Assembly: GCA_038131935.1 (NCBI GenBank)
Contig: JAYPQH010000032.1
Location: 128,001-192,000 of the forward strand
Origin: Alphaproteobacteria bacterium
Lineage (GTDB): Bacteria > Pseudomonadota > Alphaproteobacteria > UBA8317
Direction of reading: 5' to 3'
DNA: 64,000 nt
Shown here: one piece after another, positions 1-64,000 of the stretch
Numbering within the stretch: position 1 is the first letter of the stretch
Layout: every line of letters starts with the position of its first letter
Notes under the pieces: generated by a model
Told to the model about the DNA's origin: nothing
What the model saw: the letters and a program-made list of their open reading frames with translations, nothing else
The model's database searches: none
Position numbers and translations under genes: made by a program

Positions 1-240
1 AGCCTCCTTGATCATGCCTTCATCAAAAGGACGGCGTGGGTCAAAAAAGCCTGGGGTATCAACAAGGACAATTTGCGACATATCATGAACCATAACGCCA
101 CGAATACGAAACCTTGTGGTTTGAACCTTCCTAGACGTAATGGCTAGCTTCTCACCTAGCATAGCATTCATTAATGTAGATTTCCCAGCATTTGTGGGTC
201 CCAACAACGCTATGGTGCCAAAGCGTTTATGTTGCATCAT
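1..240 (-). CDS. era: GTPase Era, 5' part (runs off window edge)
   Basis: Manual translation [25 protein letters not shown]...SRKVQTTR...LVDTPG shows G1/G2/G3 motifs; downstream of rnc. Confidence 0.95.
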
Positions 241-913
241 TCTTCTCCAATTTTTCTAAAAGCCGTGAGGCAGCCAGCCGCTCAGCTTCTCTTTTGCTTC
301 CTCCCTCAGCAACAGCTGTTTGTTTACCCATCAAAGAAACTTCAACAGTAAAAATTGGGGCATGATCTGGTCCAGTCGTATGGATAACTTGATAAACTGG
401 CAAACCTAAACCGTGGGCCTGTGAATGTTCTTGCAATCGCGACTTTGGGTCCCGAAAATCATCCTGGTTTTCAGACAAAATGTCTGACCAATGTTTCATG
501 ATAAATTCACGTGCCTCTTTTATGCCTCCATCAAGATAAACTGCGGCAATGATGGCTTCCATGGCATCTGCCAAAATAGACTTTGCAATATGCCCATCTT
601 GATCTAATGCCCGACCAAGAAGATATTTTCCAACCCCCAATCGCGCAGCAATGCTTGCGCATACTTCTCCCCTTACCACATGGTTGAGACGGGTGGCCAT
701 ATTTCCCTCTGTATGATGCTGGGGTAGATTGTGAAGGAATTCTGCTATCACCAGCCCCAAAACTCTATCACCTAAAAATTCCAACCGTTCATTGGAAAAA
801 GTTTGCTGAGCTGAGGCATGAGTACATGCTCTATCAAGAAGCCTCTGATCTTTAAAATGATAGAAAATACGATGTTCCAGCTCTTTAAGCTGAGCATCCC
901 TACGCATGCCCAT
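227..913 (-). CDS. rnc: Ribonuclease III
   Basis: [14 protein letters not shown] signature, C-terminal dsRBD (DPKSRLQE...GPDHAPIF). Confidence 0.97.
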
Positions 914-915
914 AT

Positions 916-1638
916 CTACTCAACACGCTCAAAGAAACGTCCCCATCGGAAAAGATACACGTATGAAGAGGGATCAAATAAGGAAAATCGTTCATCTATA
1001 GAGAACAAAACAAGTTCTGCACGTCCAACCAAATTTTCAATAGGAACAAAGCCGACCGACAGCCGAGAATCTTCAGAATTGTCACGGTTATCGCCCATAA
1101 AAAACAAGTGATTGCTTGGAACCAAAAATTCTCTTGTGTTGTCCGCTCGAGATCTATGGGTATCCATCATCAAATGTGATGACCCTCGCAATTCTTCTTT
1201 AAAAATAGGCGACCTACAAAGATTTTCTGCGATACCGGGCTCATAGCAGGAATCAAACGCTTTTTGCACAGCAACCCCGTTCACAAATAGGGTTCCATCA
1301 CGCATCTGGACCCTGTCTCCAGGAAGGCCAATCACACGCTTGATATAGTCGATGTTCGTGTTAGACGGCAATCGAAACACCACAATATCCCCATGAGAGG
1401 GCATTGCGCCTAAAAGCCTATCTTCAGGCATTATATCTGGGGAAAACGGCAGTGAATAACGACTGAAACCGTATGAAAACTTACTGACGATGACATAATC
1501 TCCTACCAACAATGTTGGGATCATCGAACCAGAAGGAATCGTAAATGGCTGAAGAAGAAAAGATCTGATCACCAACGCAATCAGAACACCCCAAAAAATT
1601 GTACGGATATGCCCCCATAGCCCTTCTGACTTACTCAC
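916..1638 (-). CDS. lepB: Signal peptidase I
   Basis: IPSGSMIPTL, DYIKRVIGLPGD and GDNRDNSEDSR boxes. Confidence 0.97.
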   Translation of the reverse strand: MSKSEGLWGHIRTIFWGVLIALVIRSFLLQPFTIPSGSMIPTLLVGDYVIVSKFSYGFSRYSLPFSPDIMPEDRLLGAMPSHGDIVVFRLPSNTNIDYIKRVIGLPGDRVQMRDGTLFVNGVAVQKAFDSCYEPGIAENLCRSPIFKEELRGSSHLMMDTHRSRADNTREFLVPSNHLFFMGDNRDNSEDSRLSVGFVPIENLVGRAELVLFSIDERFSLFDPSSYVYLFRWGRFFERVE

Positions 1639-2397
1639 CGTTACCTCCAGGTTGTAACGGTCTCATGGACCGTCCTGTTTCCATAGCCATCAACATCCTG
1701 GTCACCACATGCTCGAGTCCAAAAAATAGGCCATCAGACATCAATGCAAAACCAATTGACATTTCTTCAATAAACTCAATTGAACCTAGATGTTGAGCTG
1801 TTGTATAATCAAGACCATGACCCGCATGCACCCGAAGACCCGTATCATTGGCTCTCTTAGCCATATCCCTCAAACGAACAAAATGCTGTTGCGCATCTTG
1901 AAAACGCCCTTGCACCACAGCATCACAAAAGGCCCCGTATGTAATTCCACAATATCAGCCCCTAATGCCGCAGCCAAAGCAATAGAGTTAGGGTCAGCAT
2001 CCACAAAAAGGGACATCAATGCACCGTGTTTTTGACCCTCTTCAACCGCCTCGCGAAGTGCACCATCCCCATCAGCATAAAGCCCCCGCTCGGTTGTACG
2101 CTCATGTCTTTGCTCTGGGACCAAACATATAGAATAAGGTTTCAAAACCGCTATTTTGCCAATCATTTCATCCGTGGCAGCCATTTCAAAGTTTAACTTG
2201 AGAGAAGGATCATCTGCCACCCTTTGCACATCTTCATCTCGAACATGTCGACGGTCTTCACGCAAATGCATGGTGATTGACCAGGCACCAGCCCTGGTAA
2301 CCATAAGTGCCGCCGCATGTGGGTCTGGAAACAAACCGCCACGAGCATTTCGCAAGGTTGCCACATGATCAATATTAACGCTAAGTTTTATAGGCAT
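1631..2397 (-). CDS. pdxJ: Pyridoxine 5'-phosphate synthase (one frameshift near 1927-1930)
   Basis: LSVNIDHVATLRNAR, HLREDRRH, VELHTG in ORF 1870..2397; HAGHGLDY and EMSIGFA in ORF 1631..1918; one extra base in the A-run joins them. Confidence 0.93.
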
Positions 2398-3982
2398 GAA
2401 TTCATATCCTTCATTTCAAAACTTGCCATCGGATAAGACCTTTCATGCTCTTTATGCAAGAACTATGAAAGCAGATATTATGCATCTTGAAGACCCGATT
2501 AGAGGTAGGCTTACTTTCCTTGTAATCAATGGTTTGATTGTTGGTGTGAGCTCCGCTGCCTCCTTGGTTGTTGAAATAGTAGCTGGTCGGATGTTGGCAC
2601 CTTATGTTGGAATGTCATTATATAGCTGGACAGCCGTTATAGCCACCGTTTTGGCTGGACTAAGCTTAGGAAATTTCATCGGTGGGTTTGCTTTTACCAC
2701 CCAAGATACAAAACATAATAGTCGTTTTATGGCCTTAATGCTTACTATTGCAGCTTTAAGCACAGCGGCCGCCCCATGGTTACTACAGAAAATTGCTCCT
2801 GCATTGACCAGCGATACCCGTCCCATATTATCTATGTTGACGTTATGTTTGTTGGTGTTTATGCCGCCCAGTCTTTGTTTGGGTGCCGTATCACCGGTAG
2901 CAACTGCCATGGCCCAAGAGCAATCACCCGACAAGGGTAAAATACTTGGTTTTTTCTTTGCGCTTGGCGCCATCGGCTCTATTCTTGGCACCTTACTATC
3001 TGGCTTTCTTTTTCTTGCCTATTTGGGAAGTCATGCAACCTTAGCTATCATCGCCTGTGTGAATATGGTTTTGGGCGGCATGTGCTTATGTATGGCCGTG
3101 CAAAAGACCCAACGTTTAATTGTTATTGCACTTGCATCTATCATGGCCGTCATCTTCAGCCTATGGCCTTTGTATGGCGTTGCAAATCCATGCCAACGTG
3201 AAAGTGCCTACTACTGCATTCGGGTGGAACAATATTCTGACAACGTGCGCATAATGGTATTAGATCATTTGGTTCATGGGTTTAATCATCAAACAAACCC
3301 ACAATATTTTAACGCTCCTTACGTCGGACTTATGGATTATTTGGCACGCACAAAAATAAAAGAAGAAAAACGAGCTTTTTTCATTGGCGGCGGAGCCTTC
3401 ACACTTCCCAGAGCATGGTCAGCGCGCGCACCCAATATGGAAATGATCATCGCAGAAATTGATCCAGTTGTTACAGAAATAGCCCAACAAGAATTATGGT
3501 ATCGTCCAACACCGCTCACAGAAATTCACCATGGTGATGCACGCTCTGTGCTGCGACAAAACGAAAAACCATTTGATGTTATTGTTGGGGATGCTTTTCA
3601 TGACCTCTCCGTACCACAACATTTGACCACCTATGAATTCGGCCAATTGGTGCGCAAAAACCTACAAACCGATGGCTTGTATCTCCTCAATGTTATTGAT
3701 CATGTTCAGCAACCAAAACTTATGCTGTCCGTATGGCAAACATTGCGTCAACAATTCCAGAATGTGGCCATTTTCATGAAAGAAGATGACCTCAAAAGCT
3801 GGGACCGGACAACATTTGTTGTCGCAGCCTCTGAGACCTTCACACCACAGAATGGTTATGTGGTTTCAGGGAACCGCTTTATTCGCTTGCCTCATGGTTA
3901 TTTAGAGGCAAAATCAGAAGTTTTTGTACCACTTACACTTACCGACGATTACTCACCAGTTGATCGACTTTTATTTTTTTAG
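2396..3982 (+). CDS. Fused membrane (MFS-like) / spermidine synthase-like SAM-dependent protein; true start probably 2466 or 2480
   Basis: N-terminal TM helices with VVEIVAGRMLAPYVGMSLYSW; C-terminal FIGGGAFTLP, EIDP, GDAR, GDAFH, LTDDYSPV. Confidence 0.85.
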   Translation: MNSYPSFQNLPSDKTFHALYARTMKADIMHLEDPIRGRLTFLVINGLIVGVSSAASLVVEIVAGRMLAPYVGMSLYSWTAVIATVLAGLSLGNFIGGFAFTTQDTKHNSRFMALMLTIAALSTAAAPWLLQKIAPALTSDTRPILSMLTLCLLVFMPPSLCLGAVSPVATAMAQEQSPDKGKILGFFFALGAIGSILGTLLSGFLFLAYLGSHATLAIIACVNMVLGGMCLCMAVQKTQRLIVIALASIMAVIFSLWPLYGVANPCQRESAYYCIRVEQYSDNVRIMVLDHLVHGFNHQTNPQYFNAPYVGLMDYLARTKIKEEKRAFFIGGGAFTLPRAWSARAPNMEMIIAEIDPVVTEIAQQELWYRPTPLTEIHHGDARSVLRQNEKPFDVIVGDAFHDLSVPQHLTTYEFGQLVRKNLQTDGLYLLNVIDHVQQPKLMLSVWQTLRQQFQNVAIFMKEDDLKSWDRTTFVVAASETFTPQNGYVVSGNRFIRLPHGYLEAKSEVFVPLTLTDDYSPVDRLLFF

Positions 3983-4011
3983 GTACAGCTCACGGCCAGA
4001 ACATAACTGCA

Positions 4012-4659
4012 TCAGACAGCCTTAAACTTGTTATCTGTTGGATCAAGCATATGAAGTTCCGCCGCTTTGATATCAAACCATCCGCCGTGGACTTGAAGTT
4101 TCTTTTTTCGTATGGCCTCTAAAACGAAAGGAAAGTCTTTTATGCGCTCCATGCCAAGCCGCACAAATTCTTGCTCTGCAGTTTTTTCCAAATCATCGAC
4201 CTGACCAGATTGATAGGAAGACAAAATACGATCACGTGCTGGAGCGCCAAGAGTTACCCAGTTTTGTATATAATCAAGTTCGCCATCATGGCATTGACCA
4301 TGATCACTCATACATGCGGCAACGCCTCCACATTGTGAATGACCCATGATCAACACATGAGATACTTCAAGAACGGTTATAGCAAATTGGATGGCAGCAG
4401 CGGTTCCAAAGCGACCACGCTGTTCTGTATGCGGAGGAATAAGGTTTGCAACTGATCGTAAAACAAATAAATCTCCGGGTTTCGCTCCAAAGATCGCATT
4501 AGGATCTAAACGAGAGTCTGCGCATGTAATAACCATTGTTCCAACGGATTGACCATGTTGTGCCATATATTGGTACAAATCCTTTACATCCTGACCGAGG
4601 CTATCACGGTAGGCTTTATAACGCTCAAGGAATATATCAAAATTTTTAGCTTGCATCAT
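4012..4659 (-). CDS. Beta-class carbonic anhydrase
   Basis: CADSR and GHSQCGG zinc ligand motifs. Confidence 0.95.
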   Translation of the reverse strand: MMQAKNFDIFLERYKAYRDSLGQDVKDLYQYMAQHGQSVGTMVITCADSRLDPNAIFGAKPGDLFVLRSVANLIPPHTEQRGRFGTAAAIQFAITVLEVSHVLIMGHSQCGGVAACMSDHGQCHDGELDYIQNWVTLGAPARDRILSSYQSGQVDDLEKTAEQEFVRLGMERIKDFPFVLEAIRKKKLQVHGGWFDIKAAELHMLDPTDNKFKAV

Positions 4660-4806
4660 AAAGCAGCTCCATTTCTATAAGCATTTTTTTGTTGCAGTTA
4701 TGAAAAAACGACTTACCTCTCAACAACTTGTAGATGGCATAACATCATACATCGACACGGCATAACTCTATTTAAAAAAAAATGTTTTCACCGCCATATT
4801 AGGGAG

Positions 4807-5767
4807 ATGACAGATTTTAAACCCAAAAGAAATAGTAATAATAGGTGCTGGTTTTTCAGGTCTTATAGCGTCTCGCGTTCTTTGTGCCCACAACTTTCCT
4901 GTCACCATTGTTGAGAAATCCAGAGGTCCAGGTGGACGAATGGCTCATCGTCGACAATCCTTTGGAGGCTATGATCATGGCGTATCCCAATTCTACGCTC
5001 AGCACCCTGAATTTGTAAATTTTCTTGAGGCATTTGATGGCCAAGTACAGCGCGTTGATGCGCAAGACAACATTTTTCAAGCCTACCCCCATGCCAACAG
5101 TATTGCGAAGGCAATGGCTCAAACCCTACCCCCTATCCACACGAAGTGGGAAGCGCAACATATCCAACGTCAAAACAATAAATTTGTTATCATTTCAAAA
5201 ACTGGTGAGACGAGAACAGCAGATATTCTGGTTGTGACAGCACCACTTCCGCAGGCTACTGCTCTTTTGGGTGATTGTTGGGATACTGAATGGCCCAATG
5301 TTGGTGATATTCATTACACATCACAACTCACCATCATGCTCACCTGTACCATTGGGGCACACCAAGATCTGGTTGAAATACTTTCAAAAAACCACCCAAC
5401 AACAGATGTTACAATTCAAGAACAACTCTCTGAAAATAATGGGAAAGATCATATAAAAAGGTTGGTCATACACATAGCTTTGACCCCAATTGACCCAATG
5501 TTTTCCATGGAACTTGACGATATTAAACAGAACTTGCTTGCACAGATAAGCGATTTGGATCATATGCCCCTTGATTTGCAGGTTCATCGCTGGCGTTATG
5601 CACAAGTTACCAAGGGTTATGATGCACTCATGCTCAAGCATAGCTCACTTGACTTGTGGTTGGCTGGAGACTGCTTTGCTGGACATGGCGTAGAGGGTGC
5701 ATATGTATCAGGTCACGCGGTGGCAACGGATATTATCAAACAATTACGCTTCGGAGGAAAAGAATGA
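4807..5767 (+). CDS. Renalase-like FAD/NAD(P)-dependent oxidoreductase (frameshift just after ATG 4807)
   Basis: Frame of ORF 4940..5767 extends upstream to IVIIGAGFSGL...EKSRGPGGRMA; C-terminal HRWRYA and AGDCFAGHGVEGAYVSG; AGGGAG precedes ATG 4807, which is in another frame. Confidence 0.85.
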
Positions 5768-7938
5768 CAGAATATGTAAAAAAGGGATCCATACAGGTTG
5801 ATAAGGTCCTCGCCAATTTTGTTGAGAACGAGGTCTTACCTGGATTAAACATCAGTGCCGAAGACGTTTGGAATGGCTTATCTCTGCTTGACAAAACCTA
5901 CAGCGCAAAAAACCGTGATTTGCTGCAAAAACGCGCTCAGTTGCAAACATTGATAGATCAATATCATCAAGAACGCCGGGGGCAAAGCTTTGATCGTCAT
6001 GATTATCAGAGATTTTTACGTGACATTGGTTATCTGGTTGATGCACCTGAATCATTTTCCATCGAAACCCAAAACGTGGACCAAGAAATTGCAACATTGG
6101 CAGGGCCGCAACTTGTGGTACCTGTAACGAATGCACGATACGCACTTAATGCCGCGAACGCACGCTGGGGAAGCTTATATGATGCTTTTTATGGGACTGA
6201 TGCTCTACCCTATGAAGGAGATGAGAAGACTTCATCAGGCTTCCACCAAGGACGGGGAGAGCGTGTTATTGCTCGCGTTCGGCAATTTCTTGATGAAACT
6301 TTCCCTTTATCCACTGGATCGTGGAAAGACGTATCGGAAATTAAAATCGTTGATGAGCAATGCATATTTACATGTTTGAATGTCCAAAGTTCTCTACAAA
6401 ACAAAGAGCAGTTTGTGGCGTATAAGGGGCAAGACAAACTTCAAAATATTATCCTTCAACATAATGGACTGCACATTAACATTGTTATCAATCCAGACTC
6501 ACCTATAGGAAAATCCGATAAAGCGGGGGTGAGCGATGTCGTTATAGAATCTGCACTCACCACCATTATGGATTGTGAAGATTCGGTGGCCACTGTTGAC
6601 GGCGAGGATAAGACGCTCGCTTACCGAAATTGGCTTGGGCTCATGAAAGGTGACCTCGTGGCGTCTTTCGAAAAAGGTGGCAAGACTGTTGAGCGAAGAA
6701 TGGTGCAGGACCTTGTCTATAAAACACCTAATGGAGAGGATCTTGTCTTGCGCGGGCGCAGCCTAATGTTGGTGCGTAATGTGGGTCATCTGATGACAAA
6801 CCCCGCCGTTTTGGGTGCTGATGGTGAAGAGTTACATGAAGGTCTATTGGACGCATTAATGACATCACTGATTGGTATGCATGACCTCCAAAAAGAGCCT
6901 AGCCAAACCAAAAATTCAAAAACGGGATCAGTCTACATCGTAAAGCCCAAGATGCATGGCCCTGAGGAAGTAGCCTTCACCAATGATATCTTAGGAAGTG
7001 TAGAAGACATCCTTGGCCTTAAAAAATATACCCTCAAAATGGGGATCATGGATGAAGAGCGTCGAACAACCGTTAACCTTGCCGCCTGTATTCATGCGGC
7101 AAAAAATCGTGTGGTATTCATCAATACTGGCTTCTTAGATAGAACAGGGGATGAAATTCATACATCTATGCAAGCAGGACCTATGGTCCGTAAAGCGGAT
7201 ATGAAGTCCACCCCGTGGATTCATGCGTATGAGCAACATAACGTAGATGTCGGCTTATCAAGTGGATTGTCTGGTCGCGCTCAGATCGGCAAAGGCATGT
7301 GGGCAATGCCAGATCTTATGGCGGGTATGCTGGCACAAAAGATTGGTCATCCTCAATCAGGCGCCAATACTGCCTGGGTCCCCTCTCCCACAGCAGCAAC
7401 CTTACACGCGCTGCATTACCACATGGTGAATGTGTCAGAGGTCCAACAAAATCTTCTCCAGAGAGATCCTGCCTCTTTGGATGATATCCTGACCATTCCA
7501 CTAGCTCAGGGAACCAACTGGTCTGAGCAAGAACTACAGGAAGAAGTTGACAACAATCTCCAAGGCATATTGGGGTATGTGGTTCGTTGGGTTGATCAAG
7601 GTGTTGGCTGCTCAAAAGTACCAGATATCCACGATGTTGGCCTCATGGAGGATAGAGCTACATTGCGGATATCATCTCAACATTTGGCCAATTGGCTGCA
7701 TCATGGTGTGGTAACCCGTGACATGGTTGAACAGCGCATGCGTGCCATGGCTGAAGTCGTTGACCGACAAAATGCGGGGGATTCACTTTACGAGCCGATG
7801 GCGAAAGAGCCCTTAAAATCAATTGCTTTTTTGGCTGCTCATGATTTGGTTTTCCAAGGAATTTCACAACCTTCTGGTTACACAGAGCCTGTATTACACA
7901 GACGTCGTGCAGAAAAGAAAAAGGAGGCTAGCGCTTAA
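5764..7938 (+). CDS. glcB: Malate synthase G
   Basis: NARYALNAANARWGSLYDA, KPKMHGP, FINTGFLDRTGDEIH, LMEDRATLRISSQ; GGAGG before ATG 5764. Confidence 0.97.
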   Translation: MTEYVKKGSIQVDKVLANFVENEVLPGLNISAEDVWNGLSLLDKTYSAKNRDLLQKRAQLQTLIDQYHQERRGQSFDRHDYQRFLRDIGYLVDAPESFSIETQNVDQEIATLAGPQLVVPVTNARYALNAANARWGSLYDAFYGTDALPYEGDEKTSSGFHQGRGERVIARVRQFLDETFPLSTGSWKDVSEIKIVDEQCIFTCLNVQSSLQNKEQFVAYKGQDKLQNIILQHNGLHINIVINPDSPIGKSDKAGVSDVVIESALTTIMDCEDSVATVDGEDKTLAYRNWLGLMKGDLVASFEKGGKTVERRMVQDLVYKTPNGEDLVLRGRSLMLVRNVGHLMTNPAVLGADGEELHEGLLDALMTSLIGMHDLQKEPSQTKNSKTGSVYIVKPKMHGPEEVAFTNDILGSVEDILGLKKYTLKMGIMDEERRTTVNLAACIHAAKNRVVFINTGFLDRTGDEIHTSMQAGPMVRKADMKSTPWIHAYEQHNVDVGLSSGLSGRAQIGKGMWAMPDLMAGMLAQKIGHPQSGANTAWVPSPTAATLHALHYHMVNVSEVQQNLLQRDPASLDDILTIPLAQGTNWSEQELQEEVDNNLQGILGYVVRWVDQGVGCSKVPDIHDVGLMEDRATLRISSQHLANWLHHGVVTRDMVEQRMRAMAEVVDRQNAGDSLYEPMAKEPLKSIAFLAAHDLVFQGISQPSGYTEPVLHRRRAEKKKEASA

Positions 7939-7963
7939 GCGCTAGCCCCCTTCTTTTCATTTT
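7912..7963. terminator. Bidirectional intrinsic terminator between convergent glcB and csp
   Basis: Perfect 22-bp palindrome GGCTAGCGCTTAAGCGCTAGCC (7926-7947) flanked by A-rich and T-rich tracts. Confidence 0.8.
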
Positions 7964-7974
7964 AAGCGTCTGAA

Positions 7975-8184
7975 TTAGATAATTTTGATATTACCTGCAA
8001 AAACGCGACCTCTGCGCTCATCATTGATGAGTTCAAATTCTACACGCTGGTTGTCTGGAAGTTCTGCAATGCCAGCTTCTTTCACAGCTGTCACATGCAC
8101 AAATACATCCTTACCACCATCGTCCGGCTCAATAAAACCAAAACCCTTGGTTGCATTAAACCACTTTACCTTACCCGAGGCCAT
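7975..8184 (-). CDS. Cold-shock protein (CspA family)
   Basis: [18 protein letters not shown]...DVFVHVT RNP1/RNP2; AAGGAG SD. Confidence 0.96.
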
Positions 8185-8310
8185 CTTAGTCTCCTTCGTC
8201 TGGCTTACTTCAATTAATATTAATCCCAAAAAGTTGGGACATCATCCAAACGTTTAGTCCTGCAGGCTTCTTCGGCTAAGCAAAAGGTCACATCCGGCGA
8301 TCCTTGCGGC
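8185..8310 (-). promoter_or_regulatory. Putative long 5' UTR of csp (possible thermosensor)
   Basis: About 125 nt non-coding leader with a small hairpin (TCCCAA-CTTT-TTGGGA); long leaders are typical of csp mRNAs; TSS not determined. Confidence 0.35.
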
Positions 8311-8420
8311 ATATGTTGGTTGAGAGGGATTAGCAAGCCTAAAATGTCTTAATTTCTCTTGACGATGTGAATTATCTCGCAAAACTATCAAAACAAATTA
8401 AAATTTTTTTGGATGTTGGT

Positions 8421-9410
8421 ATGATGTCACGCTTCTTTCTCTTTCTTATATCGTTTTGGATTGGCAGCATGATCGGCACCATAACAAATGCGCAAATAAA
8501 CAAGCAAAATGACTCGGAGTATGGTCCCCTAGACAAAGCACCAGAGTCAATTCTCTATGACTGGCCGCGATATGTTGCACCTGGAATATGGTCAGCAATT
8601 GGTGCAACCCAACCTCCAACCTACGAAAATAGTGGGCATAACAACAACCTCACCATAATCGAGGGAAGCAATCAGGTTCTCGTGGTCAATGCTGGTGCAT
8701 CTTTCAAACTTGCAGAGGCTCTTCATCAATGGATTGACAAAAACATTGGTAAGCCAGTGACGTATGTCGTCAATGAAAATGGGCAAGGCCACGCGATGCT
8801 TGGTAACAATTATTGGCGCACAAAAAAAGCTACAATTATTGCACATGAGGATGCCATCGAAGCCTTTAACGATGATGCTTTTGGAATACTTCAGAGGATG
8901 CAAAATTACGCGAAGGAAAAATCTAAGGGCACAGAAATCGTAGATATCGATATAGAGTTTTCTGATGAGATGATCCTAGATCTTGGCGGCCGCGAGATTA
9001 TCCTAAAGGATTTTGGCCCTGCTCACTCACCAGGAGATATTTCAGTGATCGTTCCTGATGCTCAAGTCATCATTGCTGGTGATATGGCATTTCATGAACG
9101 TATGCTCCCCATATTTTCAGATACACATACAGGGGACTGGCTGGAAAGCTTTGAACATTTCGCTGAATATGGCAAATCTATGATTGTTGTGCCCGGCCAT
9201 GGCCGGCCAACACAAATGGATGTTGTAGATCAGTATACGCGCGGATATCTCATATTTTTAAGATCTAAAGTTGCAACCCTGCTAGATGAAGGCAAAGGCT
9301 TAAGTGATGCTTTTTTGATCGATCAATCTCAGTATGAACATCTGCACACGTACAAGGAGTTGTCGGCTAAAAACGCAGGTCGTGTTTTTGAGGAAATGGA
9401 ATTTGAATAG
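8421..9410 (+). CDS. Exported MBL-fold metallo-hydrolase (SoxH-like)
   Basis: Signal peptide, ENSGHNNNL, NENGQGH, AHSPGD, AGDMAF, PGHG. Confidence 0.8.
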   Translation: MMSRFFLFLISFWIGSMIGTITNAQINKQNDSEYGPLDKAPESILYDWPRYVAPGIWSAIGATQPPTYENSGHNNNLTIIEGSNQVLVVNAGASFKLAEALHQWIDKNIGKPVTYVVNENGQGHAMLGNNYWRTKKATIIAHEDAIEAFNDDAFGILQRMQNYAKEKSKGTEIVDIDIEFSDEMILDLGGREIILKDFGPAHSPGDISVIVPDAQVIIAGDMAFHERMLPIFSDTHTGDWLESFEHFAEYGKSMIVVPGHGRPTQMDVVDQYTRGYLIFLRSKVATLLDEGKGLSDAFLIDQSQYEHLHTYKELSAKNAGRVFEEMEFE

Positions 9411-9425
9411 AATTCTTTACAGGAT

Positions 9426-10634
9426 TTAATGTACACCACCCCAAATGACTTGGCCTGCGAAACCACCAAGCAGCACAACCAACCAAGGGGGTAGTTTCAG
9501 CAGCACAAGAGAAGCAAAAGCAGCAAGTGCCATTGCCGCATGAGCAGGACTTGTCACAGATGCCACAAGAACAGGGTCATAGAAGGCAGAAAATAAGAGC
9601 CCGACAACAGCAGCATTTACCATCATCAAAGCTGACTGCATGCCAGGATTTCTAGACATGCTTGACCAAATTGGTAAGCATGCCAGCAAAAGTAGCATAC
9701 CAGGTAGAAAAATCATCATGCATGCCAACAATGCAGCTGTAAAACCAAATTGGTTGGGAATACTTGCTGCACCTACAAAGCTTCCAAAAGTGAACAAAGG
9801 TCCTGGCATAGCCTGTGCCAACCCATAACCTGCAAGGAAAATATCCTGAGATAGGATACCCGCGCCCACAACACCCTCTTCCAATAGGGGTAGAACCACA
9901 TGACCACCGCCAAAAACAAGTGATCCAGCCTGAACCATGATATGCGCTATGGTCAGTAATTTATGATCGATAAACAAGGTGAGCAAAGGCAACCCTATGA
10001 AAAGCAAAAAGAAACCAGCCAAACTACCCATAGAGATATACTTTTGCATTTTTTTAGGCATTGCTAAGTCAGTGGATTTGACAGGCGCTTTGCCCATCAA
10101 ATACCCAAAAACAAAGGCAAGAAATATAACCAAGATCTGAAGCCATACCTCTCCTGCAACCATCATGACCATGGCCGCAATAATAGCTATCCATTTTCGC
10201 AAATCATCTGGACATAAGCTGTTGAACATACCGACAAGTGCTTGAATGACCACCGCCACCGCAACCAATTTTAGCCCTGAGATCGCACCAGAATAAACAG
10301 ATAAATCTATATGACCAATGAGCACGCCAGCAAGCCACATCAGTACAAAAGATGGCAATGTGAACCCAAGAAAGGCTGCAAAAAGTCCCTTTAGTCCACC
10401 TACATGATAGCCAATAGACATCCCAAGTTGTGAAGATGCGGGCCCTGGTAAAAACTGACACAACGCCAAATAATTTGAAAATTCAGTATCGCTCAACCAT
10501 TTGTTTCGAGAAACGAAGGCATTTCGAAGATATCCTATATGCGCAACAGGCCCCCCAAAGGACGTCAAGCCTAATAAGAGGAAGTGACGAAATATGCTTC
10601 CACTACTTCTTATCATCGAAACCTCCGCCATCAA
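9426..10634 (-). CDS. chrA: Chromate efflux transporter, long-chain CHR family
   Basis: SFGGPVAHIG, CQFLPGPASSQ, VFGGGHVVLP, AQAMPGPLF. Confidence 0.93.
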   Translation of the reverse strand: MMAEVSMIRSSGSIFRHFLLLGLTSFGGPVAHIGYLRNAFVSRNKWLSDTEFSNYLALCQFLPGPASSQLGMSIGYHVGGLKGLFAAFLGFTLPSFVLMWLAGVLIGHIDLSVYSGAISGLKLVAVAVVIQALVGMFNSLCPDDLRKWIAIIAAMVMMVAGEVWLQILVIFLAFVFGYLMGKAPVKSTDLAMPKKMQKYISMGSLAGFFLLFIGLPLLTLFIDHKLLTIAHIMVQAGSLVFGGGHVVLPLLEEGVVGAGILSQDIFLAGYGLAQAMPGPLFTFGSFVGAASIPNQFGFTAALLACMMIFLPGMLLLLACLPIWSSMSRNPGMQSALMMVNAAVVGLLFSAFYDPVLVASVTSPAHAAMALAAFASLVLLKLPPWLVVLLGGFAGQVIWGGVH

Positions 10635-10716
10635 TTTTGTTGATCATACCTTGGCATGGGCAGTCATATATGAAATTCATGTGCCAGGAACAGTTATTTG
10701 CTACAGGCTTTAGATC

Positions 10717-11718
10717 ATGACAGCTCAAAACCATATGCGATCTTCTTCATCGTCTAGAGGTAGTTCAGAAGTGCCTCAGACCAATGAATTTGTGGTAGCT
10801 GCACTATATAAATTTGCGCAAATAGCAGATCCATCATTGGAACAAAGCAAACTTTTTGAATGCGGTTCGCGCGCCAATCTGCTGGGAACATTGCTGGTAG
10901 CTAAAGAAGGTATCAATGGAACGGTTTGTGGTAGTACCGATGGGGTACAACAATTGGTGTCATACATACGCCAGCATTCTTCATTTCACGACACCGTAAT
11001 CAAATATTCCTTCGCCCCTCAAAAAACCTTTTACCGCTGGAAGGTCAAATTGAAAAAGGAAATTGTCACCATGGGCATCCCGGACACAGACCCTCAAAAA
11101 ATTGTTGGGTCATATGTTAAACCTGAGGATTGGAATGCCTTGATTACAGATCCTGATGTATTGGTGGTAGATACACGAAATGATTATGAGATTGCGATTG
11201 GTACCTTTGCTCATGCTGTAAGTCCTGAAACAAAAACATTTCGTGAGTTTCCAGCATGGGGACAACAACTCGCCAGTCAGCCAGAGCATAAACGCCCTAA
11301 GAAACTCGCGATGTTCTGCACAGGTGGTATCCGCTGTGAAAAGGCAACATCATACATGAAAAGCCTAGGATTTAACGACGTATTTCATCTAGAAGGTGGT
11401 ATTCTGAAATATCTAGAAACAATTCCTCAAGAAGAGAGCCTTTGGGAAGGTGAATGTTTTGTGTTTGATCAAAGAGTTTCTGTACAACATGGCTTAGAGC
11501 CAGGTAGCTTTGACATGTGTCATGCATGCAGGATGCCATTAGCCTCTGAAGATTTGCAACTAGATAGCTATCAAGAGGGTATTTCTTGCAAATATTGCAT
11601 CAACAACAACTCCACTTCACAAAAGGAGCGCTTTGCACAGCGCCAAAAACAGGTGCAACTGGCTCAGAAACGCCAGGAACAACATATTGGACCGTCACAT
11701 ACGAAAAAGACACCATGA
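10717..11718 (+). CDS. trhO: Rhodanese-domain tRNA uridine(34) hydroxylase (TrhO/YceA family)
   Basis: EGINGT, VDTRNDYE, MFCTGGIRCEKAT, WEGECFVFDQRV. Confidence 0.9.
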   Translation: MTAQNHMRSSSSSRGSSEVPQTNEFVVAALYKFAQIADPSLEQSKLFECGSRANLLGTLLVAKEGINGTVCGSTDGVQQLVSYIRQHSSFHDTVIKYSFAPQKTFYRWKVKLKKEIVTMGIPDTDPQKIVGSYVKPEDWNALITDPDVLVVDTRNDYEIAIGTFAHAVSPETKTFREFPAWGQQLASQPEHKRPKKLAMFCTGGIRCEKATSYMKSLGFNDVFHLEGGILKYLETIPQEESLWEGECFVFDQRVSVQHGLEPGSFDMCHACRMPLASEDLQLDSYQEGISCKYCINNNSTSQKERFAQRQKQVQLAQKRQEQHIGPSHTKKTP

Positions 11719-12332
11719 CGGCCTCGGTATTGTACTCATTTCGAAGATGTCCTTTTGCCATGCGTAGCCGGATGGCCCTTGATGCAGCAGCTGTCTCCTT
11801 TGAGCATCGTGAAATACTTCTTCGCAACAAACCTCGGCAGATGATTGAAGCAAGTCCAAAGGGAACCGTCCCTGTGTTGGTACTCAATAATGGTGAAGTT
11901 ATTGATGAGTCATTAGACATCATGCGGTGGGCTTTAGATTATCATGACCCAGAAAATTGGCGCCAAAGCAACCAAGCAACGTTAGAATTTATAGCATTAT
12001 GTGACGGTCCATTCAAACATCACTTAGATCGATATAAATATGCTTCCCGTTATGCACAGGAAGATTCACTCTATCATCGGGAACATGCCGAAAAAATATT
12101 ACATTTGTTTGATCAACAAATTCAAAAACATGGCTTTTTGGCTGGTACGCAACCCAACATTGCCGATGTTGCCACCTTTCCATTCATTCGCCAATTTTCT
12201 ATTGCAGACCCAACCTATTTTCATCAACTTGAACTGCCTGCACTGCAGAAATGGCTAACATTCTGGCTGGAGAGTACTCGGTTTCAACGCATCATGAAAA
12301 AGCATCCCATCTTTCAGGAGTCACCATCATGA
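11715..12332 (+). CDS. Glutathione S-transferase family protein
   Basis: LYSFRRCPFAMRSR, SPKGTVPVL, DESLDIM, FPFIRQF; ATG overlaps trhO stop. Confidence 0.9.
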   Translation: MTASVLYSFRRCPFAMRSRMALDAAAVSFEHREILLRNKPRQMIEASPKGTVPVLVLNNGEVIDESLDIMRWALDYHDPENWRQSNQATLEFIALCDGPFKHHLDRYKYASRYAQEDSLYHREHAEKILHLFDQQIQKHGFLAGTQPNIADVATFPFIRQFSIADPTYFHQLELPALQKWLTFWLESTRFQRIMKKHPIFQESPS

Positions 12333-14116
12333 ATGACAATATGGATTTTATACTTGCCGATATTCTCTCACATACCCATACCATCGCAATGGTTGGGGCT
12401 TCGTCAAATTGGAAAAGACCCAGTTATTTTGTGATGAAATATCTTTTAGAGCAAGGATATCAGGTCATTCCTGTGAACCCAACGCTACAAGGTCAGGATA
12501 TTCTTGGTCAAACAGTTTATGGTTCATTGCATGATATACCTTTTCCTGTGGATATGGTTGATGTCTTTCGCCGCGTTGAGGAATGTCCACAGATTGCACG
12601 AGATGCTGTTGCGATAGGCGCTAAAATTTTGTGGTTACAACAAAAAATTATTTCTAATGAAGCAGATATGATTGCTACGGACGCTGGCTTACGGGTCATC
12701 ATGGACCGCTGCCCCAAAATCGAGCATTCTCGTCTCAATGGTCTTCTTGGTATCCATGGTTTTCATTCAGGTGTGATGACGGCGCGTCGTCGCTCAGCTC
12801 CTACGAGCAAACCAGCACCGCGTGATGGCGGGTTGTTCAAAAGTCAGCAGCTGCAAACACTTGCAATTCATGCAGGAACAGCGCCAGATCCAGCTACTGG
12901 CGCACGCATTACACCCATTTATCAAACAACCGCATTTGTGTTTGATGATGCAGAACATGCAGCTGGTTTATTTAACCTGCAAACACCTGGAAATATCTAT
13001 GGCCGTTTATCCAATCCAACCACGGCAGCCTTAGAACAGAAGCTAGCCGCACTTGAAGGTGGATTGGGAGCAACCTGTTGTGCATCAGGCCATGCTGCAC
13101 AACTTCTCGCTCTGTTTCCTCTCATGCAACCCGGTCATCGTATCATCGCTTCTACCCGGTTATATGGGGGAACGGTCACGCAGTTTTCGAAAACATTCCA
13201 ACGTTTTGGGTGGCATGTTGATTTCGTCGACACAGACGATATTGATGCCGTAAGAGTTGCATTGGCTCACGAAGACGCAAGGGTACTTTTTGCCGAGAGT
13301 TTGGCCAACCCCGGTGGTATCGTCACAGATATTGAGGCTCTTTCAAAATGCGCTAAAGAATTTGGTGTACCTCTGATTATTGATTCAACAATGGCCACAC
13401 CAATTTTATGTCGCCCAATAGACTACGGGGCAGACATTGTCGTGCATTCAACCACAAAATTCTTATCCGGCCATGGTCAAGCCATGGGCGGTGTGGTTAT
13501 TGATAGTGGCCGATTTGATTGGTCATCTGGACGTGGTTTTCCAGCATTAACAGAGCCGGAGCCAGCATATCATGGCATCAGTTTTTTTGAGACATTTGGC
13601 CCTCTTAGCTTCACAAATTATGCCCACGCCGTAGGATTACGTGATCTAGGTCCAACCATGGCACCCATGAACGCCTTTTTAACGCTAACGGGTTTAGAAA
13701 CACTTGCCTTGCGCATGCCCGCTCATGTGGCCAACGCTTACAAGATTGCTTTATTTCTAGATAATCATCCCAAGGTTGAAACTGTCACCTATGCAAAACT
13801 TACGACAAGTCCTTGGTTTAAAAATGCCGAGAAATACATGCCAGAAGGCCCAGGTTCGGTTTTCACCTTTTGCATCAAGGGTCATTACGAGGACGGCGCA
13901 AAATTGGTGGCTCATTGTAATCTATTCAGTCACCTTGCAAATATCGGGGATACCCGTTCGCTTATCTTACATCCAGCCTCAACCACGCACCGTCAATTGA
14001 CAGAGCAACAGCGTCAAGCTGCAGGTATAGAGGAGAATATGCTTCGCCTTTCCATAGGGTTGGAACATGCTGATGACCTTATTTATGATCTCGAACAGGC
14101 CCTTGCCGTGATCTGA
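12329..14116 (+). CDS. CoA-binding domain (YccU-like) fused to O-acetylhomoserine aminocarboxypropyltransferase
   Basis: N-terminal IAMVGAS...PVNP...DMVDVFR...MDRCPKIE; C-terminal TPIYQTT, YGRLSNPT, HSTTKFLSGHG (PLP Lys), RLSIGLE. Confidence 0.9.
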   Translation: MNDNMDFILADILSHTHTIAMVGASSNWKRPSYFVMKYLLEQGYQVIPVNPTLQGQDILGQTVYGSLHDIPFPVDMVDVFRRVEECPQIARDAVAIGAKILWLQQKIISNEADMIATDAGLRVIMDRCPKIEHSRLNGLLGIHGFHSGVMTARRRSAPTSKPAPRDGGLFKSQQLQTLAIHAGTAPDPATGARITPIYQTTAFVFDDAEHAAGLFNLQTPGNIYGRLSNPTTAALEQKLAALEGGLGATCCASGHAAQLLALFPLMQPGHRIIASTRLYGGTVTQFSKTFQRFGWHVDFVDTDDIDAVRVALAHEDARVLFAESLANPGGIVTDIEALSKCAKEFGVPLIIDSTMATPILCRPIDYGADIVVHSTTKFLSGHGQAMGGVVIDSGRFDWSSGRGFPALTEPEPAYHGISFFETFGPLSFTNYAHAVGLRDLGPTMAPMNAFLTLTGLETLALRMPAHVANAYKIALFLDNHPKVETVTYAKLTTSPWFKNAEKYMPEGPGSVFTFCIKGHYEDGAKLVAHCNLFSHLANIGDTRSLILHPASTTHRQLTEQQRQAAGIEENMLRLSIGLEHADDLIYDLEQALAVI

Positions 14117-14143
14117 CGTGATAAACAAAACAGAGGGAATTCA

Positions 14144-14839
14144 ATGCTCACAAACCTTTTTGATCACGTGGTGATATTGGGTGCAGGTGGTGGTATAGGG
14201 TCAGCTTTGGCGACATGGCACAAAGAACGTGGATCAAACGACCAAAAGCTCTCACTTTTTTCGCGTAAAACTGGTTTTGATATCACTTCAGATCATACCG
14301 TTTCACAAATGGCTAAGCACATTGGGCCACCACACCCAGCAAGCCTGATTATCAATGCAACAGGCTTTCTGCATAATGATGAATTTCAACCAGAAAAATC
14401 GCTCCGGCAGCTTGAAAAGGACGCATTAATCCATGCCTTTTTGATCAACGCAGTTGGCCCAGGACTCCTCATGAAACATGTTGCTCGCGTGATGCCACGC
14501 CAACATGCTTGGACATTTGTAACATTGTCTGCTCGTGTGGGAAGTATATCTGATAACGAATTAGGAGGATGGTATTCTTACAGGACTTCTAAGGCGGCCC
14601 ATAATCAATTATTAAAAACAGCGAGCATTGAAATTCGCAGAACCCATCCAAACGCCATTTTGGTCGCCATGCATCCTGGAACCGTTGCTACAAAATTATC
14701 TCAACCGTTTTCAAAAACTGGATTAGATGTTCGCCAACCATCTAAAGCTGCCAACGATATTATGAAGGTCATCACAAATCTGAAAACAACAGACCATGGA
14801 ACTTTTATTGACCATAAAGGCATGCCTATCGCGTGGTGA
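14144..14839 (+). CDS. SDR oxidoreductase (CsgA/C-factor-like)
   Basis: GAGGGIG, LSARVGSISDN, YRTSK, HPGTV. Confidence 0.9.
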   Translation: MLTNLFDHVVILGAGGGIGSALATWHKERGSNDQKLSLFSRKTGFDITSDHTVSQMAKHIGPPHPASLIINATGFLHNDEFQPEKSLRQLEKDALIHAFLINAVGPGLLMKHVARVMPRQHAWTFVTLSARVGSISDNELGGWYSYRTSKAAHNQLLKTASIEIRRTHPNAILVAMHPGTVATKLSQPFSKTGLDVRQPSKAANDIMKVITNLKTTDHGTFIDHKGMPIAW

Positions 14840-14850
14840 ACAAGAAACCT

Positions 14851-16077
14851 TCAATGACTGCTGCGCATATGTATTTCATTCGTGGGACGAAGCCAAAGAA
14901 GATATACGAGCGCAGCCGCACTCATGACAGCCAAGGCAACCATCACCAGCATCAAAACATGGCCGCCCATCGCATACAAGAAGCCTCCCAGACTTGGACC
15001 TAAGGCAGCACCAATGGCTTTTGGTGCTGTAATAATACCTTTGGCTCGTCCATAAACTTCCGCACGGAAATACAAATTTGTAATAAACCCAAATGATACC
15101 GTCAAAATACCATGCCCCATTCCAAAAATCATCATGGCCAGAATAGCAAATACCAATGATGGTATTTGTACCAACATAAGTGCAACGGGTATCAAACATG
15201 ATGCAACAACAGCTGTAACACGAGCATCAAAACGATGACCAAATTTCATTTCAATTACCCTGCCAACCACCTGAAATGGGCCATAAATGGACGCAAGGTA
15301 GATTGCCAACATGGGATCGTGATATTGCCCCTCGAACCAAGTAATCCACATCAAGGTGGTTGAAGCGAACAGCAAATATTCAAAGCATCCTGTGGATGCT
15401 AGCGCTACCAAAGCCTGTTTTTCTTGTCTTGTAAGACCTCGCCAAGAAAATGGAAGTGATTGCTTTTCATTCTTTCCTTGAGAAGGTTGGAACCCTCTTG
15501 CGTGAGATCCAACAACAATACCACAGCAAAGTAAAATAACCGAAATAACCCAAAAAGTCCCTGTCAGACCAACAGCTAACATCAAAGGACCAATAGCCAT
15601 CCAGGTTATAGAACTTGCCACGCCGCCATAAAAAGTAATGACAGAAATATGTTTTCGAGATCCCGCTTCATCCAGTTGTACAGCTGCACCAAATGCGATT
15701 TCATAGGTGCACATGGCATAACCAAATCCAACAATCATGAGACCAGAACATAAAACAAAAAAATGCTCAGACAATCCTACGATCAACATTCCTGCTGATC
15801 CTAAAAAAAATCCCCACCGCATGACATTCAAGGCACCAAATCTATCTACCCATCGACCAATAACGGGAGCCAAAAGAGCCTGAAGAACCATCGCAACACT
15901 GATAGCAGCTAAGATGTCAGATGATGAAACAGCGTGTTTTTCTGCAAGTGGGATTTTTAGCTGTGCAAAAGCGTAAAACAACAAACCATAAGCGCAAATT
16001 TGCGAAATACCCAATGTATGAACAGGAACAATATTTCTATCTTCAGTTAAGCCTTGGGCACCGTCACCACGGCTCAT
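14851..16077 (-). CDS. MFS transporter
   Basis: About 12 hydrophobic segments, GRWVDRFG motif A. Confidence 0.85.
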
Positions 16078-16700
16078 TCTGAGCGTTCCAAGTATTTGTC
16101 TATAAAGGCTTCGATATTCATTTTACGTATATCCACAAGCGCAGACCTTAGTTTCATATGATCCCAATTCCAAATTGCTAACTGAAGCAAATCATCCTCT
16201 TGCTTTTGTGTAAAGCGTCTACGAATGGGTGCAGCTGGTACACCACCAACAATTGTGTAGTTTGGAACATCTTTACTCACCACGGCCCCTGCCGCAACAA
16301 CACTGCCATGTCCTATGGTCACACCAGGAAGCACGACCACCCCATGCCCTATCCACACATCATGGCCAATAGAAACATTCTGCCGTTTTCGCCATGCAAA
16401 AAACGCAATATCATCCTCACCCAAATCATAATTTTCTGACCGATAAGATAAATGATGTTGCGTCACGCGCCATGTAGGGTGATTGCCCGGGTTAATCCGT
16501 ACATTTCTGGCGATGGAACATAACTTTCCAATTTTACTGTCAACCACATCACCATATTCAACGATGTAGGAATAATCTCCCATCGTTGTTCGAGACATAG
16601 TTGTGTAAGCCCCTACCTCTGTCCAAGCTCCAAGCGTGCAATCAGACAATTTGGCTGTTGGATGTATAAAGGGCGTTTCACTCAGCTTTTGATCGGCCAC
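16074..16700 (-). CDS. Phosphonate-cluster hexapeptide-repeat acetyltransferase
   Basis: GTG start 16700; [28 protein letters not shown]; located in phn cluster. Confidence 0.88.
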
Positions 16701-17232
16701 GACGCATAAACCAAACAACAAGAAGAACAAGAAGCAAAACGGCAGCACCAACAATCATCATTCCCATGGAATCCTGATCTTCAATTGAGTCTTGCTGATC
16801 ACCCTGAGCAGAAGACGAACTTTCATCTGCATTGTTTTTCTGCACTGACAAGCTGGCATCTTGGCCAAATTTTTCGGTTACACCATCACGCGCAAAAGCA
16901 TAAGCAGCCTCAAGCTTCGCTGTGGCTTCTTCCATTTTACCTTGTCCGCATAAAGCAAAGCCCTCATCAACCATTTGCACGGCTTGTTTCTGTGCATCAT
17001 CCGTCGTTCGCGCCAATTCAACGCGAACCCGAGCGCGCAATGTAATCAATCCAATATCGTCACATTGATCGATCAACTTTTGAAATGATTCTTGAGCATT
17101 TGTACTGGCCTCGTTTCCAGCTTGCATCTCTTGATTGGCGGAGCCAACATTCGATGATTGAGCATAAACTGTGGTTGTTGCGAAAATAAGCCCCAAAAAA
17201 CACAACACAATTGCCTTAAACATGAAAAACAT
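16678..17232 (-). CDS. Hypothetical exported protein with C-terminal membrane anchor
   Basis: Signal peptide, helical core with two Cys, acidic/Ser linker, TM helix plus RRGRSK tail; tightly spaced within the operon. Confidence 0.7.
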
Positions 17233-17240
17233 CCCTTCTA

Positions 17241-18605
17241 TTAATGATCATACTTTATGAGTGCACGGCGCAAATATCCTGAAATGGCATCGATGATGAT
17301 AACCAGGATCAAAACAAGCAAAGATAAATAAGCAACATTTTCGAAGTCACTTCCTGTCTGCAGTGCACTCAAAAACAATGTTCCAATTCCCCCAGCACCC
17401 ATAGCACCGATAATGACGGCGGAACGGGTATTAGACTCAAAATAATACAACGATTGCGATATAAAGACTGGGAGGATTTGTGGAATGATACCAAAACGAT
17501 GCTGTTGCAATCGAGATGCACCTGTTGCACGCACACCCTCAACATCTTTTTTGTTTGCATTTTCAATTGCTTCCGACATCAATTTGCCCAAGGTGCCTGT
17601 ATCTGTCAGACCAATTGCGAAAATTCCTGTAAATAAGCCAGGGCCAAATGCACGTAGGAATATCAAGGACCAAATCAGCATATCGATCCCCCTGAAAAGA
17701 TCGAAGGTCCGGCGGGAGACAAAACGAAGCCACGCAAAAGGTGCAACATTTTTCGCGGCTAGAAAGGCAAGTGGCAACCCTAGAAAGGATGCGAATGCTG
17801 TGCCCAAAATTGCCATCATCAACGTTTCAAGCAACGCAAAAAACACTTTGCCATGCAACCACATTTCATTATTCACAAATTCATCCCAAACCAGATCCGC
17901 ATTGCTACGATCTGTAACCACTCTCGTGTCTGAAAAAAGCAGATTGATTGCCGTTAATGGATTCATACCAACCAGTGGGCTATGAAAATCAAACCAGAAA
18001 TAAGCCCAACCAAATTCATATCGATGAATTTCGATTTTACGGCCATACACTTGGACGCGTTTGAACACAGATGGTCTAATTTCAACTTTCGATTCTGTGA
18101 CACGTATCCAATCTGGTAACTCGTCTAAGCGGTCTTGATACCCAACAACATAAGGTTTCTTTTTGTCATTAATAGCGACTTCAAATTGATTTAGACCTTC
18201 ACCAAAGCCTTGAATAATTACACGATCTAACTGCTTCTCCACAAAGGATCCATCAGTAAATGTCACCCTCGAGGAAGAGTTATCTCTACCTTGTCCCACC
18301 CAACCGGGAGGTTCATCATAGGTGTAAAAAGAGCTTCCTTCGAATCGCACTTGAACAAAATTTGGGTCTTCCCAACTATAATTCACATGATTTTTATAGG
18401 CGATCAAATCTACCGCAAACAGCGCCGCTCTGTTGGGATCCCATCGACGCATAACACCTGGCAGATCAAATAATGAGAGGGCAAAGCCGATATAGATCAA
18501 GATGATCGCGACAGTCCCACCGGCTATCATCCTTCCGCGACGAACATGTGCAAAAATATCAGCGTATTTTTCAAGATGAGAAGTTTTAGAGACCTGTTCC
18601 ATCAC
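17241..18605 (-). CDS. phnE: Phosphonate ABC permease PhnE, long form
   Basis: DTGTLGKLMSEAIEN, ESNTRSAVIIGAMGAGGIG. Confidence 0.93.
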   Translation of the reverse strand: MMEQVSKTSHLEKYADIFAHVRRGRMIAGGTVAIILIYIGFALSLFDLPGVMRRWDPNRAALFAVDLIAYKNHVNYSWEDPNFVQVRFEGSSFYTYDEPPGWVGQGRDNSSSRVTFTDGSFVEKQLDRVIIQGFGEGLNQFEVAINDKKKPYVVGYQDRLDELPDWIRVTESKVEIRPSVFKRVQVYGRKIEIHRYEFGWAYFWFDFHSPLVGMNPLTAINLLFSDTRVVTDRSNADLVWDEFVNNEMWLHGKVFFALLETLMMAILGTAFASFLGLPLAFLAAKNVAPFAWLRFVSRRTFDLFRGIDMLIWSLIFLRAFGPGLFTGIFAIGLTDTGTLGKLMSEAIENANKKDVEGVRATGASRLQQHRFGIIPQILPVFISQSLYYFESNTRSAVIIGAMGAGGIGTLFLSALQTGSDFENVAYLSLLVLILVIIIDAISGYLRRALIKYDH

Positions 18606-19450
18606 TGATCTCCAATCAAATGTCCGCGCACATATCGCGAAAGATAATCCAATGAGGTAATGGTCGCCACAAGAAGGAACATGATGGCAAAAACATCATC
18701 ACCATAGCGCCATTGAATAACTGTAGACAGGGCCTCACCAATACCCCCAGCCCCAACAAATCCAAGAATTGTAGAGGCGCGAACATTAATTTCAGTGCGC
18801 AATAGCCCATAAGAAAAAAACAAAGGTAACACCTGTGGAATAACCGCGTAACGAACCTTTTGCAGCCATGATCCACCAACAGAAGTTAAACCCTCAATGG
18901 GTTTGTCATCTATATTTTCTATGGCCTCTGAGAATAATTTGCCTAACGCTCCAGCGGTATGTATTGTGATGGCAATGACCGCTGGCAGAAGCGACCTTCC
19001 CATGAGAAACAGCAGGATCATCGCAATAACCAATTCGGGAAACGAGCGGCAAATATCCATAAATCTGCGCACAATGAGCACAATATAAGCATTGTCATTA
19101 ATGTTACGACTGCCCAGAACACCCAAAATAACTGCAAAGAAAAAACCCAGACCCGTTGAAAACACGGCCATGTTAATGGTCTGTAACAAAAGAGGGATAT
19201 AGGATACGACTGTTTCTGGCCAACCCCATCCCGCAGCCCATGCTTGGACGAACAAATCAGCTGGATAATCAAAGAAATTATCAATCCCACGGGCGAAGCT
19301 TCCGGCATTGTTCTGCTCAGCCATCACAAACCCAATTACCATCATTCCAATGATAAAAATAAGGAATCCAATGGTGTAGAAAAAACGAGCACGCGCCAAT
19401 TCATCGAGACGCTTTTCGATAAGCGTAAACTTCTCGTTCGTCACTTCCAT
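18602..19450 (-). CDS. phnE: Phosphonate ABC permease PhnE
   Basis: RSFPELV, GALGKLFSEAIE, EINVRASTILGFVGAGGIG; start 19450 inferred. Confidence 0.93.
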   Translation of the reverse strand: MEVTNEKFTLIEKRLDELARARFFYTIGFLIFIIGMMVIGFVMAEQNNAGSFARGIDNFFDYPADLFVQAWAAGWGWPETVVSYIPLLLQTINMAVFSTGLGFFFAVILGVLGSRNINDNAYIVLIVRRFMDICRSFPELVIAMILLFLMGRSLLPAVIAITIHTAGALGKLFSEAIENIDDKPIEGLTSVGGSWLQKVRYAVIPQVLPLFFSYGLLRTEINVRASTILGFVGAGGIGEALSTVIQWRYGDDVFAIMFLLVATITSLDYLSRYVRGHLIGDQ

Positions 19451-19483
19451 CACTATGGTGCTTTCTAAAATGAAGAGAAAATT

Positions 19484-19524
19484 AAAAAGCATATGGGGAC
19501 ATGTTTTATCGCCCCCATATGCTT
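19484..19524 (-). terminator. Stem-loop after phnD (partial terminator or mRNA stabiliser)
   Basis: Inverted repeat AAGCATATGGGG (19487-19498) / CCCCATATGCTT (19513-19524) with U-tract on minus strand. Confidence 0.7.
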
Positions 19525-19531
19525 AGAATTG

Positions 19532-20485
19532 TTAGCCTTTTTTCTTGGCTTCAATCTTTGCCTTGCGAGCCTTCACAATGCCTTCATAGAAGGAATGGTC
19601 AACAGGCACCCACGCCTTAACAATACCATTGGCTACTTTTTCACCACATGCAGGATCGTTTTTATGAATCCACTGCTTGAGAGAGACCATAACGTCCTTT
19701 GCTTCTTGTGGAAGAGCTTTGCGAAGCACGATTGGACCGTTAGGAATCAACTTTGACGACCAAATCTGAACGAGATCATCCATGTTCAAGATACCCTTAT
19801 CCACCATGCGACGAAGGTTGCCAGAGGTATATCCCTCGGTCCACTCACCAACACCAGATACCCATGTTACAGCCGCGTCAACATCTTTGTTGAGAACGCC
19901 AAGAACACCATTTTCATGACCACCCATGAACTGGGTCTTTGCAAAATAAGAATCCAACTGACCAAATTTTTCAGCAAGCTCAATTGATGGGACTAGGAAG
20001 CCAGATGTTGAGTTTGGATCAGCAAACCCCAAGCTCTTACCCTTCATATCTTCCAATGTTTTGATGCCTGAATCCTTGCGTGCAACCATGACAGAGTAAT
20101 AACCCATGTCACCAGTTGGCTGCATACGGGTCAAAACAGGCTCACCAGCTTCTGGGTTTGCAAGATAAACACCTGCATAACCAGATGAACCAAACCAAGT
20201 GTAATCAAGGTTACCACCCACGAATGCTTCCATGGTACCAGCATAGTCTTTGAACGTAAAAAACTTTACAGGGACGTTGTACGCAGCTTCAACATAAGGA
20301 ATCATGCAAGAGTTGTTAGCAATGATGTCCGCGGCAGCTTCGTCACCCAAAAAACCCATACGGAATTCTGGCTGAACAGTGCTTAAGTCCATTTTCTTTC
20401 CGGTATATTCTTTTGAAGAATGACCGCCAGCAACAGCAACACCAGCAACAGCGAGTGTAGCAAGAACAGGTAAAAATTTATTCAT
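19532..20485 (-). CDS. phnD: Phosphonate ABC substrate-binding protein
   Basis: Signal peptide, GYYSV, FADPNSTSGFLVP, GGHE, IPNGP; GGAG SD. Confidence 0.94.
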   Translation of the reverse strand: MNKFLPVLATLAVAGVAVAGGHSSKEYTGKKMDLSTVQPEFRMGFLGDEAAADIIANNSCMIPYVEAAYNVPVKFFTFKDYAGTMEAFVGGNLDYTWFGSSGYAGVYLANPEAGEPVLTRMQPTGDMGYYSVMVARKDSGIKTLEDMKGKSLGFADPNSTSGFLVPSIELAEKFGQLDSYFAKTQFMGGHENGVLGVLNKDVDAAVTWVSGVGEWTEGYTSGNLRRMVDKGILNMDDLVQIWSSKLIPNGPIVLRKALPQEAKDVMVSLKQWIHKNDPACGEKVANGIVKAWVPVDHSFYEGIVKARKAKIEAKKKG

Positions 20486-20524
20486 TATGAAATCTCCAAG
20501 TGAGGCATAAAATTGCATCAACAA

Positions 20525-21334
20525 CTACGAAGCTATCGTTAATTCAGGCGTTAACTTTTCAAGCGCAGTTGAAGTAACTGTTGGCGTAAAGGCATCATCA
20601 GCCTCCACACCATAAATCTCCCGAGCCAAATCATCAGATAAGTCGCTCGGGATTCCGTCAAACACGACCTGCCCTAACCGCATCCCAATAATGCGATCGC
20701 AGTAGGTTCGTGCTGTGTCCAAGGTGTGCAAGTTACACATAACCATTAAGCCATCGTTGCGTTGGATTGAATAAAGAGATTCCATCACAAGTTTGGCGTT
20801 AAGAGGATCAAGAGAGGCAATGGGTTCATCAGCGAGCAATAACTTTGGTTCCTGCATCATCGCCCTGCATATTGCGACACGCTGTTGTTGGCCACCAGAG
20901 AGGGTTTCAGATCTCTGTAAAGCCGTTTGGTCCATTCCGAAGCGCTCAAGCAATTCTAGAGCTCGTAATCTTTCTTCTTTCGTGAAGAACTTCAATAACG
21001 AACGAAGCTCAGATTGATGGTTTAAGTTACCGAGGATAACATTTGTTAACACATCCAACCGCGGCACGAGATTGAATTGCTGAAAAATCATCGCACAATC
21101 TTTGTGCCAGTCACGTTTTTGTTTACCACGAAATGAGAGAACATTCTGACCGTTGAAAAGTATCTCACCACTGCTTGCGTCGGACAAACGATTAATCGTT
21201 CGAAGTAATGTTGACTTACCCGCACCAGAGCGGCCGATGATTCCAACCATTGCAGGTTCATCAAAATCAAGTGTTACGTTTGCAAGAGCGGTAACTTTAC
21301 CAAAATTTTTGGATAGATTTGAAATCTTGAGCAT
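20525..21334 (-). CDS. phnC: Phosphonate ABC ATP-binding protein
   Basis: GRSGAGKST, LSGGQQQR, ADEPIASLDP. Confidence 0.95.
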   Translation of the reverse strand: MLKISNLSKNFGKVTALANVTLDFDEPAMVGIIGRSGAGKSTLLRTINRLSDASSGEILFNGQNVLSFRGKQKRDWHKDCAMIFQQFNLVPRLDVLTNVILGNLNHQSELRSLLKFFTKEERLRALELLERFGMDQTALQRSETLSGGQQQRVAICRAMMQEPKLLLADEPIASLDPLNAKLVMESLYSIQRNDGLMVMCNLHTLDTARTYCDRIIGMRLGQVVFDGIPSDLSDDLAREIYGVEADDAFTPTVTSTALEKLTPELTIAS

Positions 21335-21379
21335 ATATGGATCCTACATCTTCTATACAGGGCCCATTACGCGAGAATT

Positions 21380-21397
21380 GTGACAGTTTTATAAAAC
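21380..21397 (-). promoter_or_regulatory. Putative Pho box upstream of phnC
   Basis: Minus strand GTTTTAT-AAAA-CTGTCAC vs consensus CTGTCAT-N4-CTGTCAY; one strong half-site, about 45 nt upstream of start. Confidence 0.4.
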
Positions 21398-21423
21398 AAT
21401 GAAAATATTTTGTATAATTTATA

Positions 21424-22133
21424 TTATTTGGGGGTATCAAAAACGAGGTTTACCCGAGTACCAACGAACCAACTTTGTCCATACTCGATTGGGACATCGT
21501 CTTGTATCACATTTAAAGCTGTAGAACATAACAACGCATCCCCACGGAGCATTGAAGCAGGCCTGCCAAAATAACACTTGCTGGTTCCGCAGTAATTTTG
21601 GTTGAGAAACGTGAATAATCACCAAAACCACAGCTTTTCATGGCTTCTGTTACAGACCCTGTTACCTCTAAAACATCGCGAACGTCACCTGTACGCTCTA
21701 AAGGTAAAAATGACCGCCGAAACAGTATAGGAACATTGTCTGCATACCCCACCCCTTCAAGAAGAATAACTGGATCACCAACATTGATCTTAAGGAATTC
21801 TGCTTCAGGCCCGGATTTTAGTCTTTCAAGCCTGATAACACGGGCACTAGGTTGATGGCCTGCGATTGAAACATTTTCTGAGAACCTCGTTCGATTACTT
21901 ATATGGTACGGCGTCACAGGCATATTCACAAAAATACCGCTGCCACGACGAGACGAAATTAAGCCTTCATCACGCAAAACCGCCAATGCACGACGAACGG
22001 TATGTCTATTGACCCCAAATCTACGCGCTAACAACTCCTCCGAATCAAGTCGTTGTCCGGGCTGGTAGCGCCCCCCTACCACATCGTTACGTAATTCTTC
22101 TGCAATGGCCATCCATCGAAAAATTTTTTGCAT
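21424..22133 (-). CDS. phnF: GntR/HutC-family regulator PhnF (frameshift near 21540)
   Basis: SEELLARRFGVNRHTVRRAL HTH; adding one G restores ...PIEYGQSWFVGTRVNLVFDTPK*. Confidence 0.9.
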
Positions 22134-22220
22134 AGCTAAAATTTCTTTTGCCAAAATCTGTTGAAAAATGAAAAACACATCATTAGTAATAAGTATAGTT
22201 GTATAGTATAAGGTTCGCAC

Positions 22221-22670
22221 ATGACACAACATAACGACAATATGCGGCAATGGTGGCTTTCTACACTCGCTTGTGCAAATTGTGAATTGTTATATGAGTT
22301 ACTCTCAGATGTAGAGCTACCCAACACAGCAAAAGTGATCAGAGCCCCAGAATTAGGTACCGTCATGGTCCAAGGTCGTGTTGGTGGCGACGGTGCAGGA
22401 TTTCACTTTGGCGAGATGACCATCACAAGGTGCTCTGTGGCGCTCGACGATCAGATTACGGGCCATGGATATATACAAGGAAGAGATAAAAAAGCCTCTC
22501 ATACCATCGCGTTGTTGGATGCCCTGTTACAAACGGAGCGGCAACAAGAAATTCTTCAAAAAGTTATTTATCCCCTCGTTGAGCATCAAAAGAACTTTGA
22601 AAAAGGCGTCCAAGAAAAAGCAGCTGCGACCAAAGTGGAGTTTTTCACAATGGCAAGAGGGGAAGATTAA
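22221..22670 (+). CDS. phnG: C-P lyase subunit PhnG
   Basis: RAPELGTVMVQGRVGG, GEMTITRC, ATKVEFFTMARGED. Confidence 0.96.
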   Translation: MTQHNDNMRQWWLSTLACANCELLYELLSDVELPNTAKVIRAPELGTVMVQGRVGGDGAGFHFGEMTITRCSVALDDQITGHGYIQGRDKKASHTIALLDALLQTERQQEILQKVIYPLVEHQKNFEKGVQEKAAATKVEFFTMARGED

Positions 22671-23230
22671 TGACCTTAAACGCACAAGAATCAGCTCTTA
22701 TTTTTCGACAAATCATGTTTGCAATGTCCCATCCCGGCGAGTCATATCAATTGTCAGCGGAGATTGATGCACCTCAATGCGAATATACCAACCTTTTTGT
22801 TGTCTTGTTATGTCTTTGTGACAAAGACACGCCCTTATATCTTTCACCAACATTACAAACAGCATCCATTATCGATTGGGTAAACTTTTATCTTGGTTGC
22901 CCTATTGTCGAACCAGCGGAGGCAAGTTTTGCTGCTGGACCATTTCACGAACTAGTGCCTCTTGAACAATTTCCACAAGGAAACCCACGCTACCCAGATC
23001 AATCCGCAACCTTGTTGGTTTGTAACGAGCCTTGGGACGATATATGCGAGATTTCGGGTCCAGGCATTGATGGTAAGAGACAAAAAGCTCTGCCAAACCC
23101 CCAAATATTACAAGAAAATCACCTACGATACCCTCTTGGTTGTGACTTCATATTTGTATCCAACGATTCTGTTTTCTGCCTTCCCAGGTCAATCAATATT
23201 GAAAGTGAAGCTCAATGTATGTCTCAGTAA
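22670..23230 (+). CDS. phnH: C-P lyase subunit PhnH
   Basis: FRQIMFAMSHPG, YPDQSATL, SGPGI, YPLGCD, LPRS. Confidence 0.93.
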   Translation: MTLNAQESALIFRQIMFAMSHPGESYQLSAEIDAPQCEYTNLFVVLLCLCDKDTPLYLSPTLQTASIIDWVNFYLGCPIVEPAEASFAAGPFHELVPLEQFPQGNPRYPDQSATLLVCNEPWDDICEISGPGIDGKRQKALPNPQILQENHLRYPLGCDFIFVSNDSVFCLPRSINIESEAQCMSQ

Positions 23231-24309
23231 AAGGTGGAGAAAAGGCCATAGAACGGGCCCATCAATGGCTAGCTGATGAACGCCGGGGCGATAGAGACGA
23301 CGTTCTAGCTCTATCCATTCAGCAAATTAAAGAGCAATTATCCTTATCTGTAGCACGTGTTATGGCGGAGGGATCTTTGTATGATCCAGATTTGTCAGCA
23401 TTGGCGATCAAGCAAGCACGTGGAGATCTTATCGAGGCCATTTTTCTGATACGTGCTTACCGAACAACGCTCCCTAGACTGGGTGTTAGCGAGCCAATTG
23501 AGACATCAAGTATGGTTGTGAAGCGAAGGGTTTCGGCAACATTTAAGGATATCCCAGGAGGTCAAATTCTTGGTCCAACATTCGACTATACCCACAGATT
23601 GATAGACTTTGCTCTCCTCGCTGAGGGTGAAGATCCTTTGCCAGCCCAACAAGAAAAACAGGTACAGTGCAATATCCCTCACATCCTGAATTTACTGGAT
23701 AAAGATGATCTCATAGAAAAAAATGATATCCCTGACCGAGCCCCTTCAGATATCACACGTACACCTCTGGAATTACCAGCGGATCGACCTCTCAGATTGC
23801 AAGTCCTTGCACGTGCAGATGAAGGTTTTCTTTTAGGACTGGGCTATTCCACACAGCGTGGATACGGTAGGACACACGCCTTTGTTGGGGAATTACGTAT
23901 TGGTTATGTAGAGGTAACCATGAACATTCCAGAGTTAGGTTTTGCCATTTGTATTGGTAAGATGGAAGTAACGGAATGTGAAACCGTGAATCAATTCACG
24001 GGTTCTAAGCATATCCCCCCTCAATTCACACGCGGTTACGGCTTAGTCATGGGACAGTCCGAGCGAAAGTCTATCGCCATGGCACTTGTTGATCGCGCCT
24101 TGAGATGGGAAGAGTTGGGAGAGCCTTTTGAGGGAGCCCCTGCACAGGATCAAGAGTTTGTTTTGGCTCATTGCGATAATATCCAAGCTACAGGGTTCGT
24201 AGAACATATCAAATTACCTCATTATGTTGATTTTCAAGCAGAACTTGAGCTTGTGCGCAGGATGAGAAGAGACGCACAATTTAGCATGGGACAAGAAACT
24301 GATGCATGA
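23215..24309 (+). CDS. phnI: C-P lyase subunit PhnI
   Basis: MYVSVKGGEKAI, GGQILGPTFDYTHRL, HIKLPHYVDFQ. Confidence 0.97.
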   Translation: MYVSVKGGEKAIERAHQWLADERRGDRDDVLALSIQQIKEQLSLSVARVMAEGSLYDPDLSALAIKQARGDLIEAIFLIRAYRTTLPRLGVSEPIETSSMVVKRRVSATFKDIPGGQILGPTFDYTHRLIDFALLAEGEDPLPAQQEKQVQCNIPHILNLLDKDDLIEKNDIPDRAPSDITRTPLELPADRPLRLQVLARADEGFLLGLGYSTQRGYGRTHAFVGELRIGYVEVTMNIPELGFAICIGKMEVTECETVNQFTGSKHIPPQFTRGYGLVMGQSERKSIAMALVDRALRWEELGEPFEGAPAQDQEFVLAHCDNIQATGFVEHIKLPHYVDFQAELELVRRMRRDAQFSMGQETDA

Positions 24310-25138
24310 GGAGTATAATTTCGCTTACTTAGATGAGCAAACAAAACGTATGATACGACGAGCTTTGCTTAAGGCACTTGCTATCCCCGGCTATCAAGTC
24401 CCATTTGCGTCACGTGAAATGCCCATGCCTTATGGATGGGGTACTGGTGGAATCCAGGTCACGGCAGCCTGCTTACAACCAAATGACATCTTAAAAGTCA
24501 TTGACCAAGGTGCAGACGACACCACGAATGCAGTATCTATTCGAAAATTTTTTGCACGCACAGCGGCTGTTAAAACCACCGAAAGCACTGCAGATGCCAC
24601 CATCATTCAGACAAGGCATCGAATTCCTGAACGTCCACTCCAAAAAGAACAGATATTGGTGTATCAAGTTCCCATTCCAGAACCTTTGCGTTTTCTGGAG
24701 CCTCGCGAAACCGAAACCAGACATATGCATGCGTTGCAAGAATATGGGCTTATGCATGTTAAACTATACGAAAACATTGCAGAACATGGTCAAATTTCGA
24801 CAACATATGCTTACCCGGTACGGGTAAATCAGCATTATATTATGGACCCATCGCCTATACCAAAATTTGATAATCCTAAAATGCATCAATCTCATGCTAT
24901 TCAATTGTTTGGTGCGGGTCGTGAACAGCGCATTTACGCCATTCCACCCTACACAGACGTGGTCAGCCTAGATTTTGAGGATTATCCCTTCGAGCAAATG
25001 AAAATTGATAAGTCGTGCAGCCTATGTGGGGCACGTGATACATTCTTGGATGAGGTTATCATGGATGACCAAGGCCAACGTATGTTCGTATGTTCAGATA
25101 CAGACTTCTGCCACCAACCTAAGTCAGAAAAATCATGA
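24302..25138 (+). CDS. phnJ: C-P lyase radical SAM subunit PhnJ
   Basis: YNFAYLDEQTKR, AIPGYQVPF, C-terminal CSLC...VCSDTDFC. Confidence 0.97.
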   Translation: MHEEYNFAYLDEQTKRMIRRALLKALAIPGYQVPFASREMPMPYGWGTGGIQVTAACLQPNDILKVIDQGADDTTNAVSIRKFFARTAAVKTTESTADATIIQTRHRIPERPLQKEQILVYQVPIPEPLRFLEPRETETRHMHALQEYGLMHVKLYENIAEHGQISTTYAYPVRVNQHYIMDPSPIPKFDNPKMHQSHAIQLFGAGREQRIYAIPPYTDVVSLDFEDYPFEQMKIDKSCSLCGARDTFLDEVIMDDQGQRMFVCSDTDFCHQPKSEKS

Positions 25139-25895
25139 CCAAACCATTTATTTTACAAGCTCAAAATATCACCAAATATTACGGAAACCAACTGGGTTGC
25201 AAAGATGTTAGCTTTGAACTTTATCCAGGTGAGGTACTTGGAATAGTTGGAGAATCTGGCTCAGGGAAATCCACGTTATTAAACTGTGTAGCCTGTCATA
25301 CCCCCATTGATGAGGGCGAATTATTGTATCAAAATGAACCTATGCATTCAGCGCCCGCCTCCAGGCAACGCTATCTTGCCAGGACGGAGTGGGCTTTTGT
25401 GCACCAAAATCCACGTGATGGATTAAGAATGAATGTGAGTGCCGGGGTAATATTGGTGAACGGCTTATGGCCACCGGCGCACGTCATTATGGGCAGATCA
25501 GGAAACAAGCTGAAGAGTGGATTGAACGTGTCGAAATAGACACAGCCCGACTTGATGACAAACCCAAAACTTTTTCTGGTGGCATGCAGCAGAGACTACA
25601 AATAGCACGCAATCTGGTAACAAAACCAAAATTAATTTTCATGGATGAGCCAACAGGAGGCTTGGATGTCTCTGTGCAGGCGCGGTTATTAGATACATTA
25701 CGGATGTTGGTAAAAGAGCTTGGTCTTGCAGCTATTGTTGTTACCCATGATCTTGCAGTTGTACGCCTTTTGGCAGATCGCATGATTGTCATGAAGTCAG
25801 GCCATGTTGTTGAGACAGGTTTATCAGACCAAGTGCTAGACGACCCGCAACATCCTTACACGCAACTTCTGGTTTCATCGGTTCTGCAGACATGA
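25135..25895 (+). CDS. phnK: C-P lyase ATPase PhnK (frameshift near 25445)
   Basis: GESGSGKST, QNPRDGLRM; FSGGMQQRLQIARNL, VLDDPQHPYTQLLVSS; one extra G restores AGGNIGERL. Confidence 0.93.
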
Positions 25896-26587
25896 ATATG
25901 ATCAAAGCAACAAATATCAGCAAATCTTTTACGCTCCACCAACAAAGTGGTGTCGTCCTCAATGTGTTTTCAAACTTATCACTGGAAGTAAATGCTGGTG
26001 AATGCGTTGGACTGGTGGGGCCAAGTGGGATGGGTAAATCTACTATCCTAAGAATGATTTACGGAAATTATCGGACAGATGAGGGATCAATACTCGTGAA
26101 CAATACGGAAATCGTAGGTTGCGACCCTCAAACTATTCTAGGTTTGCGAAGAACAACCATGGGATTTGTAAGTCAATTCCTCCGTGTCGTACCGAGGGTA
26201 CCTGCGATTGATGTTGTATCAGAGCCAATGCGTAGAGTTGGACATGATGCTGAGGAAGCTCATCAAAAAGCAAGTTATTTACTTGAATGCTTAAATATTC
26301 CAGAAAACCTATGGCAACTATCGCCTTCAACATTTTCTGGTGGTGAACAGCAACGAATTAATATTGCGCGCGGATTGTGTCATCCCTACCCTGTTTTGTT
26401 GTTAGATGAACCCACAGCAAGCCTAGATAAAAAAAATAAAAAAACCGTTCTGAGCCTTATCAATGGCGCTAAAGACGCAGGAGCAGCCATTCTTGGTATC
26501 TTTCATGACGATGAAGCCCGCAAAGCTGTATGTGACCGCATGATCGATATACGTGAATTGTGCCATATGGCGGGTGAAGTAACGTGA
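25892..26587 (+). CDS. phnL: C-P lyase ATPase PhnL
   Basis: KSFTLHQQ, VSQFLRVVPRV, FSGGEQQR, GIFHD. Confidence 0.95.
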   Translation: MNMIKATNISKSFTLHQQSGVVLNVFSNLSLEVNAGECVGLVGPSGMGKSTILRMIYGNYRTDEGSILVNNTEIVGCDPQTILGLRRTTMGFVSQFLRVVPRVPAIDVVSEPMRRVGHDAEEAHQKASYLLECLNIPENLWQLSPSTFSGGEQQRINIARGLCHPYPVLLLDEPTASLDKKNKKTVLSLINGAKDAGAAILGIFHDDEARKAVCDRMIDIRELCHMAGEVT

Positions 26588-27138
26588 ATATCATTTTTGT
26601 TGTGGGTTCCTCAGGCTCAGGAAAAAACACGCTCATGGACTTGGCAGCAGAAGAGTTTGACTGGCTCAGCATCGTGCCCAGAGAAGTCTCGATCATAAGA
26701 CCTGGGGAACCTCACGATCATGCCATTGATCAGCACTTATTTTTGAAAAAACAAAATGCTGGGGAATATTATCTTAGTTGGTATGCCCATAATATTCATT
26801 ATGGAATTGATAAGCAGAAACTTAACCTAATCCTTGGTCCGCATAGCCAACATTGGGGTTTGATCAACGGGGCTCGACGCGCCGTAAATCAATGGCTTGA
26901 AGCTTCACCAAAAGGTCATGTTATTGAAATCCAAGCCTCTTTGGAAACGCGACGTTTGAGACTAGCATCACGAGAAAGAGAAAATATGCATGCGATTAAT
27001 CAGCGCCTCAACAGCGCGCCACTCGATAGCTCAAAGATCCCCAAAGAAAACTATCATGTGGTCGATAACAACCAGGACATAAATCAATCGTTCAATATGT
27101 TTTCATCTATCATTAAAAAGATAACGGGAATCTCTTGA
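26584..27138 (+). CDS. phnN: Ribose 1,5-bisphosphokinase PhnN
   Basis: VVGSSGSGK P-loop, WYAHNIHYGI, RLASRERE; follows phnL. Confidence 0.85.
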   Translation: MNIIFVVGSSGSGKNTLMDLAAEEFDWLSIVPREVSIIRPGEPHDHAIDQHLFLKKQNAGEYYLSWYAHNIHYGIDKQKLNLILGPHSQHWGLINGARRAVNQWLEASPKGHVIEIQASLETRRLRLASRERENMHAINQRLNSAPLDSSKIPKENYHVVDNNQDINQSFNMFSSIIKKITGIS

Positions 27139-27785
27139 TAAGAACAAACCGACCATTCTGTTCGCCCCTCAAGGCAATGTGAGGAATCTGTATTGTGTAA
27201 GGAAAAGATGGAAATTTTCCCTCTAAATAAGAATAAATTTGATGTTCTTGCGGAAGTGTTAACCGACCAGTGAGGGTCATATGAAACTTAAATTCATCAA
27301 GAACATATGGGTAACCGTAATCACACAACAGCCGTTCTTGCCTGGGCGTCAAGCCTGCTTGACGCCGTCTTGCCAATTCATCCGCACTTGCTGCTGTCCG
27401 ATACTGGTCAAGTTCTGTTACCAACTTTTTTTCAAGAGCTACCAAATTACTGGATGCTTGCTGCAAGGTAAGCGCTATGAACCCCTCAAAGACTCAAGTC
27501 CTACAGTGATAGTGAAGCGGTTGATAGATTGGGCAATCTTACCAACATCAAGCTCCAATTGCTCTATGGTTTTATCTTTTTGCAGGACAAATGGCGCTTT
27601 CATCGTTGCATGAAACCATATTTTCTTGGCTGGGTTGTGGCAGATTGCCAAATATCATGAGAAAAATCACTCGGCGCTTCCATATGTTGCTGATATACAC
27701 TGTCCCACCCCAACCACTGACTAGCTAATAAATAAAGTGGGTCATGCGCATCAGGAACGATATATACAGCAAAACGAGAAAACAT
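27113..27785 (-). CDS. DUF1045 2H-phosphoesterase-type protein (two frameshifts, near 27613 and 27483)
   Basis: RFAVY, WLGWD, reconstructed PRKYGFHATMKAPF, YGYPYVLDEFKFHMTLTG. Confidence 0.88.
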
Positions 27786-27830
27786 ACTTAACGCCCTTTT
27801 TAAAAATCACAGTTATGACAAGGTATTTTT

Positions 27831-28977
27831 ATGTCTACAGATATTTCCTTTTCCAACGCCCGTATTATAACGCCCAATCATATTCTGGAAGGTCAATTAT
27901 GTTGCAAAGACAACCTCATTGCGAACATCACCTCAAATTCAGCAGAACATAAACAAAGCATTGATTGCCAAGGTGACTTCTTAGCACCTGGATTGATTGA
28001 ATTGCACACGGATAATCTCGAAGGCCATCTCCAACCTCGGCCAGGGGTGCACTGGCCAAGAAGGGCAGCTATTCTTGCCCATGATGCGGAATTGGTGGGC
28101 GTAGGTATAACAACCGTGCTCGACGCATTACGGGTTGGATCCATTGTTTCACGCAAAGATGGAGATTATATCCCCTATGCTCGGGAGGTCGCCACAGAAA
28201 TACAAAGTATGTCCAAACTTGGGGTGCTCAAAGCAAGACATCACCTCCATTTACGCGCTGAAATTTGCTCAGAAACCTTGATAGACGAGATTGGCTCATT
28301 CGATGAGAATGATGATGTTCGCATGATATCCATGATGGATCACACACCAGGACAGAGGCAATTTCGCAATTTAGATAAATTTAGAGAATATCTACAAGGC
28401 AAACATGGGATGTCACCAGCAGAGGTTGATGCCCATTTTCAAGGATTATATGATCTTCAAAGTAAAGGTTGGAGAGCCACATGCTCGTGCCATCGCCGAG
28501 CATGCAAAAACATATAATGTTCCTCTAGCAAGCCATGACGACGCCACAAAGGATGATGTTATCGCCAGCATAACCGCAGGGGCTACATTGGCGGAATTTC
28601 CAACAACAATTGAAGCTGCATCATTATGCCGAGAAGCCAATCAATCCATAATAATGGGAGCACCGAACCTTATACGAGGAGGATCACATTCAGGAAATGT
28701 TGCGGCCCATGACTTGGCTGACTTAGACATGTTGGATATTCTTAGCTCTGATTATGTCCCAGCCTCTTTGTTAATGAGCGCTTGGAAGCTTTCCCAGCAG
28801 TTAGGAGATATCCCTAAGGCTATGCGAACAGTGACTTTCAATCCAGCCAGTGCTCTAGGACTCAACGATCGTGGTGCCCTCGAAGAGGGACGAAAAGCTG
28901 ACTTGGTTCGTTTTCGTATTATCGACAACATACCACAAGTTGTCTCAGTTTACGTCAACGCCCAACGTGTTGCTTAA
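27831..28977 (+). CDS. phnM: RPnTP diphosphatase PhnM (frameshift near 28465)
   Basis: PGLIELHTDNLE, MDHTPGQRQF, ASHDD, AEFPT, GGSHSGNV, LSSDYVP. Confidence 0.94.
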
Positions 28978-28986
28978 CCGTTTTAC

Positions 28987-30108
28987 TCAATCTTTGATGG
29001 AATGGCTCTCAGATGAGGCCATTTCGTCTAGGATTTCCCGATTGTGTGAACCAGGAGCAACAGGAGGCCCCTGCACGGCACCTGGTGTTCGGGAGAAAGA
29101 GGGGACAACGCCGGGTTGTGTAAAGCTATGACCATTAAAAAATGTTTGATTGTGACGATAATGGGGGTGGTTCTGCGCCTCTTGCATGGAGAGTACGGGA
29201 GCAAAACAAGCGTCTGTCGCTTCTAGCAAGTCACACCATTCTTGCCTTGTTCTTTGCTGAAACAGTTCGGCCAACTTAAGCTTTTGTTCAGGCCATTTTT
29301 GTTGATCAAATTGGTCATCAAACAATGGGTCATCAAGCTGTAGCAACGAACGTAAAACATTGTAAAATTTGGGCTCTATGGCAGCTATAGTTACAAATAG
29401 TCCATCTGATGTCTCATAAACATTATAAAAAGGTGCACCTCCATCCAAAAGGTTACTACCTCGAAGTTCAGTCCATTTTCCAGCAGCATGCCAACCAAAA
29501 AACATGCTCATTAATGATACAGCACCATCACACATCGCCATATCCACAACTTGCCCCTTTTGGGAATGCTGAGCTTCTAGAAGGGCTGCACATAACCCAA
29601 AGGCAAGATATAAAGCGCCTCCTCCGAAGTCACCAATGAGGTTTAGAGGAATACTAGGTTTTTCCTTAACACCAATAGAATGTAATGCCCCAGACAGTGC
29701 GATATAATTCAAATCATGTCCTGCAGACGCGGCCAAAGGGCCATTTTGCCCCCATCCTGTCATACGACCATAAATAAGTTTTGGGTTTACCTTCCAACAA
29801 TCTTCTGGTGCGAGACCTAAACGCTCCATTACCCCAGGCCGAAACCCTTCAATAAGACCATGTGCTGAAGCAACCAATGATAGCGCAACGGATTTATCTT
29901 TTTCATCCTTTAAATCGAGGGCAATAGACCTACGTCCTCGGGCCAAAACATCACCAGCATCTGCTTCGGTTCCTACGAGATCTTTTCTATCAACGCGGAT
30001 GATATCAGCCCCAAGATCTGCCAATAACATAGCACAAAATGGTCCCGGCCCAATGCCGGCAAATTCAATAAAACCGAAACCCTCGTAACGGCCCAGCTGC
30101 CATGTCAT
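28987..30108 (-). CDS. CaiB/BaiF family III CoA-transferase (alpha-methylacyl-CoA racemase-like)
   Basis: [32 protein letters not shown]. Confidence 0.92.
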
Positions 30109-30824
30109 GCCCTTCTTGCGAGCTGGTGTGCGAGATCTAACAAATTCTCAGCAACAATGTCCCACTGTTCCGTTGCCGCGCAATCTTTTGTTTGTGCAGG
30201 CCCATATTCAGTTGGCCTTGGGAAAAAGCCAGTTTGTAACCCCGCTTGCTTTGCCGCAGTTAAATCATAGTTATGCGCTGCTACCATCATACAATCCTCT
30301 GGATGCAGTCCTAACCAGTCTGCAGCCGTTTGATAAACAATAGGATTGGGTTTGTAATTCTGGGCTGGTTCAGAGCCTAAAATAGCGTCCCAAGGAAAAG
30401 CGCAATAACGTGCAAGATTGACCATCAATGCAGTATTCCCGTTTGAAACGGGCGCTAGTAGAAAATCCTTTGCCAACAACAACATTGCTTCATCTACCTC
30501 AGGCCATGTCTTCAATCGGCGCCACTCCAAAGCCAACTGACTACGTGTTTCCTGAGATACATGTGCAAGATTATAGCGGTCTAAAACGGCATTTAAATTC
30601 TCAAGATGCAGGTCGTCCAGGCGCACAAAGCCGCGCTCCCCACGCCGAATGGGTTCCATCGAGGGTTGGTATTCAGCCCTCCATTGAGAGGCCATTTCCA
30701 GCCAATCTTCCTCAACACCTAACGGGGTCAAAGCTTGTTGCAAATGCCCTGCAATGGATGTTCTCCAATCTACCAATGTTCCGAAAACATCAAAAAATAA
30801 AGCTTTAGGTTTAAGTTTACTCAT
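30105..30824 (-). CDS. Haloacid dehalogenase type II
   Basis: [25 protein letters not shown]. Confidence 0.9.
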
Positions 30825-31605
30825 CAGAACCTCTGTATCATTTGGGTGGAGGGTTCATCACATCCTGCATCACCGATAATTTTGCGGGCACACCCGCAAC
30901 AGTTACATTTGAAACTACATCTTTCGTGACAACAGAACCAGCAGCAATACGCACACAATTTCCTATTTCAACATTACCCAAAATCTTAGCACCTGCTCCA
31001 ATCATCACACCATTACCTATCTTGGGATGCCTATCTCCTCGAATTTTCCCGGTGCCTCCAAGCGTGACGCCATGCAAAATCGAACAATCATTACCAACAC
31101 GCGCGGTCTCACCAATAACAATGTTATGAGCATGGTCAATCATGAGACCTTTGCCAAGAACACAAGCAGGATGGATATCAACATTAAAGACTTCTGCAAC
31201 ACGCGATTGCACATATCGAGCTTCGATGGTTCGTTCATTGCTCCACCAAGCATGGGCAACCCGATAGGCAGCGATCGCATGAAAACCTTTATAAAAGGCG
31301 ACTGCCTCAAGTGGAAAACGACAAGCTGGATCTCGGTAACTGACTGCGTCAAGATCAGCCCAAATAACATCCTCCAATAAAGCCATTTGCTCACCAAATT
31401 CATAAGCCATGATGCGGCACTCATCTTTAGAGACGCAAATTCTATGACTAATGATACGTGCCAGACTTTCGCTCAAACTTTTGGAGGAGGCGAAAATCCG
31501 CTCAATATATTTTGTAAAAGGTCGATCGAATTCAGGTAATCTTGCGCAAATATGTTGCCAGCGGATGGCATTTTCTCGGTGAATATTTTCTATTTTTTCT
31601 GTCAC
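30824..31605 (-). CDS. cysE: Serine O-acetyltransferase (probable C-terminal frameshift near 30880)
   Basis: RDPAC, YKGFHA, VDIHPA, TLGGTGK..DRHPKIG; one extra A gives AKIIGDAGCDEPSTQMIQRF* ending at 30824. Confidence 0.93.
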
Positions 31606-31779
31606 TTTGGCAGCCCTTGTTATTGAACCATCCGAATTTAGAGTGGTTGAACCCTACGTGAAAGATAAAAATCTGCATATAGAAAATTTTTTTTGTTGAT
31701 CCTAGTCGCTAATGAATGTACTGACACTGTTTTTCGCATGGTGCGGAAGAACGAACATCTGCTGGTTGGAGTAGGCGAA

Positions 31780-32247
31780 ATGAATTATGCCGATAGCCTC
31801 TTCCAATTGGGGATGGACTCGAAGGCAGCAATAGAGCCGCAGGAGAGCACCACCCAAAAGGTTGAGCCGAATAAGGATCACTTTATTGAACGCGACGGAC
31901 ATGTCTATGCAGGTACACATATTATTGTAGACTTGTATGATGCTTCTCATTTGGATGATATCGAGCATATCGAACAAATACTTCGTCAATGCATTGAAAC
32001 AGCAAAGGCAACTTTGCTGCATTTTCATCTTCATCATTTTACGCCTACTGGTGTGTCTGGTGTGGCTGTGCTCGCAGAAAGTCATATTTCTATTCATACT
32101 TGGCCAGAAGCACATTATGCTGCTTTGGATATTTTCATGTGCGGGGATGCGGATCCTCACAGTTGCATTAAAATTTTGAAACAAGGCTTCAATGCAAAGC
32201 GCATGGATGTAAAAGAATTCTATAGAGGTAAAGATATCGATGGCTGA
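31780..32247 (+). CDS. speD: S-adenosylmethionine decarboxylase proenzyme
   Basis: GVSGVAVLAESHISIHTWPE self-cleavage motif, DIFMCG. Confidence 0.95.
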   Translation: MNYADSLFQLGMDSKAAIEPQESTTQKVEPNKDHFIERDGHVYAGTHIIVDLYDASHLDDIEHIEQILRQCIETAKATLLHFHLHHFTPTGVSGVAVLAESHISIHTWPEAHYAALDIFMCGDADPHSCIKILKQGFNAKRMDVKEFYRGKDIDG

Positions 32248-33187
32248 CAAATCCATGGAAGCCGCCGAAAACGCTTTGGGCAACGTGATCATAAGTGATA
32301 ATCACGCCATTGAGACTTTACATCGTCATTATAGAACAGCGTATCGGGTCGAAAATATTTTGGTCCATGACCAAACTGACGAACAAGAGCTGTTTCTCTT
32401 CGAAAACGAGTTTTTCGGTAGAATGCTCATGCTTGACGGCGTCACACAACTTACCACAAGGGATGAACCTTTTTATCATGAATTGATCACCCATATCCCG
32501 TTGTTTTGTCATCCCTCGCCTCAACGCATGTTGGTCATTGGGGCTGGCGATGGTGGTGTGTTGCGAGAAGCAGTTAGACACAACACCCTTCAACATATCG
32601 ACTTGGTAGAAATTGACGAAACTGTGGTTAGGTTTTCTCAGCAGTACCTACCTTCTGTGTCCGCAGGTGCGTTCGATGACCCCCGTGTCCATGTCACCAT
32701 TGCTGATGCTGCCGAATTTGTAGCCAAGCATAGCGGTGATCCATATGATGCTGTCGTTGTAGATTCGACAGATCCTTTTGGCCCTGCCGCACCTTTGTTT
32801 GAAATTCCTTTCTATAAAAATTTGGCCAAAATTATGTCACAAGATGCTGTGGTGATGACACAATGTGGCAACCCATTTGTACAACCAGAAGAGTTGAAAC
32901 TAGCCGGAGGAAGACTTGCAGACTGCTTTGCAACCATGACCCCAGTTATGATTACCGTTCCTACCTATACTGGTGGACAAATGGCATTAGGATTTGGCTG
33001 TAAAGATAAAGAATTTTTGCTGCCATCACGTGAGAGTATTAAACAGAAATTACATCAATTACGTGATGTTAAACAGCTCAAAGTTCTTAACGAAGATGTC
33101 TTTTTTGCAAGCTTTGCGTTGCCAAATTTTGTACAATCTCACGGCTTCACCTCTTTGTTAGACAGAGGATCAAGCGCATCATTGTGA
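32240..33187 (+). CDS. speE: Spermidine synthase / polyamine aminopropyltransferase
   Basis: LMLDG, YHE, IGAGDGG, EID, VDSTDP, VPTY. Confidence 0.94.
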   Translation: MADKSMEAAENALGNVIISDNHAIETLHRHYRTAYRVENILVHDQTDEQELFLFENEFFGRMLMLDGVTQLTTRDEPFYHELITHIPLFCHPSPQRMLVIGAGDGGVLREAVRHNTLQHIDLVEIDETVVRFSQQYLPSVSAGAFDDPRVHVTIADAAEFVAKHSGDPYDAVVVDSTDPFGPAAPLFEIPFYKNLAKIMSQDAVVMTQCGNPFVQPEELKLAGGRLADCFATMTPVMITVPTYTGGQMALGFGCKDKEFLLPSRESIKQKLHQLRDVKQLKVLNEDVFFASFALPNFVQSHGFTSLLDRGSSASL

Positions 33188-33196
33188 TCCGCTTGA

Positions 33197-33548
33197 TCAA
33201 ATGCCACCACGAACCATGTCATGCATAAAGTTGATGGCGTCCGAGAGGTCTTGCCCCTCTAAACCAACAACCCACGCATCTGAGTCAAAACTTATATAAC
33301 GCTCAATCCAGCCATCATAAAACAGTCCTACATCTTTTTCGTCACAACGAACGGGCAACCATGATACTTTATGGGTGTGAAGATCTCTCTGAGGTTGCAA
33401 AATATATCGCCCCTGTTGGTCCTGAACATCCAAAAGCAAAAATACCACCTATAGGATCCCCACGATGAACCACAAAGGCAAAACAAGCTTGATCATTCAC
33501 CATTTTACATAGACGAGATACAACAAGATCTGTGCGAACCAAAAACAT
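33197..33548 (-). CDS. DUF1491 family protein (frameshift near 33440)
   Basis: RTDLVVS...FVVHRGDPIGGI and ERYISFDSDAWVVGLE. Confidence 0.75.
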
Positions 33549-33590
33549 GACAATACTTATCGATAACAATGGAAAACAAGTTTTGAGAGA

Positions 33591-34628
33591 TTAATCATGC
33601 AACACAATTGGCTTTCCTGTCTTTGACAAGGCTAAACCAATTTGTCTCGTGGATGGAAATTGGTAGAGAACAATCATAATAATCACGGTAAGTGGGACAG
33701 ATAACAACATACCTGTAATTCCCCAAACAGCTGCCCAACCAAATAATGAGAGAATCACAACAAATTGTGAGATATCGAGCTGGCTGCCCATCAACTTAGG
33801 TAAAAGAATATTTCCAATCAGAAATTGCATGACAAATAAAGTGACCCCTAATGCAACAACTGAATCTGGGTTAGAAAATGTTGCCAACGCAAATACTGTA
33901 GGAAAACCAACCCCTAAGATGGTTCCCACTGTAGGAATATAATTAAGAATAAAGGCCAAAAATGCCCAAAAAATTGCAGCTGGAACATCAAACCATAGAC
34001 AGATGCAATAGGTAGCAAAACCAGTAAGCAATGACATAAGTGTCATAAGATACATATATGTACGAACATCATCCGAAATTCTTTTAAGCACCGCTTCGAC
34101 ATGGGTACGTCGCGTTTCATTTGGAATGATGGCTTTCAATTTTCGTGAAAAGAAAGGTTGGTCCGCAAAAAGAAAAAGAACATAAATAATGATTGTGCTC
34201 CCGTCACTCGCAATCAGCTGAACAGAGTCAATAATTTTTTTCAAAATTTCACTTAATGACGCTTCTATACGCTCAGGAACTGAAAATTTTGTCGATATAT
34301 CAAACGTCATGAGTAGTTCATTGATAAACGTTTCGATCTTAAGGGTTGCACGCGCAAGATCGGTACTCAATTGCGCAAATGTCGAGAATATGGCGGATCC
34401 CGCCAGCCCTACCATCAACATGATCAGGAGACTTGCAACAAAAACAGGTAACCATGAAATACGACCTATAAAAGGCAGGTGCCGCACCAATGCGTCTGCA
34501 AAGGCGTTAATCATAAACCAGACCAAAAATGCTATGGCAATTGGTATCAAAAAATCTGCTGCTTGTGATAAAAAAACCAAAAGAAGCATGGCTGTGCCAA
34601 CAAAATAAAATGGTGAAGCCATTGTCAT
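33591..34628 (-). CDS. AI-2E family transporter
   Basis: LNYIPTVG, PKLMG, WGITGMLLSVP. Confidence 0.9.
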   Translation of the reverse strand: MTMASPFYFVGTAMLLLVFLSQAADFLIPIAIAFLVWFMINAFADALVRHLPFIGRISWLPVFVASLLIMLMVGLAGSAIFSTFAQLSTDLARATLKIETFINELLMTFDISTKFSVPERIEASLSEILKKIIDSVQLIASDGSTIIIYVLFLFADQPFFSRKLKAIIPNETRRTHVEAVLKRISDDVRTYMYLMTLMSLLTGFATYCICLWFDVPAAIFWAFLAFILNYIPTVGTILGVGFPTVFALATFSNPDSVVALGVTLFVMQFLIGNILLPKLMGSQLDISQFVVILSLFGWAAVWGITGMLLSVPLTVIIMIVLYQFPSTRQIGLALSKTGKPIVLHD

Positions 34629-34717
34629 CAGTAAAAAACCTACAGATCAATTGAATGATAATTAAAGTCATGCCATGGAATAGCTTCGTAAGGAAGTACG
34701 CATGATGAGGTTTTAAA

Positions 34718-35206
34718 ATGTCTGACAATTCTGTTCGCCTACGTAATATCCTTCAAACGCGGTTAGAACTCATGCCAGAAGTCGCAATGTTCAAATGGAA
34801 TCAAAAAATACCCGTGTTAGATGACGTACGCGAACAGCAGTTGCGTGACAAACTGGTGCGTGATGCCATGAAACTAGGTATCCAACAAAAAACAGCCATC
34901 ATCTTACTTCAAGGCCAAATGGACGCGGCAAAACATTGGCAAATGAACCTGATCCAAGAATGGGAAGAAAAGAATATTCATACATTCAAAGACATACGTG
35001 ATCTCACGCAAGAAATCCGGCTGGATGTTTCTCGGATATCACAGGAGTTATTAGAGCTCATTGCTGGCATGTTAAAAGAAGCTGAAACACCAGATTTTAT
35101 CAAACTCGAAACTGCACCTCAAACCATACCAAAGGCCGTATGGAATCATGCAATTATGAGTATAAGAGATGTGTTTGAGGGTGAAGCAACAGGAGCTTCG
35201 CTATAA
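34718..35206 (+). CDS. Chorismate mutase, AroQ gamma-like
   Basis: RLELMPEVAMFKW, DDVREQQL, QMDAAK..Q, DLTQEIR. Confidence 0.75.
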   Translation: MSDNSVRLRNILQTRLELMPEVAMFKWNQKIPVLDDVREQQLRDKLVRDAMKLGIQQKTAIILLQGQMDAAKHWQMNLIQEWEEKNIHTFKDIRDLTQEIRLDVSRISQELLELIAGMLKEAETPDFIKLETAPQTIPKAVWNHAIMSIRDVFEGEATGASL

Positions 35207-35283
35207 AGCCCCCATCTCTTTGGTTTCCTCACAAATCTCTGCATACTTCACCAGCAAGAGCAATAACTAGGGACGCGATCTGA

Positions 35284-36606
35284 TTAATCCACTTCGCTGA
35301 ATACATCTCTCAGCGTTTGTGTTGTGAATAGCATCTCTTCCTCACCAAACATCAAAGGCGGGGACATAGCAATACTATCTCCCATAAATCTGACCATTAA
35401 CCCTTTTGCAAAGCAGCGCTTCATAATTTCCATGCCGCGTGCCCCAACTTTTCCATCACGGGTTTCAACTTCAACGGCAGCGGTCAAGCCCCAGGTGCGA
35501 ATATCAATAACATTCTTGGCATCCCTTAATCCATGTATATGTTTTGCCCAAACAGGCTCCATGGCTGCAGCATGCTCAAACATTCTTTCATCACGATACA
35601 CAGAAATCGTAGCCAAGGCTGCTGCGCAGGCCACAGGATGGCCTGAGTATGTGTATCCATGAAACAACTCAACAGGTGCATCAGCATTTTCCATCATTGT
35701 GTCGTAGATATGTTTACGTGTCATCACCGCTCCCATGGGGATAACAGCGTTGGTTAAACCCTTTGCGGTGCACATGATGTCTGGAATTACCCCCAAGCGC
35801 TCTGCTGCTGAGGATGCACCCAGACGCCCGTAACCTGTAATGACTTCGTCAAAAATAAGCACAATCCCATGTTGATCACAAATTTCTCTTAAGCGCTCAA
35901 GATACCCCACTGGTGGGACCAATACACCTGTTGACCCCGCCATAGGCTCGACAATAACAGCGGCAATTGTTGACGCATCATGAAGCGCAATAATCCGCTC
36001 AAGGTCATCAGCTCTGTCAGCCCCTGTTTGTGGCTGGCCCACAACGAACCTCTCATTATCTGGTTGATATGTGTCTCGCAAATGATCAACACCTGTAAGG
36101 AGACTTCCGAAATACATACGGTTCTTCACCATACCTCCAACGGATGTTCCACCAAAACCAGTTCCGTGATAACCACGCTCTCTGCCAATCAAACGGGTGC
36201 GACTCCCTTGGCCACGAGCTCTTTGATAGGCCAATGCAATCTTAAGTGCTGTATCAACAGATTCTGAGCCAGAGTTGGTATAGAAGGCATGATCCAAATC
36301 ACCAGGAAATAAATCCCGCAGAACATTTGCCAGTTCGAAAGCCAAAGGATGCCCAAATTGAAAATTAGGACAATAATCAAGTTCCCCAACTTGCTGGCGC
36401 ACGGCCTCTATAATACGAGGATGATTATGACCTGCATTCACACACCATAGACCAGCGGTAGCGTCTAGCACCTTTCCGCCCTCAGAATTGGTATAGTAAA
36501 GACGGTCCGCCGATACCAACATACGTGGGTTATCGTTAAAATCCCTGTTGGCGGTAAAAGGCATCCAAAATGCCTCAAGATCATTTCTATTGTATGCATT
36601 ATCCAT
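35284..36606 (-). CDS. Class III aminotransferase (omega-amino acid/beta-alanine:pyruvate type)
   Basis: FWMPFTANR, GLWCVNAGH, FDEVITGYGR, AKGLTN, HGYTYSGHP. Confidence 0.92.
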   Translation of the reverse strand: MDNAYNRNDLEAFWMPFTANRDFNDNPRMLVSADRLYYTNSEGGKVLDATAGLWCVNAGHNHPRIIEAVRQQVGELDYCPNFQFGHPLAFELANVLRDLFPGDLDHAFYTNSGSESVDTALKIALAYQRARGQGSRTRLIGRERGYHGTGFGGTSVGGMVKNRMYFGSLLTGVDHLRDTYQPDNERFVVGQPQTGADRADDLERIIALHDASTIAAVIVEPMAGSTGVLVPPVGYLERLREICDQHGIVLIFDEVITGYGRLGASSAAERLGVIPDIMCTAKGLTNAVIPMGAVMTRKHIYDTMMENADAPVELFHGYTYSGHPVACAAALATISVYRDERMFEHAAAMEPVWAKHIHGLRDAKNVIDIRTWGLTAAVEVETRDGKVGARGMEIMKRCFAKGLMVRFMGDSIAMSPPLMFGEEEMLFTTQTLRDVFSEVD

Positions 36607-37399
36607 GTTTTTTTCTCCACTGTGGGGTACGTTTTTCTAGGAATGCCGAAATGCCCTCATGGGCATCTGGCAAAGCCATATTTTTAGCCATTACCTTGCT
36701 CGTAAAAGCATAAGCCTCGTCAAGCTCAAGTTCTGCTTGATGATAAAATGCTTCTTTGCCAATAGCGAGTGTTCGATGCGAAAAAGACGCAATGTTTTCA
36801 GCAACTTCATAGCCTGTGCGCATAAGATCTTCAGGTGAAACAACATCATTGATCAAACCACAGCGCTGTGCCCTCTCAGCACTCAGGGTCTTTCCTGTCA
36901 GCAACATTTCCATAGCCGTGTTACGACCCACCTTGCGGGATAGGGCCACCATGGGTGTTGAGCAAAACAAACCAATTTTTACACCAGGGGTTCCAAACTC
37001 AGATAATGGTGTTGCGTAGGCCAAATCCGCTGACGCCACCAACTGGCAACCAGCTGCTGTAGCCATGCCATCCACCAAGGCGATTACCGGTTTTGGTAGT
37101 TTAACAATGCGCGTCATGACTATTGAGCATAACGAAAACAAATCTTGTATAAACTGTTCATCTTGTCGATGCGCTTGCAATTCTTTGAGGTCATGCCCTG
37201 CACAAAATGCTGGCCCTTCTGCTGAAAGAAGCACTGCACCTATTGTTTCATTATCCGCAATTTCATCCAGTTTCTCCAACAGAAGCGCTAACACCCTCAT
37301 GGACAAAGGATTCCGCTTAGCACCATTGTTTAAGCGCAAATGAGCAATACCACTGTCGGATATCTCAAGCTCTACCAATTGTGCAGATAAATTCGTCAT
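36599..37399 (-). CDS. Enoyl-CoA hydratase family protein
   Basis: FCAGHDLKE, ATAAGCQLVA, PGVKIGLFCSTP. Confidence 0.92.
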   Translation of the reverse strand: MTNLSAQLVELEISDSGIAHLRLNNGAKRNPLSMRVLALLLEKLDEIADNETIGAVLLSAEGPAFCAGHDLKELQAHRQDEQFIQDLFSLCSIVMTRIVKLPKPVIALVDGMATAAGCQLVASADLAYATPLSEFGTPGVKIGLFCSTPMVALSRKVGRNTAMEMLLTGKTLSAERAQRCGLINDVVSPEDLMRTGYEVAENIASFSHRTLAIGKEAFYHQAELELDEAYAFTSKVMAKNMALPDAHEGISAFLEKRTPQWRKKHG

Positions 37400-37463
37400 A
37401 ATAGACTCCTATAAGGCCACCTCCTCAGTTTATGTCTTCAACCAAAAAGGTAAAGGGATTGTT

Positions 37464-38174
37464 TTGAAAATAAGCAAAAAAGGTTGTGTTATTTTAGCCA
37501 TTGTCATGGTGACAGCCTTGCCATGGTTCATTTGCGCGTTCTCAATTGCTGGGCTGAGATTTTGGAACCCTGAGAAGACAATTTTACTTGCGACAGAACG
37601 AGAACATGCCGGTACAAAAGTTCATGAATGGGTTTCGATACAGAATGTATCTCCTAATGTGGTACAAGCTTTAATAGCCGCAGAAGACAATCGTTTTTGC
37701 GAGCATAGCGGTTTTGATTTTGCCCAAATTGCAGCAGCCTTTAATGATTGGTGGAATGGTGAAGAGCTTCGTGGTGCAAGCAGCATAAGTTCACAAGTGA
37801 TTAAAAATCTTTTTTTTCTTCCTGAGAGATCTTGGAACAGAAAATTTGTTGAATTTGTATTAACCCCGGTTCTTGAACTCACACAACGAAAAAGCAGGAT
37901 CATGGAAATTTATCTCAACATCATCCCGTTTGGTCCAGGCATTATCGGTATAGAAATGGCTGCTCAACAAATTTTTCATAAAACAGCATTTGAACTTACC
38001 ATGATGGAGTCGGCCGCGTTGGCAGCCGTACTCCCTAGCCCCTCCAAATTACCGCTTGATATTGCTTCACAGCGTGCAAAACAAATTCGCCGTGAGATGA
38101 ACAATATTGGGGCCATTGGCGCATGTGCTGGGGGATGGCACCATGTCAAAGATCTTCAAGCAACCGCACACTAA
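37464..38174 (+). CDS. mtgA: Monofunctional peptidoglycan transglycosylase
   Basis: AAEDNRF.EHSGFD, RGASSISSQVIKNLF, RKFVE, RIMEIYLN. Confidence 0.88.
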   Translation: MKISKKGCVILAIVMVTALPWFICAFSIAGLRFWNPEKTILLATEREHAGTKVHEWVSIQNVSPNVVQALIAAEDNRFCEHSGFDFAQIAAAFNDWWNGEELRGASSISSQVIKNLFFLPERSWNRKFVEFVLTPVLELTQRKSRIMEIYLNIIPFGPGIIGIEMAAQQIFHKTAFELTMMESAALAAVLPSPSKLPLDIASQRAKQIRREMNNIGAIGACAGGWHHVKDLQATAH

Positions 38175-39294
38175 GAGGGGGGAAACCATTAAACCCAACT
38201 GACGAATATGTGCTCGTGTAAGCCCCTGTTGCATAAATCCATAATTTATGACCCGCCGCCAAATTATCCGGTAAAGGCACGAGATTCTTTTCATACATCG
38301 TATCAACAGAGTCACAAGTAGGACCTGCGAGAATTACAGGCGACATCTCCCCCGTTACATCCACAGAAACAATTGGATAGCGAATGGCTTCATCTTCTGT
38401 TTCTGCCAGACCATGAAACTTTCCAACGTCTAGATAAACCCAGCGATGCGAGTCTACTTCACTTTTACGGGCAACCAAAACAACTTCACTGACAATAATA
38501 CCTGCGTCTCCCACCAACGCACGCCCGGGCTCGACGATCAAATTCATGCTACGCTTAGGAAAGCTATTTTCCATGAATTGCAACAAAGAATCCGCATATT
38601 TATCAACAGTGGGGCTTAAATCATCACCGAAATCTGTTGGAAAACCACCCCCTAAATTCAGAAGGTCCATGTGTATTCCATGTTTTTCTACTTCTGCAAA
38701 TATCCATGCAGCCTGCCAAATAGCTGTTTGCCACGGTGCCATATCAGTTTGCTGTGACCCCACATGAAAAGAGACACCCCTTGGCAGAAGCCCCAATTCA
38801 GCTGCAAGCAGTAAAAGGCTAATAGCCATATGGTCATCACATCCGAATTTTCTTGATAATGGCCAAGCCGCACCGGCACCATCCAAATTTGTCAAAATGC
38901 GACAAAATACTGATGATCCAGGGGCATGAACAGAGAGTTTCTGCAACTCCTCTTCTGCATCAAACGCAAATAACCTGACCCCACGTTCAAATGCATGGGC
39001 AATATCCGATGCTTTTTTAATTGTGCTACCAAAAGATATCCTGTCAGGTGCTGCCCCTGCTTTTAAGACCATATCAATTTCAGCAAGGGATGCGCAGTCA
39101 AAATTACAGCCCTCCTGTGCAAGAACATTCAAAATTTCTTCATGAGGGTTTGCTTTTACGGCATAATAAACAGCCATACCATCCATTTCCTCTGAAAATG
39201 TTCGGTAGTTATCTCGAACACGCTCCAGGTCAATAATCAAGCATGGTGTAGGCACGTTTTTATTCTTTAAAGCTTCTTCAATACGTTTCGTCAT
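38146..39294 (-). CDS. Fold-type III PLP ornithine/lysine decarboxylase
   Basis: YYAVKANP, FDCAS, LSRKFG, SFHVGSQ, EPGR, GPTCDS; AAGGGA SD before ATG 39294. Confidence 0.94.
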   Translation of the reverse strand: MTKRIEEALKNKNVPTPCLIIDLERVRDNYRTFSEEMDGMAVYYAVKANPHEEILNVLAQEGCNFDCASLAEIDMVLKAGAAPDRISFGSTIKKASDIAHAFERGVRLFAFDAEEELQKLSVHAPGSSVFCRILTNLDGAGAAWPLSRKFGCDDHMAISLLLLAAELGLLPRGVSFHVGSQQTDMAPWQTAIWQAAWIFAEVEKHGIHMDLLNLGGGFPTDFGDDLSPTVDKYADSLLQFMENSFPKRSMNLIVEPGRALVGDAGIIVSEVVLVARKSEVDSHRWVYLDVGKFHGLAETEDEAIRYPIVSVDVTGEMSPVILAGPTCDSVDTMYEKNLVPLPDNLAAGHKLWIYATGAYTSTYSSVGFNGFPPLSVRLLEDL

Positions 39295-39472
39295 GATATT
39301 TCCCTTCGATAAGGAAACATTGCCAGCGTGAAACGGAAACACCGCCCAACCTGATGCAATGATGTAGTTGCCTTCCAGAGCCAGACAAACTGGCAGTTCC
39401 AAAAAGCCCTCTACGTCGTTGCTTGCCGACTTCATCAAAAGTGAGGACGATGGGCACGCGCGTTCTGGGCAA
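39278..39472 (-). CDS. Putative leader peptide (uORF) of ornithine decarboxylase
   Basis: 64-codon TTG-start ORF containing VGKQRRRGLFG; overlaps the decarboxylase start by 17 nt; no SD visible. Confidence 0.4.
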   Translation of the reverse strand: MPRTRVPIVLTFDEVGKQRRRGLFGTASLSGSGRQLHHCIRLGGVSVSRWQCFLIEGKYHDETY

Positions 39473-39480
39473 GCAGCGTA
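39295..39480 (-). promoter_or_regulatory. speF-leader-like cis-regulatory region
   Basis: About 185 nt leader, more GC-rich than the adjacent AT-rich promoter region; position matches the alphaproteobacterial Rfam speF leader (recalled, not searched); hairpin 39299-39317 covers the SD. Confidence 0.6.
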
Positions 39481-39559
39481 CTAATGCATTTTTACAATAT
39501 TACAATGGAAATTATGTAACCAACCACCATATTACTAAGCAGGAAAAAGGAGTTTAAAA

Positions 39560-40099
39560 ATGAAACGATTGGTGATCGCGCTTCTTACCCTCATGCCATT
39601 TTTTTCAATAGCCCAACCCATTCAAAACACAACGGGAAAAGTTCTTTTTATTCGACACGCATTAGCGCCAGGGACTGGTGACCCAGCTAATTTTCGTATC
39701 GATAACTGTGCCACCCAAAGAAACCTCGACGATAGGGGCCGTGAGCAAGCTAGAGCTATTGGACGCCTCTTAAAAGAGCAAATCTTACAATTTCAAACAC
39801 CAATCTATTCCTCACAATGGTGTCGTTGTTTAGAAACCGCCAAATTAATGGATATGGGCGCTGTTGAGGCATTTCCCGGTTTGAATTCATTTTATACTCT
39901 ACCTGAATTCGAAGAAGAATATCTTAGAGAGTTAAAAAGGAAGCTGGCCCAACTTCCCTCTGATGGCGCTCTTGTGATTATGGTCACTCATCAAGTGACC
40001 ATCAGTGCCATCACCAACAAATATGTCAGATCAGGCGACGGTGTTTTGTACAATCCCAAAACACAAATTGCAGAGAGCTTTGCACTACCAAGCTATTAG
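39560..40099 (+). CDS. Exported histidine phosphatase family protein
   Basis: Signal peptide, IRHALAPG, QRNL, SSQWCRC.ETA, VTHQ. Confidence 0.88.
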   Translation: MKRLVIALLTLMPFFSIAQPIQNTTGKVLFIRHALAPGTGDPANFRIDNCATQRNLDDRGREQARAIGRLLKEQILQFQTPIYSSQWCRCLETAKLMDMGAVEAFPGLNSFYTLPEFEEEYLRELKRKLAQLPSDGALVIMVTHQVTISAITNKYVRSGDGVLYNPKTQIAESFALPSY

Positions 40100-40884
40100 C
40101 CTTGATTGAATATCGCTTTGCGTTTTTCTAAAAAAGCTAAAATACCCTCTTTACCATCTGGCGATCCCAACGCCTCAGCGACTTGGTGAGCTTCGTCATC
40201 AAGTTGCTCATCCAAGCTCGCTTGGCGCCCAGAGGAAATAAGCTTCTTTGTTTGCGCAATTGCTCCTCTTGGGCCTTCCGCCAATCTCTTTGCCATTTGC
40301 AAGGCTGTAGAAACAGCGTCACCCTTCGGGGTAATAGCATTAACAGCGCCAAGCTGGTAAAGACGAGACAATGGTATTTTATCACCTGTAAAAGCAAGTT
40401 CTGCCAAAAGCCAACGTGGGATAGCCTCATTCATAAAATGAGTTGTTCCGCCATCTGGGGTAATACCAATACGGACATAAGCCACAGAAAAATAAGCGTC
40501 CTCGGCTCCATAAACCAAGTCACAGCTCAATGCTAAAGCCGCACCAGCGCCTGCGGCTCCGCCTTCCACAGCAGCTATGACAGGACATGGGCATGCACGT
40601 ATCGCACGAACCATGGCATGCAAACGGTCTACATTTGAACGCCGTTTTTCATAATCACCTTCACTACGTTCTTTAAGGCCAGACAAATTCCCACCTGAAC
40701 AAAAGAACCCATCTGCACCAGACAAAACAACAGCGCCAGGAACATTTCCGTCCTGATAGCTTTCCAACAAATCACGAAAGCCCGTGATAAATTCATAGGA
40801 GAGAGAATTCCGTGTACCTGGATGATCATTGATCACATGGACTACACCGTCATGCTCTTCGACATGCATTTTTCCACTCATCAA
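40096..40884 (-). CDS. Enoyl-CoA hydratase/isomerase family protein
   Basis: FCSGGNL, AVEGGAAGAG, GITPDGG, AFLEKR. Confidence 0.9.
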   Translation of the reverse strand: MMSGKMHVEEHDGVVHVINDHPGTRNSLSYEFITGFRDLLESYQDGNVPGAVVLSGADGFFCSGGNLSGLKERSEGDYEKRRSNVDRLHAMVRAIRACPCPVIAAVEGGAAGAGAALALSCDLVYGAEDAYFSVAYVRIGITPDGGTTHFMNEAIPRWLLAELAFTGDKIPLSRLYQLGAVNAITPKGDAVSTALQMAKRLAEGPRGAIAQTKKLISSGRQASLDEQLDDEAHQVAEALGSPDGKEGILAFLEKRKAIFNQG

Positions 40885-41986
40885 GCGTCTCCTGAGAAGG
40901 CAATAAATCTATCCAAATGATGATCAGCATCACCAAGTTGATGATCAATCATCACAAGACGTTTGGCATAATGAGCGACGTCATATTCCCAACACATTGC
41001 TATTCCGCCATGCATTTGTATTGTTTCCTCAGAACATAATTTTGCTGTCCGACCAACCAAATACTTCGCAGCAGATATAAGCTTCTCGCGCTCAATCCTG
41101 TCCTGCTCTAAATGTGCGGATGCCAACATCATGGCAGAGCGCGATTGTTCACACTCAATCACCAACTCCACCATTCGGTGCTGCAATGCTTGAAAACTGC
41201 CTAAGTTTCGGCCAAATTGCTTTCGGGTTTTCAGGTATTCTAGCGTGCTATCTTTCGCAAATTCCATCGCGCCCATGGCTTCAGCGCAGAGACATAAAGT
41301 TGCCTTGGCCATGACTTCTTCGATGATACTGAAGGCGTTTTCCATCAAACAAATTGCAGGTGTGTTATGGAGCGTTACCTCTCCTGCACGTCCTGCATCT
41401 ATGGTGCCATAACCACGAATATCAAGCCCCTCAGCATCTGCTTTAACAAGATAAAGGCCTATGCCATGGCTATCGCTTGCATCTCCCTCATGACGTGCGG
41501 AAACAATCAAATAATCGGCAGCTGGGGCGTTCATCACAACAGCCTTCCGACCTGTTAGCTGGTGTGAAGATGAGACAGTGGTTTCAACTTGCGTCTGATC
41601 ATAGCGAGATGATGGTTCCGCATGTGCAAAAGCCAATTGCACTTCTCCAGAGATGACCTTCTCCAGAAGAGCTTCCTGTCCACCTACCAGATGCAAACAG
41701 CCTGCTCCCCAAACTGCGGTTGCCAGAAATGGCTGACAACAAGGCCTCGACCCAGTGACTCAAAAACAACGGTTAAGTCTTCACCTAGCCCTCCAAAGCC
41801 TCCAGCTTCTGGGGGCAAGAGTGCTCCAATCACACCCAAATCAGCAAATTCTGACCACAAGTCTTGATCAAAACCTTTATCTGTTTCAACCATTTGCAGA
41901 CGTTTTGTAACATTGTATCGATCAGATATGAATCGATCTATGGTTTCTTGAAGCATACGACGTTCTTCAGATAGCGCAAAATCCAT
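40881..41986 (-). CDS. Acyl-CoA dehydrogenase, PimD-like subunit (frameshift near 41735)
   Basis: MDFALSEERRML; RKQFG..LGSFQALQHR, IQMHGGIA; adding one G restores GRGLVVEPFL. Confidence 0.9.
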
Positions 41987-41995
41987 TTTGTAACC

Positions 41996-43195
41996 TCACA
42001 AACCTAACATTGCCTTGGAGACAATATTTTTTTGAATTTCATTGGAACCACCATAGATAGAGAGTTTGCGCAGGTTAAAATATTGACGAGCCAATGGCAT
42101 CGCGTCTTCTGGGCCAATGGGCTCTTCATTATAACCATCATCAAAAAACTCTGGTACAAATGGGCTCGCATATGGGCCAATAGCTTGCCTCATAAGATTT
42201 GAGATTTCCTGCCGCACTTCGGTTCCTTTGATTTTGAGAAGAGATGATTCAGCACCTGGTGCCTGTCCTGCTCCCGCAGCGGAAACGATCCTGAGGTTGA
42301 ATATATCCATAGCCATTAAGTCTATTTCTACTTCTGCCACCTTCGATGCGAACCGAGGGTCTGAAAGCAACGGCTTGCCGTTTTTCTTTTCACGTTTGGC
42401 AATGGTTTTTAAGTGACCGAGCATCTGCTTTGAATAACCAACACCAGCAATACCTGTTCGCTCATAAGTTAGTAGGTATTTTGCGTAGGTCCAACCTTCA
42501 TTTTCAACACCAACAAGATTTTCTACAGGAACACGAACATCTGTGAACCATACCTCATTCACTTCATGCTCCCCATCCAAAGTGATAATGGGTCTAATTT
42601 CGATTCCAGGAGTACTCAAATCAACAAGAAGGAATGAAATACCTTGCTGTGGTTTCGCAGCATCTGGATTGGTACGCACCAACACAAACATCATATTCGC
42701 ATGATGACCAAGCGTTGTCCAAGTCTTCTGCCCATTCACAATGTAATGGTCGCCATCACGAACTGCTTTTGTTTTCAGCGATGCCAAGTCAGAACCTGAA
42801 CCAGGCTCTGAATAACCTTGGGACCACCAATCTTCGCATGACACAATCCTTGGAAGATATTTCTTTTTATGTTCCTCAGACCCAAATTTAATTAACACTG
42901 GTCCCAACATATTTGGACCAAAGGGGACAATTCTTGGCGCCCCCACTGCGATCATTTCTTCCTCAAAAATATGCTTTTGAATAGGCGTCCAACCCGCACC
43001 ACCATGTTCCACGGGCCAATGCCAGCATAACCACCCCCTACTGCGCAATTTCTCATGCCAAAAGTCATAATCTTCTTTTTTTAACCGCTTATGATGTCGA
43101 ACTTTATTGGCAAGTTCTTGGGGCAAGTTTTCTGATAGCCAGCCGCGAACTTCATCGCGGAAGGCTACCTCTTCTTCGGTATAATGTAAGTCCAT
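41996..43195 (-). CDS. Acyl-CoA dehydrogenase, PimC-like subunit
   Basis: QGYSEPGSGSDLASL, NGQKTWTT, SIYGGSNEIQ. Confidence 0.93.
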   Translation of the reverse strand: MDLHYTEEEVAFRDEVRGWLSENLPQELANKVRHHKRLKKEDYDFWHEKLRSRGWLCWHWPVEHGGAGWTPIQKHIFEEEMIAVGAPRIVPFGPNMLGPVLIKFGSEEHKKKYLPRIVSCEDWWSQGYSEPGSGSDLASLKTKAVRDGDHYIVNGQKTWTTLGHHANMMFVLVRTNPDAAKPQQGISFLLVDLSTPGIEIRPIITLDGEHEVNEVWFTDVRVPVENLVGVENEGWTYAKYLLTYERTGIAGVGYSKQMLGHLKTIAKREKKNGKPLLSDPRFASKVAEVEIDLMAMDIFNLRIVSAAGAGQAPGAESSLLKIKGTEVRQEISNLMRQAIGPYASPFVPEFFDDGYNEEPIGPEDAMPLARQYFNLRKLSIYGGSNEIQKNIVSKAMLGL

Positions 43196-43205
43196 ATTTA
43201 GCTCC

Positions 43206-44378
43206 TTAAAGTGTGTCTGGATGGCCCCAAATACTTGTTACTTGGCTTGAAAGAACACCTCCGTTGCCGTGGGCAACGCTTAGCCGCGCATTTGGAATCC
43301 AACCGCCATCGAGACGCTGTCCCTCATCATCACCTGCAGCTGCACGAATTTGTCTGATAGCTTCAATGGTAACAAACAGGCCATACATACCTGGATGTAC
43401 ACAGGACAAACCCCCCCCATTGGTATTAACGGCTAAACCACCACCAGGAGCAATATGACCATTCTTGATAAAGTCCTTACCTTCGCCCTTGGCACAATAG
43501 CCTAGATCTTCAAGGAACAATATGGTGTTGATGGTGAACGCATCATAAAGCTGGAGCGTGTCCATATCTGATGGAGCGTAACCTGCCATTTCAAATGCTC
43601 GAGGACCAGAATCTGCAGCAGCGGTGCGGGTTAGATCTGGCATCGCAGAGATCATACGATGGTAATGCTGCATGGCAGCTCCAAGCAAATAAACAGGTGT
43701 TTTGGGTGCATCTTTGGCCCGATCTGGTCTGGTCATAATGATCGCCGCAGCCCCGTCTGTAACCAAACAACAATCTAGTTTTGTAAGAGGTGTCGAAATC
43801 ATTCTTGCACCTAATACATCCTCAACTGTGAGTGGTCCTTGCATAAATGCCTCTGGATTTAAATTGGCCCAGGCTCGCGCTGCTACAGCAACCTCAGCAA
43901 GATCTTCGCGGCTACCACCAAAGTCATGCATATAGCGACTTGCTGCCAAGGCATAAGCTGTCAAAGGCATCCGAGGCTGATAATCTGCTTCGTACGGCAT
44001 AGGTTCTGACACAGACTTAAAACCACCAGCGGTTCGTTGGTTTGATCCATAGGCAATCAACGCCGTATCAATGATGCCTGCCTCGATTGCCATGGCTGCG
44101 GTTAAAGCATGTGCCATAAATGACGATCCGCCAATATTATTCCCATCAGAAAATTTTGGGTGAATACCAAGATGTTCTGCAAGTGACATGGCTGGCATTG
44201 CGTGAACAGCAGTGGCAGCAAAAACTGCATCTATATCCTGCATTTTAATACCAGCATCCTGTACTGCACCATAGCATGCTTGTACCATGAGCTCCATAGA
44301 ATTGCGTCCTGGTGCTTCACCAACCCCAGCTGTGGCCACACCAATGCAAGCAGCTTTACCTCTTAATGTTTTGCTCAT
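43206..44378 (-). CDS. SCP-x-type thiolase-superfamily protein lacking the N-terminal nucleophilic Cys
   Basis: IGGSS, DCCLVTDGAAA, LYDAFT, NTNGGGLS.VHPG. Confidence 0.88.
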   Translation of the reverse strand: MSKTLRGKAACIGVATAGVGEAPGRNSMELMVQACYGAVQDAGIKMQDIDAVFAATAVHAMPAMSLAEHLGIHPKFSDGNNIGGSSFMAHALTAAMAIEAGIIDTALIAYGSNQRTAGGFKSVSEPMPYEADYQPRMPLTAYALAASRYMHDFGGSREDLAEVAVAARAWANLNPEAFMQGPLTVEDVLGARMISTPLTKLDCCLVTDGAAAIIMTRPDRAKDAPKTPVYLLGAAMQHYHRMISAMPDLTRTAAADSGPRAFEMAGYAPSDMDTLQLYDAFTINTILFLEDLGYCAKGEGKDFIKNGHIAPGGGLAVNTNGGGLSCVHPGMYGLFVTIEAIRQIRAAAGDDEGQRLDGGWIPNARLSVAHGNGGVLSSQVTSIWGHPDTL

Positions 44379-44766
44379 GACTGGCCTCCAACAGGTTTAA
44401 ACACGATAACTTTTTTCCCATTAATTTCTTCTATGGCAGCACAAACTGACATCCCAATTGTGACATCAGCTGGTGGAATATCGACAACCCGAGCCATCAT
44501 TCGGGGGCCTTCCTCAAGGTCAACCAATGCAACATTGTAATCACCACCTTGCTCTGGACGACGACTGGTTGAGGTTGTGGCATAAACAGTTCCTCTGCCG
44601 GAAGCTTCAACCCATTCGAGGTCATCAGCTCCTGTGAATGGATTAACGACGCGTGGGTAAAGACATAAGCGCCATCGGTGGTAGAGCGCTGTATCATAAA
44701 GCGGCCTTCTTCTAGAAATTCATGGAAACGGCCTTCTGGTCCCGTTCCTGAAAAATTATCTGACAT
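44375..44766 (-). CDS. DUF35/OB-fold acyl-CoA-binding protein (frameshift near 44660)
   Basis: Reconstructed FMIQRSTTDGAYVFYPR...WVEASGRGTVY...YNVALVDLEEGPRMMARV; stop overlaps thiolase ATG. Confidence 0.87.
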
Positions 44767-44784
44767 TTTTCTCTCCTCTGTTGT

Positions 44785-45762
44785 TCAACAAATTGATAGC
44801 TTAATTTCGCTTCGTGCATGGTTGTACTCTGCCTCAAGACGATCGATGAGATCGGAGACAGAACCACGTGTCTTTACGGAACCTATTCCTTGACCAGAGC
44901 CCCAAATATCCTTCCAAGACTTTGGCTTGGATGAACCTTTTTCAAAATTCATTGCAGACGCATCACTTTGTGGCAGGTTATTGGGATCAAGCCCTTGTGC
45001 TGTAACGGAGGCTTTCAAGTAATTTCCATGCACACCAGTAAAGTAATTTGTGTACACAATATCTTCCGCGCCTCCTGCGACAATCATGTTTTTGTAATCT
45101 TCGGAGGCATTTGCTTCGTTGGTCGCGATAAAAGCTGAGCCCATATATCCGAGATCTGCGCCCATAACTTGCGCTGCAAAAATAGCCCGCCCAGTTGCGA
45201 GCGACCCTGACAACAACAACGGACCGTCAAACCAGGACCGTATTTCTTCAATCAAAGCAAATGGCGATAATGTGCCCGCATGACCACCTGCACCCGCAGC
45301 TACAGCCACCAAGCCATCAGCCACTTTATCGATTGCTTTGAGTGCAAAACGGTTATTGATAACATCATGCAACGTGATCCCGCCACAATCATGTGCCGCG
45401 ACATTGACCTCTGCCCTAGCGCCTAAAGAGGTGATCCAAATAGGAACATTCCAGCGATGACATATTTCAATATCACGCTCGAGCCTGATGTTTGACCGAT
45501 GCACGATTTGGTTAACAGCATAAGGTGCGGCAGGATTATCCGGATGGCTTTGATTGTATCGATCAAGTTCCTCAGTTATATGACGTAGCCATGTTTCAAG
45601 CATTGGCGGCTCGCCGTCACTTTCACGCGCATTGAGTGCAGGAAAAGAACCAACAACACCAGCTTTACATTGTGCCACCACCATTTCTGGATTTGAAATC
45701 AGAAATAATGGTGATGCCACCAAAGGTATTCTCAAGCCACTCAAAATAGGAGGAAGCGACAT
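44785..45762 (-). CDS. Nitronate monooxygenase family flavin oxidoreductase
   Basis: SFPALNAR, AGAGGHAG, GADLGYMGSAFIAT, DIWGSGQG. Confidence 0.9.
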   Translation of the reverse strand: MSLPPILSGLRIPLVASPLFLISNPEMVVAQCKAGVVGSFPALNARESDGEPPMLETWLRHITEELDRYNQSHPDNPAAPYAVNQIVHRSNIRLERDIEICHRWNVPIWITSLGARAEVNVAAHDCGGITLHDVINNRFALKAIDKVADGLVAVAAGAGGHAGTLSPFALIEEIRSWFDGPLLLSGSLATGRAIFAAQVMGADLGYMGSAFIATNEANASEDYKNMIVAGGAEDIVYTNYFTGVHGNYLKASVTAQGLDPNNLPQSDASAMNFEKGSSKPKSWKDIWGSGQGIGSVKTRGSVSDLIDRLEAEYNHARSEIKLSIC

Positions 45763-47848
45763 CAAACAACCTCCCTAATCTGAATAAGTGCATCAAGTCC
45801 CACGCACCCGTTCGGCAGTACACGCAATGGATTGATTTCAGCTGAATCAAGTTGCTGTTCATGAGATGCTGCAAACACACTCATTTTCACGATTGCATCT
45901 ACCAATGCATTAACATCGGACACAGCTGCTCCTCGAGGACCATCAAGCAAAGCACGTAGTTTTAGACTATCAACCATACTTCTCGCTTGAGCTGCGCTTA
46001 CAGGTGCCCTCATAAAAGCCACATCTTTGAAAATTTCAGCATGGACACCTCCCATACCGATCATCACCAAGGGACCAAAAATAGGGTCAATACGCGCACC
46101 CAAAATCATGTCCACACCCTCTTCAACCATAGGTGTTAACAAAACCCCATCTATTTGTGCATTCGGCTCCAATTTCTTCACCGACGCCATCATATCCTCA
46201 AAGGCTGTTGCGGCCTCTTGAGCCGTTTTGAGATGAAGAACCACCCCTCCCACATCAGATTTATGCAAGATATCGGGTGATGAAATTTTCATGACCATTT
46301 CAGATGAATGTTTTTCCACAACCTTCATGACAGCATCAGCTGTAGACGCCAACTCATCCTGTACCATAGATAGCCCAAACTGCTGGAGAATAGCTTTCGC
46401 TTGTTGTTCGGTAGACGCATTTGGCAACGTCACAGATGTTGGCAACGCTATTTTATTGCCTTCAGTTTTATCAGCAAAAGACATTCCAAAATGCATCATA
46501 GCCTTCAACGCTGCCAGTGCGCGTGTGGGATCTGTAAATGTTGGAAAACCTTCTTTTCGTAGGCTTCACACATTTCTTGTGGTGCCAACATCACATGCAA
46601 AAACAGTCGATCAGGATAGTCCTTCATGGTATGTTTTAGATATTCAAGCAAAGGTTTCCCCAACAGTGGGGAACCTGCTACGGACGTCCAAAATCCCACC
46701 AACCCATCATAGCCACCGCGGTCTAACATGGCCTTGGTAAATTTGGGAATGAGGGACAAATCATTAAAAAATTGTGCCGTTACATCGACAGGATTTCGAG
46801 GTGCAGCGAAAGGAAGAACTTTTTTCATTTCTTCTTGTGCATCGATTGGCATAGGGGCCACATCCAATGACAAATCGGAGGCAGCATCCGCCATAAGAAT
46901 GCCTGCACCCCCTGAAATCGTAACAAGTCCAACCTTTTTTCCAACTGGATAAATGCGCGGACGTGCAGCTACCGCAACATCAATCATCTCCTCAGTTGAT
47001 TGAACACGGTAGGCACCATACTGTTTGAAAATAGCGTCATAGACAGCATCTTCGCCTGCAAGAGAAGCTGTATGACTTGAGGCTGCAGCCGCACCTACTT
47101 CAGAACGACCAACTTTTGTAATCACCACAGGCTTTTTGTTGGCCCGAGCAGCTTCCAAAGCTTCAATCATCAGCGGCCCATTTTTGATCGATTCGACATA
47201 TGCAAGGATTGTATGAACAGACTCCTCTGCTGCATACATTTTTATCACCTCTGCGACCTCAATATCTACTTCATTACCTGTTGTTACCCACTGACCAATT
47301 CCCAACCCTCGCTCATGACAGGACATGTAAATATGGCTGCCATACGCACCGGATTGTGAGGCAATTGCCAGCCCTCCTGGTCGCGGCGTGGCGCGATCAA
47401 TACTGGAGGTAAACGTGGCATAAAAATGCTCTGAAGCATTGAATAGACCCAAGCAGTTTGGTCCGATAATTCGGATATTTTTGTTTTTACCGACGAGGTA
47501 AAGCTCTTCCTGAAGCGCTGCACCCTCCTCACCCATTTCCGCAAAACCTGAAGAGAAAATCAAAGCGGCTTTTGCCCCTTTTTCTGCTGCATCACGCACT
47601 TGTCCAGCCACTTGAGCGGCTGGTACAGCAATGATTGCAAAATCAATGTCATCGGGAAGAGCCTTGAGTGAGGGATAGGAGGTTACACCCTGTATTGTCT
47701 CCCGGTTGGGATTAACCGGGTAACATATTCCTTTGAATTCTGGTTTAAGCATATAGGACATGGGTCGCCCACCAATCCGTGTTGGATTGTCTGAGGCGCC
47801 AACGATAGCTAGCCTCTTAGGGGCAGTGAGATCGCTTAATATTGTCAT
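45762..47848 (-). CDS. ADP-forming acyl-CoA ligase (acetate--CoA ligase family; frameshift near 46555)
   Basis: GPNCLG, SQSG, SHTASLAG (phospho-His), NPVD; ATP-grasp HKSDVGGV, DPIFGP, EINPL. Confidence 0.9.
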
Positions 47849-49374
47849 TATTTAGCCCTTATCGAAATACCCAAACGGGCACGACGTCGTAACCATGGCG
47901 TTGGACGATATCTATCAGATCCAGTTGTCCTTTGCGCACCTTCCAGAACAGCAAGAATATCTTGTGCTCCATAAGCTTCAATAAACTCTAATGGGCCATG
48001 TGGATAGTTTAGACCCAACCTCATAGCCAAATCTATATCGGTATCTGAAGCTAGGCCAACTTCCGCCATGTAACAACCTAAATTGGCGACCATTGCCACA
48101 ATTCTCTGGCCAATAAACCCGCATGAATCCTTAATCCACGTTACTTTTCGGCCTGTTTGAACCAAAGAAGATGCTACAATTTCACCCACCTCTTCGCTCG
48201 CACCGGGGGCCATCATCATGGTAACACGAACATCATGGCGCCCCATAGGATCAAGACAAACAAGACGTTTATAATCAACAGCATGATGCAGTGCGGTGTC
48301 CGTAGCATCCATACCCACTGGCGCTGCAATGATTGGGCAGGATCCATCGTCTTCGATAACCTGCAGACCTAACTCAGCACAAAGCGCCAAAGCGCGCTCA
48401 TCAGAAGAGATTATGGCCACCGAGCCTGAAACAGCTTGCGGATGATAGTCTCCAGCATCCCGCCCTAACATATCACCTGGTTTATACCCCTGCATGTCTG
48501 AGGTTGCGTAATCATACCAACCACCCGATGTTTTGCGACCATATCTACCCGCATCAAACATTGCTTTATGCTCTGGGGTGGTTTTGATTCTAGGGTCCTG
48601 GTTATAGCCATTGTAAATGATTTGTCGCACAGGATAGTTCACATCAATTCCTGTTAAATCTCCTAATTCAAAGGGCCCCATTCGAAATCCATGACAGTCT
48701 CTCATAACTGAATCAATTTGAGCTGGTGACGCCACGCCATCATGGTGAACCATAAAACCCTCAGTTGTGAACGCACTTCCACCCATATTAACCAAGAATC
48801 CCGGCGAATCTTTAACCCGAACAGGGGTTCTGGTCATAAGTTTGCCGATATGTGTAAGACTGTCTGCGGTTTCAGATGACGTATCCGCTGCAACAATCAC
48901 TTCAACCAACTTCATTAATGGAACAGGGTTAAAGAAATGAAATCCCGCAATCCGGTCTCGTTTTTTACAAGCGGATGCAATTGAAGCAATTGGAATGGAG
49001 GAGGTATTAGAGGCTATAATACAGGCCTCAGACACAACAGCCTCTACATCCTGGAAAAGCTGACGCTTAACCTCTAAGTTTTCAAAAATTGCTTCGACAA
49101 CGAGATGACATGCAGAGAGATCAGAAAGATCTTTGCAAACGACCATCAAACCAACCGCTTTTTCACATTCCTCGACTGACAAACGACCTTTTTCTACCAA
49201 CCGCTCCAAACGTGCTGTAATTTTCTCAACAGCAGCAGCTGCTCCACCTTCCTTCGCATCAAATACAAGCGTTTTCATTCCACCTTGCACAGATACTTGA
49301 ACAATTCCCTGACCCATTGCTCCGGCGCCTACCACACCCACTATCAATTGCTCTGATGAGTATTGTGCAAACAT
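47848..49374 (-). CDS. 3-hydroxyacyl-CoA dehydrogenase (PaaH-like long form)
   Basis: GAGAMGQG, SNTSS, HFFNPVPLMKLVE, MGPFEL. Confidence 0.92.
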   Translation of the reverse strand: MFAQYSSEQLIVGVVGAGAMGQGIVQVSVQGGMKTLVFDAKEGGAAAAVEKITARLERLVEKGRLSVEECEKAVGLMVVCKDLSDLSACHLVVEAIFENLEVKRQLFQDVEAVVSEACIIASNTSSIPIASIASACKKRDRIAGFHFFNPVPLMKLVEVIVAADTSSETADSLTHIGKLMTRTPVRVKDSPGFLVNMGGSAFTTEGFMVHHDGVASPAQIDSVMRDCHGFRMGPFELGDLTGIDVNYPVRQIIYNGYNQDPRIKTTPEHKAMFDAGRYGRKTSGGWYDYATSDMQGYKPGDMLGRDAGDYHPQAVSGSVAIISSDERALALCAELGLQVIEDDGSCPIIAAPVGMDATDTALHHAVDYKRLVCLDPMGRHDVRVTMMMAPGASEEVGEIVASSLVQTGRKVTWIKDSCGFIGQRIVAMVANLGCYMAEVGLASDTDIDLAMRLGLNYPHGPLEFIEAYGAQDILAVLEGAQRTTGSDRYRPTPWLRRRARLGISIRAK

Positions 49375-49468
49375 AATCGTCTCCTTTTTCCCTTAAGAAA
49401 TGTGAACAATGACAACGTCAACCTACAAGAATTTGATCTAGCCATTTTTCTCTGTTTATGAAAGAGAC

Positions 49469-49483
49469 TTTCGCAGAGCAAAA
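49469..49483. promoter_or_regulatory. Putative IclR-type operator
   Basis: TTTCGCAGAGCAAAA imperfect palindrome in a divergent intergenic region; similar site at 52040. Confidence 0.5.
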
Positions 49484-49522
49484 CCAATCTGCCAAGTGGT
49501 GAAATAAAAGAGAGAGAAAAAA

Positions 49523-50296
49523 ATGTCTGACATTGTCACATGCGAATTTTTAGAAAATGCCACGGCACTCGTGCGCATCAACCGTCCTGAAGCATTAAAC
49601 GCTCTAAACATGGCTTTACGCAAGGACCTCGCAGAAACATTTTTAGCGTTACAAGAGCGCAGCGACGTGCGCGCAATTGTTTTAACAGGTGACGAGCGGG
49701 CATTTGCCGCAGGAGCCGACCTAAAGGAATTTGTAGATGCTTCTGCTGTTGATATGATCAAAAGAAGAGCAGAACGGTATTGGCAAGCCGTTGCATCAAC
49801 ACCTCAACCTGTCATTGCCGCTATACGTGGGTATGCCATGGGAGGTGGCTTGGAGCTCGCCATGGCATGTGATCTCATCGTGGTTGGTGAAAATGCACAG
49901 TTGGGACAACCAGAAATCAAGGTGGGGATCATGCCTGGAGCTGGGGGAACTCAAAGACTGACCAGGGCGGTAGGAAAATTCAACGCCATGAAAATCAATC
50001 TTCTAGGCAAGCCATTTTCAGGTCGAGATGCATTTAATATGGGGCTTGCATGTGAAGTTTGCGCTGATGAAGACGTTTTGGACACAGCATTGAAAATGGC
50101 TAAGAGCATATCACATATGCCACCTCTCGCTGCCCAGGCCATTAAGGAAGCTGTTGTTTTTGGAGAGAGCGCCTCTCTTGAAACAGGGTTATTGTTGGAG
50201 CGCAAATCCTTCCAAGTCCTCTTTGCGACTGAAGACCGCAAAGAGGGCATGGAAGCTTTCATTGAGAAGAGAAAGCCAAGCTTTTCAGGAAAGTAA
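49523..50296 (+). CDS. Enoyl-CoA hydratase
   Basis: FAAGADLKE, GGGLELA, GQPEI, PGAGGTQRL. Confidence 0.93.
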   Translation: MSDIVTCEFLENATALVRINRPEALNALNMALRKDLAETFLALQERSDVRAIVLTGDERAFAAGADLKEFVDASAVDMIKRRAERYWQAVASTPQPVIAAIRGYAMGGGLELAMACDLIVVGENAQLGQPEIKVGIMPGAGGTQRLTRAVGKFNAMKINLLGKPFSGRDAFNMGLACEVCADEDVLDTALKMAKSISHMPPLAAQAIKEAVVFGESASLETGLLLERKSFQVLFATEDRKEGMEAFIEKRKPSFSGK

Positions 50297-51947
50297 TCAA
50301 CGCCCACCGCGCAGTGCTTCTACGGTAGTAAAGGCACTGATTGCTTCAACTGATGACCTCACATCCAGCAGCGCTGGACCATCATGGGCCAGAAACGCTG
50401 AGACTATGTTCGCGATATCGTCACCTAAACCCACACAGAATCCCTTAGCACCAAACGATTCTGCCCAAGCGGCAAAGTCAGGATTCACAAGTTGTGTAGC
50501 TGTTATCCGATGTGGATGATCACGCTCTTGGTGCAATCTAATTGTACCATAACTGCCATTGTTGGAGACGATTATTTTGATATCCAGTTGACAGGCCATG
50601 GCTGTAGCCAGTTCATTTCCGGTCATCATTAAGCCACCATCCCCAGCGAACGCCAATATCGTTTTACCAGGATATCGCAACCCAGCTGCAACAGCCCCAG
50701 GAACCCCAAGTCCCATAGCTCCTCCAACGGCACCAAGAGTCTTCTGCTTTCCAGAAAAAGACCAAATGCGGTGAACCCATGAAGAAAAATTACCTGCATC
50801 TTCACTAATGATAGAATCCGCTGGAGCGCGCTTCACCAATTTCCAGCATCACGGCACCAAAATCCAAGCCATCATCAAAATTTCGTACAGCATAATTTTT
50901 TACTGTGGACATGAATTCTGCAATTTCTTCCATCCAAGCCATCCTATCAGCACTTGAAACGGCATCACGTGCAGCAAGAGCATAACAAAATGCAGACGGA
51001 TCTGACACGACTGGCAATTCCGTGCGGAAAACACGCCCTATTGGCGATGCATCTTGATAAACGTGGATCAACGGAGCCTGTGGCTCAGGGGCTGTGGGCA
51101 ATTGGTACCCTTGGGTTGGTGTGTCAGATAACCTCGTACCGATCGCCAACAAAAGATCGTGCTTTTTGAGCAATTCAACATGTGGCTTTGGAATCTTGAA
51201 GCCCAAATGACCTGCAAAGTGTGGGAGAGAATTGTCAAAAATTTCTTGATGCCTGAAGGTAAGGGCAACCGGAATATTATGCTTTTTTGCAAGCGCTTCT
51301 AACGCGGCACGTCCAGCATCACTATCCAAGCCTCCACCGGCCATAATGAGTGGACGCTTTGCCTTCGCCAATAAAGCTGCTGCCTGTTCCACAGCCTCAG
51401 GGTCAACACCGGGCCGAGCAACTGGCATCTTTGGCCAGATTTCTTCAGGCAAATCATCAGCGAGCATATCCTCTTGCAGGACAATCACCACAGGGCCTGG
51501 GGTGCCTGATTGGCTATCATGAAACGCGCGTGCAACCACTTCAGACAGCTGCTCTGAACGCTCAACCTCCCAAACTTTTTTGGCCATACCACCGAAAAAT
51601 TGCTCATAATCTACTTCTTGGAAAGCGCCTCGCCCTCTTTCTTCTCTTGAGACTTGTCCAATGATCAGCACAAGCGGGACAGCATCTTGTTGCGCCAAAT
51701 GAACCCCTATGGATGCGTTCGTAGCACCAGGACCCCTACTAACCGCGACAACACCAGGTTTCCCCGTCAATTTTGCGTCAGCTACGGCCATGAAGCCAGC
51801 ACCGCCTTCATGGCGACAAGCAACAACTGAAATTTCTGTATCATGTAAGGCATCTAACAATGACAGATAGCTCTCACCTGGAACACAAAAGATTCTATCA
51901 GCACCTTGTTGTGATAATGATTTGGCCATTAAGTCTGCTGCACGCAT
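50297..51947 (-). CDS. Thiamine diphosphate-dependent enzyme, acetolactate synthase-like (frameshift near 50840)
   Basis: VPGESYL, RHEGGA, RGPGATN, GDGG...NNGSYG. Confidence 0.9.
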
Positions 51948-52009
51948 GGGCGGTGTCTCCTTTTGGTGGTAAATGCCAGAAAAATACTGGGCGCGACAAA
52001 AAACAGTAA

Positions 52010-52054
52010 TTGACGCCAAGCATGATACGCGAGATGCTGTTTCGCAAGCTGAAA
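52010..52054 (+). promoter_or_regulatory. Putative sigma70 promoter with overlapping IclR-type operator
   Basis: TTGACG-N17-GATGCT followed by TTTCGCAAGCTGAAA (52040-52054). Confidence 0.5.
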
Positions 52055-52115
52055 TTCAGCTTTTCGATGTTTTAACCAAAAAAACACGAAAAACATTCAT
52101 AGGGAGAACAGTATA

Positions 52116-53288
52116 ATGATAAAAACTTTTTCTGCTTTGGTAACGGGTTCAATGCTGTTAGCCACCACGGCTTTTGCTGGTGGTCATGGCGTAGATCTAC
52201 CAAAACAACTTGCTTGGACGGCATATGGCACAGGATCAGCAGGATACAACCAATCCGTTGCTATTGGCGCAGCACTAAAAGATGCAGCTGGTGTAAGCCT
52301 TAGGGTATTACCTGGTAAGAATGATATCGCCCGCACAGAGCCTTTGAGACAGGGTAAAGTGCAATTCTCAGCGACCGGTGTGGGTGGGTCGTTCATGGCT
52401 CAAGAAGGCGTCTTTCAGTTTGGCGCAAAAAATTGGGGCCCACAGAATGTTCGGGTATTGATGGCAAACAACGGGAGGACAGTAGGTCTGTCTACGTGGA
52501 TTGCTGCCGACATCTGTGAAAAAGTTGGAAAAGCTGGCTGTGATGGATTCGAATATTCTGACTTGAAGGGCATGCGTGTAGCATGGGTTAAAGGTGCACC
52601 AGCCCTCAATGTAAATAACGAAGCCTATCTTGCATATGGTGGTTTGACCTGGAATGACGTCCAAAAAGTTGAGTTTGGTGGATTTGGAGCCAGCTGGAAA
52701 GGACTCATCAATGGCGACGTGGATGCTGTTTTTGCATCAACGAATTCTGGCCGCGTGTATGAAGCTGAAACAGGTCCTCGTGGTGTTTTCCTGCCACCTA
52801 TCGATGCCAACAATAAAGAAGGACTGGCAAGAATGGCTGCCATCGCACCTTTCTTCTCGCCTATGATGGCCAAGGTTGGCGCAACTATTGACGGAAAGCA
52901 GCCACGTCCGACCGCTGGCTATGCCTATCCGGTGCTTACCGCAATGGAAGGTCAAGACGAAAACCTTGTCTACAACATGACCAAGGCCATGGTAACCTTG
53001 TTCGATAAATATGACGGCAAAGCCCCTGGGATCTCAGGCTGGGCACAAGAAAAACAAAACTACAAGTGGGTTGTTCCTTATCACAAGGGCGCCGTAAAGT
53101 TTTGGAAAGAAATGGGCGTTTGGAATGATGAGCATGATGCACATAATAACAAACTTATTGACCGCCAAAAAACACTCCAAAAAGCTTGGTCAGATCTAGC
53201 AGCAACCAATCCAAGCGATTGGGAAGCAGCGTGGCAGAAAACACGCCGCGACGCACTTCAATCTGGTGGCTTTGAGGTTGTTTTCTGA
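52116..53288 (+). CDS. TAXI-family TRAP solute-binding protein
   Basis: Signal peptide, WTAYGTGSAGY, RVLPGKND, PYHKGAVKFWKE; precedes fused TRAP permease. Confidence 0.9.
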   Translation: MIKTFSALVTGSMLLATTAFAGGHGVDLPKQLAWTAYGTGSAGYNQSVAIGAALKDAAGVSLRVLPGKNDIARTEPLRQGKVQFSATGVGGSFMAQEGVFQFGAKNWGPQNVRVLMANNGRTVGLSTWIAADICEKVGKAGCDGFEYSDLKGMRVAWVKGAPALNVNNEAYLAYGGLTWNDVQKVEFGGFGASWKGLINGDVDAVFASTNSGRVYEAETGPRGVFLPPIDANNKEGLARMAAIAPFFSPMMAKVGATIDGKQPRPTAGYAYPVLTAMEGQDENLVYNMTKAMVTLFDKYDGKAPGISGWAQEKQNYKWVVPYHKGAVKFWKEMGVWNDEHDAHNNKLIDRQKTLQKAWSDLAATNPSDWEAAWQKTRRDALQSGGFEVVF

Positions 53289-53315
53289 TTTCCTTAACTT
53301 TTTGTTTTTTACAAA

Positions 53316-53342
53316 ACCCCATCTCTTTTTGAGAGATGGGGT
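53316..53342. terminator. Stem-loop between TAXI binding protein and permease genes
   Basis: ACCCCATCTCT-N5-AGAGATGGGGT inverted repeat. Confidence 0.65.
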
Positions 53343-53365
53343 CTCACTGCTTCACGAGGTTTGTG

Positions 53366-55323
53366 ATGGACGCTCAATCTAACACCGAAAACAAGCAACA
53401 ACAGGCCCACTCTGGGATATCACAGCTTTTCATTATTATGTTGACCATTTCCGGCGTGTTATTGGCTGTTCATCAATTATTTAACCTACAAATGTTTAAT
53501 ATTGTCCTCATCGAAGGACGTTATCTATATCTTTTAGGGGCGATATTTTTATCCCTTACTTTTGTTTGCTTTCGTATCAACGGGGAAAAGACAGCTCCGG
53601 TTCCTTGGTATGACTGGACATTGGCAGCCATGGCAATTGCGGTCATGGGATATTTTGCAATCACGGCGGAAATAAGCCTTGATAGTGGGTGGGAATATGC
53701 AGCGCCTTTTAATGCTGTCGTGGCTTCAGTCTTAGGTTACTTCCTGATCCTAGAGGGCACACGTCGGGCTGGTGGTAATACAATTTTTTGCTTTGTACTT
53801 CTCTTCTCACTTTACCCCACTTTTGCTGATATGATGCCTGGCCCTATTGAAGGATTCCCTCTCCATTTTTGGACGTTGTTCCTTACCATCTTATCTCTTC
53901 TGAAAGTTCATTCGGCATCCCTATGCGTGCTTTTGGAAATCTTGTCATTGGCTTCATTCTCTTTGGAGCTTTGCTGCAAAAAACAGGAGGGGGCGCATTT
54001 TTCAATGACCTAGCACTCTCTTTAGTTGGTCGCTTCCGCGGTGGTGCTGCTAAGGTTGCAATTTTTGCCTCTGGTCTTATGGGATCAATGTCTGGCTCCG
54101 TCATCTCGAACGTTCTCACAACTGGAGCATTTTCTATACCAGCCATGCAGCGCACAGGTTTTACAAAGAGATTTGCAGCAGCAACAGAAGCTTGTGCCTC
54201 CACCGGTGGCGTTCTGATGCCACCTATCATGGGCGCCACGGCATTTATCATGGCATCATTTCTTGCGCGTCCCTATTACGAAATCGCACTTGCAGCTGCA
54301 TTGCCTTCTATTCTGTATTATTTTGGACTTTTTGTTCAAATCGATGCTTATGCTGCAAAACATGGACTCAAAGGTTTGCCAGCTGAAGATGTCCCCAAAA
54401 TGGGAAGGGTGTTGAAAGAAGGCTGGCTTTATCTAACTGTATTCGGGGTTTTAATATTCCTCATGATGGTCATGCGACAAGAGGCTCTTGCACCATTTTA
54501 TGCAGTTGTTTTGCTTCTTGTTATCAACCAAGTCATCAAAAAATATAGATTTACCCGAAAAAGCTTTGCACAACTTGTTGTCTCTGTTGGTGAGGGACTC
54601 TCAGAACTTACGGCCATTTTGCTTGGCGTTGGCCTTATTGTTGGAGCATTTTCAGTAACCGGCCTAGCAGGAACATTGGTGAATGACATTGTGTTTATCG
54701 CGGGTGACTCTGTCATGGCGTTATTGTTTATGGGTGCTTTAACAGCATTTATTTTTGGCATGGGTATGACGGTTACCGCTTGTTACATTTTTCTTGCAAT
54801 TGTTCTCGCACCAGCACTCGAGCTAGCAGGTCTGAACACGTTGGCTGTGCACTTGTTCATTCTTTATTGGGGCATGGTGAGTTACATCACCCCACCGGTT
54901 GCATTGGGCGCATTCGCAGCCGCAACCCTTGCGGGAGCCAAGCCATTGGCTACTGGTTTTGAAGCTATGCGTCTAGGAGGGACCATTTATATTGTTCCAT
55001 TTTTCTTTGTGTTAAACCCCGCTCTTGTAGCTGAAGCACCAGCTTTGGAAGTTCTGTTTGTTTTTGTAACGGCTGTTATTGGGGTCGCACTTTTAAGTAT
55101 GGCACTACAGGGCCATACTGGGATTTTTGGTGCATTAGGTAAAGGTGTTGTTTCCATCATCAATCGCACCACCTTGTTCATTGCTGGACTCTTTTTTGCA
55201 ATGCCGGCCAGTGAATTTATTGGTTTAGGCCATTGGGAACTCTCTGGAATTGGACTTGTTCTTTCAGCACCAGTCTTATTTCTATCTCTGAAACGGCGTA
55301 ACGCAATGTTGGCTCAAGAATGA
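53366..55323 (+). CDS. TRAP 4TM/12TM fused permease (frameshift near 53858)
   Basis: GGAAKVA, ASTGGVLMPPIMGA, ITPPVA. Confidence 0.92.
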
Positions 55324-56101
55324 ATGAAGCTGAAAGGATGGAAAAAGACCGTAAATTTGTGTACGCGCTGGCTCGTGGGCTTGATATTTTAAAGGCCTTT
55401 AGCCCCGATGAAGCTGAATTGAGTAATCTTGAGCTTTCAGAAAAGACAGGGTTACCAAAACCCACAGTATCACGTTTCACCTACACACTCACTGAGCTTG
55501 GTTATCTTGTTACAGCACCAAGAACTGGAAAGTTCAGGTTGGGCCCTCTGGTTCTATCATTAGGCTACACAATGCTCGCCTCGGTCGACTTGAGAGAGCG
55601 CGCGAAGCCATTTATGGATGACATTGCGCGTCGTGATCATGTTACTGTTGCCTTGGGAACACGAGATAAACTTAGCGCTGTATATATCGAGGTTTCCAAA
55701 GGTAGCCAAATCATCACAATTAGCAGAAATGTTGGCTCTAGGCTTCCCATACATAATACCGCGATGGGAAAGCCCTTATTGCTGCATTACCTGCAACAGA
55801 GTATCAATATCTCTTGAAAGCCCTCGCAGAAAAATTTCCAGAAGATATAAGAGCAATAGAAAAATCTTTGGAAATGGCTCGCGAAGACATTGAAAAATAC
55901 GGATTTTGCACATCCATTGGAGAATGGATTAAAGATGTGAATGCTGTAGCTTCACCACTATTTTCAGCAGACCGCAACGAGATTTACGCCATCAATGTAG
56001 GAGGACCTTCATTCATGATAAATCAAGAGCGACTATGCGAAGAATTGGGACCAAGATTGGTAGATGTTGTAAAAGCCCTCACGCCAAGCGCATTGACATA
56101 G
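55320..56101 (+). CDS. IclR-family regulator (frameshift near 55770)
   Basis: ALARGLDIL, TGLPKPTVSRFTYTL, GSRLP..TAMGK, VNAVASP. Confidence 0.92.
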
Positions 56102-56119
56102 TCATAACAGTCAAAATTT

Positions 56120-56139
56120 GTGAGGGGCCTCCCCCTCAC
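56120..56139. terminator. Hairpin between convergent iclR and GGT genes
   Basis: GTGAGGGG-CCTC-CCCCTCAC; TTTT follows on the minus strand. Confidence 0.6.
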
Positions 56140-56147
56140 TATTAGAT

Positions 56148-57749
56148 TTAACCCAAAACCAAGGCCATGCCATCTTTGCGCGGATCAGACCCAGCCACAT
56201 AGCCGCCTCCAGGTAAGGTTTGGATAAGCTGAGCTCCACCGAATCCAAGCCCCTCTGACCATGGAATTATTTTGATATCATGACCTGCATCACGCAAAGA
56301 TTGAACGAGGCTTTGCGGGAATGCCTCCTCAACTTCTACCTGATTTCCCTCCATAAATCTCCATCGAGGCGCATCAATTGCTGTCTGAACATCCTGCCCA
56401 AGGATTTGTGTTCGCACCAACATTTGCAGATGTCCTTGTGCTTGCATAAAAGCACCCATCACACCTGTGGCCATTCTGAGTCCGTTTGCTCCTGTAATAA
56501 ACCCCGGAATAATCGTATGGAACGGCCTTTTCATGGGGGCAACTTCGTTTGGATGTCCTTTTTCCATGGTAAAATTCGCACCGCGATTTTGGAAATGTAT
56601 CCCCGTTCCAGGAACAGATACACCCGATCCCATTCCCATATAATTTGATTGAATAAAAGACACCATCATACCATCTTCGTCAGCAGCACAGAGATACACA
56701 GTACCACCGCCACCAGGCTTACCAGCCCCAAACACTTGAGCACGATTTGGATCAATCAAAGCTGCGCGTTCTGCTCCATACGAAGGATCAAGAAGCCGCG
56801 CTGGGTCGAACGCCATGTAATCAGGGTCTGCTACATGTGCAAGCAAATCAGAGAATGCTAACTTCATGGCCTCTATTTGAAGATGCGTTCCGCGCCAATC
56901 TTCACCGTCCCATTTGTCAAACGAGGTATGCTTTAGAATGTTTAGCGCGATGAGCGCAGCAATACCCTGTCCATTGGGCGGTATTTCATAAAGTGTGGTC
57001 TCACCAAAATCCATCTGCAATAGATCAACCCAATCTGCCTGATGCGCCTCTAGATCCGCAGCCGTCATACTCCCACCGGTTTCTTTCGCAAACGCAATGA
57101 TTTTGGCAGCCAATTCACCTGTGTAGAAATCCTCTCCTTGCGTCTTTGCGATGGCCCTGAAGCTGTCTGCCATACCGCGGTTTATAAAACGCTGTCCCAC
57201 ATTTGGTACATGTCCGTTGTCTGTGAACATTTCAATGAAACCTGGTTGATCACGGAGGATTTCATGATCACGAGACCATAGTTTTTGCACAACAGGTGTC
57301 ACAATGAACCCCCGCTCCGCTTGCGAAATAGCATCTTCAAACAATGACTCAAACGGTAGCTTTCCAAATTTTTGCCACAATGCTGACCATCCACGTACAA
57401 CACCTGGTACTGTGACCGCGTCCCAACCTCGCTTTGGAATACCACCTTTGGCATCAAAAAACTCCCTTGTCCACGCGGCGGGTGCTCGGCCAGAGGAATT
57501 CAAACCATGGACCTTCTCACCATCATGTACAATCGCAAAAGCATCCGAACCAAGACCACAGCCCGTAGGCTCAACCAGTGTTAACATAGCGGCCGTGGCT
57601 ATGGCCGCGTCAGCTGCAGACCCACCCTTTTCAAGGATACGCAATCCTGCCTGCGTTGCGAGGTATTGTGACGTTGCCACCGCTGCACGCCCAAATACGG
57701 GCGTTCGCCTTGTCATGGTCACTGGGTAATAAGGGTAGTTTATACTCAT
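56148..57749 (-). CDS. Gamma-glutamyltransferase family Ntn-hydrolase (no signal peptide)
   Basis: VEPTGCGLGSDAF, PPNGQG, GGTVYL (Thr nucleophile), RPFHTIIP, MQAQGH, SDPRKDG. Confidence 0.92.
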   Translation of the reverse strand: MSINYPYYPVTMTRRTPVFGRAAVATSQYLATQAGLRILEKGGSAADAAIATAAMLTLVEPTGCGLGSDAFAIVHDGEKVHGLNSSGRAPAAWTREFFDAKGGIPKRGWDAVTVPGVVRGWSALWQKFGKLPFESLFEDAISQAERGFIVTPVVQKLWSRDHEILRDQPGFIEMFTDNGHVPNVGQRFINRGMADSFRAIAKTQGEDFYTGELAAKIIAFAKETGGSMTAADLEAHQADWVDLLQMDFGETTLYEIPPNGQGIAALIALNILKHTSFDKWDGEDWRGTHLQIEAMKLAFSDLLAHVADPDYMAFDPARLLDPSYGAERAALIDPNRAQVFGAGKPGGGGTVYLCAADEDGMMVSFIQSNYMGMGSGVSVPGTGIHFQNRGANFTMEKGHPNEVAPMKRPFHTIIPGFITGANGLRMATGVMGAFMQAQGHLQMLVRTQILGQDVQTAIDAPRWRFMEGNQVEVEEAFPQSLVQSLRDAGHDIKIIPWSEGLGFGGAQLIQTLPGGGYVAGSDPRKDGMALVLG

Positions 57750-58458
57750 GTTCCGTGGCTCTCTCTTGTTGTTCGAATTTCAATATGCTTCACCATATTG
57801 GGTATTTCTACCAATCGGTCCACATAAATTCCTGGTAAATGAATATGGTCAGGATCAAGACTTCCAGCAGGAACAATTTTTTCGACCTCAGCAATACATA
57901 CACGACCACATGACGCAACATCTGGGTTAAAATTCCTTGATGTCTTTCGAAAAATAAGGTTCCCCGCGGTATCTGCAATTGATGCCCGAATAACAGAAAC
58001 ATCAACAGTTATCGCCTCTTCCAAAATATATTCACGGCCATCAAAAACTCTTGTTTCCTTACCTTCAGCGACCTTGGTACCTACCCCTGTGGGGGTATAA
58101 AATGCGGGAATTCCTGCACCGCCAGCACGCATTTTTTCAGCTAATGTTCCTTGTGGGGTAAAATCACAAGCAATCTCGCCCGCAAAATACTGCCGTACGA
58201 ACTCAGGATGATTACCGGGATAAGAGGCAATTGCTTTTTGATATGGCCTGCTTCAAGAATTAACCCTAAAGCTTTTCCAACAGCACCGGCATTGTTCGCC
58301 ACAACCGTAATATCTTTGGTGCCCTTCTCATGTATCGCAACGAGCAGATATTCTGGTGTGCCAACCAGACCAAATCCACCAACAGCCATACTCATTCCAT
58401 CAAAAACAACATCCTCTATCGCTGATGCCGGACTTTCATAAATTTTTGCCAAAACCAT
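57746..58458 (-). CDS. Family I CoA-transferase subunit A (frameshift near 58235)
   Basis: GGFGLVGTP, NNAG, reconstructed PQGTLAEKMRAGGAGIPAFYTPTG, RNFNP, HLPGIYV. Confidence 0.9.
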
Positions 58459-58500
58459 CTCCTTGTAATGATCAAAAATCGTAACTTCAAATGGATTACT

Positions 58501-59304
58501 TTAACTTCCAACCCGCAGAGGATTTGTCAAACCACGCAAGCAGGCAATAAGACTTAACGAAGTAATCTTGCCAGTCCCTGGGTTTTCTTCTGTAGGTATA
58601 TTTTCAATACTCATTTGCAACTTGGCAGAATCTGAATCAACAACGATATGGTGGGTGTTGCGCGTCAGAGCAGGATCAGCCCAAATCTCTAGCTTTGTGA
58701 GATCCGGCCCAATACCAGCCAATCCTAATGCTGCAGCCACATTCACGTTCGCTGGAAACGCCGCGGCTCCTTCTCGTGCGGTCCCTTTGAAAACGCACGT
58801 CGCCTCCTCCAGCATATCAACATCTATCCCTATTTCACGAAGGTAAGGGGCTTTGCGTAGAGACATTGGTGGCTTACGGGTAATCATCGTTACCTCATAA
58901 ATCTTTCCTTCTGCCGCCGCACGAACAGCATCAAAACCAAGCAACGCGCCGGTTGCCAGAATAATTTGCCCCGCTGATTCATGAGCCATGGCAACTATTT
59001 CAGGGTGTGCAAGAATACCAGCTCCACTCACAGTCACCAATTTCTTGCCATTCTCTAGGGTAGGAATTGCGATGGAGGGGAATGCAGCAGTGGGTGCACA
59101 ATCTACCACAACATCCGCATGATCAGCTATCTGGTTGTTATCAACGCATGGAACATCGAGACCATGCTTTAACAAAAACTCTTGTGCTTTCTCCTTCTGA
59201 CCTGAGCTCACAGCAACAAGTTCAAAGTCCTTGAGATGACCCTCGACAAAAGAAGACACAACTTTACGACCAATTGTACCAATACCTGCAATAGCGATTT
59301 TCAT
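58501..59304 (-). CDS. nadX: L-aspartate dehydrogenase family protein
   Basis: GIGTIG, GALLGFD, RKPP, FPANVNVAAAL, RNTH, NPGTGKIT. Confidence 0.88.
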   Translation of the reverse strand: MKIAIAGIGTIGRKVVSSFVEGHLKDFELVAVSSGQKEKAQEFLLKHGLDVPCVDNNQIADHADVVVDCAPTAAFPSIAIPTLENGKKLVTVSGAGILAHPEIVAMAHESAGQIILATGALLGFDAVRAAAEGKIYEVTMITRKPPMSLRKAPYLREIGIDVDMLEEATCVFKGTAREGAAAFPANVNVAAALGLAGIGPDLTKLEIWADPALTRNTHHIVVDSDSAKLQMSIENIPTEENPGTGKITSLSLIACLRGLTNPLRVGS

Positions 59305-59495
59305 CCAAATACACTCCTCGTGACAACGCTTCCTGATCCACGGTCAAAATCGCGCTGACAGACAATAAAAGTAGGGCGGGTCGATGTGATCTGTTGACAT
59401 CATGCTTCGCATCATGAACGCTTCTTGCAGGCTTGACAACCAATTGCTTAAGTCTTTCGACTAATATAACGCGAAATCGAAGTTTGGGGAATCAA

Positions 59496-60475
59496 ATGAT
59501 GAAGAAACGAAATATTTTAGGTCTTGCTGCAGCTTTGTCTATGGGTGTGGCTGGTATATCCTACGCTGGGGGCCATAGTGCGGACATTCCATGTTCCACA
59601 GCGAAGTTAATCGTGCCTTGGGGTGCAGGTGGCGGAACGGATGTAATTTTCCGTCAAATTGTCGATGTTGCGAATAATCAAGGGATGAAACCGCAACTTC
59701 AGGTGGTTAATGTTGGAGGGCAAGGTGGTAACAAGGGTGCCAAGCAAGCCGTCGCAGCAAAACCTGATGGTTGCACCTTGTTCGCGATGCACCAAAGCGC
59801 CATCACAAGTTACCTAACAGGACGTGTGAATTTCACTTGGGATGGGTTTGAACCTATTGCATTGATGACAAATACTCCATCAATCTTTGGGGCTGCAGGA
59901 AATACATCATACAGCAATCTCAATGAGTTGATTGCAGAGATCAAGAAAAACCCAGGAACAGTAACTGCTGGTGCAACCTTGGGCTCTACGTCGCAAGTTG
60001 TTTTTCTTCTTACAGAGGACGCTACAGGCGGAAAATTCAAGTATGTGTCGTACGACGGAACCAAACAACGTATGACTGCTCTTCTGGCAGGCAACATTCA
60101 AGTTGGGGAAATCAATCTTGCAGCTGCAAAGAAATATATTGAAACAGGTAAACTCAAAGCGTTGGGCGTCATGTCAAACAAGCGTTTATCTGGGCTAGAC
60201 GATATCCCAACGGCTAAGGAGCAAGGGCTTGATGTTGTTTTTGGTGTGGAACGCGGTATCGTTGCGCCCAAGGGAACATCTGAGGCAATCGTTAAGCATT
60301 ATGCTGCAGCATTTCAAAAAGCCGCTTCTGACGAAAAGTTAATTGCAAGCATGCTCTCAAAGGGACATTCCTCGAATATGTAGGACCCTCAGAATATACT
60401 GCAAAGTTGGATGAAACCACCAAAAAGTGGACCACCATTTTCGATGGCATGGGTTTGCTAAAGGTGAAAAACTAA
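59496..60475 (+). CDS. tctC: Tripartite tricarboxylate transporter substrate-binding protein (frameshift near 60363)
   Basis: IVPWGAGGGTD, PDGCTL, APKGT; one extra G extends the ORF to TAA 60475. Confidence 0.9.
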
Positions 60476-60528
60476 ACAAGACTATAAAAAATTACCTTGG
60501 AACAGAGGTGACATAAATTTTATGATAG

Positions 60529-60556
60529 ATCAGGGGCTTTTTAGCCCCTGATTTTT
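60529..60556 (+). terminator. Intrinsic terminator-like hairpin after tctC
   Basis: ATCAGGGGCT-TTTT-AGCCCCTGAT followed by TTTT. Confidence 0.75.
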
Positions 60557-60593
60557 CAGTTCTCTTTTTAACTTGACGTGGGATGCGTGATCC

Positions 60594-61097
60594 ATGAATC
60601 GTGATTTTTGGACAAGTTTGTTTTTGATATTTTTATCATTCGTACTGTATCGGGAAAGTACGTTCATTGAAGATGTTGATTATGGGAGTATGAAAGCTGA
60701 TGTCTGGCCAACCTTCTTGGTCATGCTGCTGGTTGTTTTATCAATATCTATGCTTGTGAAATCCCTAATGGAATACCGACAGGCAACGCAAAGCTCCACT
60801 CAAGACAATGAGAATGCTGAACAAACAGATTCCGTCACTGGTTGGACTTGGTTGATCAACCCAATGATAGTTTTTGTTCTATTCTTTCTATTCCTCATCA
60901 CCTTAGATTACCTTGGCATGCTCATCGGAGGTATCTTTTTTACGTTCATTACGATGACATTATTGGGGCAAATATCATGGCGGACTGTACCTATCTATTT
61001 TGTAATTTCAGTGATTAGCATCTCAGGGATGTGGGCAATTTTCACCTTTGGCTTACGCGTTATGTTGCCAGAGGGCGTACTTTTCACTGTTTGGTGA
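60594..61097 (+). CDS. tctB: TTT small permease TctB
   Basis: About 4-5 TM helices, WP motif, C-terminal LRVMLPEG; lies between tctC and tctA. Confidence 0.88.
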   Translation: MNRDFWTSLFLIFLSFVLYRESTFIEDVDYGSMKADVWPTFLVMLLVVLSISMLVKSLMEYRQATQSSTQDNENAEQTDSVTGWTWLINPMIVFVLFFLFLITLDYLGMLIGGIFFTFITMTLLGQISWRTVPIYFVISVISISGMWAIFTFGLRVMLPEGVLFTVW

Positions 61098-61103
61098 GGA
61101 ATA

Positions 61104-62753
61104 ATGATGACTGATGCAATTATCTTGGCTGCACAAAGTATTTTTCTTGATCCCGTCACGTTAGGGCTGATTGCTTTAGGGACTTTTAGCGGACTGATAG
61201 CAGGATCGATTCCCGGTTTTACGATCGCAATGGGTGTTATCCTCGTACTTCCATTTACCTTTGGGCTAAGCCCAATCCAAGGCGTTGCCACCATGATTGG
61301 CGTTTTCGTAGGAGGGCTTTCCGGAGGTTTGTTGTCCGGCATGCTGATTGGAATTCCTGGCACACCTTCTTCAGTTGCCACGACGTTTGATGGTTTTCCA
61401 ATGGTCCGTTCAGGACGAGCAGGTTTTGCTCTTGCCTTGGGCCTATGGTCATCTTTTTTCGGAGGAATCATCTCTGCTATTTTGTTGGTGACCCTAGCCC
61501 CTCAGCTTGCTTTTCTTGGTTTGGAATTTGGGCCTTGGGACTATTTTATGCTCATCGTCTTCGCCCTCACTATTGCTGTAAGTTTATCAAGTCAAAATAT
61601 GCTCAAAGGCCTCACAGCAGGAATCTTGGGATTGATCGCCGCAACAGTTGGAGAAGATGAAATCAATGGTGTTGCACGGTTTTCTTTTGACACCGAGGCA
61701 CTCAGGCAAGGATTTGCTTTTTTACCGGTGCTGATTGGCCTGTTTGCCTTCTCTCAATTGCTGTCTGATGTAGAGGATAGAACCAAGGCAAAATCATCCA
61801 TGATGAATGCTGAAGGGGAATCTGTACGTATCGAGCATCTCCGCGCTATTCGAGAAATATTTTCTCGTTGGATTAATCTTGTTAGGTCTAGCCTGATAGG
61901 CGTGTTTGTTGGAATTCTACCAGCGGCTGGAGGTTCTATTTCCAATATTTTGGCCTATGATCAGGCACAGAAAGCATCAAAAGTCCCTGAACAATTTGGA
62001 AAAGGCGTATCAGACGGCGTTATAGCACCTGAAGCCGCCAACAATGCCACCGCGGGTGGGGCACTTATGATGATGATGGCCCTAGGTATCCCAGGTGATA
62101 TCGTGACCGCGGTCATGATCGGCGCTTTGATGATACATGACATTGTCCCGGGTCCAACCTTTATTCAAGACAAGCCTGTGTTGGCTTATGGTGTTTTTAT
62201 AGCTTTTTTCTTTGCTAACTTTGTTATGGTCTTCATGATGTCTGGGGCATTGCGTGTATTTTTGAAGGTAGCGAGGGTTCGGCTAAATATTCTTGTTGCT
62301 GTCATATTGGCTTATTGTGCCTTTGGTGTTTTTGCCTTGCACAATATTGGCTTTGACCTCTGGGTGCTCTTTGGGTTCGGCATCGTTGGTTATATCATGA
62401 AAAAGCTTGGTTTCCCTCTAGCCCCGATGATTTTGGGTGTTGTGTTGGGGAAACTCGCTGAGATCAATCTCTCAAGAGCCTTGGCGATTTCTGATGATAT
62501 CATGCTATTTGTTTCTCGCCCTTGGTCATTATTTTTCTTCCTGCTTGCCATCGTGTCGGTTATTTTTCCATTTTTCCAGCAAGCACGTGACGAAAGCCTT
62601 TTGAAACGATTTTTTGTACCCTTGAGCTTGGTTGTTCTTGCTTTACCATTATTCGTAATGGACTCTTATACACGTATGATTGTTGGTATCTTGATGATTG
62701 TTTTTGCCGCATGGCAGCTTCGCAAGAAATCTTTCGTCCCTCAAAATGGTTAA
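61104..62753 (+). CDS. tctA: TTT large permease TctA
   Basis: GIPGTPSSVATTFDGFPM, PEAANNA, LGIPGD, PMILGVVLG. Confidence 0.94.
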   Translation: MMTDAIILAAQSIFLDPVTLGLIALGTFSGLIAGSIPGFTIAMGVILVLPFTFGLSPIQGVATMIGVFVGGLSGGLLSGMLIGIPGTPSSVATTFDGFPMVRSGRAGFALALGLWSSFFGGIISAILLVTLAPQLAFLGLEFGPWDYFMLIVFALTIAVSLSSQNMLKGLTAGILGLIAATVGEDEINGVARFSFDTEALRQGFAFLPVLIGLFAFSQLLSDVEDRTKAKSSMMNAEGESVRIEHLRAIREIFSRWINLVRSSLIGVFVGILPAAGGSISNILAYDQAQKASKVPEQFGKGVSDGVIAPEAANNATAGGALMMMMALGIPGDIVTAVMIGALMIHDIVPGPTFIQDKPVLAYGVFIAFFFANFVMVFMMSGALRVFLKVARVRLNILVAVILAYCAFGVFALHNIGFDLWVLFGFGIVGYIMKKLGFPLAPMILGVVLGKLAEINLSRALAISDDIMLFVSRPWSLFFFLLAIVSVIFPFFQQARDESLLKRFFVPLSLVVLALPLFVMDSYTRMIVGILMIVFAAWQLRKKSFVPQNG

Positions 62754-62833
62754 GGATCAAACACCCTAAGCAAATGTCATGACGCCCTTTTTGCAAAAAA
62801 TGGTTCCTTAAATGAACGATAATGAGACATATT

Positions 62834-64000
62834 ATGAACAAAAACCTTGACTTTTTGGGTGCTGGTGACCCTGGAGCGCTGGATTTTCTGCTTCAACATC
62901 TCAATGGCAATACATCTCAAAAAGATTGGGATATATGGTTCGCACAATTCAGCTGGCTATATGCGGATATCAATCCACTCAAAAACCTAAACCGTTGCCA
63001 GAATTTGTTTCATCTGATCCCGATGCGAAGGGACATATAGAGCATTTTTGTGGTACAATTGGATGGGAAGTAGGCCATATTTTAAATGAAGAGAAACGCC
63101 ATTGGCTGCTTGACGCTGCCAAAACACAAAAGCAGTCATCTGTATTTACTGTAGCCGAAGCATTTGAACTTTTGTGTAAAGCAGAAGCATTTGAGGCGAT
63201 TACGAAAAAAAGGTTACCAACCATCAAGACCTTCTCTATGGAAGGAGGCGAAGGATTTCTCGTTGCCGTTGAATCGGTGATTAAGCATGCCCAAGAAATC
63301 AATATTGTTCTTGGGGGTATGCATCGCGGCAGAATGACCCAAAATGCATTATTATTTGGGGCCAGCCCAGAAGATATGATTGGCCAAATTCAAGGCAAAC
63401 CAGACCTGCCTTTTGACCTTGGAGCCTCCTCAGATGTGCCTTATCATTTGGGGGTTGCTGGCAAGCGCTCCGATGACAAGGTTATTTGGCTTTCCCCCCA
63501 CCCTTCGCATTTGTCCGTTGTTGCACCTGTTGCTATGGGTTATGCGCGCGGCCAAGAAGAACAATGCTTAAGCATTATGTTGCATACAGATGCTGCGTTT
63601 GCAGGCCAAGGAGTTAACATGGAGTTGCTCCAATTATCAGGCCTAGACGGTTATCACGTTGGTGGAAGTATCCATTTGATTTTAAATAATCAAATTGGCT
63701 TTACAACATTAGAAGAACAAGCTCGAACAGCAAGAAATAGCAGTGACATAGCTCGTATGCTCGACATACCTATATTACATGTTCATGGGGATGATATTGT
63801 AAGTCTCATAAAAGCCGGTTTTATTGCGGTAGAATACAGACGACAATTTGCCACGGATGTTGTCATTGAAGTACTGTGCACAAGGCGGCGCGGTCATAAC
63901 GAGATTGATGACCCAAGCTATACAGCGCCTATTATGCAACAGCAAATTGATGCACGCCCTCCCATCACAACCATCACCCAGCGAAAATATCAACTGACAC
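62834..64000 (+). CDS. Divergent 2-oxoglutarate dehydrogenase E1 (SucA)-like ThDP enzyme; frameshift near 62983; runs off window
   Basis: Not in ORF track; manual translation gives FCGTIGWE, KTFSMEGGEG, GGMHRGR, SDVPYHLG, PHPSHL, HTDAAFAGQG, NNQIGFTT, RRRGHNEIDDP. Confidence 0.88.

Follow-up and report, generated by a model that had tools for sequence, protein, structure and literature searches.

Seven exported proteins of this alphaproteobacterial genome, six binding proteins and one cytochrome c2 from seven Pfam families, carry the motif A|GGH[G/S] at the predicted signal peptidase site. Tags of the general form X-X-His hold a fixed position in the predicted mature chain, are enriched far above chance, have appeared repeatedly and independently and are unevenly distributed among lineages. 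Given cleavage at the predicted bond, histidine would be residue 3 of the mature chain in all seven proteins, as in an ATCUN site, the amino-terminal motif for binding of Cu(II) and Ni(II). ATCUN sites are textbook bioinorganic chemistry, and our literature search found no published description of such bacterial X-X-His tags. Judged from the sequences, the tags on exported proteins point to what may be an undescribed way of trace-metal handling in these marine bacteria. We see an even chance that they are ATCUN sites made by signal peptidase which act as a periplasmic Cu(II) buffer or reservoir, possibly feeding CopC/CopD.

Three of the tagged proteins are encoded in the window, i.e. the whole analysed stretch of 64,000 nucleotides, together with signal peptidase I (LepB), the enzyme that would be expected to make the free N-termini:

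916..1638, minus strand: signal peptidase I (LepB) gene (Pfam PF10502 Peptidase_S26, E 2.5e-51)
19532..20485, minus strand: gene of a PhnD-type phosphonate-binding protein, ORF of 317 aa from the ATG at 20485
20429..20485, minus strand: predicted PhnD signal peptide, 19 aa, ending V-A-V-A, in line with the -3/-1 rule (A, A)
20417..20428, minus strand: PhnD GGHS tag, predicted mature residues 1-4, codons GGC GGT CAT TCT
52116..53288, plus strand: gene of a TAXI-family TRAP solute-binding protein, ORF of 390 aa
52116..52178, plus strand: predicted TAXI signal peptide, 21 aa, ending T-A-F-A, home-made score 7.5
52179..52190, plus strand: TAXI GGHG tag, predicted mature residues 1-4, codons GGT GGT CAT GGC
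59496..60383, plus strand: gene of a TctC-family (TTT) solute-binding protein, ORF (Pfam PF03401, E 3.4e-34)
59496..59567, plus strand: predicted TctC signal peptide, 24 aa, ending I-S-Y-A, home-made score 6.9
59568..59579, plus strand: TctC GGHS tag, predicted mature residues 1-4, codons GGG GGC CAT AGT

The PhnD-type product matched Pfam PF12974 (E 2.9e-45) and the PDB entry of PhnD, 3p7i (E 1.2e-21), and its signal peptide reached 8.9 on the home-made signal-peptide scorer. The TAXI product matched PF16868 (E 2e-14) and had 2442 homologues. The 3' end of the TctC gene is probably frameshifted in this assembly: a same-species protein (P0241) with 99% identity is 326 aa long, and the contigs of three of four runs showed a 1-base insertion after 60358. 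All cleavage sites in this study are positions predicted by the -3/-1 rule and the home-made scorer. ORF translation and raw DNA agreed on the contexts ...AVAGVAVA|GGHSS in PhnD (GGC GGT CAT at 20428-20420), ...ATTAFA|GGHGV in TAXI (GGT GGT CAT at 52179-52187) and ...AGISYA|GGHSA in TctC (GGG GGC CAT at 59568-59576). GGH thus stands right behind a canonical AxA signal-peptidase site in all three, as the initial annotation had described. Its further claim of convergence at the protein level rather than a DNA repeat is supported as well, since the codons, the signal peptides and the protein families all differ. Moreover, the window's non-transport exported proteins indeed lack GGH; the remaining signal-peptide-like proteins start with A|QSS (16678-17223), A|QIN (8424-9410, Lactamase_B) and A|QPI (39560-40099, His_Phos_1).

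Across the genome's ORF set (2650 ORFs, 740,999 residues) GGH occurred 114 times, in seven cases immediately after an N-terminus that resembles a signal peptide and ends in small-x-Ala, and GGH was the commonest +1 to +3 tripeptide among the 255 signal-peptide-like ORFs. Five of the seven tagged proteins were found by the automatic site call and two were read by eye. With the -3/-1 rule and the home-made scorer, 0.04-0.08 cases were expected by chance (Poisson P(>=7) = 2e-14), and the phenomenon is thus larger than the three cases of the initial annotation. The residues at -3/-1 were (A,A), (A,A), (S,A), (G,A), (L,A), (A,A) and (S,A); residue 2 was Gly, never Pro, and residue 4 was G or S in each tag. 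An ATCUN site needs X-X-His alone, and the strict GGH[G/S] of all seven tags goes beyond that requirement. Four of the seven genes are clustered within 48 kb on one contig. One tagged protein, of the LivK type with an RRDMLK motif, is a Tat-type substrate while Sec-type substrates are tagged too; therefore, the role of the tag lies after export. The codon adaptation index was above the median for all seven genes, four of them lying near it, which hints at high expression. The suggestion that all solute-binding proteins carry the tag holds for the three in the window, but most binding proteins of the genome are without it, and paralogous DctP, LivK-type, PhnD-type and SBP_1 proteins encoded elsewhere in the genome showed no tag. 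Nor is the tag confined to solute-binding proteins, or to transport proteins in general, since cytochrome c2 has one.

Among homologues of TAXI, PhnD and cytochrome c2, whose rows are related by descent and hence not independent, so that the P value of the pooled data comes out too strong, histidine occurred in the mature tail at +3 in 35 of 333 sequences and at +1, +2, +4 and +5 pooled in 4 of 1332 positions, against an overall histidine content of 0.7-1.0% in these proteins. The tripeptides were GGH, DGH, DDH, AGH, GSH, ESH, EVH, DAH and DSH, i.e. residue 1 was G, D, E or A and residue 2 was G, S, A, D or V; DAH and DSH are identical to albumin (DAH...) and histatin forms. The tail histidine is therefore nearly confined to +3, irrespective of the two residues before it, which is exactly what the ATCUN rule predicts and a pattern that a plain GGH signal would not give. 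In FastTree trees of the mature cores, 11 X-X-His rows in TAXI, of which one is a miscall, went with 9 changes of the X-X-His state, and 13 rows in PhnD with 12. Accordingly, the tags have many separate origins, and differing tripeptides stand at scattered places in the trees.

A tag is absent from roughly 85-90% of the homologues of TAXI, PhnD and cytochrome c2; untagged PhnD proteins start, for instance, with A|KKEYTGP. Among the 120 closest TctC homologues 119 begin with A|A(D/E)IPC or similar and have no histidine, and only the same-species P0241 has GGHG. Since most homologues and most binding proteins do without it, the tag is dispensable and any benefit must be conditional or small. In one Rhodobacteraceae-type family, 10 of the 30 sampled genomes had a tagged cytochrome c2, and in other alphaproteobacterial families 0 of 11 did. 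The AGGH and ADGH termini mentioned in the initial annotation for marine Alphaproteobacteria were found among the homologues. The c-type cytochrome has GGH in Jannaschia seohaensis and DAH in J. ovalis; as these are cultured species, the ATCUN hypothesis is directly testable.

Comparison with a genome of the same genus (G001) showed that the tag is an N-terminal add-on of 4-6 residues which is gained or lost within the genus. Cytochrome c2 reads LYA|GGHGASGDAAEGEKAF here versus ALA|DGDAAEGEKAF in G001, and the TAXI orthologue of G001 is untagged (LALA|ADAKLP), while the DctP and LivK-type proteins are tagged in both genomes. Among the clustered genes, G001 thus has the DctP tag without the TAXI tag, which means that the tags did not arrive together as a unit. 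In structural terms, the cytochrome c2 tag falls N-terminal of residue 2 in the solved structure 1cxa, and in an AF2 model of mature TAXI (mean pLDDT 86) residues 1-9 are coil and the first strand spans 10-16. According to this comparison and model, the N-terminal tripeptide would be sterically free to wrap a metal.

The proposed mechanism starts with export by Sec or Tat, after which signal peptidase I would cut behind small-x-Ala and leave a free amine on Gly1. This amine would join the next two backbone amides and the imidazole of His3 in the known square-planar site of four nitrogens, which would be loaded with Cu(II) in vivo and would bind Ni(II) more weakly. For the GGH peptide, the available text of PMC10515390 gives Cu(II) Kd values of 6.1e-13 M (potentiometry, pH 7.4) and 2.2e-13 M (LC-ICP-MS), and according to that of PMC7701195 Cu-DAHK showed no Cu(II)/Cu(I) couple. 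As flexible prefixes of 4-6 residues fixed to ordinary, probably abundant, soluble periplasmic proteins, the tags would jointly capture periplasmic Cu(II) at sub-picomolar free copper and in a form resisting reduction. The tagged proteins could then buffer copper stoichiometrically or keep it in reserve, and they might supply CopC/CopD. In this genome copC, whose product is predicted to mature to His1, adjoins copD; the assembly, 89.9% complete, yielded neither a multicopper oxidase nor an HMA domain or a P-type ATPase. We also considered the tags as a stand-in for missing copper efflux. This was not borne out in the 41-genome family sample, in which c2 was read in 30 genomes: X-X-His was present in 8 of 28 genomes with P-type ATPases and in 2 of 2 without.

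Other readings of the tags have to be weighed. The same ATCUN chemistry might serve nickel, with the tags concentrating periplasmic Ni(II) for urease or other nickel enzymes, and a urease alpha subunit is indeed encoded in this genome as well as in G041 and G042. This is unlikely, however: ATCUN peptides bind Ni(II) orders of magnitude more weakly than Cu(II), so copper would outcompete nickel at these sites. Moreover, no partner that takes nickel from the tags was identified, and no urease was found in G001, which kept two tags, a weak point at 84% completeness. In favour of nickel, Ni(II) too is bound by ATCUN sites, and the available text of PMC3945884 describes NikM as a bacterial N-terminal-amine square-planar site in nickel uptake. 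A cut two residues later (A-G-G|H) would give an N-terminal His1 as in the histidine brace of CopC, to which this genome's CopC is itself predicted to mature, and no ATCUN site. A-x-G also satisfies the -3/-1 rule in the GGH forms and the home-made scorer picked this site for one protein (C28), but a stronger small-x-Ala site precedes every GGH tag. In addition, DDH and EVH would put Asp or Val at -1, which signal peptidase I refuses, and DGH and ESH would place a charged residue in the cleavage region, whereas cleavage after Ala covers all variants in a single reading. We therefore regard the later cut as highly unlikely.

A role without metal, such as tuning of signal-peptidase cleavage, protection of the N-terminus from trimming or recognition by a periplasmic factor, would suit the easy gain and loss of the tag, the preference of signal peptidase I for small +1 residues and the strictness of the seven tags, which is narrower than ATCUN demands. 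Nevertheless, His3 is the sole constant across lineages, and neither a cleavage context nor a recognition tag would fix histidine at precisely +3 and keep it away from +1, +2, +4 and +5, which leaves such a role a small chance. We know of no sorting signal that resembles the tag, and neither a lipobox Cys nor a double-glycine leader context is present. A lipoprotein signal (lipobox, signal peptidase II) was rejected, there being no Cys at or beside the cleavage site in any of the seven. Double-glycine leaders, cut behind GG by a cognate C39 ABC exporter, are non-hydrophobic with a conserved LSxxELxxIxGG-type motif; judged by the leader and tag sequences, these were rejected too, as the leaders here are classical n-h-c signal peptides, one of twin-arginine type, and the DGH, ESH and DAH variants have no GG. 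Finally, the pattern could lack any function and reflect chance, a mutational bias or descent from a small number of ancestors. The tag is missing from most homologues and easily lost, homologue rows are related, and four tagged genes share one contig segment. Against this stand the excess over chance expectation, the histidine found at +3 and almost nowhere else, the scatter of differing tripeptides over the trees, the differing codons and signal peptides, and the DctP tag of G001 without a TAXI tag; a neutral origin is accordingly very improbable.

If the tags are ATCUN sites for Cu(II), some of the most abundant proteins of seawater communities would double as high-affinity Cu(II) ligands. 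This would matter for copper toxicity and copper limitation, and for the question of which molecules are the strong organic copper ligands measured in seawater. With a 12-base insertion behind a signal peptide, evolution would acquire metal handling at very low cost. Native tagged proteins would also be retained by Cu/Ni-IMAC resins, and in structural studies they may contain paramagnetic Cu(II). It is conceivable, though doubtful, that marine Rhodobacteraceae-type bacteria and this little-sampled genus possess a distributed copper system in which ATCUN tags were selected onto abundant soluble periplasmic proteins that jointly set periplasmic free Cu(II) at a sub-picomolar level and hand it on to CopC/CopD. 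Such a system would parallel, in bacteria, the relay from albumin to Ctr1. It would replace dedicated metallochaperones at little cost and would shape the speciation of copper and nickel in the seawater around the cells.

Natural ATCUN proteins comprise serum albumins, histatins, hepcidin, neuromedins and protamine P2 (PMC7701195, PMC3945884); the examples in the available text of these reviews are all eukaryotic, unlike the bacterial periplasmic binding proteins and cytochrome c2 described here. The tags would share with them a free N-terminus, His3 and a non-Pro residue 2, in a site made by leader removal on abundant extracytoplasmic carriers. Here, however, the putative metal site is a predicted signal peptidase I product on a short add-on that arose repeatedly within lineages. 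The nickel/cobalt ECF transporter proteins NikM/CbiM likewise build a near square-planar 4N site from the N-terminal amine together with backbone and imidazole nitrogens, and for NikM the authors compared this site with ATCUN (available text of PMC3945884). That site comprises Met1, His2 and the distant His67 of a membrane protein and holds the transported substrate, whereas the tags have His3 on a free tail of soluble proteins with own ligands unrelated to metals. As in the CopC-type histidine brace, a periplasmic Cu(II) site would exist only after signal-peptide cleavage, but CopC has His1 within a dedicated copper-protein fold and the tags are fold-independent prefixes with His3. Engineered GGH tags are alike in sequence: there the same tripeptide, even GGHG, binds Cu(II)/Ni(II) at the N-terminus of an unrelated protein (available text of PMC7701195); those are man-made, whereas the tags reported here are natural, recurrent and lineage-enriched.

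Three solute-binding proteins of unrelated families, PhnD, TAXI and TctC, are coded in the window, each with a classical signal peptide whose last residues are small-x-Ala; Gly-Gly-His follows immediately, behind the predicted signal peptidase I site. The initial annotation had reported this tag, and the codons read from the DNA at its coordinates agreed with its description. Its statement that the other exported proteins of the window lack the tag was likewise borne out, as the remaining signal-peptide-like proteins have no GGH and start with QSS, QIN and QPI.

Tagged proteins and signal peptidase I gene of the window (a vertical bar marks the predicted cleavage point)
19532-20485, minus strand: PhnD-type binding protein, Pfam PF12974, VAVA|GGHSS, codons GGC GGT CAT
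52116-53288, plus strand: TAXI-TRAP binding protein, Pfam PF16868, TAFA|GGHGV, codons GGT GGT CAT
59496-60383, plus strand: TctC binding protein, Pfam PF03401, ISYA|GGHSA, codons GGG GGC CAT
916-1638, minus strand: signal peptidase I gene

Tagged proteins elsewhere in the same genome, G000
2 kb past the window end: DctP-type TRAP protein, PF03480, TALA|GGHGA
LivK-type protein with a twin-arginine-type leader, PF13458, ASWA|GGHSG
G000:C28:22088-23407 (locus L082, 589-1908): UgpB-type SBP_1 protein, PF01547/PF13416, MGYA|GGHSA, split into two ORFs
Cytochrome c2, PF00034, PLYA|GGHGA

In the proteome of G000 (assembly of 2.48 Mb, 45% GC, 89.9% complete, 2650 ORFs called) 740,999 residues contain 114 GGH tripeptides. 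Of these, seven, three in the window and four elsewhere, stand directly behind a signal-peptide-like N-terminus, compared with 0.04-0.08 expected (Poisson P 2e-14). Moreover, GGH is the commonest tripeptide at +1 to +3 in the 255 signal-peptide-like ORFs of the genome, and the residue after it is G or S in 7/7 tags. The tagged cytochrome c2, which matches the c2 structure of Rhodobacter sphaeroides (1cxa, E 6e-41), makes the tag wider than the transport-protein trait that had first been proposed. The earlier claim that all three binding proteins carry it holds for the window and fails for the genome, where many paralogous binding proteins are untagged (three further proteins each of the DctP and LivK types, one of the PhnD type and one SBP_1 protein). 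The two ORFs of the tagged UgpB-type SBP_1 gene (188 and 241 aa) align with the N-terminal and the C-terminal half of the family, respectively, and the gene is either a pseudogene or affected by a sequencing error.

The starts of untagged homologues indicate that the tag is a prefix of 4-6 residues ahead of the usual mature N-terminus. Among the best 120 TctC homologues, 119 start A|A(D/E)IPC or similar and GGHG precedes ADIPC only in one 99%-identical protein of the same species, while DctP homologues of other families (40-50% identity) begin A|ATVDGPKV or similar, in contrast to GGHG before ATVEGPKV in G000. The c2 tag lies N-terminal of residue 2 in the solved c2 structure, and an AlphaFold prediction for mature TAXI (mean pLDDT 86) has residues 1-9 as coil ahead of the first strand. 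The comparison within the genus rests on one genome, G001 (a MAG of 1.6 Mb, 84% complete, from which locus L001 comes). There A|GGHS is kept on both the DctP and the LivK-type orthologues, the TAXI orthologue has no tag (LALA|ADAKLP), and c2 starts ALA|DGDAAEGEKAF, whereas G000 has LYA|GGHGASGDAAEGEKAF. Judging from these sequences, turnover of the tag is recent.

We also compared the N-termini of the best 120 homologues each of TAXI and PhnD (68-85% identity), with cleavage sites called automatically from positions -3 and -1 only. In the tail between cleavage site and conserved core, His was called at +3 in 10/119 TAXI rows and 11/117 PhnD rows; the tripeptides in these sets were GGH, DGH, DDH, AGH, GSH, ESH and EVH, and four seeming exceptions came from miscalled sites (AHA| with His at -2, one fragment, FA|ESH). 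For c2 the best 150 representatives of 50%-identity clusters (2380 matches) were taken, of which 103 rows were kept as single-domain proteins with the haem motif within the first 75 residues. X-X-His was found in 16/103 of these by eye and in 14/97 by automatic call; at other positions His stood at +2 once, at +7 three times and never at +1, +4, +5, +6 or +8. Pooled over TAXI, PhnD and c2, His occupied +3 in 35/333 rows and +1, +2, +4 and +5 combined in 4/1332, at a His background of 0.7-1.0% in the same proteins; the Fisher P of 3e-21 for the pooled +3 His is overstated since the rows are related. FastTree trees computed on the mature cores alone gave 9 state changes for 11 X-X-His rows of TAXI, one of them a miscall, and 12 state changes for 13 rows of PhnD, a tree from which the window's own PhnD row is absent because the anchor pattern missed it. 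These counts indicate that the X-X-His state is scattered and does not descend from one ancestor. As far as the sequences tell, the general rule is X-X-His and not GGH, with His fixed at +3, residues 1 and 2 variable and Pro never at 2, which is the defining rule of ATCUN, the amino-terminal Cu(II)/Ni(II)-binding motif made of a free amine and His at position 3.

The same signal-peptide pipeline, applied to 80 loci of other genomes (1.23 Mb, 123 signal-peptide-like ORFs), gave +3 His in four proteins, all of them orthologues of tagged TAXI or DctP; this is no independent control, as the loci were picked through TAXI. The DNA pattern GCNGGNGGNCAYDSN, which is blind to GGHI and DGH tags, was used as a genome-wide tag finder. 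It had 15 matches in G001, of the 45% GC genus, with two behind signal peptides. In two tag-bearing genomes of another family, G041 and G042, it gave 44 matches, all read, with two behind signal peptides, and 77 matches, with none behind a signal peptide among the 15 read. As a general tag finder the pattern was rejected: it worked at 45% GC, and GC-rich genomes were swamped by background.

In a 41-genome sample of G041's family, which is apparently Rhodobacteraceae-type, c2 was readable in 30 genomes, and its predicted N-terminus was DGH, ESH, GGH or DSH in 10 of these. A sample that spans the class with a single genome for each family had readable c2-like genes in 11 other genomes, and none of them was tagged (0/11). 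Named carriers include Jannaschia seohaensis (GGH), J. ovalis (DAH) and an Aestuariivita MAG (DGH). In G041 itself A|GGH stands on at least three proteins (TAXI, a Sec-type and a Tat-type one) and DGH on two c2-like genes; the second of these (locus L197, G041:C50:44959-45138) is interrupted by an in-frame TGA within the match, perhaps as a pseudogene or through a sequencing error. Metagenomes from 12 studies, of seawater, marine and salt-lake origin, contain DNA of the window. Among the species genomes compared, one belongs to the genus of G000 and 39 others to the same class, each to a different family, so the lineage is very sparsely sampled within Alphaproteobacteria, yet its DNA occurs in seawater metagenomes of several studies.

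Codon adaptation was not decisive as a proxy for expression. The CAI of the seven tagged proteins was 0.62-0.72 compared with a genome median of 0.61, codon bias in G000 is weak, and PhnD ranked 10th of 2440, with four proteins (TAXI, TctC, c2 and LivK) near the middle. The TAXI and TctC genes, starts included, are covered by contigs of four RNA libraries, which is no evidence of abundance because contigs say nothing on expression level and may stem from carried-over DNA. The TctC ORF stops about 30 residues early (295 aa, compared with 326 aa in the 99%-identical protein P0241 of the same species; window 60340-60383), and contigs from three of the four RNA-library runs have one extra A after 60358, which points to a 1-base deletion of the assembly or strain rather than a real truncation. 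Besides, the ORFs 3' of TAXI (window 53336-55323) overlap in different frames (53336-54013 and 53923-55323), as if a frameshift had split the linked fused TRAP permease; at 53305 and 53856 the contigs of the RNA libraries have 1-base indels.

Peptides with a free NH2-X-X-His terminus bind Cu(II) more tightly than Ni(II), with the amine, the imidazole and two deprotonated amides as ligands. The Cu(II) Kd reported for GGH is 2-6e-13 M at pH 7.4 (PMC10515390), and for Cu-DAHK the Cu(II)/Cu(I) couple was reportedly not observed (PMC7701195). Cleavage by signal peptidase I would make ATCUN sites on abundant soluble periplasmic proteins, and these would capture Cu(II) and serve as a stoichiometric buffer or reservoir, a proposal to which we give about an even chance. 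We infer that the predicted bond is cleaved, that the tags are loaded with metal in vivo and that they have a physiological role; that Sec-type and Tat-type precursors are both tagged speaks for a role after export. The form GGH followed by G or S in all seven G000 tags is narrower than the ATCUN motif requires and counts against this reading. Moreover, the tag is dispensable, as most orthologues and most G000 binding proteins do without it. The tags may instead have a nickel role, which is kept in play by the urease present in this genome.

Copper genes of G000 include adjacent copC and copD (G000:C36:27981-29140; locus L226, 2482-3641), and its CopC has a predicted mature N-terminal His1 (NALA|HSPLQ), arranged as in a histidine brace. 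Immediately upstream is a small ORF that resembles c-type cytochromes. Multicopper oxidase, HMA domain and P-type ATPase were all searched in this 89.9% complete genome and none was found. A search for the P-type ATPase domain PF00122 in four tag-bearing genomes (G000, G001, G041 and G042) found none; P-type ATPases are present in 55/81 genomes of the class sample, which includes G000 and a further genome, G040, and in 38/41 sampled genomes of G041's family. Two of these four genomes have 4.0-4.6 Mb and come from that family. Incompleteness of MAGs may contribute to the missing ATPases. Replacement of missing copper efflux by the tags is not supported as a rule, since c2 tags occur in 8/28 family genomes with a P-type ATPase as well as in 2/2 without; a weak link between tag and missing ATPase may still exist, the numbers being too small.

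In the literature examined, the natural ATCUN proteins named are eukaryotic only. A search that covered mainly the main texts of open-access papers found no account of ATCUN termini on binding proteins of bacteria or on cytochrome c2. The ATCUN motif is known, and its recurrent, lineage-enriched and signal-peptidase-generated use on bacterial periplasmic proteins appears to be undescribed. The nearest bacterial parallels are the N-terminal nickel site of NikM and the His1 brace of CopC.

Follow-up and report, generated by a model that had tools for sequence, protein, structure and literature searches.

The leader peptide SpeFL of Gammaproteobacteria is 34 codons long, and the decarboxylases linked to it presumably belong to a different fold family from the alphaproteobacterial enzyme considered here. 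In the speF-potE system, SpeFL is an ornithine-sensing arrest peptide, translated from an ORF with a conserved peptide in a regulatory leader ahead of the ornithine decarboxylase gene. In Alphaproteobacteria, the closest described system is the extended speF element (Corbino et al. 2005), represented in Rfam by two families: ar45 (RF02347), its 5′ domain, and the speF leader (RF00518). In-line probing of the element was negative for six compounds (Corbino et al. 2005), and the speF/ar45 leader has had no known effector since 2005. The odc1 motif (uORF-25-1; Brewer et al. 2021) of Sphingomonas echinoides and other Alphaproteobacteria likewise precedes an ornithine decarboxylase gene, with its ribosome-binding site as the right shoulder of a hairpin. 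It has a pseudoknot, a uORF of 11 codons, and a pair of UUG start codons that lie two bases apart.

What kind of leader precedes the ornithine decarboxylase gene of an uncultured marine alphaproteobacterium from outside the Rhizobiales? In the window (i.e., the whole stretch of 64,000 nucleotides that was analyzed), this gene occupies 38146..39294 on the reverse strand, as do all features below, and encodes 382 amino acids matching Pfam Orn_Arg_deC_N (4.2e-58) and Orn_DAP_Arg_deC (2.8e-11). Its N terminus aligns with those of homologs, and it has a single AUG start (ATG at 39294-39292). The leader RNA, ∼185 nt long (39295..39479), is composed of an ar45-like 5′ domain, a speF-like middle, and a Shine-Dalgarno hairpin. 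We consider it probable that this leader is a compact, divergent, new variant of the orphan alphaproteobacterial ar45/speF decarboxylase leader—a cis-acting structured RNA rather than a translated leader peptide. With its single AUG and 5-nt hairpin loop it differs from odc1, and neither the two UUG starts nor the 11-codon uORF was found in this leader. The published odc1 construct does contain a stretch (UCCAA...AAGGCAG plus a U-run) similar in appearance to the 3′ block found in speF leaders.

The initial annotation had assigned the leader to the alphaproteobacterial speF type and had named the Rfam speF model as a check. The assignment stood, while the model match did not materialize. Nothing in the window reached the gathering cut-off of ar45 (40 bits) or speF (37 bits), searches of 39100-39700 at E ≤ 10 were negative for both, and the speF model had zero matches in the whole genomes G000 and G001. 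The kinship instead emerges from shared blocks and from a covariance model of wider origin. Blocks of the leader were matched upstream of decarboxylase genes in two of 40 other genomes (24 nt exact; 75% over 73 nt), and in one of these, L003, an Rfam ar45 match (51.5 bits) followed directly by a speF match (40.0 bits) spans those same blocks. The covariance model, R1, was built from 44 other alphaproteobacterial decarboxylase leaders, with the window and all speF-type leaders left out; it matches the window at 39358-39479 (29.1 bits, E 4.9e-7), and in a search of the whole 2.48-Mb assembly the leader was its sole match (E 1e-5). R1 also matches six Rfam-type leaders at E ≤ 0.006. Counting against the assignment, it gave only 10.4 bits (E 0.38) on the closest relative, L004.

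How far does the resemblance extend? The features of ar45—a GCCC/GGGC outer helix, CGCACGUGCC, GCAACGACG, and a 3′ U-run—all lie at 39470-39399 and align with those of ar45-positive leaders, and an ornithine decarboxylase gene follows downstream, as in ar45 synteny. The outer helix, P1, pairs GCCC (39467..39470) with GGGC (39406..39409) in the predicted fold of the 5′ domain, the final two bases of GGGC being shared with a further helix, P5, the final two bases of which are shared with a further helix, P5. Within P1 lie the conserved block CGCGCGUGCC (39453..39462; consensus CGCACGUGCC), whose columns are invariant or nearly so across 53 leaders; a variable inner hairpin, the CAUC...GAUG region (39432..39452), in place of which relatives have other hairpins or long insertions; and the core GCAACGACG (39414..39422), invariant in alignment A1 except for C/U at base 2. 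Together with its flanks, the core forms a 24-nt stretch identical in G039. It is followed by the pyrimidine run CUUUUUGG (39399..39406), the 5′ strand of P5, which corresponds to the 3′ end of the ar45 sRNAs of Rhizobiales (Rfam ar45 alignment, L003); by the P4 hairpin GCCAG-UUUGU-CUGGC (39380..39394), identified by folding; and by the purine run CUGGAAGG (39371..39378), the 3′ strand of P5, which aligns with the Shine-Dalgarno sequence of relatives.

The middle of the leader is of speF type. As in the Rfam-type leaders, the U-run is succeeded by a hairpin and a GAAGAGGCA...UUGCC block: speF leaders have a first hairpin and then ACUGAAGAGGCA..UUGCC, and the window has, at 39394-39356, the GCCAG/CUGGC hairpin and then CUGGAAGGCAACUACAUCAUUGC. 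Block 2, GGCAACUACAUCAUUGC (39356..39372), was located by alignment and contains the speF hairpin GGCA...UGCC, with one pair of the GGCA/UGCC stem lost; with the four bases preceding it, it makes up GGAAGGCAACUACAUCAUUGC, 21 letters (39376-39356) that are identical in the window and G001. Farther downstream, where speF leaders carry GUGCGG, a hairpin, and UCCAA..AAGGCAG, the window has by eye a loose resemblance, GGGCGG-UGUUU-CCGU ... GCUGGCAA. The leader differs from the Rfam-type leaders examined in its length (∼185 nt, where theirs span ∼300-430 nt between 5′ block and start codon), in having no large insertion in the 5′ domain, in the short and diverged part after UUGC, and in its lineage, which is outside the Rhizobiales.

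Is this architecture maintained as RNA structure? The P5/P4 fold of the window has a predicted energy of -17.7 kcal/mol (z -2.22; two of 200 shuffles as good), and the helix recurs in the minimum-energy folds of the window, G001, and four of five Rfam-type leaders, with differing sequences. At the P4 position the window has GCCAG/CUGGC, G001 has CCGAA/UUCGG, and G039 has CCGGC/GCCGG; hairpins between the blocks vary by compensatory substitutions. Of the cells in alignment A3, whose fitting followed the structure of the model, 98.8% are paired, compared with 95.6% in shuffles (none of 500 reached the observed value) and 13-69% with slid partners, and P1 shows both-sided changes in three of its five pairs. 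Pairs between the block CGCGCGUGCC and the core show zero variation in A3; the inner helix of the 5′ domain, being invariant, received no covariation support in the alignments examined. Folding energies were unremarkable for the whole leader (z -1.27) and for the 5′ domain (z +0.41).

The same letters can be read as a peptide. The initial annotation drew attention to a 64-codon ORF (MPRTRVPIVLTFDEVGKQRRRGLFG...) that begins at a TTG, spans the leader, and ends 17 nt inside the decarboxylase gene, with an RRR stretch encoded as CGA CGT AGA. Both observations are correct (39278..39472, including the stop), and the core indeed reads (K)QRR in this frame. The proposal built on them was that the ORF is translated, possibly leaderless, into an arginine-rich nascent peptide that stalls on arginine, ornithine, or polyamines and thereby opens the Shine-Dalgarno hairpin. 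Precedent for leader-peptide control of decarboxylase genes exists in the gammaproteobacterial SpeFL; the frame is open both in the window and in its sole independent close relative, G001, a member of the same genus; and letters reading KQRR(R/C/S)G recur widely. We nonetheless regard this proposal as extremely improbable, the least likely of those considered here.

An ORF of this kind does not exceed chance expectation. Across the window, 140 ORFs are 64-149 codons long (2.2 per kb), the leader contains three stop triplets vs. 4.8 ± 1.6 in shuffles, and the product belongs to no Pfam or NCBIfam family. Among 14 speF-type leaders, the spacing between 5′ block and core falls into all three phases (modulo 3 = {0:5, 1:5, 2:4}), as does that from the core to the UUGC block ({0:6, 1:4, 2:4}); the frame meets a stop before block 2 in four of the 14 and has no in-frame start in four. 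Across the conserved 5′ block CGUGCCCAUCG, the window and G001 use different frames. Furthermore, the would-be codons are identical at all three positions: AAG CAA CGA CGU AGA GGG CUU UUU, as read in the window match (G+C 0.53), recurs letter for letter in the L003 match (G+C 0.64), with no synonymous variation despite the large difference in G+C. The TTG has no Shine-Dalgarno sequence before it, a weakness already conceded in the initial annotation, and sits at the 5′ edge of the conserved RNA. With stops in the frame of homologous leaders, and with frame-shifting indels between their conserved blocks, the peptide reading is not upheld; in-frame stops or indels with structure-only covariation are what the initial annotation itself had said would speak against it. 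Neither a start with a ribosome-binding site nor a conserved frame and peptide, the marks of a SpeFL-like arrest peptide, was found in this ORF. Judged by these comparisons, the ORF is not a gene: it arises incidentally from sequence conserved at the RNA level and encodes no regulatory peptide.

Could another small frame in the leader be translated? Three candidates stand out: a 9-codon AUG ORF, MFPYRREIS (39320..39291), whose UGA overlaps the decarboxylase AUG; the frame of UUG 39359-39357; and AUC 39363-39361, in block 2, which is in phase with the decarboxylase gene. The stretch from 39378 to the AUG is open in all three frames (zero stop triplets vs. 2.25 expected; 4.4% of shuffles as low), and this AUC aligns with an AUG of relatives that opens an ORF there. 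Against translation, G001 yields no similar peptide in any of the three frames, other speF-type leaders have spacings of 3-4 and 12-15 nt between the blocks that follow UUGCC so that the frame is not kept, Bartonella has CUC at the codon aligned with AUC, and the 9-codon ORF has no Shine-Dalgarno sequence. We consider translation of any of these frames very unlikely.

Further candidate frames in relatives were rejected. A UUG-started uORF at CAUUGCC in speF-type leaders appeared codon-like in two of them, but the block spacing varies (by 3-4 and by 12-15 nt) and this segment folds into a covarying hairpin. In a mini-ORF present in many relatives, AUG CAA CGA CGG AAG CGU CCU UUU UGA (MQRRKRPF), the "AUG" also appears as AAG, UAG, UUG, ACG, or AGG, and Stellaceae have no stop. 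Finally, identification of one relative's uORF with NCBIfam RSP_7527 failed (15.9 bits vs. a cut-off of 26), and none of 15 RSP_7527 loci retrieved from 301 genomes had the core and 5′ block together or a decarboxylase gene nearby.

The preferred reading, a structured cis-acting leader, also has to accommodate a hairpin at the gene's own ribosome-binding site. The initial annotation had described a hairpin, TTTCCTT-ATCGA-AGGGAAA (39299-39317), that buries the Shine-Dalgarno sequence, and in silico it is a stable local structure. TTTCCTT (39317-39311) pairs across the loop ATCGA (39310-39306) with AGGGAAA (39305-39299), the Shine-Dalgarno sequence itself; folding lengthens the helix to 10 bp (39320-39311 with 39305-39296, spanning 39296..39320), with an energy of -8.7 kcal/mol (z -2.17; five of 200 shuffles as good), and all seven bases of AGGGAAA have pairing probabilities of 0.87-1.0 in the whole-leader ensemble. 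Occlusion of positions -14..-5 in an 82-nt context was not beyond that of shuffles (mean unpaired 0.35 vs. 0.47; 11 of 40 as low). Constrained folding found no link between the 5′ domain and this hairpin. We also rejected a relay that, with the U-run unavailable, would let GGAAGG of the purine run pair with the anti-Shine-Dalgarno UUUCCUU: the hairpin stayed intact with the U-run, or the P1 3′ strand and U-run, blocked, and the probability that the purine run pairs downstream was 0.0.

How widespread is this type of leader? The invariant 5′ core was present in 24 of 151 sampled genomes, a set of family representatives with one genome per family, whereas the Rfam speF model matches six of the 151. 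Decarboxylase leaders of non-Rhizobiales (Parvibaculum, Micropepsaceae, Stellaceae, Magnetospirillum, and others) are covered by no Rfam family. They share with the window the invariant 5′ core and a U-run/purine-run helix around a hairpin, and R1, built from such leaders, finds the window. They differ in that P1 is GACGC/GCGUC instead of GCCC/GGGC and in that the purine run is a working Shine-Dalgarno sequence followed by an AUG, where the window has AUC and a second, separate Shine-Dalgarno hairpin. In relatives, the AUG after the purine run starts either the decarboxylase itself (39 loci) or a uORF of 20-60 codons (75 loci); in Magnetospirillum and Stellaceae the uORFs have 26-51 codons. 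Cultured carriers of the leader include Magnetospirillum, Parvibaculum, Agrobacterium, and Sinorhizobium. In 43 of the 44 other leaders, the pyrimidine run that follows the core is paired with the Shine-Dalgarno region, compared with 36% of shuffles; of 10 Rfam-type leaders, only five showed start-region occlusion exceeding that of shuffles. Ornithine decarboxylase genes lie downstream of the core, and one genome has the core ahead of an S-adenosylmethionine decarboxylase gene as well. The core is missing from 21 of 160 loci; among 13 of these with upstream DNA inspected, the decarboxylase directly follows another gene in four, and no Rfam family matched nine of the 13 at E ≤ 0.1.

This association with the gene bears on whether the 5′ domain (∼39470-39399) is mainly an independent, trans-acting sRNA like Smr45C/ar45—a discrete Hfq-bound RNA of ∼150 nt, ending at the U-run—with the mRNA starting from its own downstream promoter. 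The study of del Val et al. (2012) reports Smr45C and the downstream speF-containing mRNA as separate species and proposes a second promoter; a Bartonella study has ar45 expressed independently of speF; and in the window P1 is followed by UUUUU. Against this, polyamine-synthesis genes always accompany the domain (in every case but one, a decarboxylase), and in 39 of 160 loci 55-70 nt separate the core from the decarboxylase start, too short a space to fit another gene with its promoter. Scans of 39100-39800 found neither a promoter-like site nor a terminator. RNA-library contigs give a weak hint of the transcript: in three runs from two studies they extend from the gene to 39441, 39464, and 39487 and end there, and one contig spans 38600-39487 unbroken, although contigs cannot prove a single transcript. 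Positions 39493-39539 are uncovered in three runs and bridged by a fourth, a gap that proves nothing. Taken with the evidence on both sides, a mainly independent sRNA appears improbable to us.

How might the leader work as a cis-acting RNA? In the window, the 5′ domain is closed by P1 (GCCC/GGGC) and presents the invariant blocks CGYRCGUGCC and GCAACGACG; the U-run immediately after P1 pairs with the purine run (P5) around the variable hairpin P4; and the gene's own Shine-Dalgarno sequence sits in the separate 10-bp hairpin. In relatives, the purine run of P5 is the Shine-Dalgarno sequence of the decarboxylase or of a short uORF, and the 3′ strand of P1 can extend P5 instead of closing P1. In the mechanism we propose, the 5′ domain may sense a polyamine-related signal, a small molecule or a protein, such that formation of P1 or its failure would make the start region more or less accessible. 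The window appears to have lost the start codon that follows P5 in relatives (AUC for AUG), and its output would be limited by the local Shine-Dalgarno hairpin. A further, transcriptional layer may come from premature 3′ ends at P1 and the U-run, which have been reported for ar45 sRNAs.

These findings correct the annotation of the window, where the leader peptide was tempting but wrong. They also indicate a family several times wider than the reach of the Rfam models, in most members of which a Shine-Dalgarno sequence is the direct pairing partner of the U-run that follows the conserved domain. Tentatively, and with a little less than even confidence, we suggest that the "ar45 sRNA" domain is the sensor of a class-wide orphan switch of polyamine synthesis, in which the U-run binds the Shine-Dalgarno sequence belonging either to the enzyme or to a conserved 20-60-codon leader ORF; this would amount to two-tier control by an RNA sensor and a leader peptide, with the window a reduced form in which the start codon is gone. 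The breadth of the family, the pairing of U-run and Shine-Dalgarno sequence, and the S-adenosylmethionine decarboxylase case together turn an orphan leader into a concrete, testable model, in which P1 would compete with an extended Shine-Dalgarno helix in response to a polyamine-related signal.

What lies 5′ of the ornithine decarboxylase gene? The gene runs on the minus strand from an ATG at 39294 to 38146 (Pfam Orn_Arg_deC_N, 4.2e-58), with a divergent histidine-phosphatase-family gene (Pfam His_Phos_1) from 39560, and its leader occupies 39295-39479 (minus strand). The initial annotation described a 64-codon ORF in this leader and a hairpin over the Shine–Dalgarno (SD) sequence, and both are present: the ORF (39472..39278) has a TTG start, ends 17 nt inside the decarboxylase gene, and encodes RRR as CGA CGT AGA, while the hairpin TTTCCTT/ATCGA/AGGGAAA lies at 39317-39299. 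Extended to 10 bp (-8.7 kcal/mol), this hairpin was equalled by 5 of 200 dinucleotide shuffles. The ORF itself carries no statistical signal: ORFs of 64-149 codons are frequent in the window (140, or 2.2 per kb), and the three stop triplets in the leader are ordinary (4.8 ± 1.6 in shuffles). From the UUGC-containing block 2 (39356..39372) to the decarboxylase AUG (39295-39378, minus strand), all three frames are open, with 0 stop triplets for 2.25 expected (4.4% of shuffles were equally low), and the decarboxylase frame is free of stops for 48 codons 5′ of its AUG. A 9-codon AUG ORF, MFPYRREIS (39291-39320, minus strand), crosses the SD hairpin, its UGA overlapping the decarboxylase AUG (AUGA); it has neither a Shine–Dalgarno nor a counterpart in the same-genus sister genome, G001.

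We identify the leader as a new, compact form of an already known orphan leader RNA. Rfam gave no match at the leader when the whole window was searched at gathering thresholds, and at E ≤ 10 a search of 39100-39700 returned one irrelevant 14-bit match and nothing else. A BLAST search with the leader in 40 related genomes found two matches, each 5′ of a decarboxylase gene—75% over 73 nt in G001 and 24 identical bases in G039, a genome from another family. In the G039 locus, Rfam detects ar45 (RF02347; 51.5 bits, 1417-1523) and, immediately after it, the speF leader (RF00518; 40.0 bits, 1532-1659), the two parts of the alphaproteobacterial decarboxylase leader; the window block AAGCAACGACGUAGAGGGCUUUUU is the ar45 3′ end in that locus, and GAAGGCAACUACAUCAUUGC is the counterpart of its speF hairpin. 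Corbino et al. (2005) first described both parts as one “extended speF element,” and none of six compounds tested was a ligand. The 5′ 148 nt were separated as the Hfq-bound sRNA Smr45C/ar45 by del Val et al. (2012), and ar45 was likewise seen as a separate RNA in a Bartonella study.

Does the conservation belong to a peptide or to an RNA? Of 15 speF-type leaders tried, 14 were parsable, including a near-identical Bartonella pair, and we compared their frames. Modulo 3, the spacing between the 5′ block and the core—the invariant G[CU]AACGACG stretch of the 5′ domain—was 0, 1, and 2 in 5, 5, and 4 leaders, and that between the core and the UUGC block in 6, 4, and 4. The frame of the 64-codon ORF has a stop 5′ of block 2 in 4 of the 14 and no in-frame start in 4. 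CGUGCCCAUCG would read as ..RVPIV.. in the window vs. ..RAHR.. in G001. In all its codons, “KQRRRGLF” is spelled with the same letters in the window, G001, and G039, even though the G+C of the matched RNAs is 0.53 and 0.64. The window (CUUUUUGG...GCCAG-UUUGU-CUGGC...CUGGAAGG) and G001 (CU.CCUG...CCGAA-AUGG-UUCGG...CGGG.AG) differ in sequence between the two conserved blocks, yet fold to the same two-tier hairpin. Frame breaks and stops in homologous leaders, together with a hairpin kept under differing sequence, contradict the initial annotation's regulatory peptide, and we reject the peptide interpretation of the 64-codon ORF. A UUG-started frame at CAUUGCC was also considered and set aside; no frame is kept after it, because the following spacings vary (3-4 and 12-15 nt) and the segment forms a hairpin that covaries.

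How far does the element extend beyond Rfam-type leaders? We surveyed 160 decarboxylase loci, taking the best 80 from 553 confirmed on genome contigs and the best 80 from 543 confirmed on metagenome contigs. The core lies 5′ of the gene in 128 of these best-match loci. Thirteen are speF-like (Bartonella, Bradyrhizobiaceae, Pseudolabrys, and the window's sister lineage; several near-duplicates). In 39, a Shine–Dalgarno and AUG 50-80 nt past the core are in frame with the decarboxylase, giving it a conserved N-terminal extension (...LPAERGGLPPRIA...), and in 75 the AUG at that distance starts a separate ORF of 20-60 codons; one is a false core. Beyond the 128, 21 loci are without the core, 6 offer too little upstream DNA, and 5 did not show the gene marker. 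The arrangement of core, then SD and AUG, occurs in non-Rhizobiales loci among L005-L163 (e.g., L010:508-623, L030:346-576, and L038:443-686). Rfam ar45/speF was detected in only 4 of 16 representative loci, and neither model matched in 14 further loci. We found no description of the wider leader family, its SD pairing, or its 20-60-codon upstream ORFs in the literature outside subscription journals.

A covariance model (R1) was built from an alignment of 44 non-redundant leaders of two non-speF kinds, leaving out the window and all speF-type sequences. R1 matches the window at 39358-39479 (29.1 bits, E 4.9e-7; next window matches, E 0.096 and 0.73), and this is its sole match over the window's 2.48-Mb assembly. 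Six Rfam-type leaders are also matched (E ≤ 0.006). In the sister genome, the leader carries a 30-nt insertion and reaches only 10.4 bits (E 0.38). Among 151 genomes sampled across the class, R1 was found in 24 and Rfam speF in 6. Four of the 24 (G011, G056, G104, and G111) have two copies each. Orn_Arg_deC-family genes lie downstream of two checked second copies (L199 and L201) and of two best-match loci in which the gene marker motif is absent (L187 and L192); another second copy, L200, was unparsable.

Are the relatives' upstream ORFs translated? In 19 Stellaceae-like leaders, the synonymous share of codon differences is 0.336 in frame vs. 0.155 and 0.158 in the other frames, and third positions vary most (entropy 0.925 vs. 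0.605 and 0.586). Thirteen Magnetospirillum-like leaders give a weak overall signal (0.188 vs. 0.157 and 0.131), with a conserved C terminus (...WALLWSDVRSTSRRI) in which Ala, Asp, Val, and Thr codons change at their third positions, and a third group gives none (0.214 vs. 0.218). ORF ends are kept within groups (e.g., ...WALLWSDVRSTSRRI, ...IEPSS.., ...ISTGANV, and ...GTIPSPLSNSI), and neither Pfam nor NCBIfam has a family covering these ORFs. By these substitution patterns, the upstream ORFs look coding in at least one group, the signal appearing clear in one group only.

RNAalifold of the 44 leaders predicts P1 (GACGC/GCGUC), the helix closing the 5′ domain, and an inner helix pairing CGCACGUGCC with GCAACGACG. 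In a 55-sequence alignment fitted to R1, 98.8% of pairing cells can pair vs. 95.6% in shuffles (reached by 0 of 500) and 13-69% with slid partners, and three of the five P1 pairs changed on both sides (GACGC/GCGUC vs. GCCC/GGGC). In the inner helix, zero pairs changed on both sides across the 44 leaders, because its columns hardly vary; this putative, invariant helix is neither supported nor contradicted by the alignment. A pyrimidine run comes after P1; when the 3′ segment is folded, its minimum-energy structure pairs this run with the SD region in 43 of the 44 leaders vs. 36% of shuffles. Folded at full length, 36 of 44 leaders keep the pairing and none of the 44 forms P1, since its 3′ strand lengthens the SD helix instead—in silico, the predicted geometry of a switch. 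The window has the same geometry: the pyrimidine run/purine run helix P5 with its hairpin P4 (-17.7 kcal/mol, z -2.22) has two bases in common with P1. Here, AUC (39363-39361) aligns with the relatives' AUG, and the decarboxylase gene's own SD is 60 nt downstream of it. When the whole leader is folded to its energy minimum, the 5′-terminal UGCCCAG (39465-39472) pairs with CUGGCA (39320-39326) just 5′ of the SD hairpin, closing the leader.

RNA-library contigs from three runs of two studies extend from the gene to 39441, 39464, and 39487 and then stop, a weak hint of transcript extent; those of a fourth run bridge the spacer. Across the four runs (95-99% alike), zero substitutions are listed over 39062-39538 (the leader and first 230 nt of the gene); the sole listed difference there is one base inserted behind 39488 in run X18, and the flanking genes carry many.

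What might the leader do? A structured sensor domain would gate translation initiation, and the U-run after P1 may additionally yield premature 3′ ends. Because constrained folding of the window leader found no route from the P1/P5 state to opening of the SD hairpin, its overall folding energies are unremarkable, and start-region occlusion is not universal (beyond shuffles in only 5 of 10 Rfam-type leaders), we infer this mechanism from relatives and from published ar45 ends. Brewer (2021) describes odc1, a leader motif of a Sphingomonas decarboxylase gene, as having an 11-codon upstream ORF and two UUG start codons. In the published construct, a UCCAA...AAGGCAG stretch is followed by a U-run and a Shine–Dalgarno helix, resembling the 3′ conserved block of speF leaders (L003, the G039 locus, and loci L082 and L064); given this likeness, odc1 may correspond to the final module of this leader. 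The second RNA copy in G011 (54.4 bits; L198:130-902) lies 5′ of a 10-codon ORF, MPMPDYYVRG, and an S-adenosylmethionine decarboxylase gene (Pfam AdoMet_dc, 2.1e-35). Ornithine decarboxylase genes are thus not the only ones that the leader element precedes, and this copy favors a signal related to polyamines over ornithine alone.
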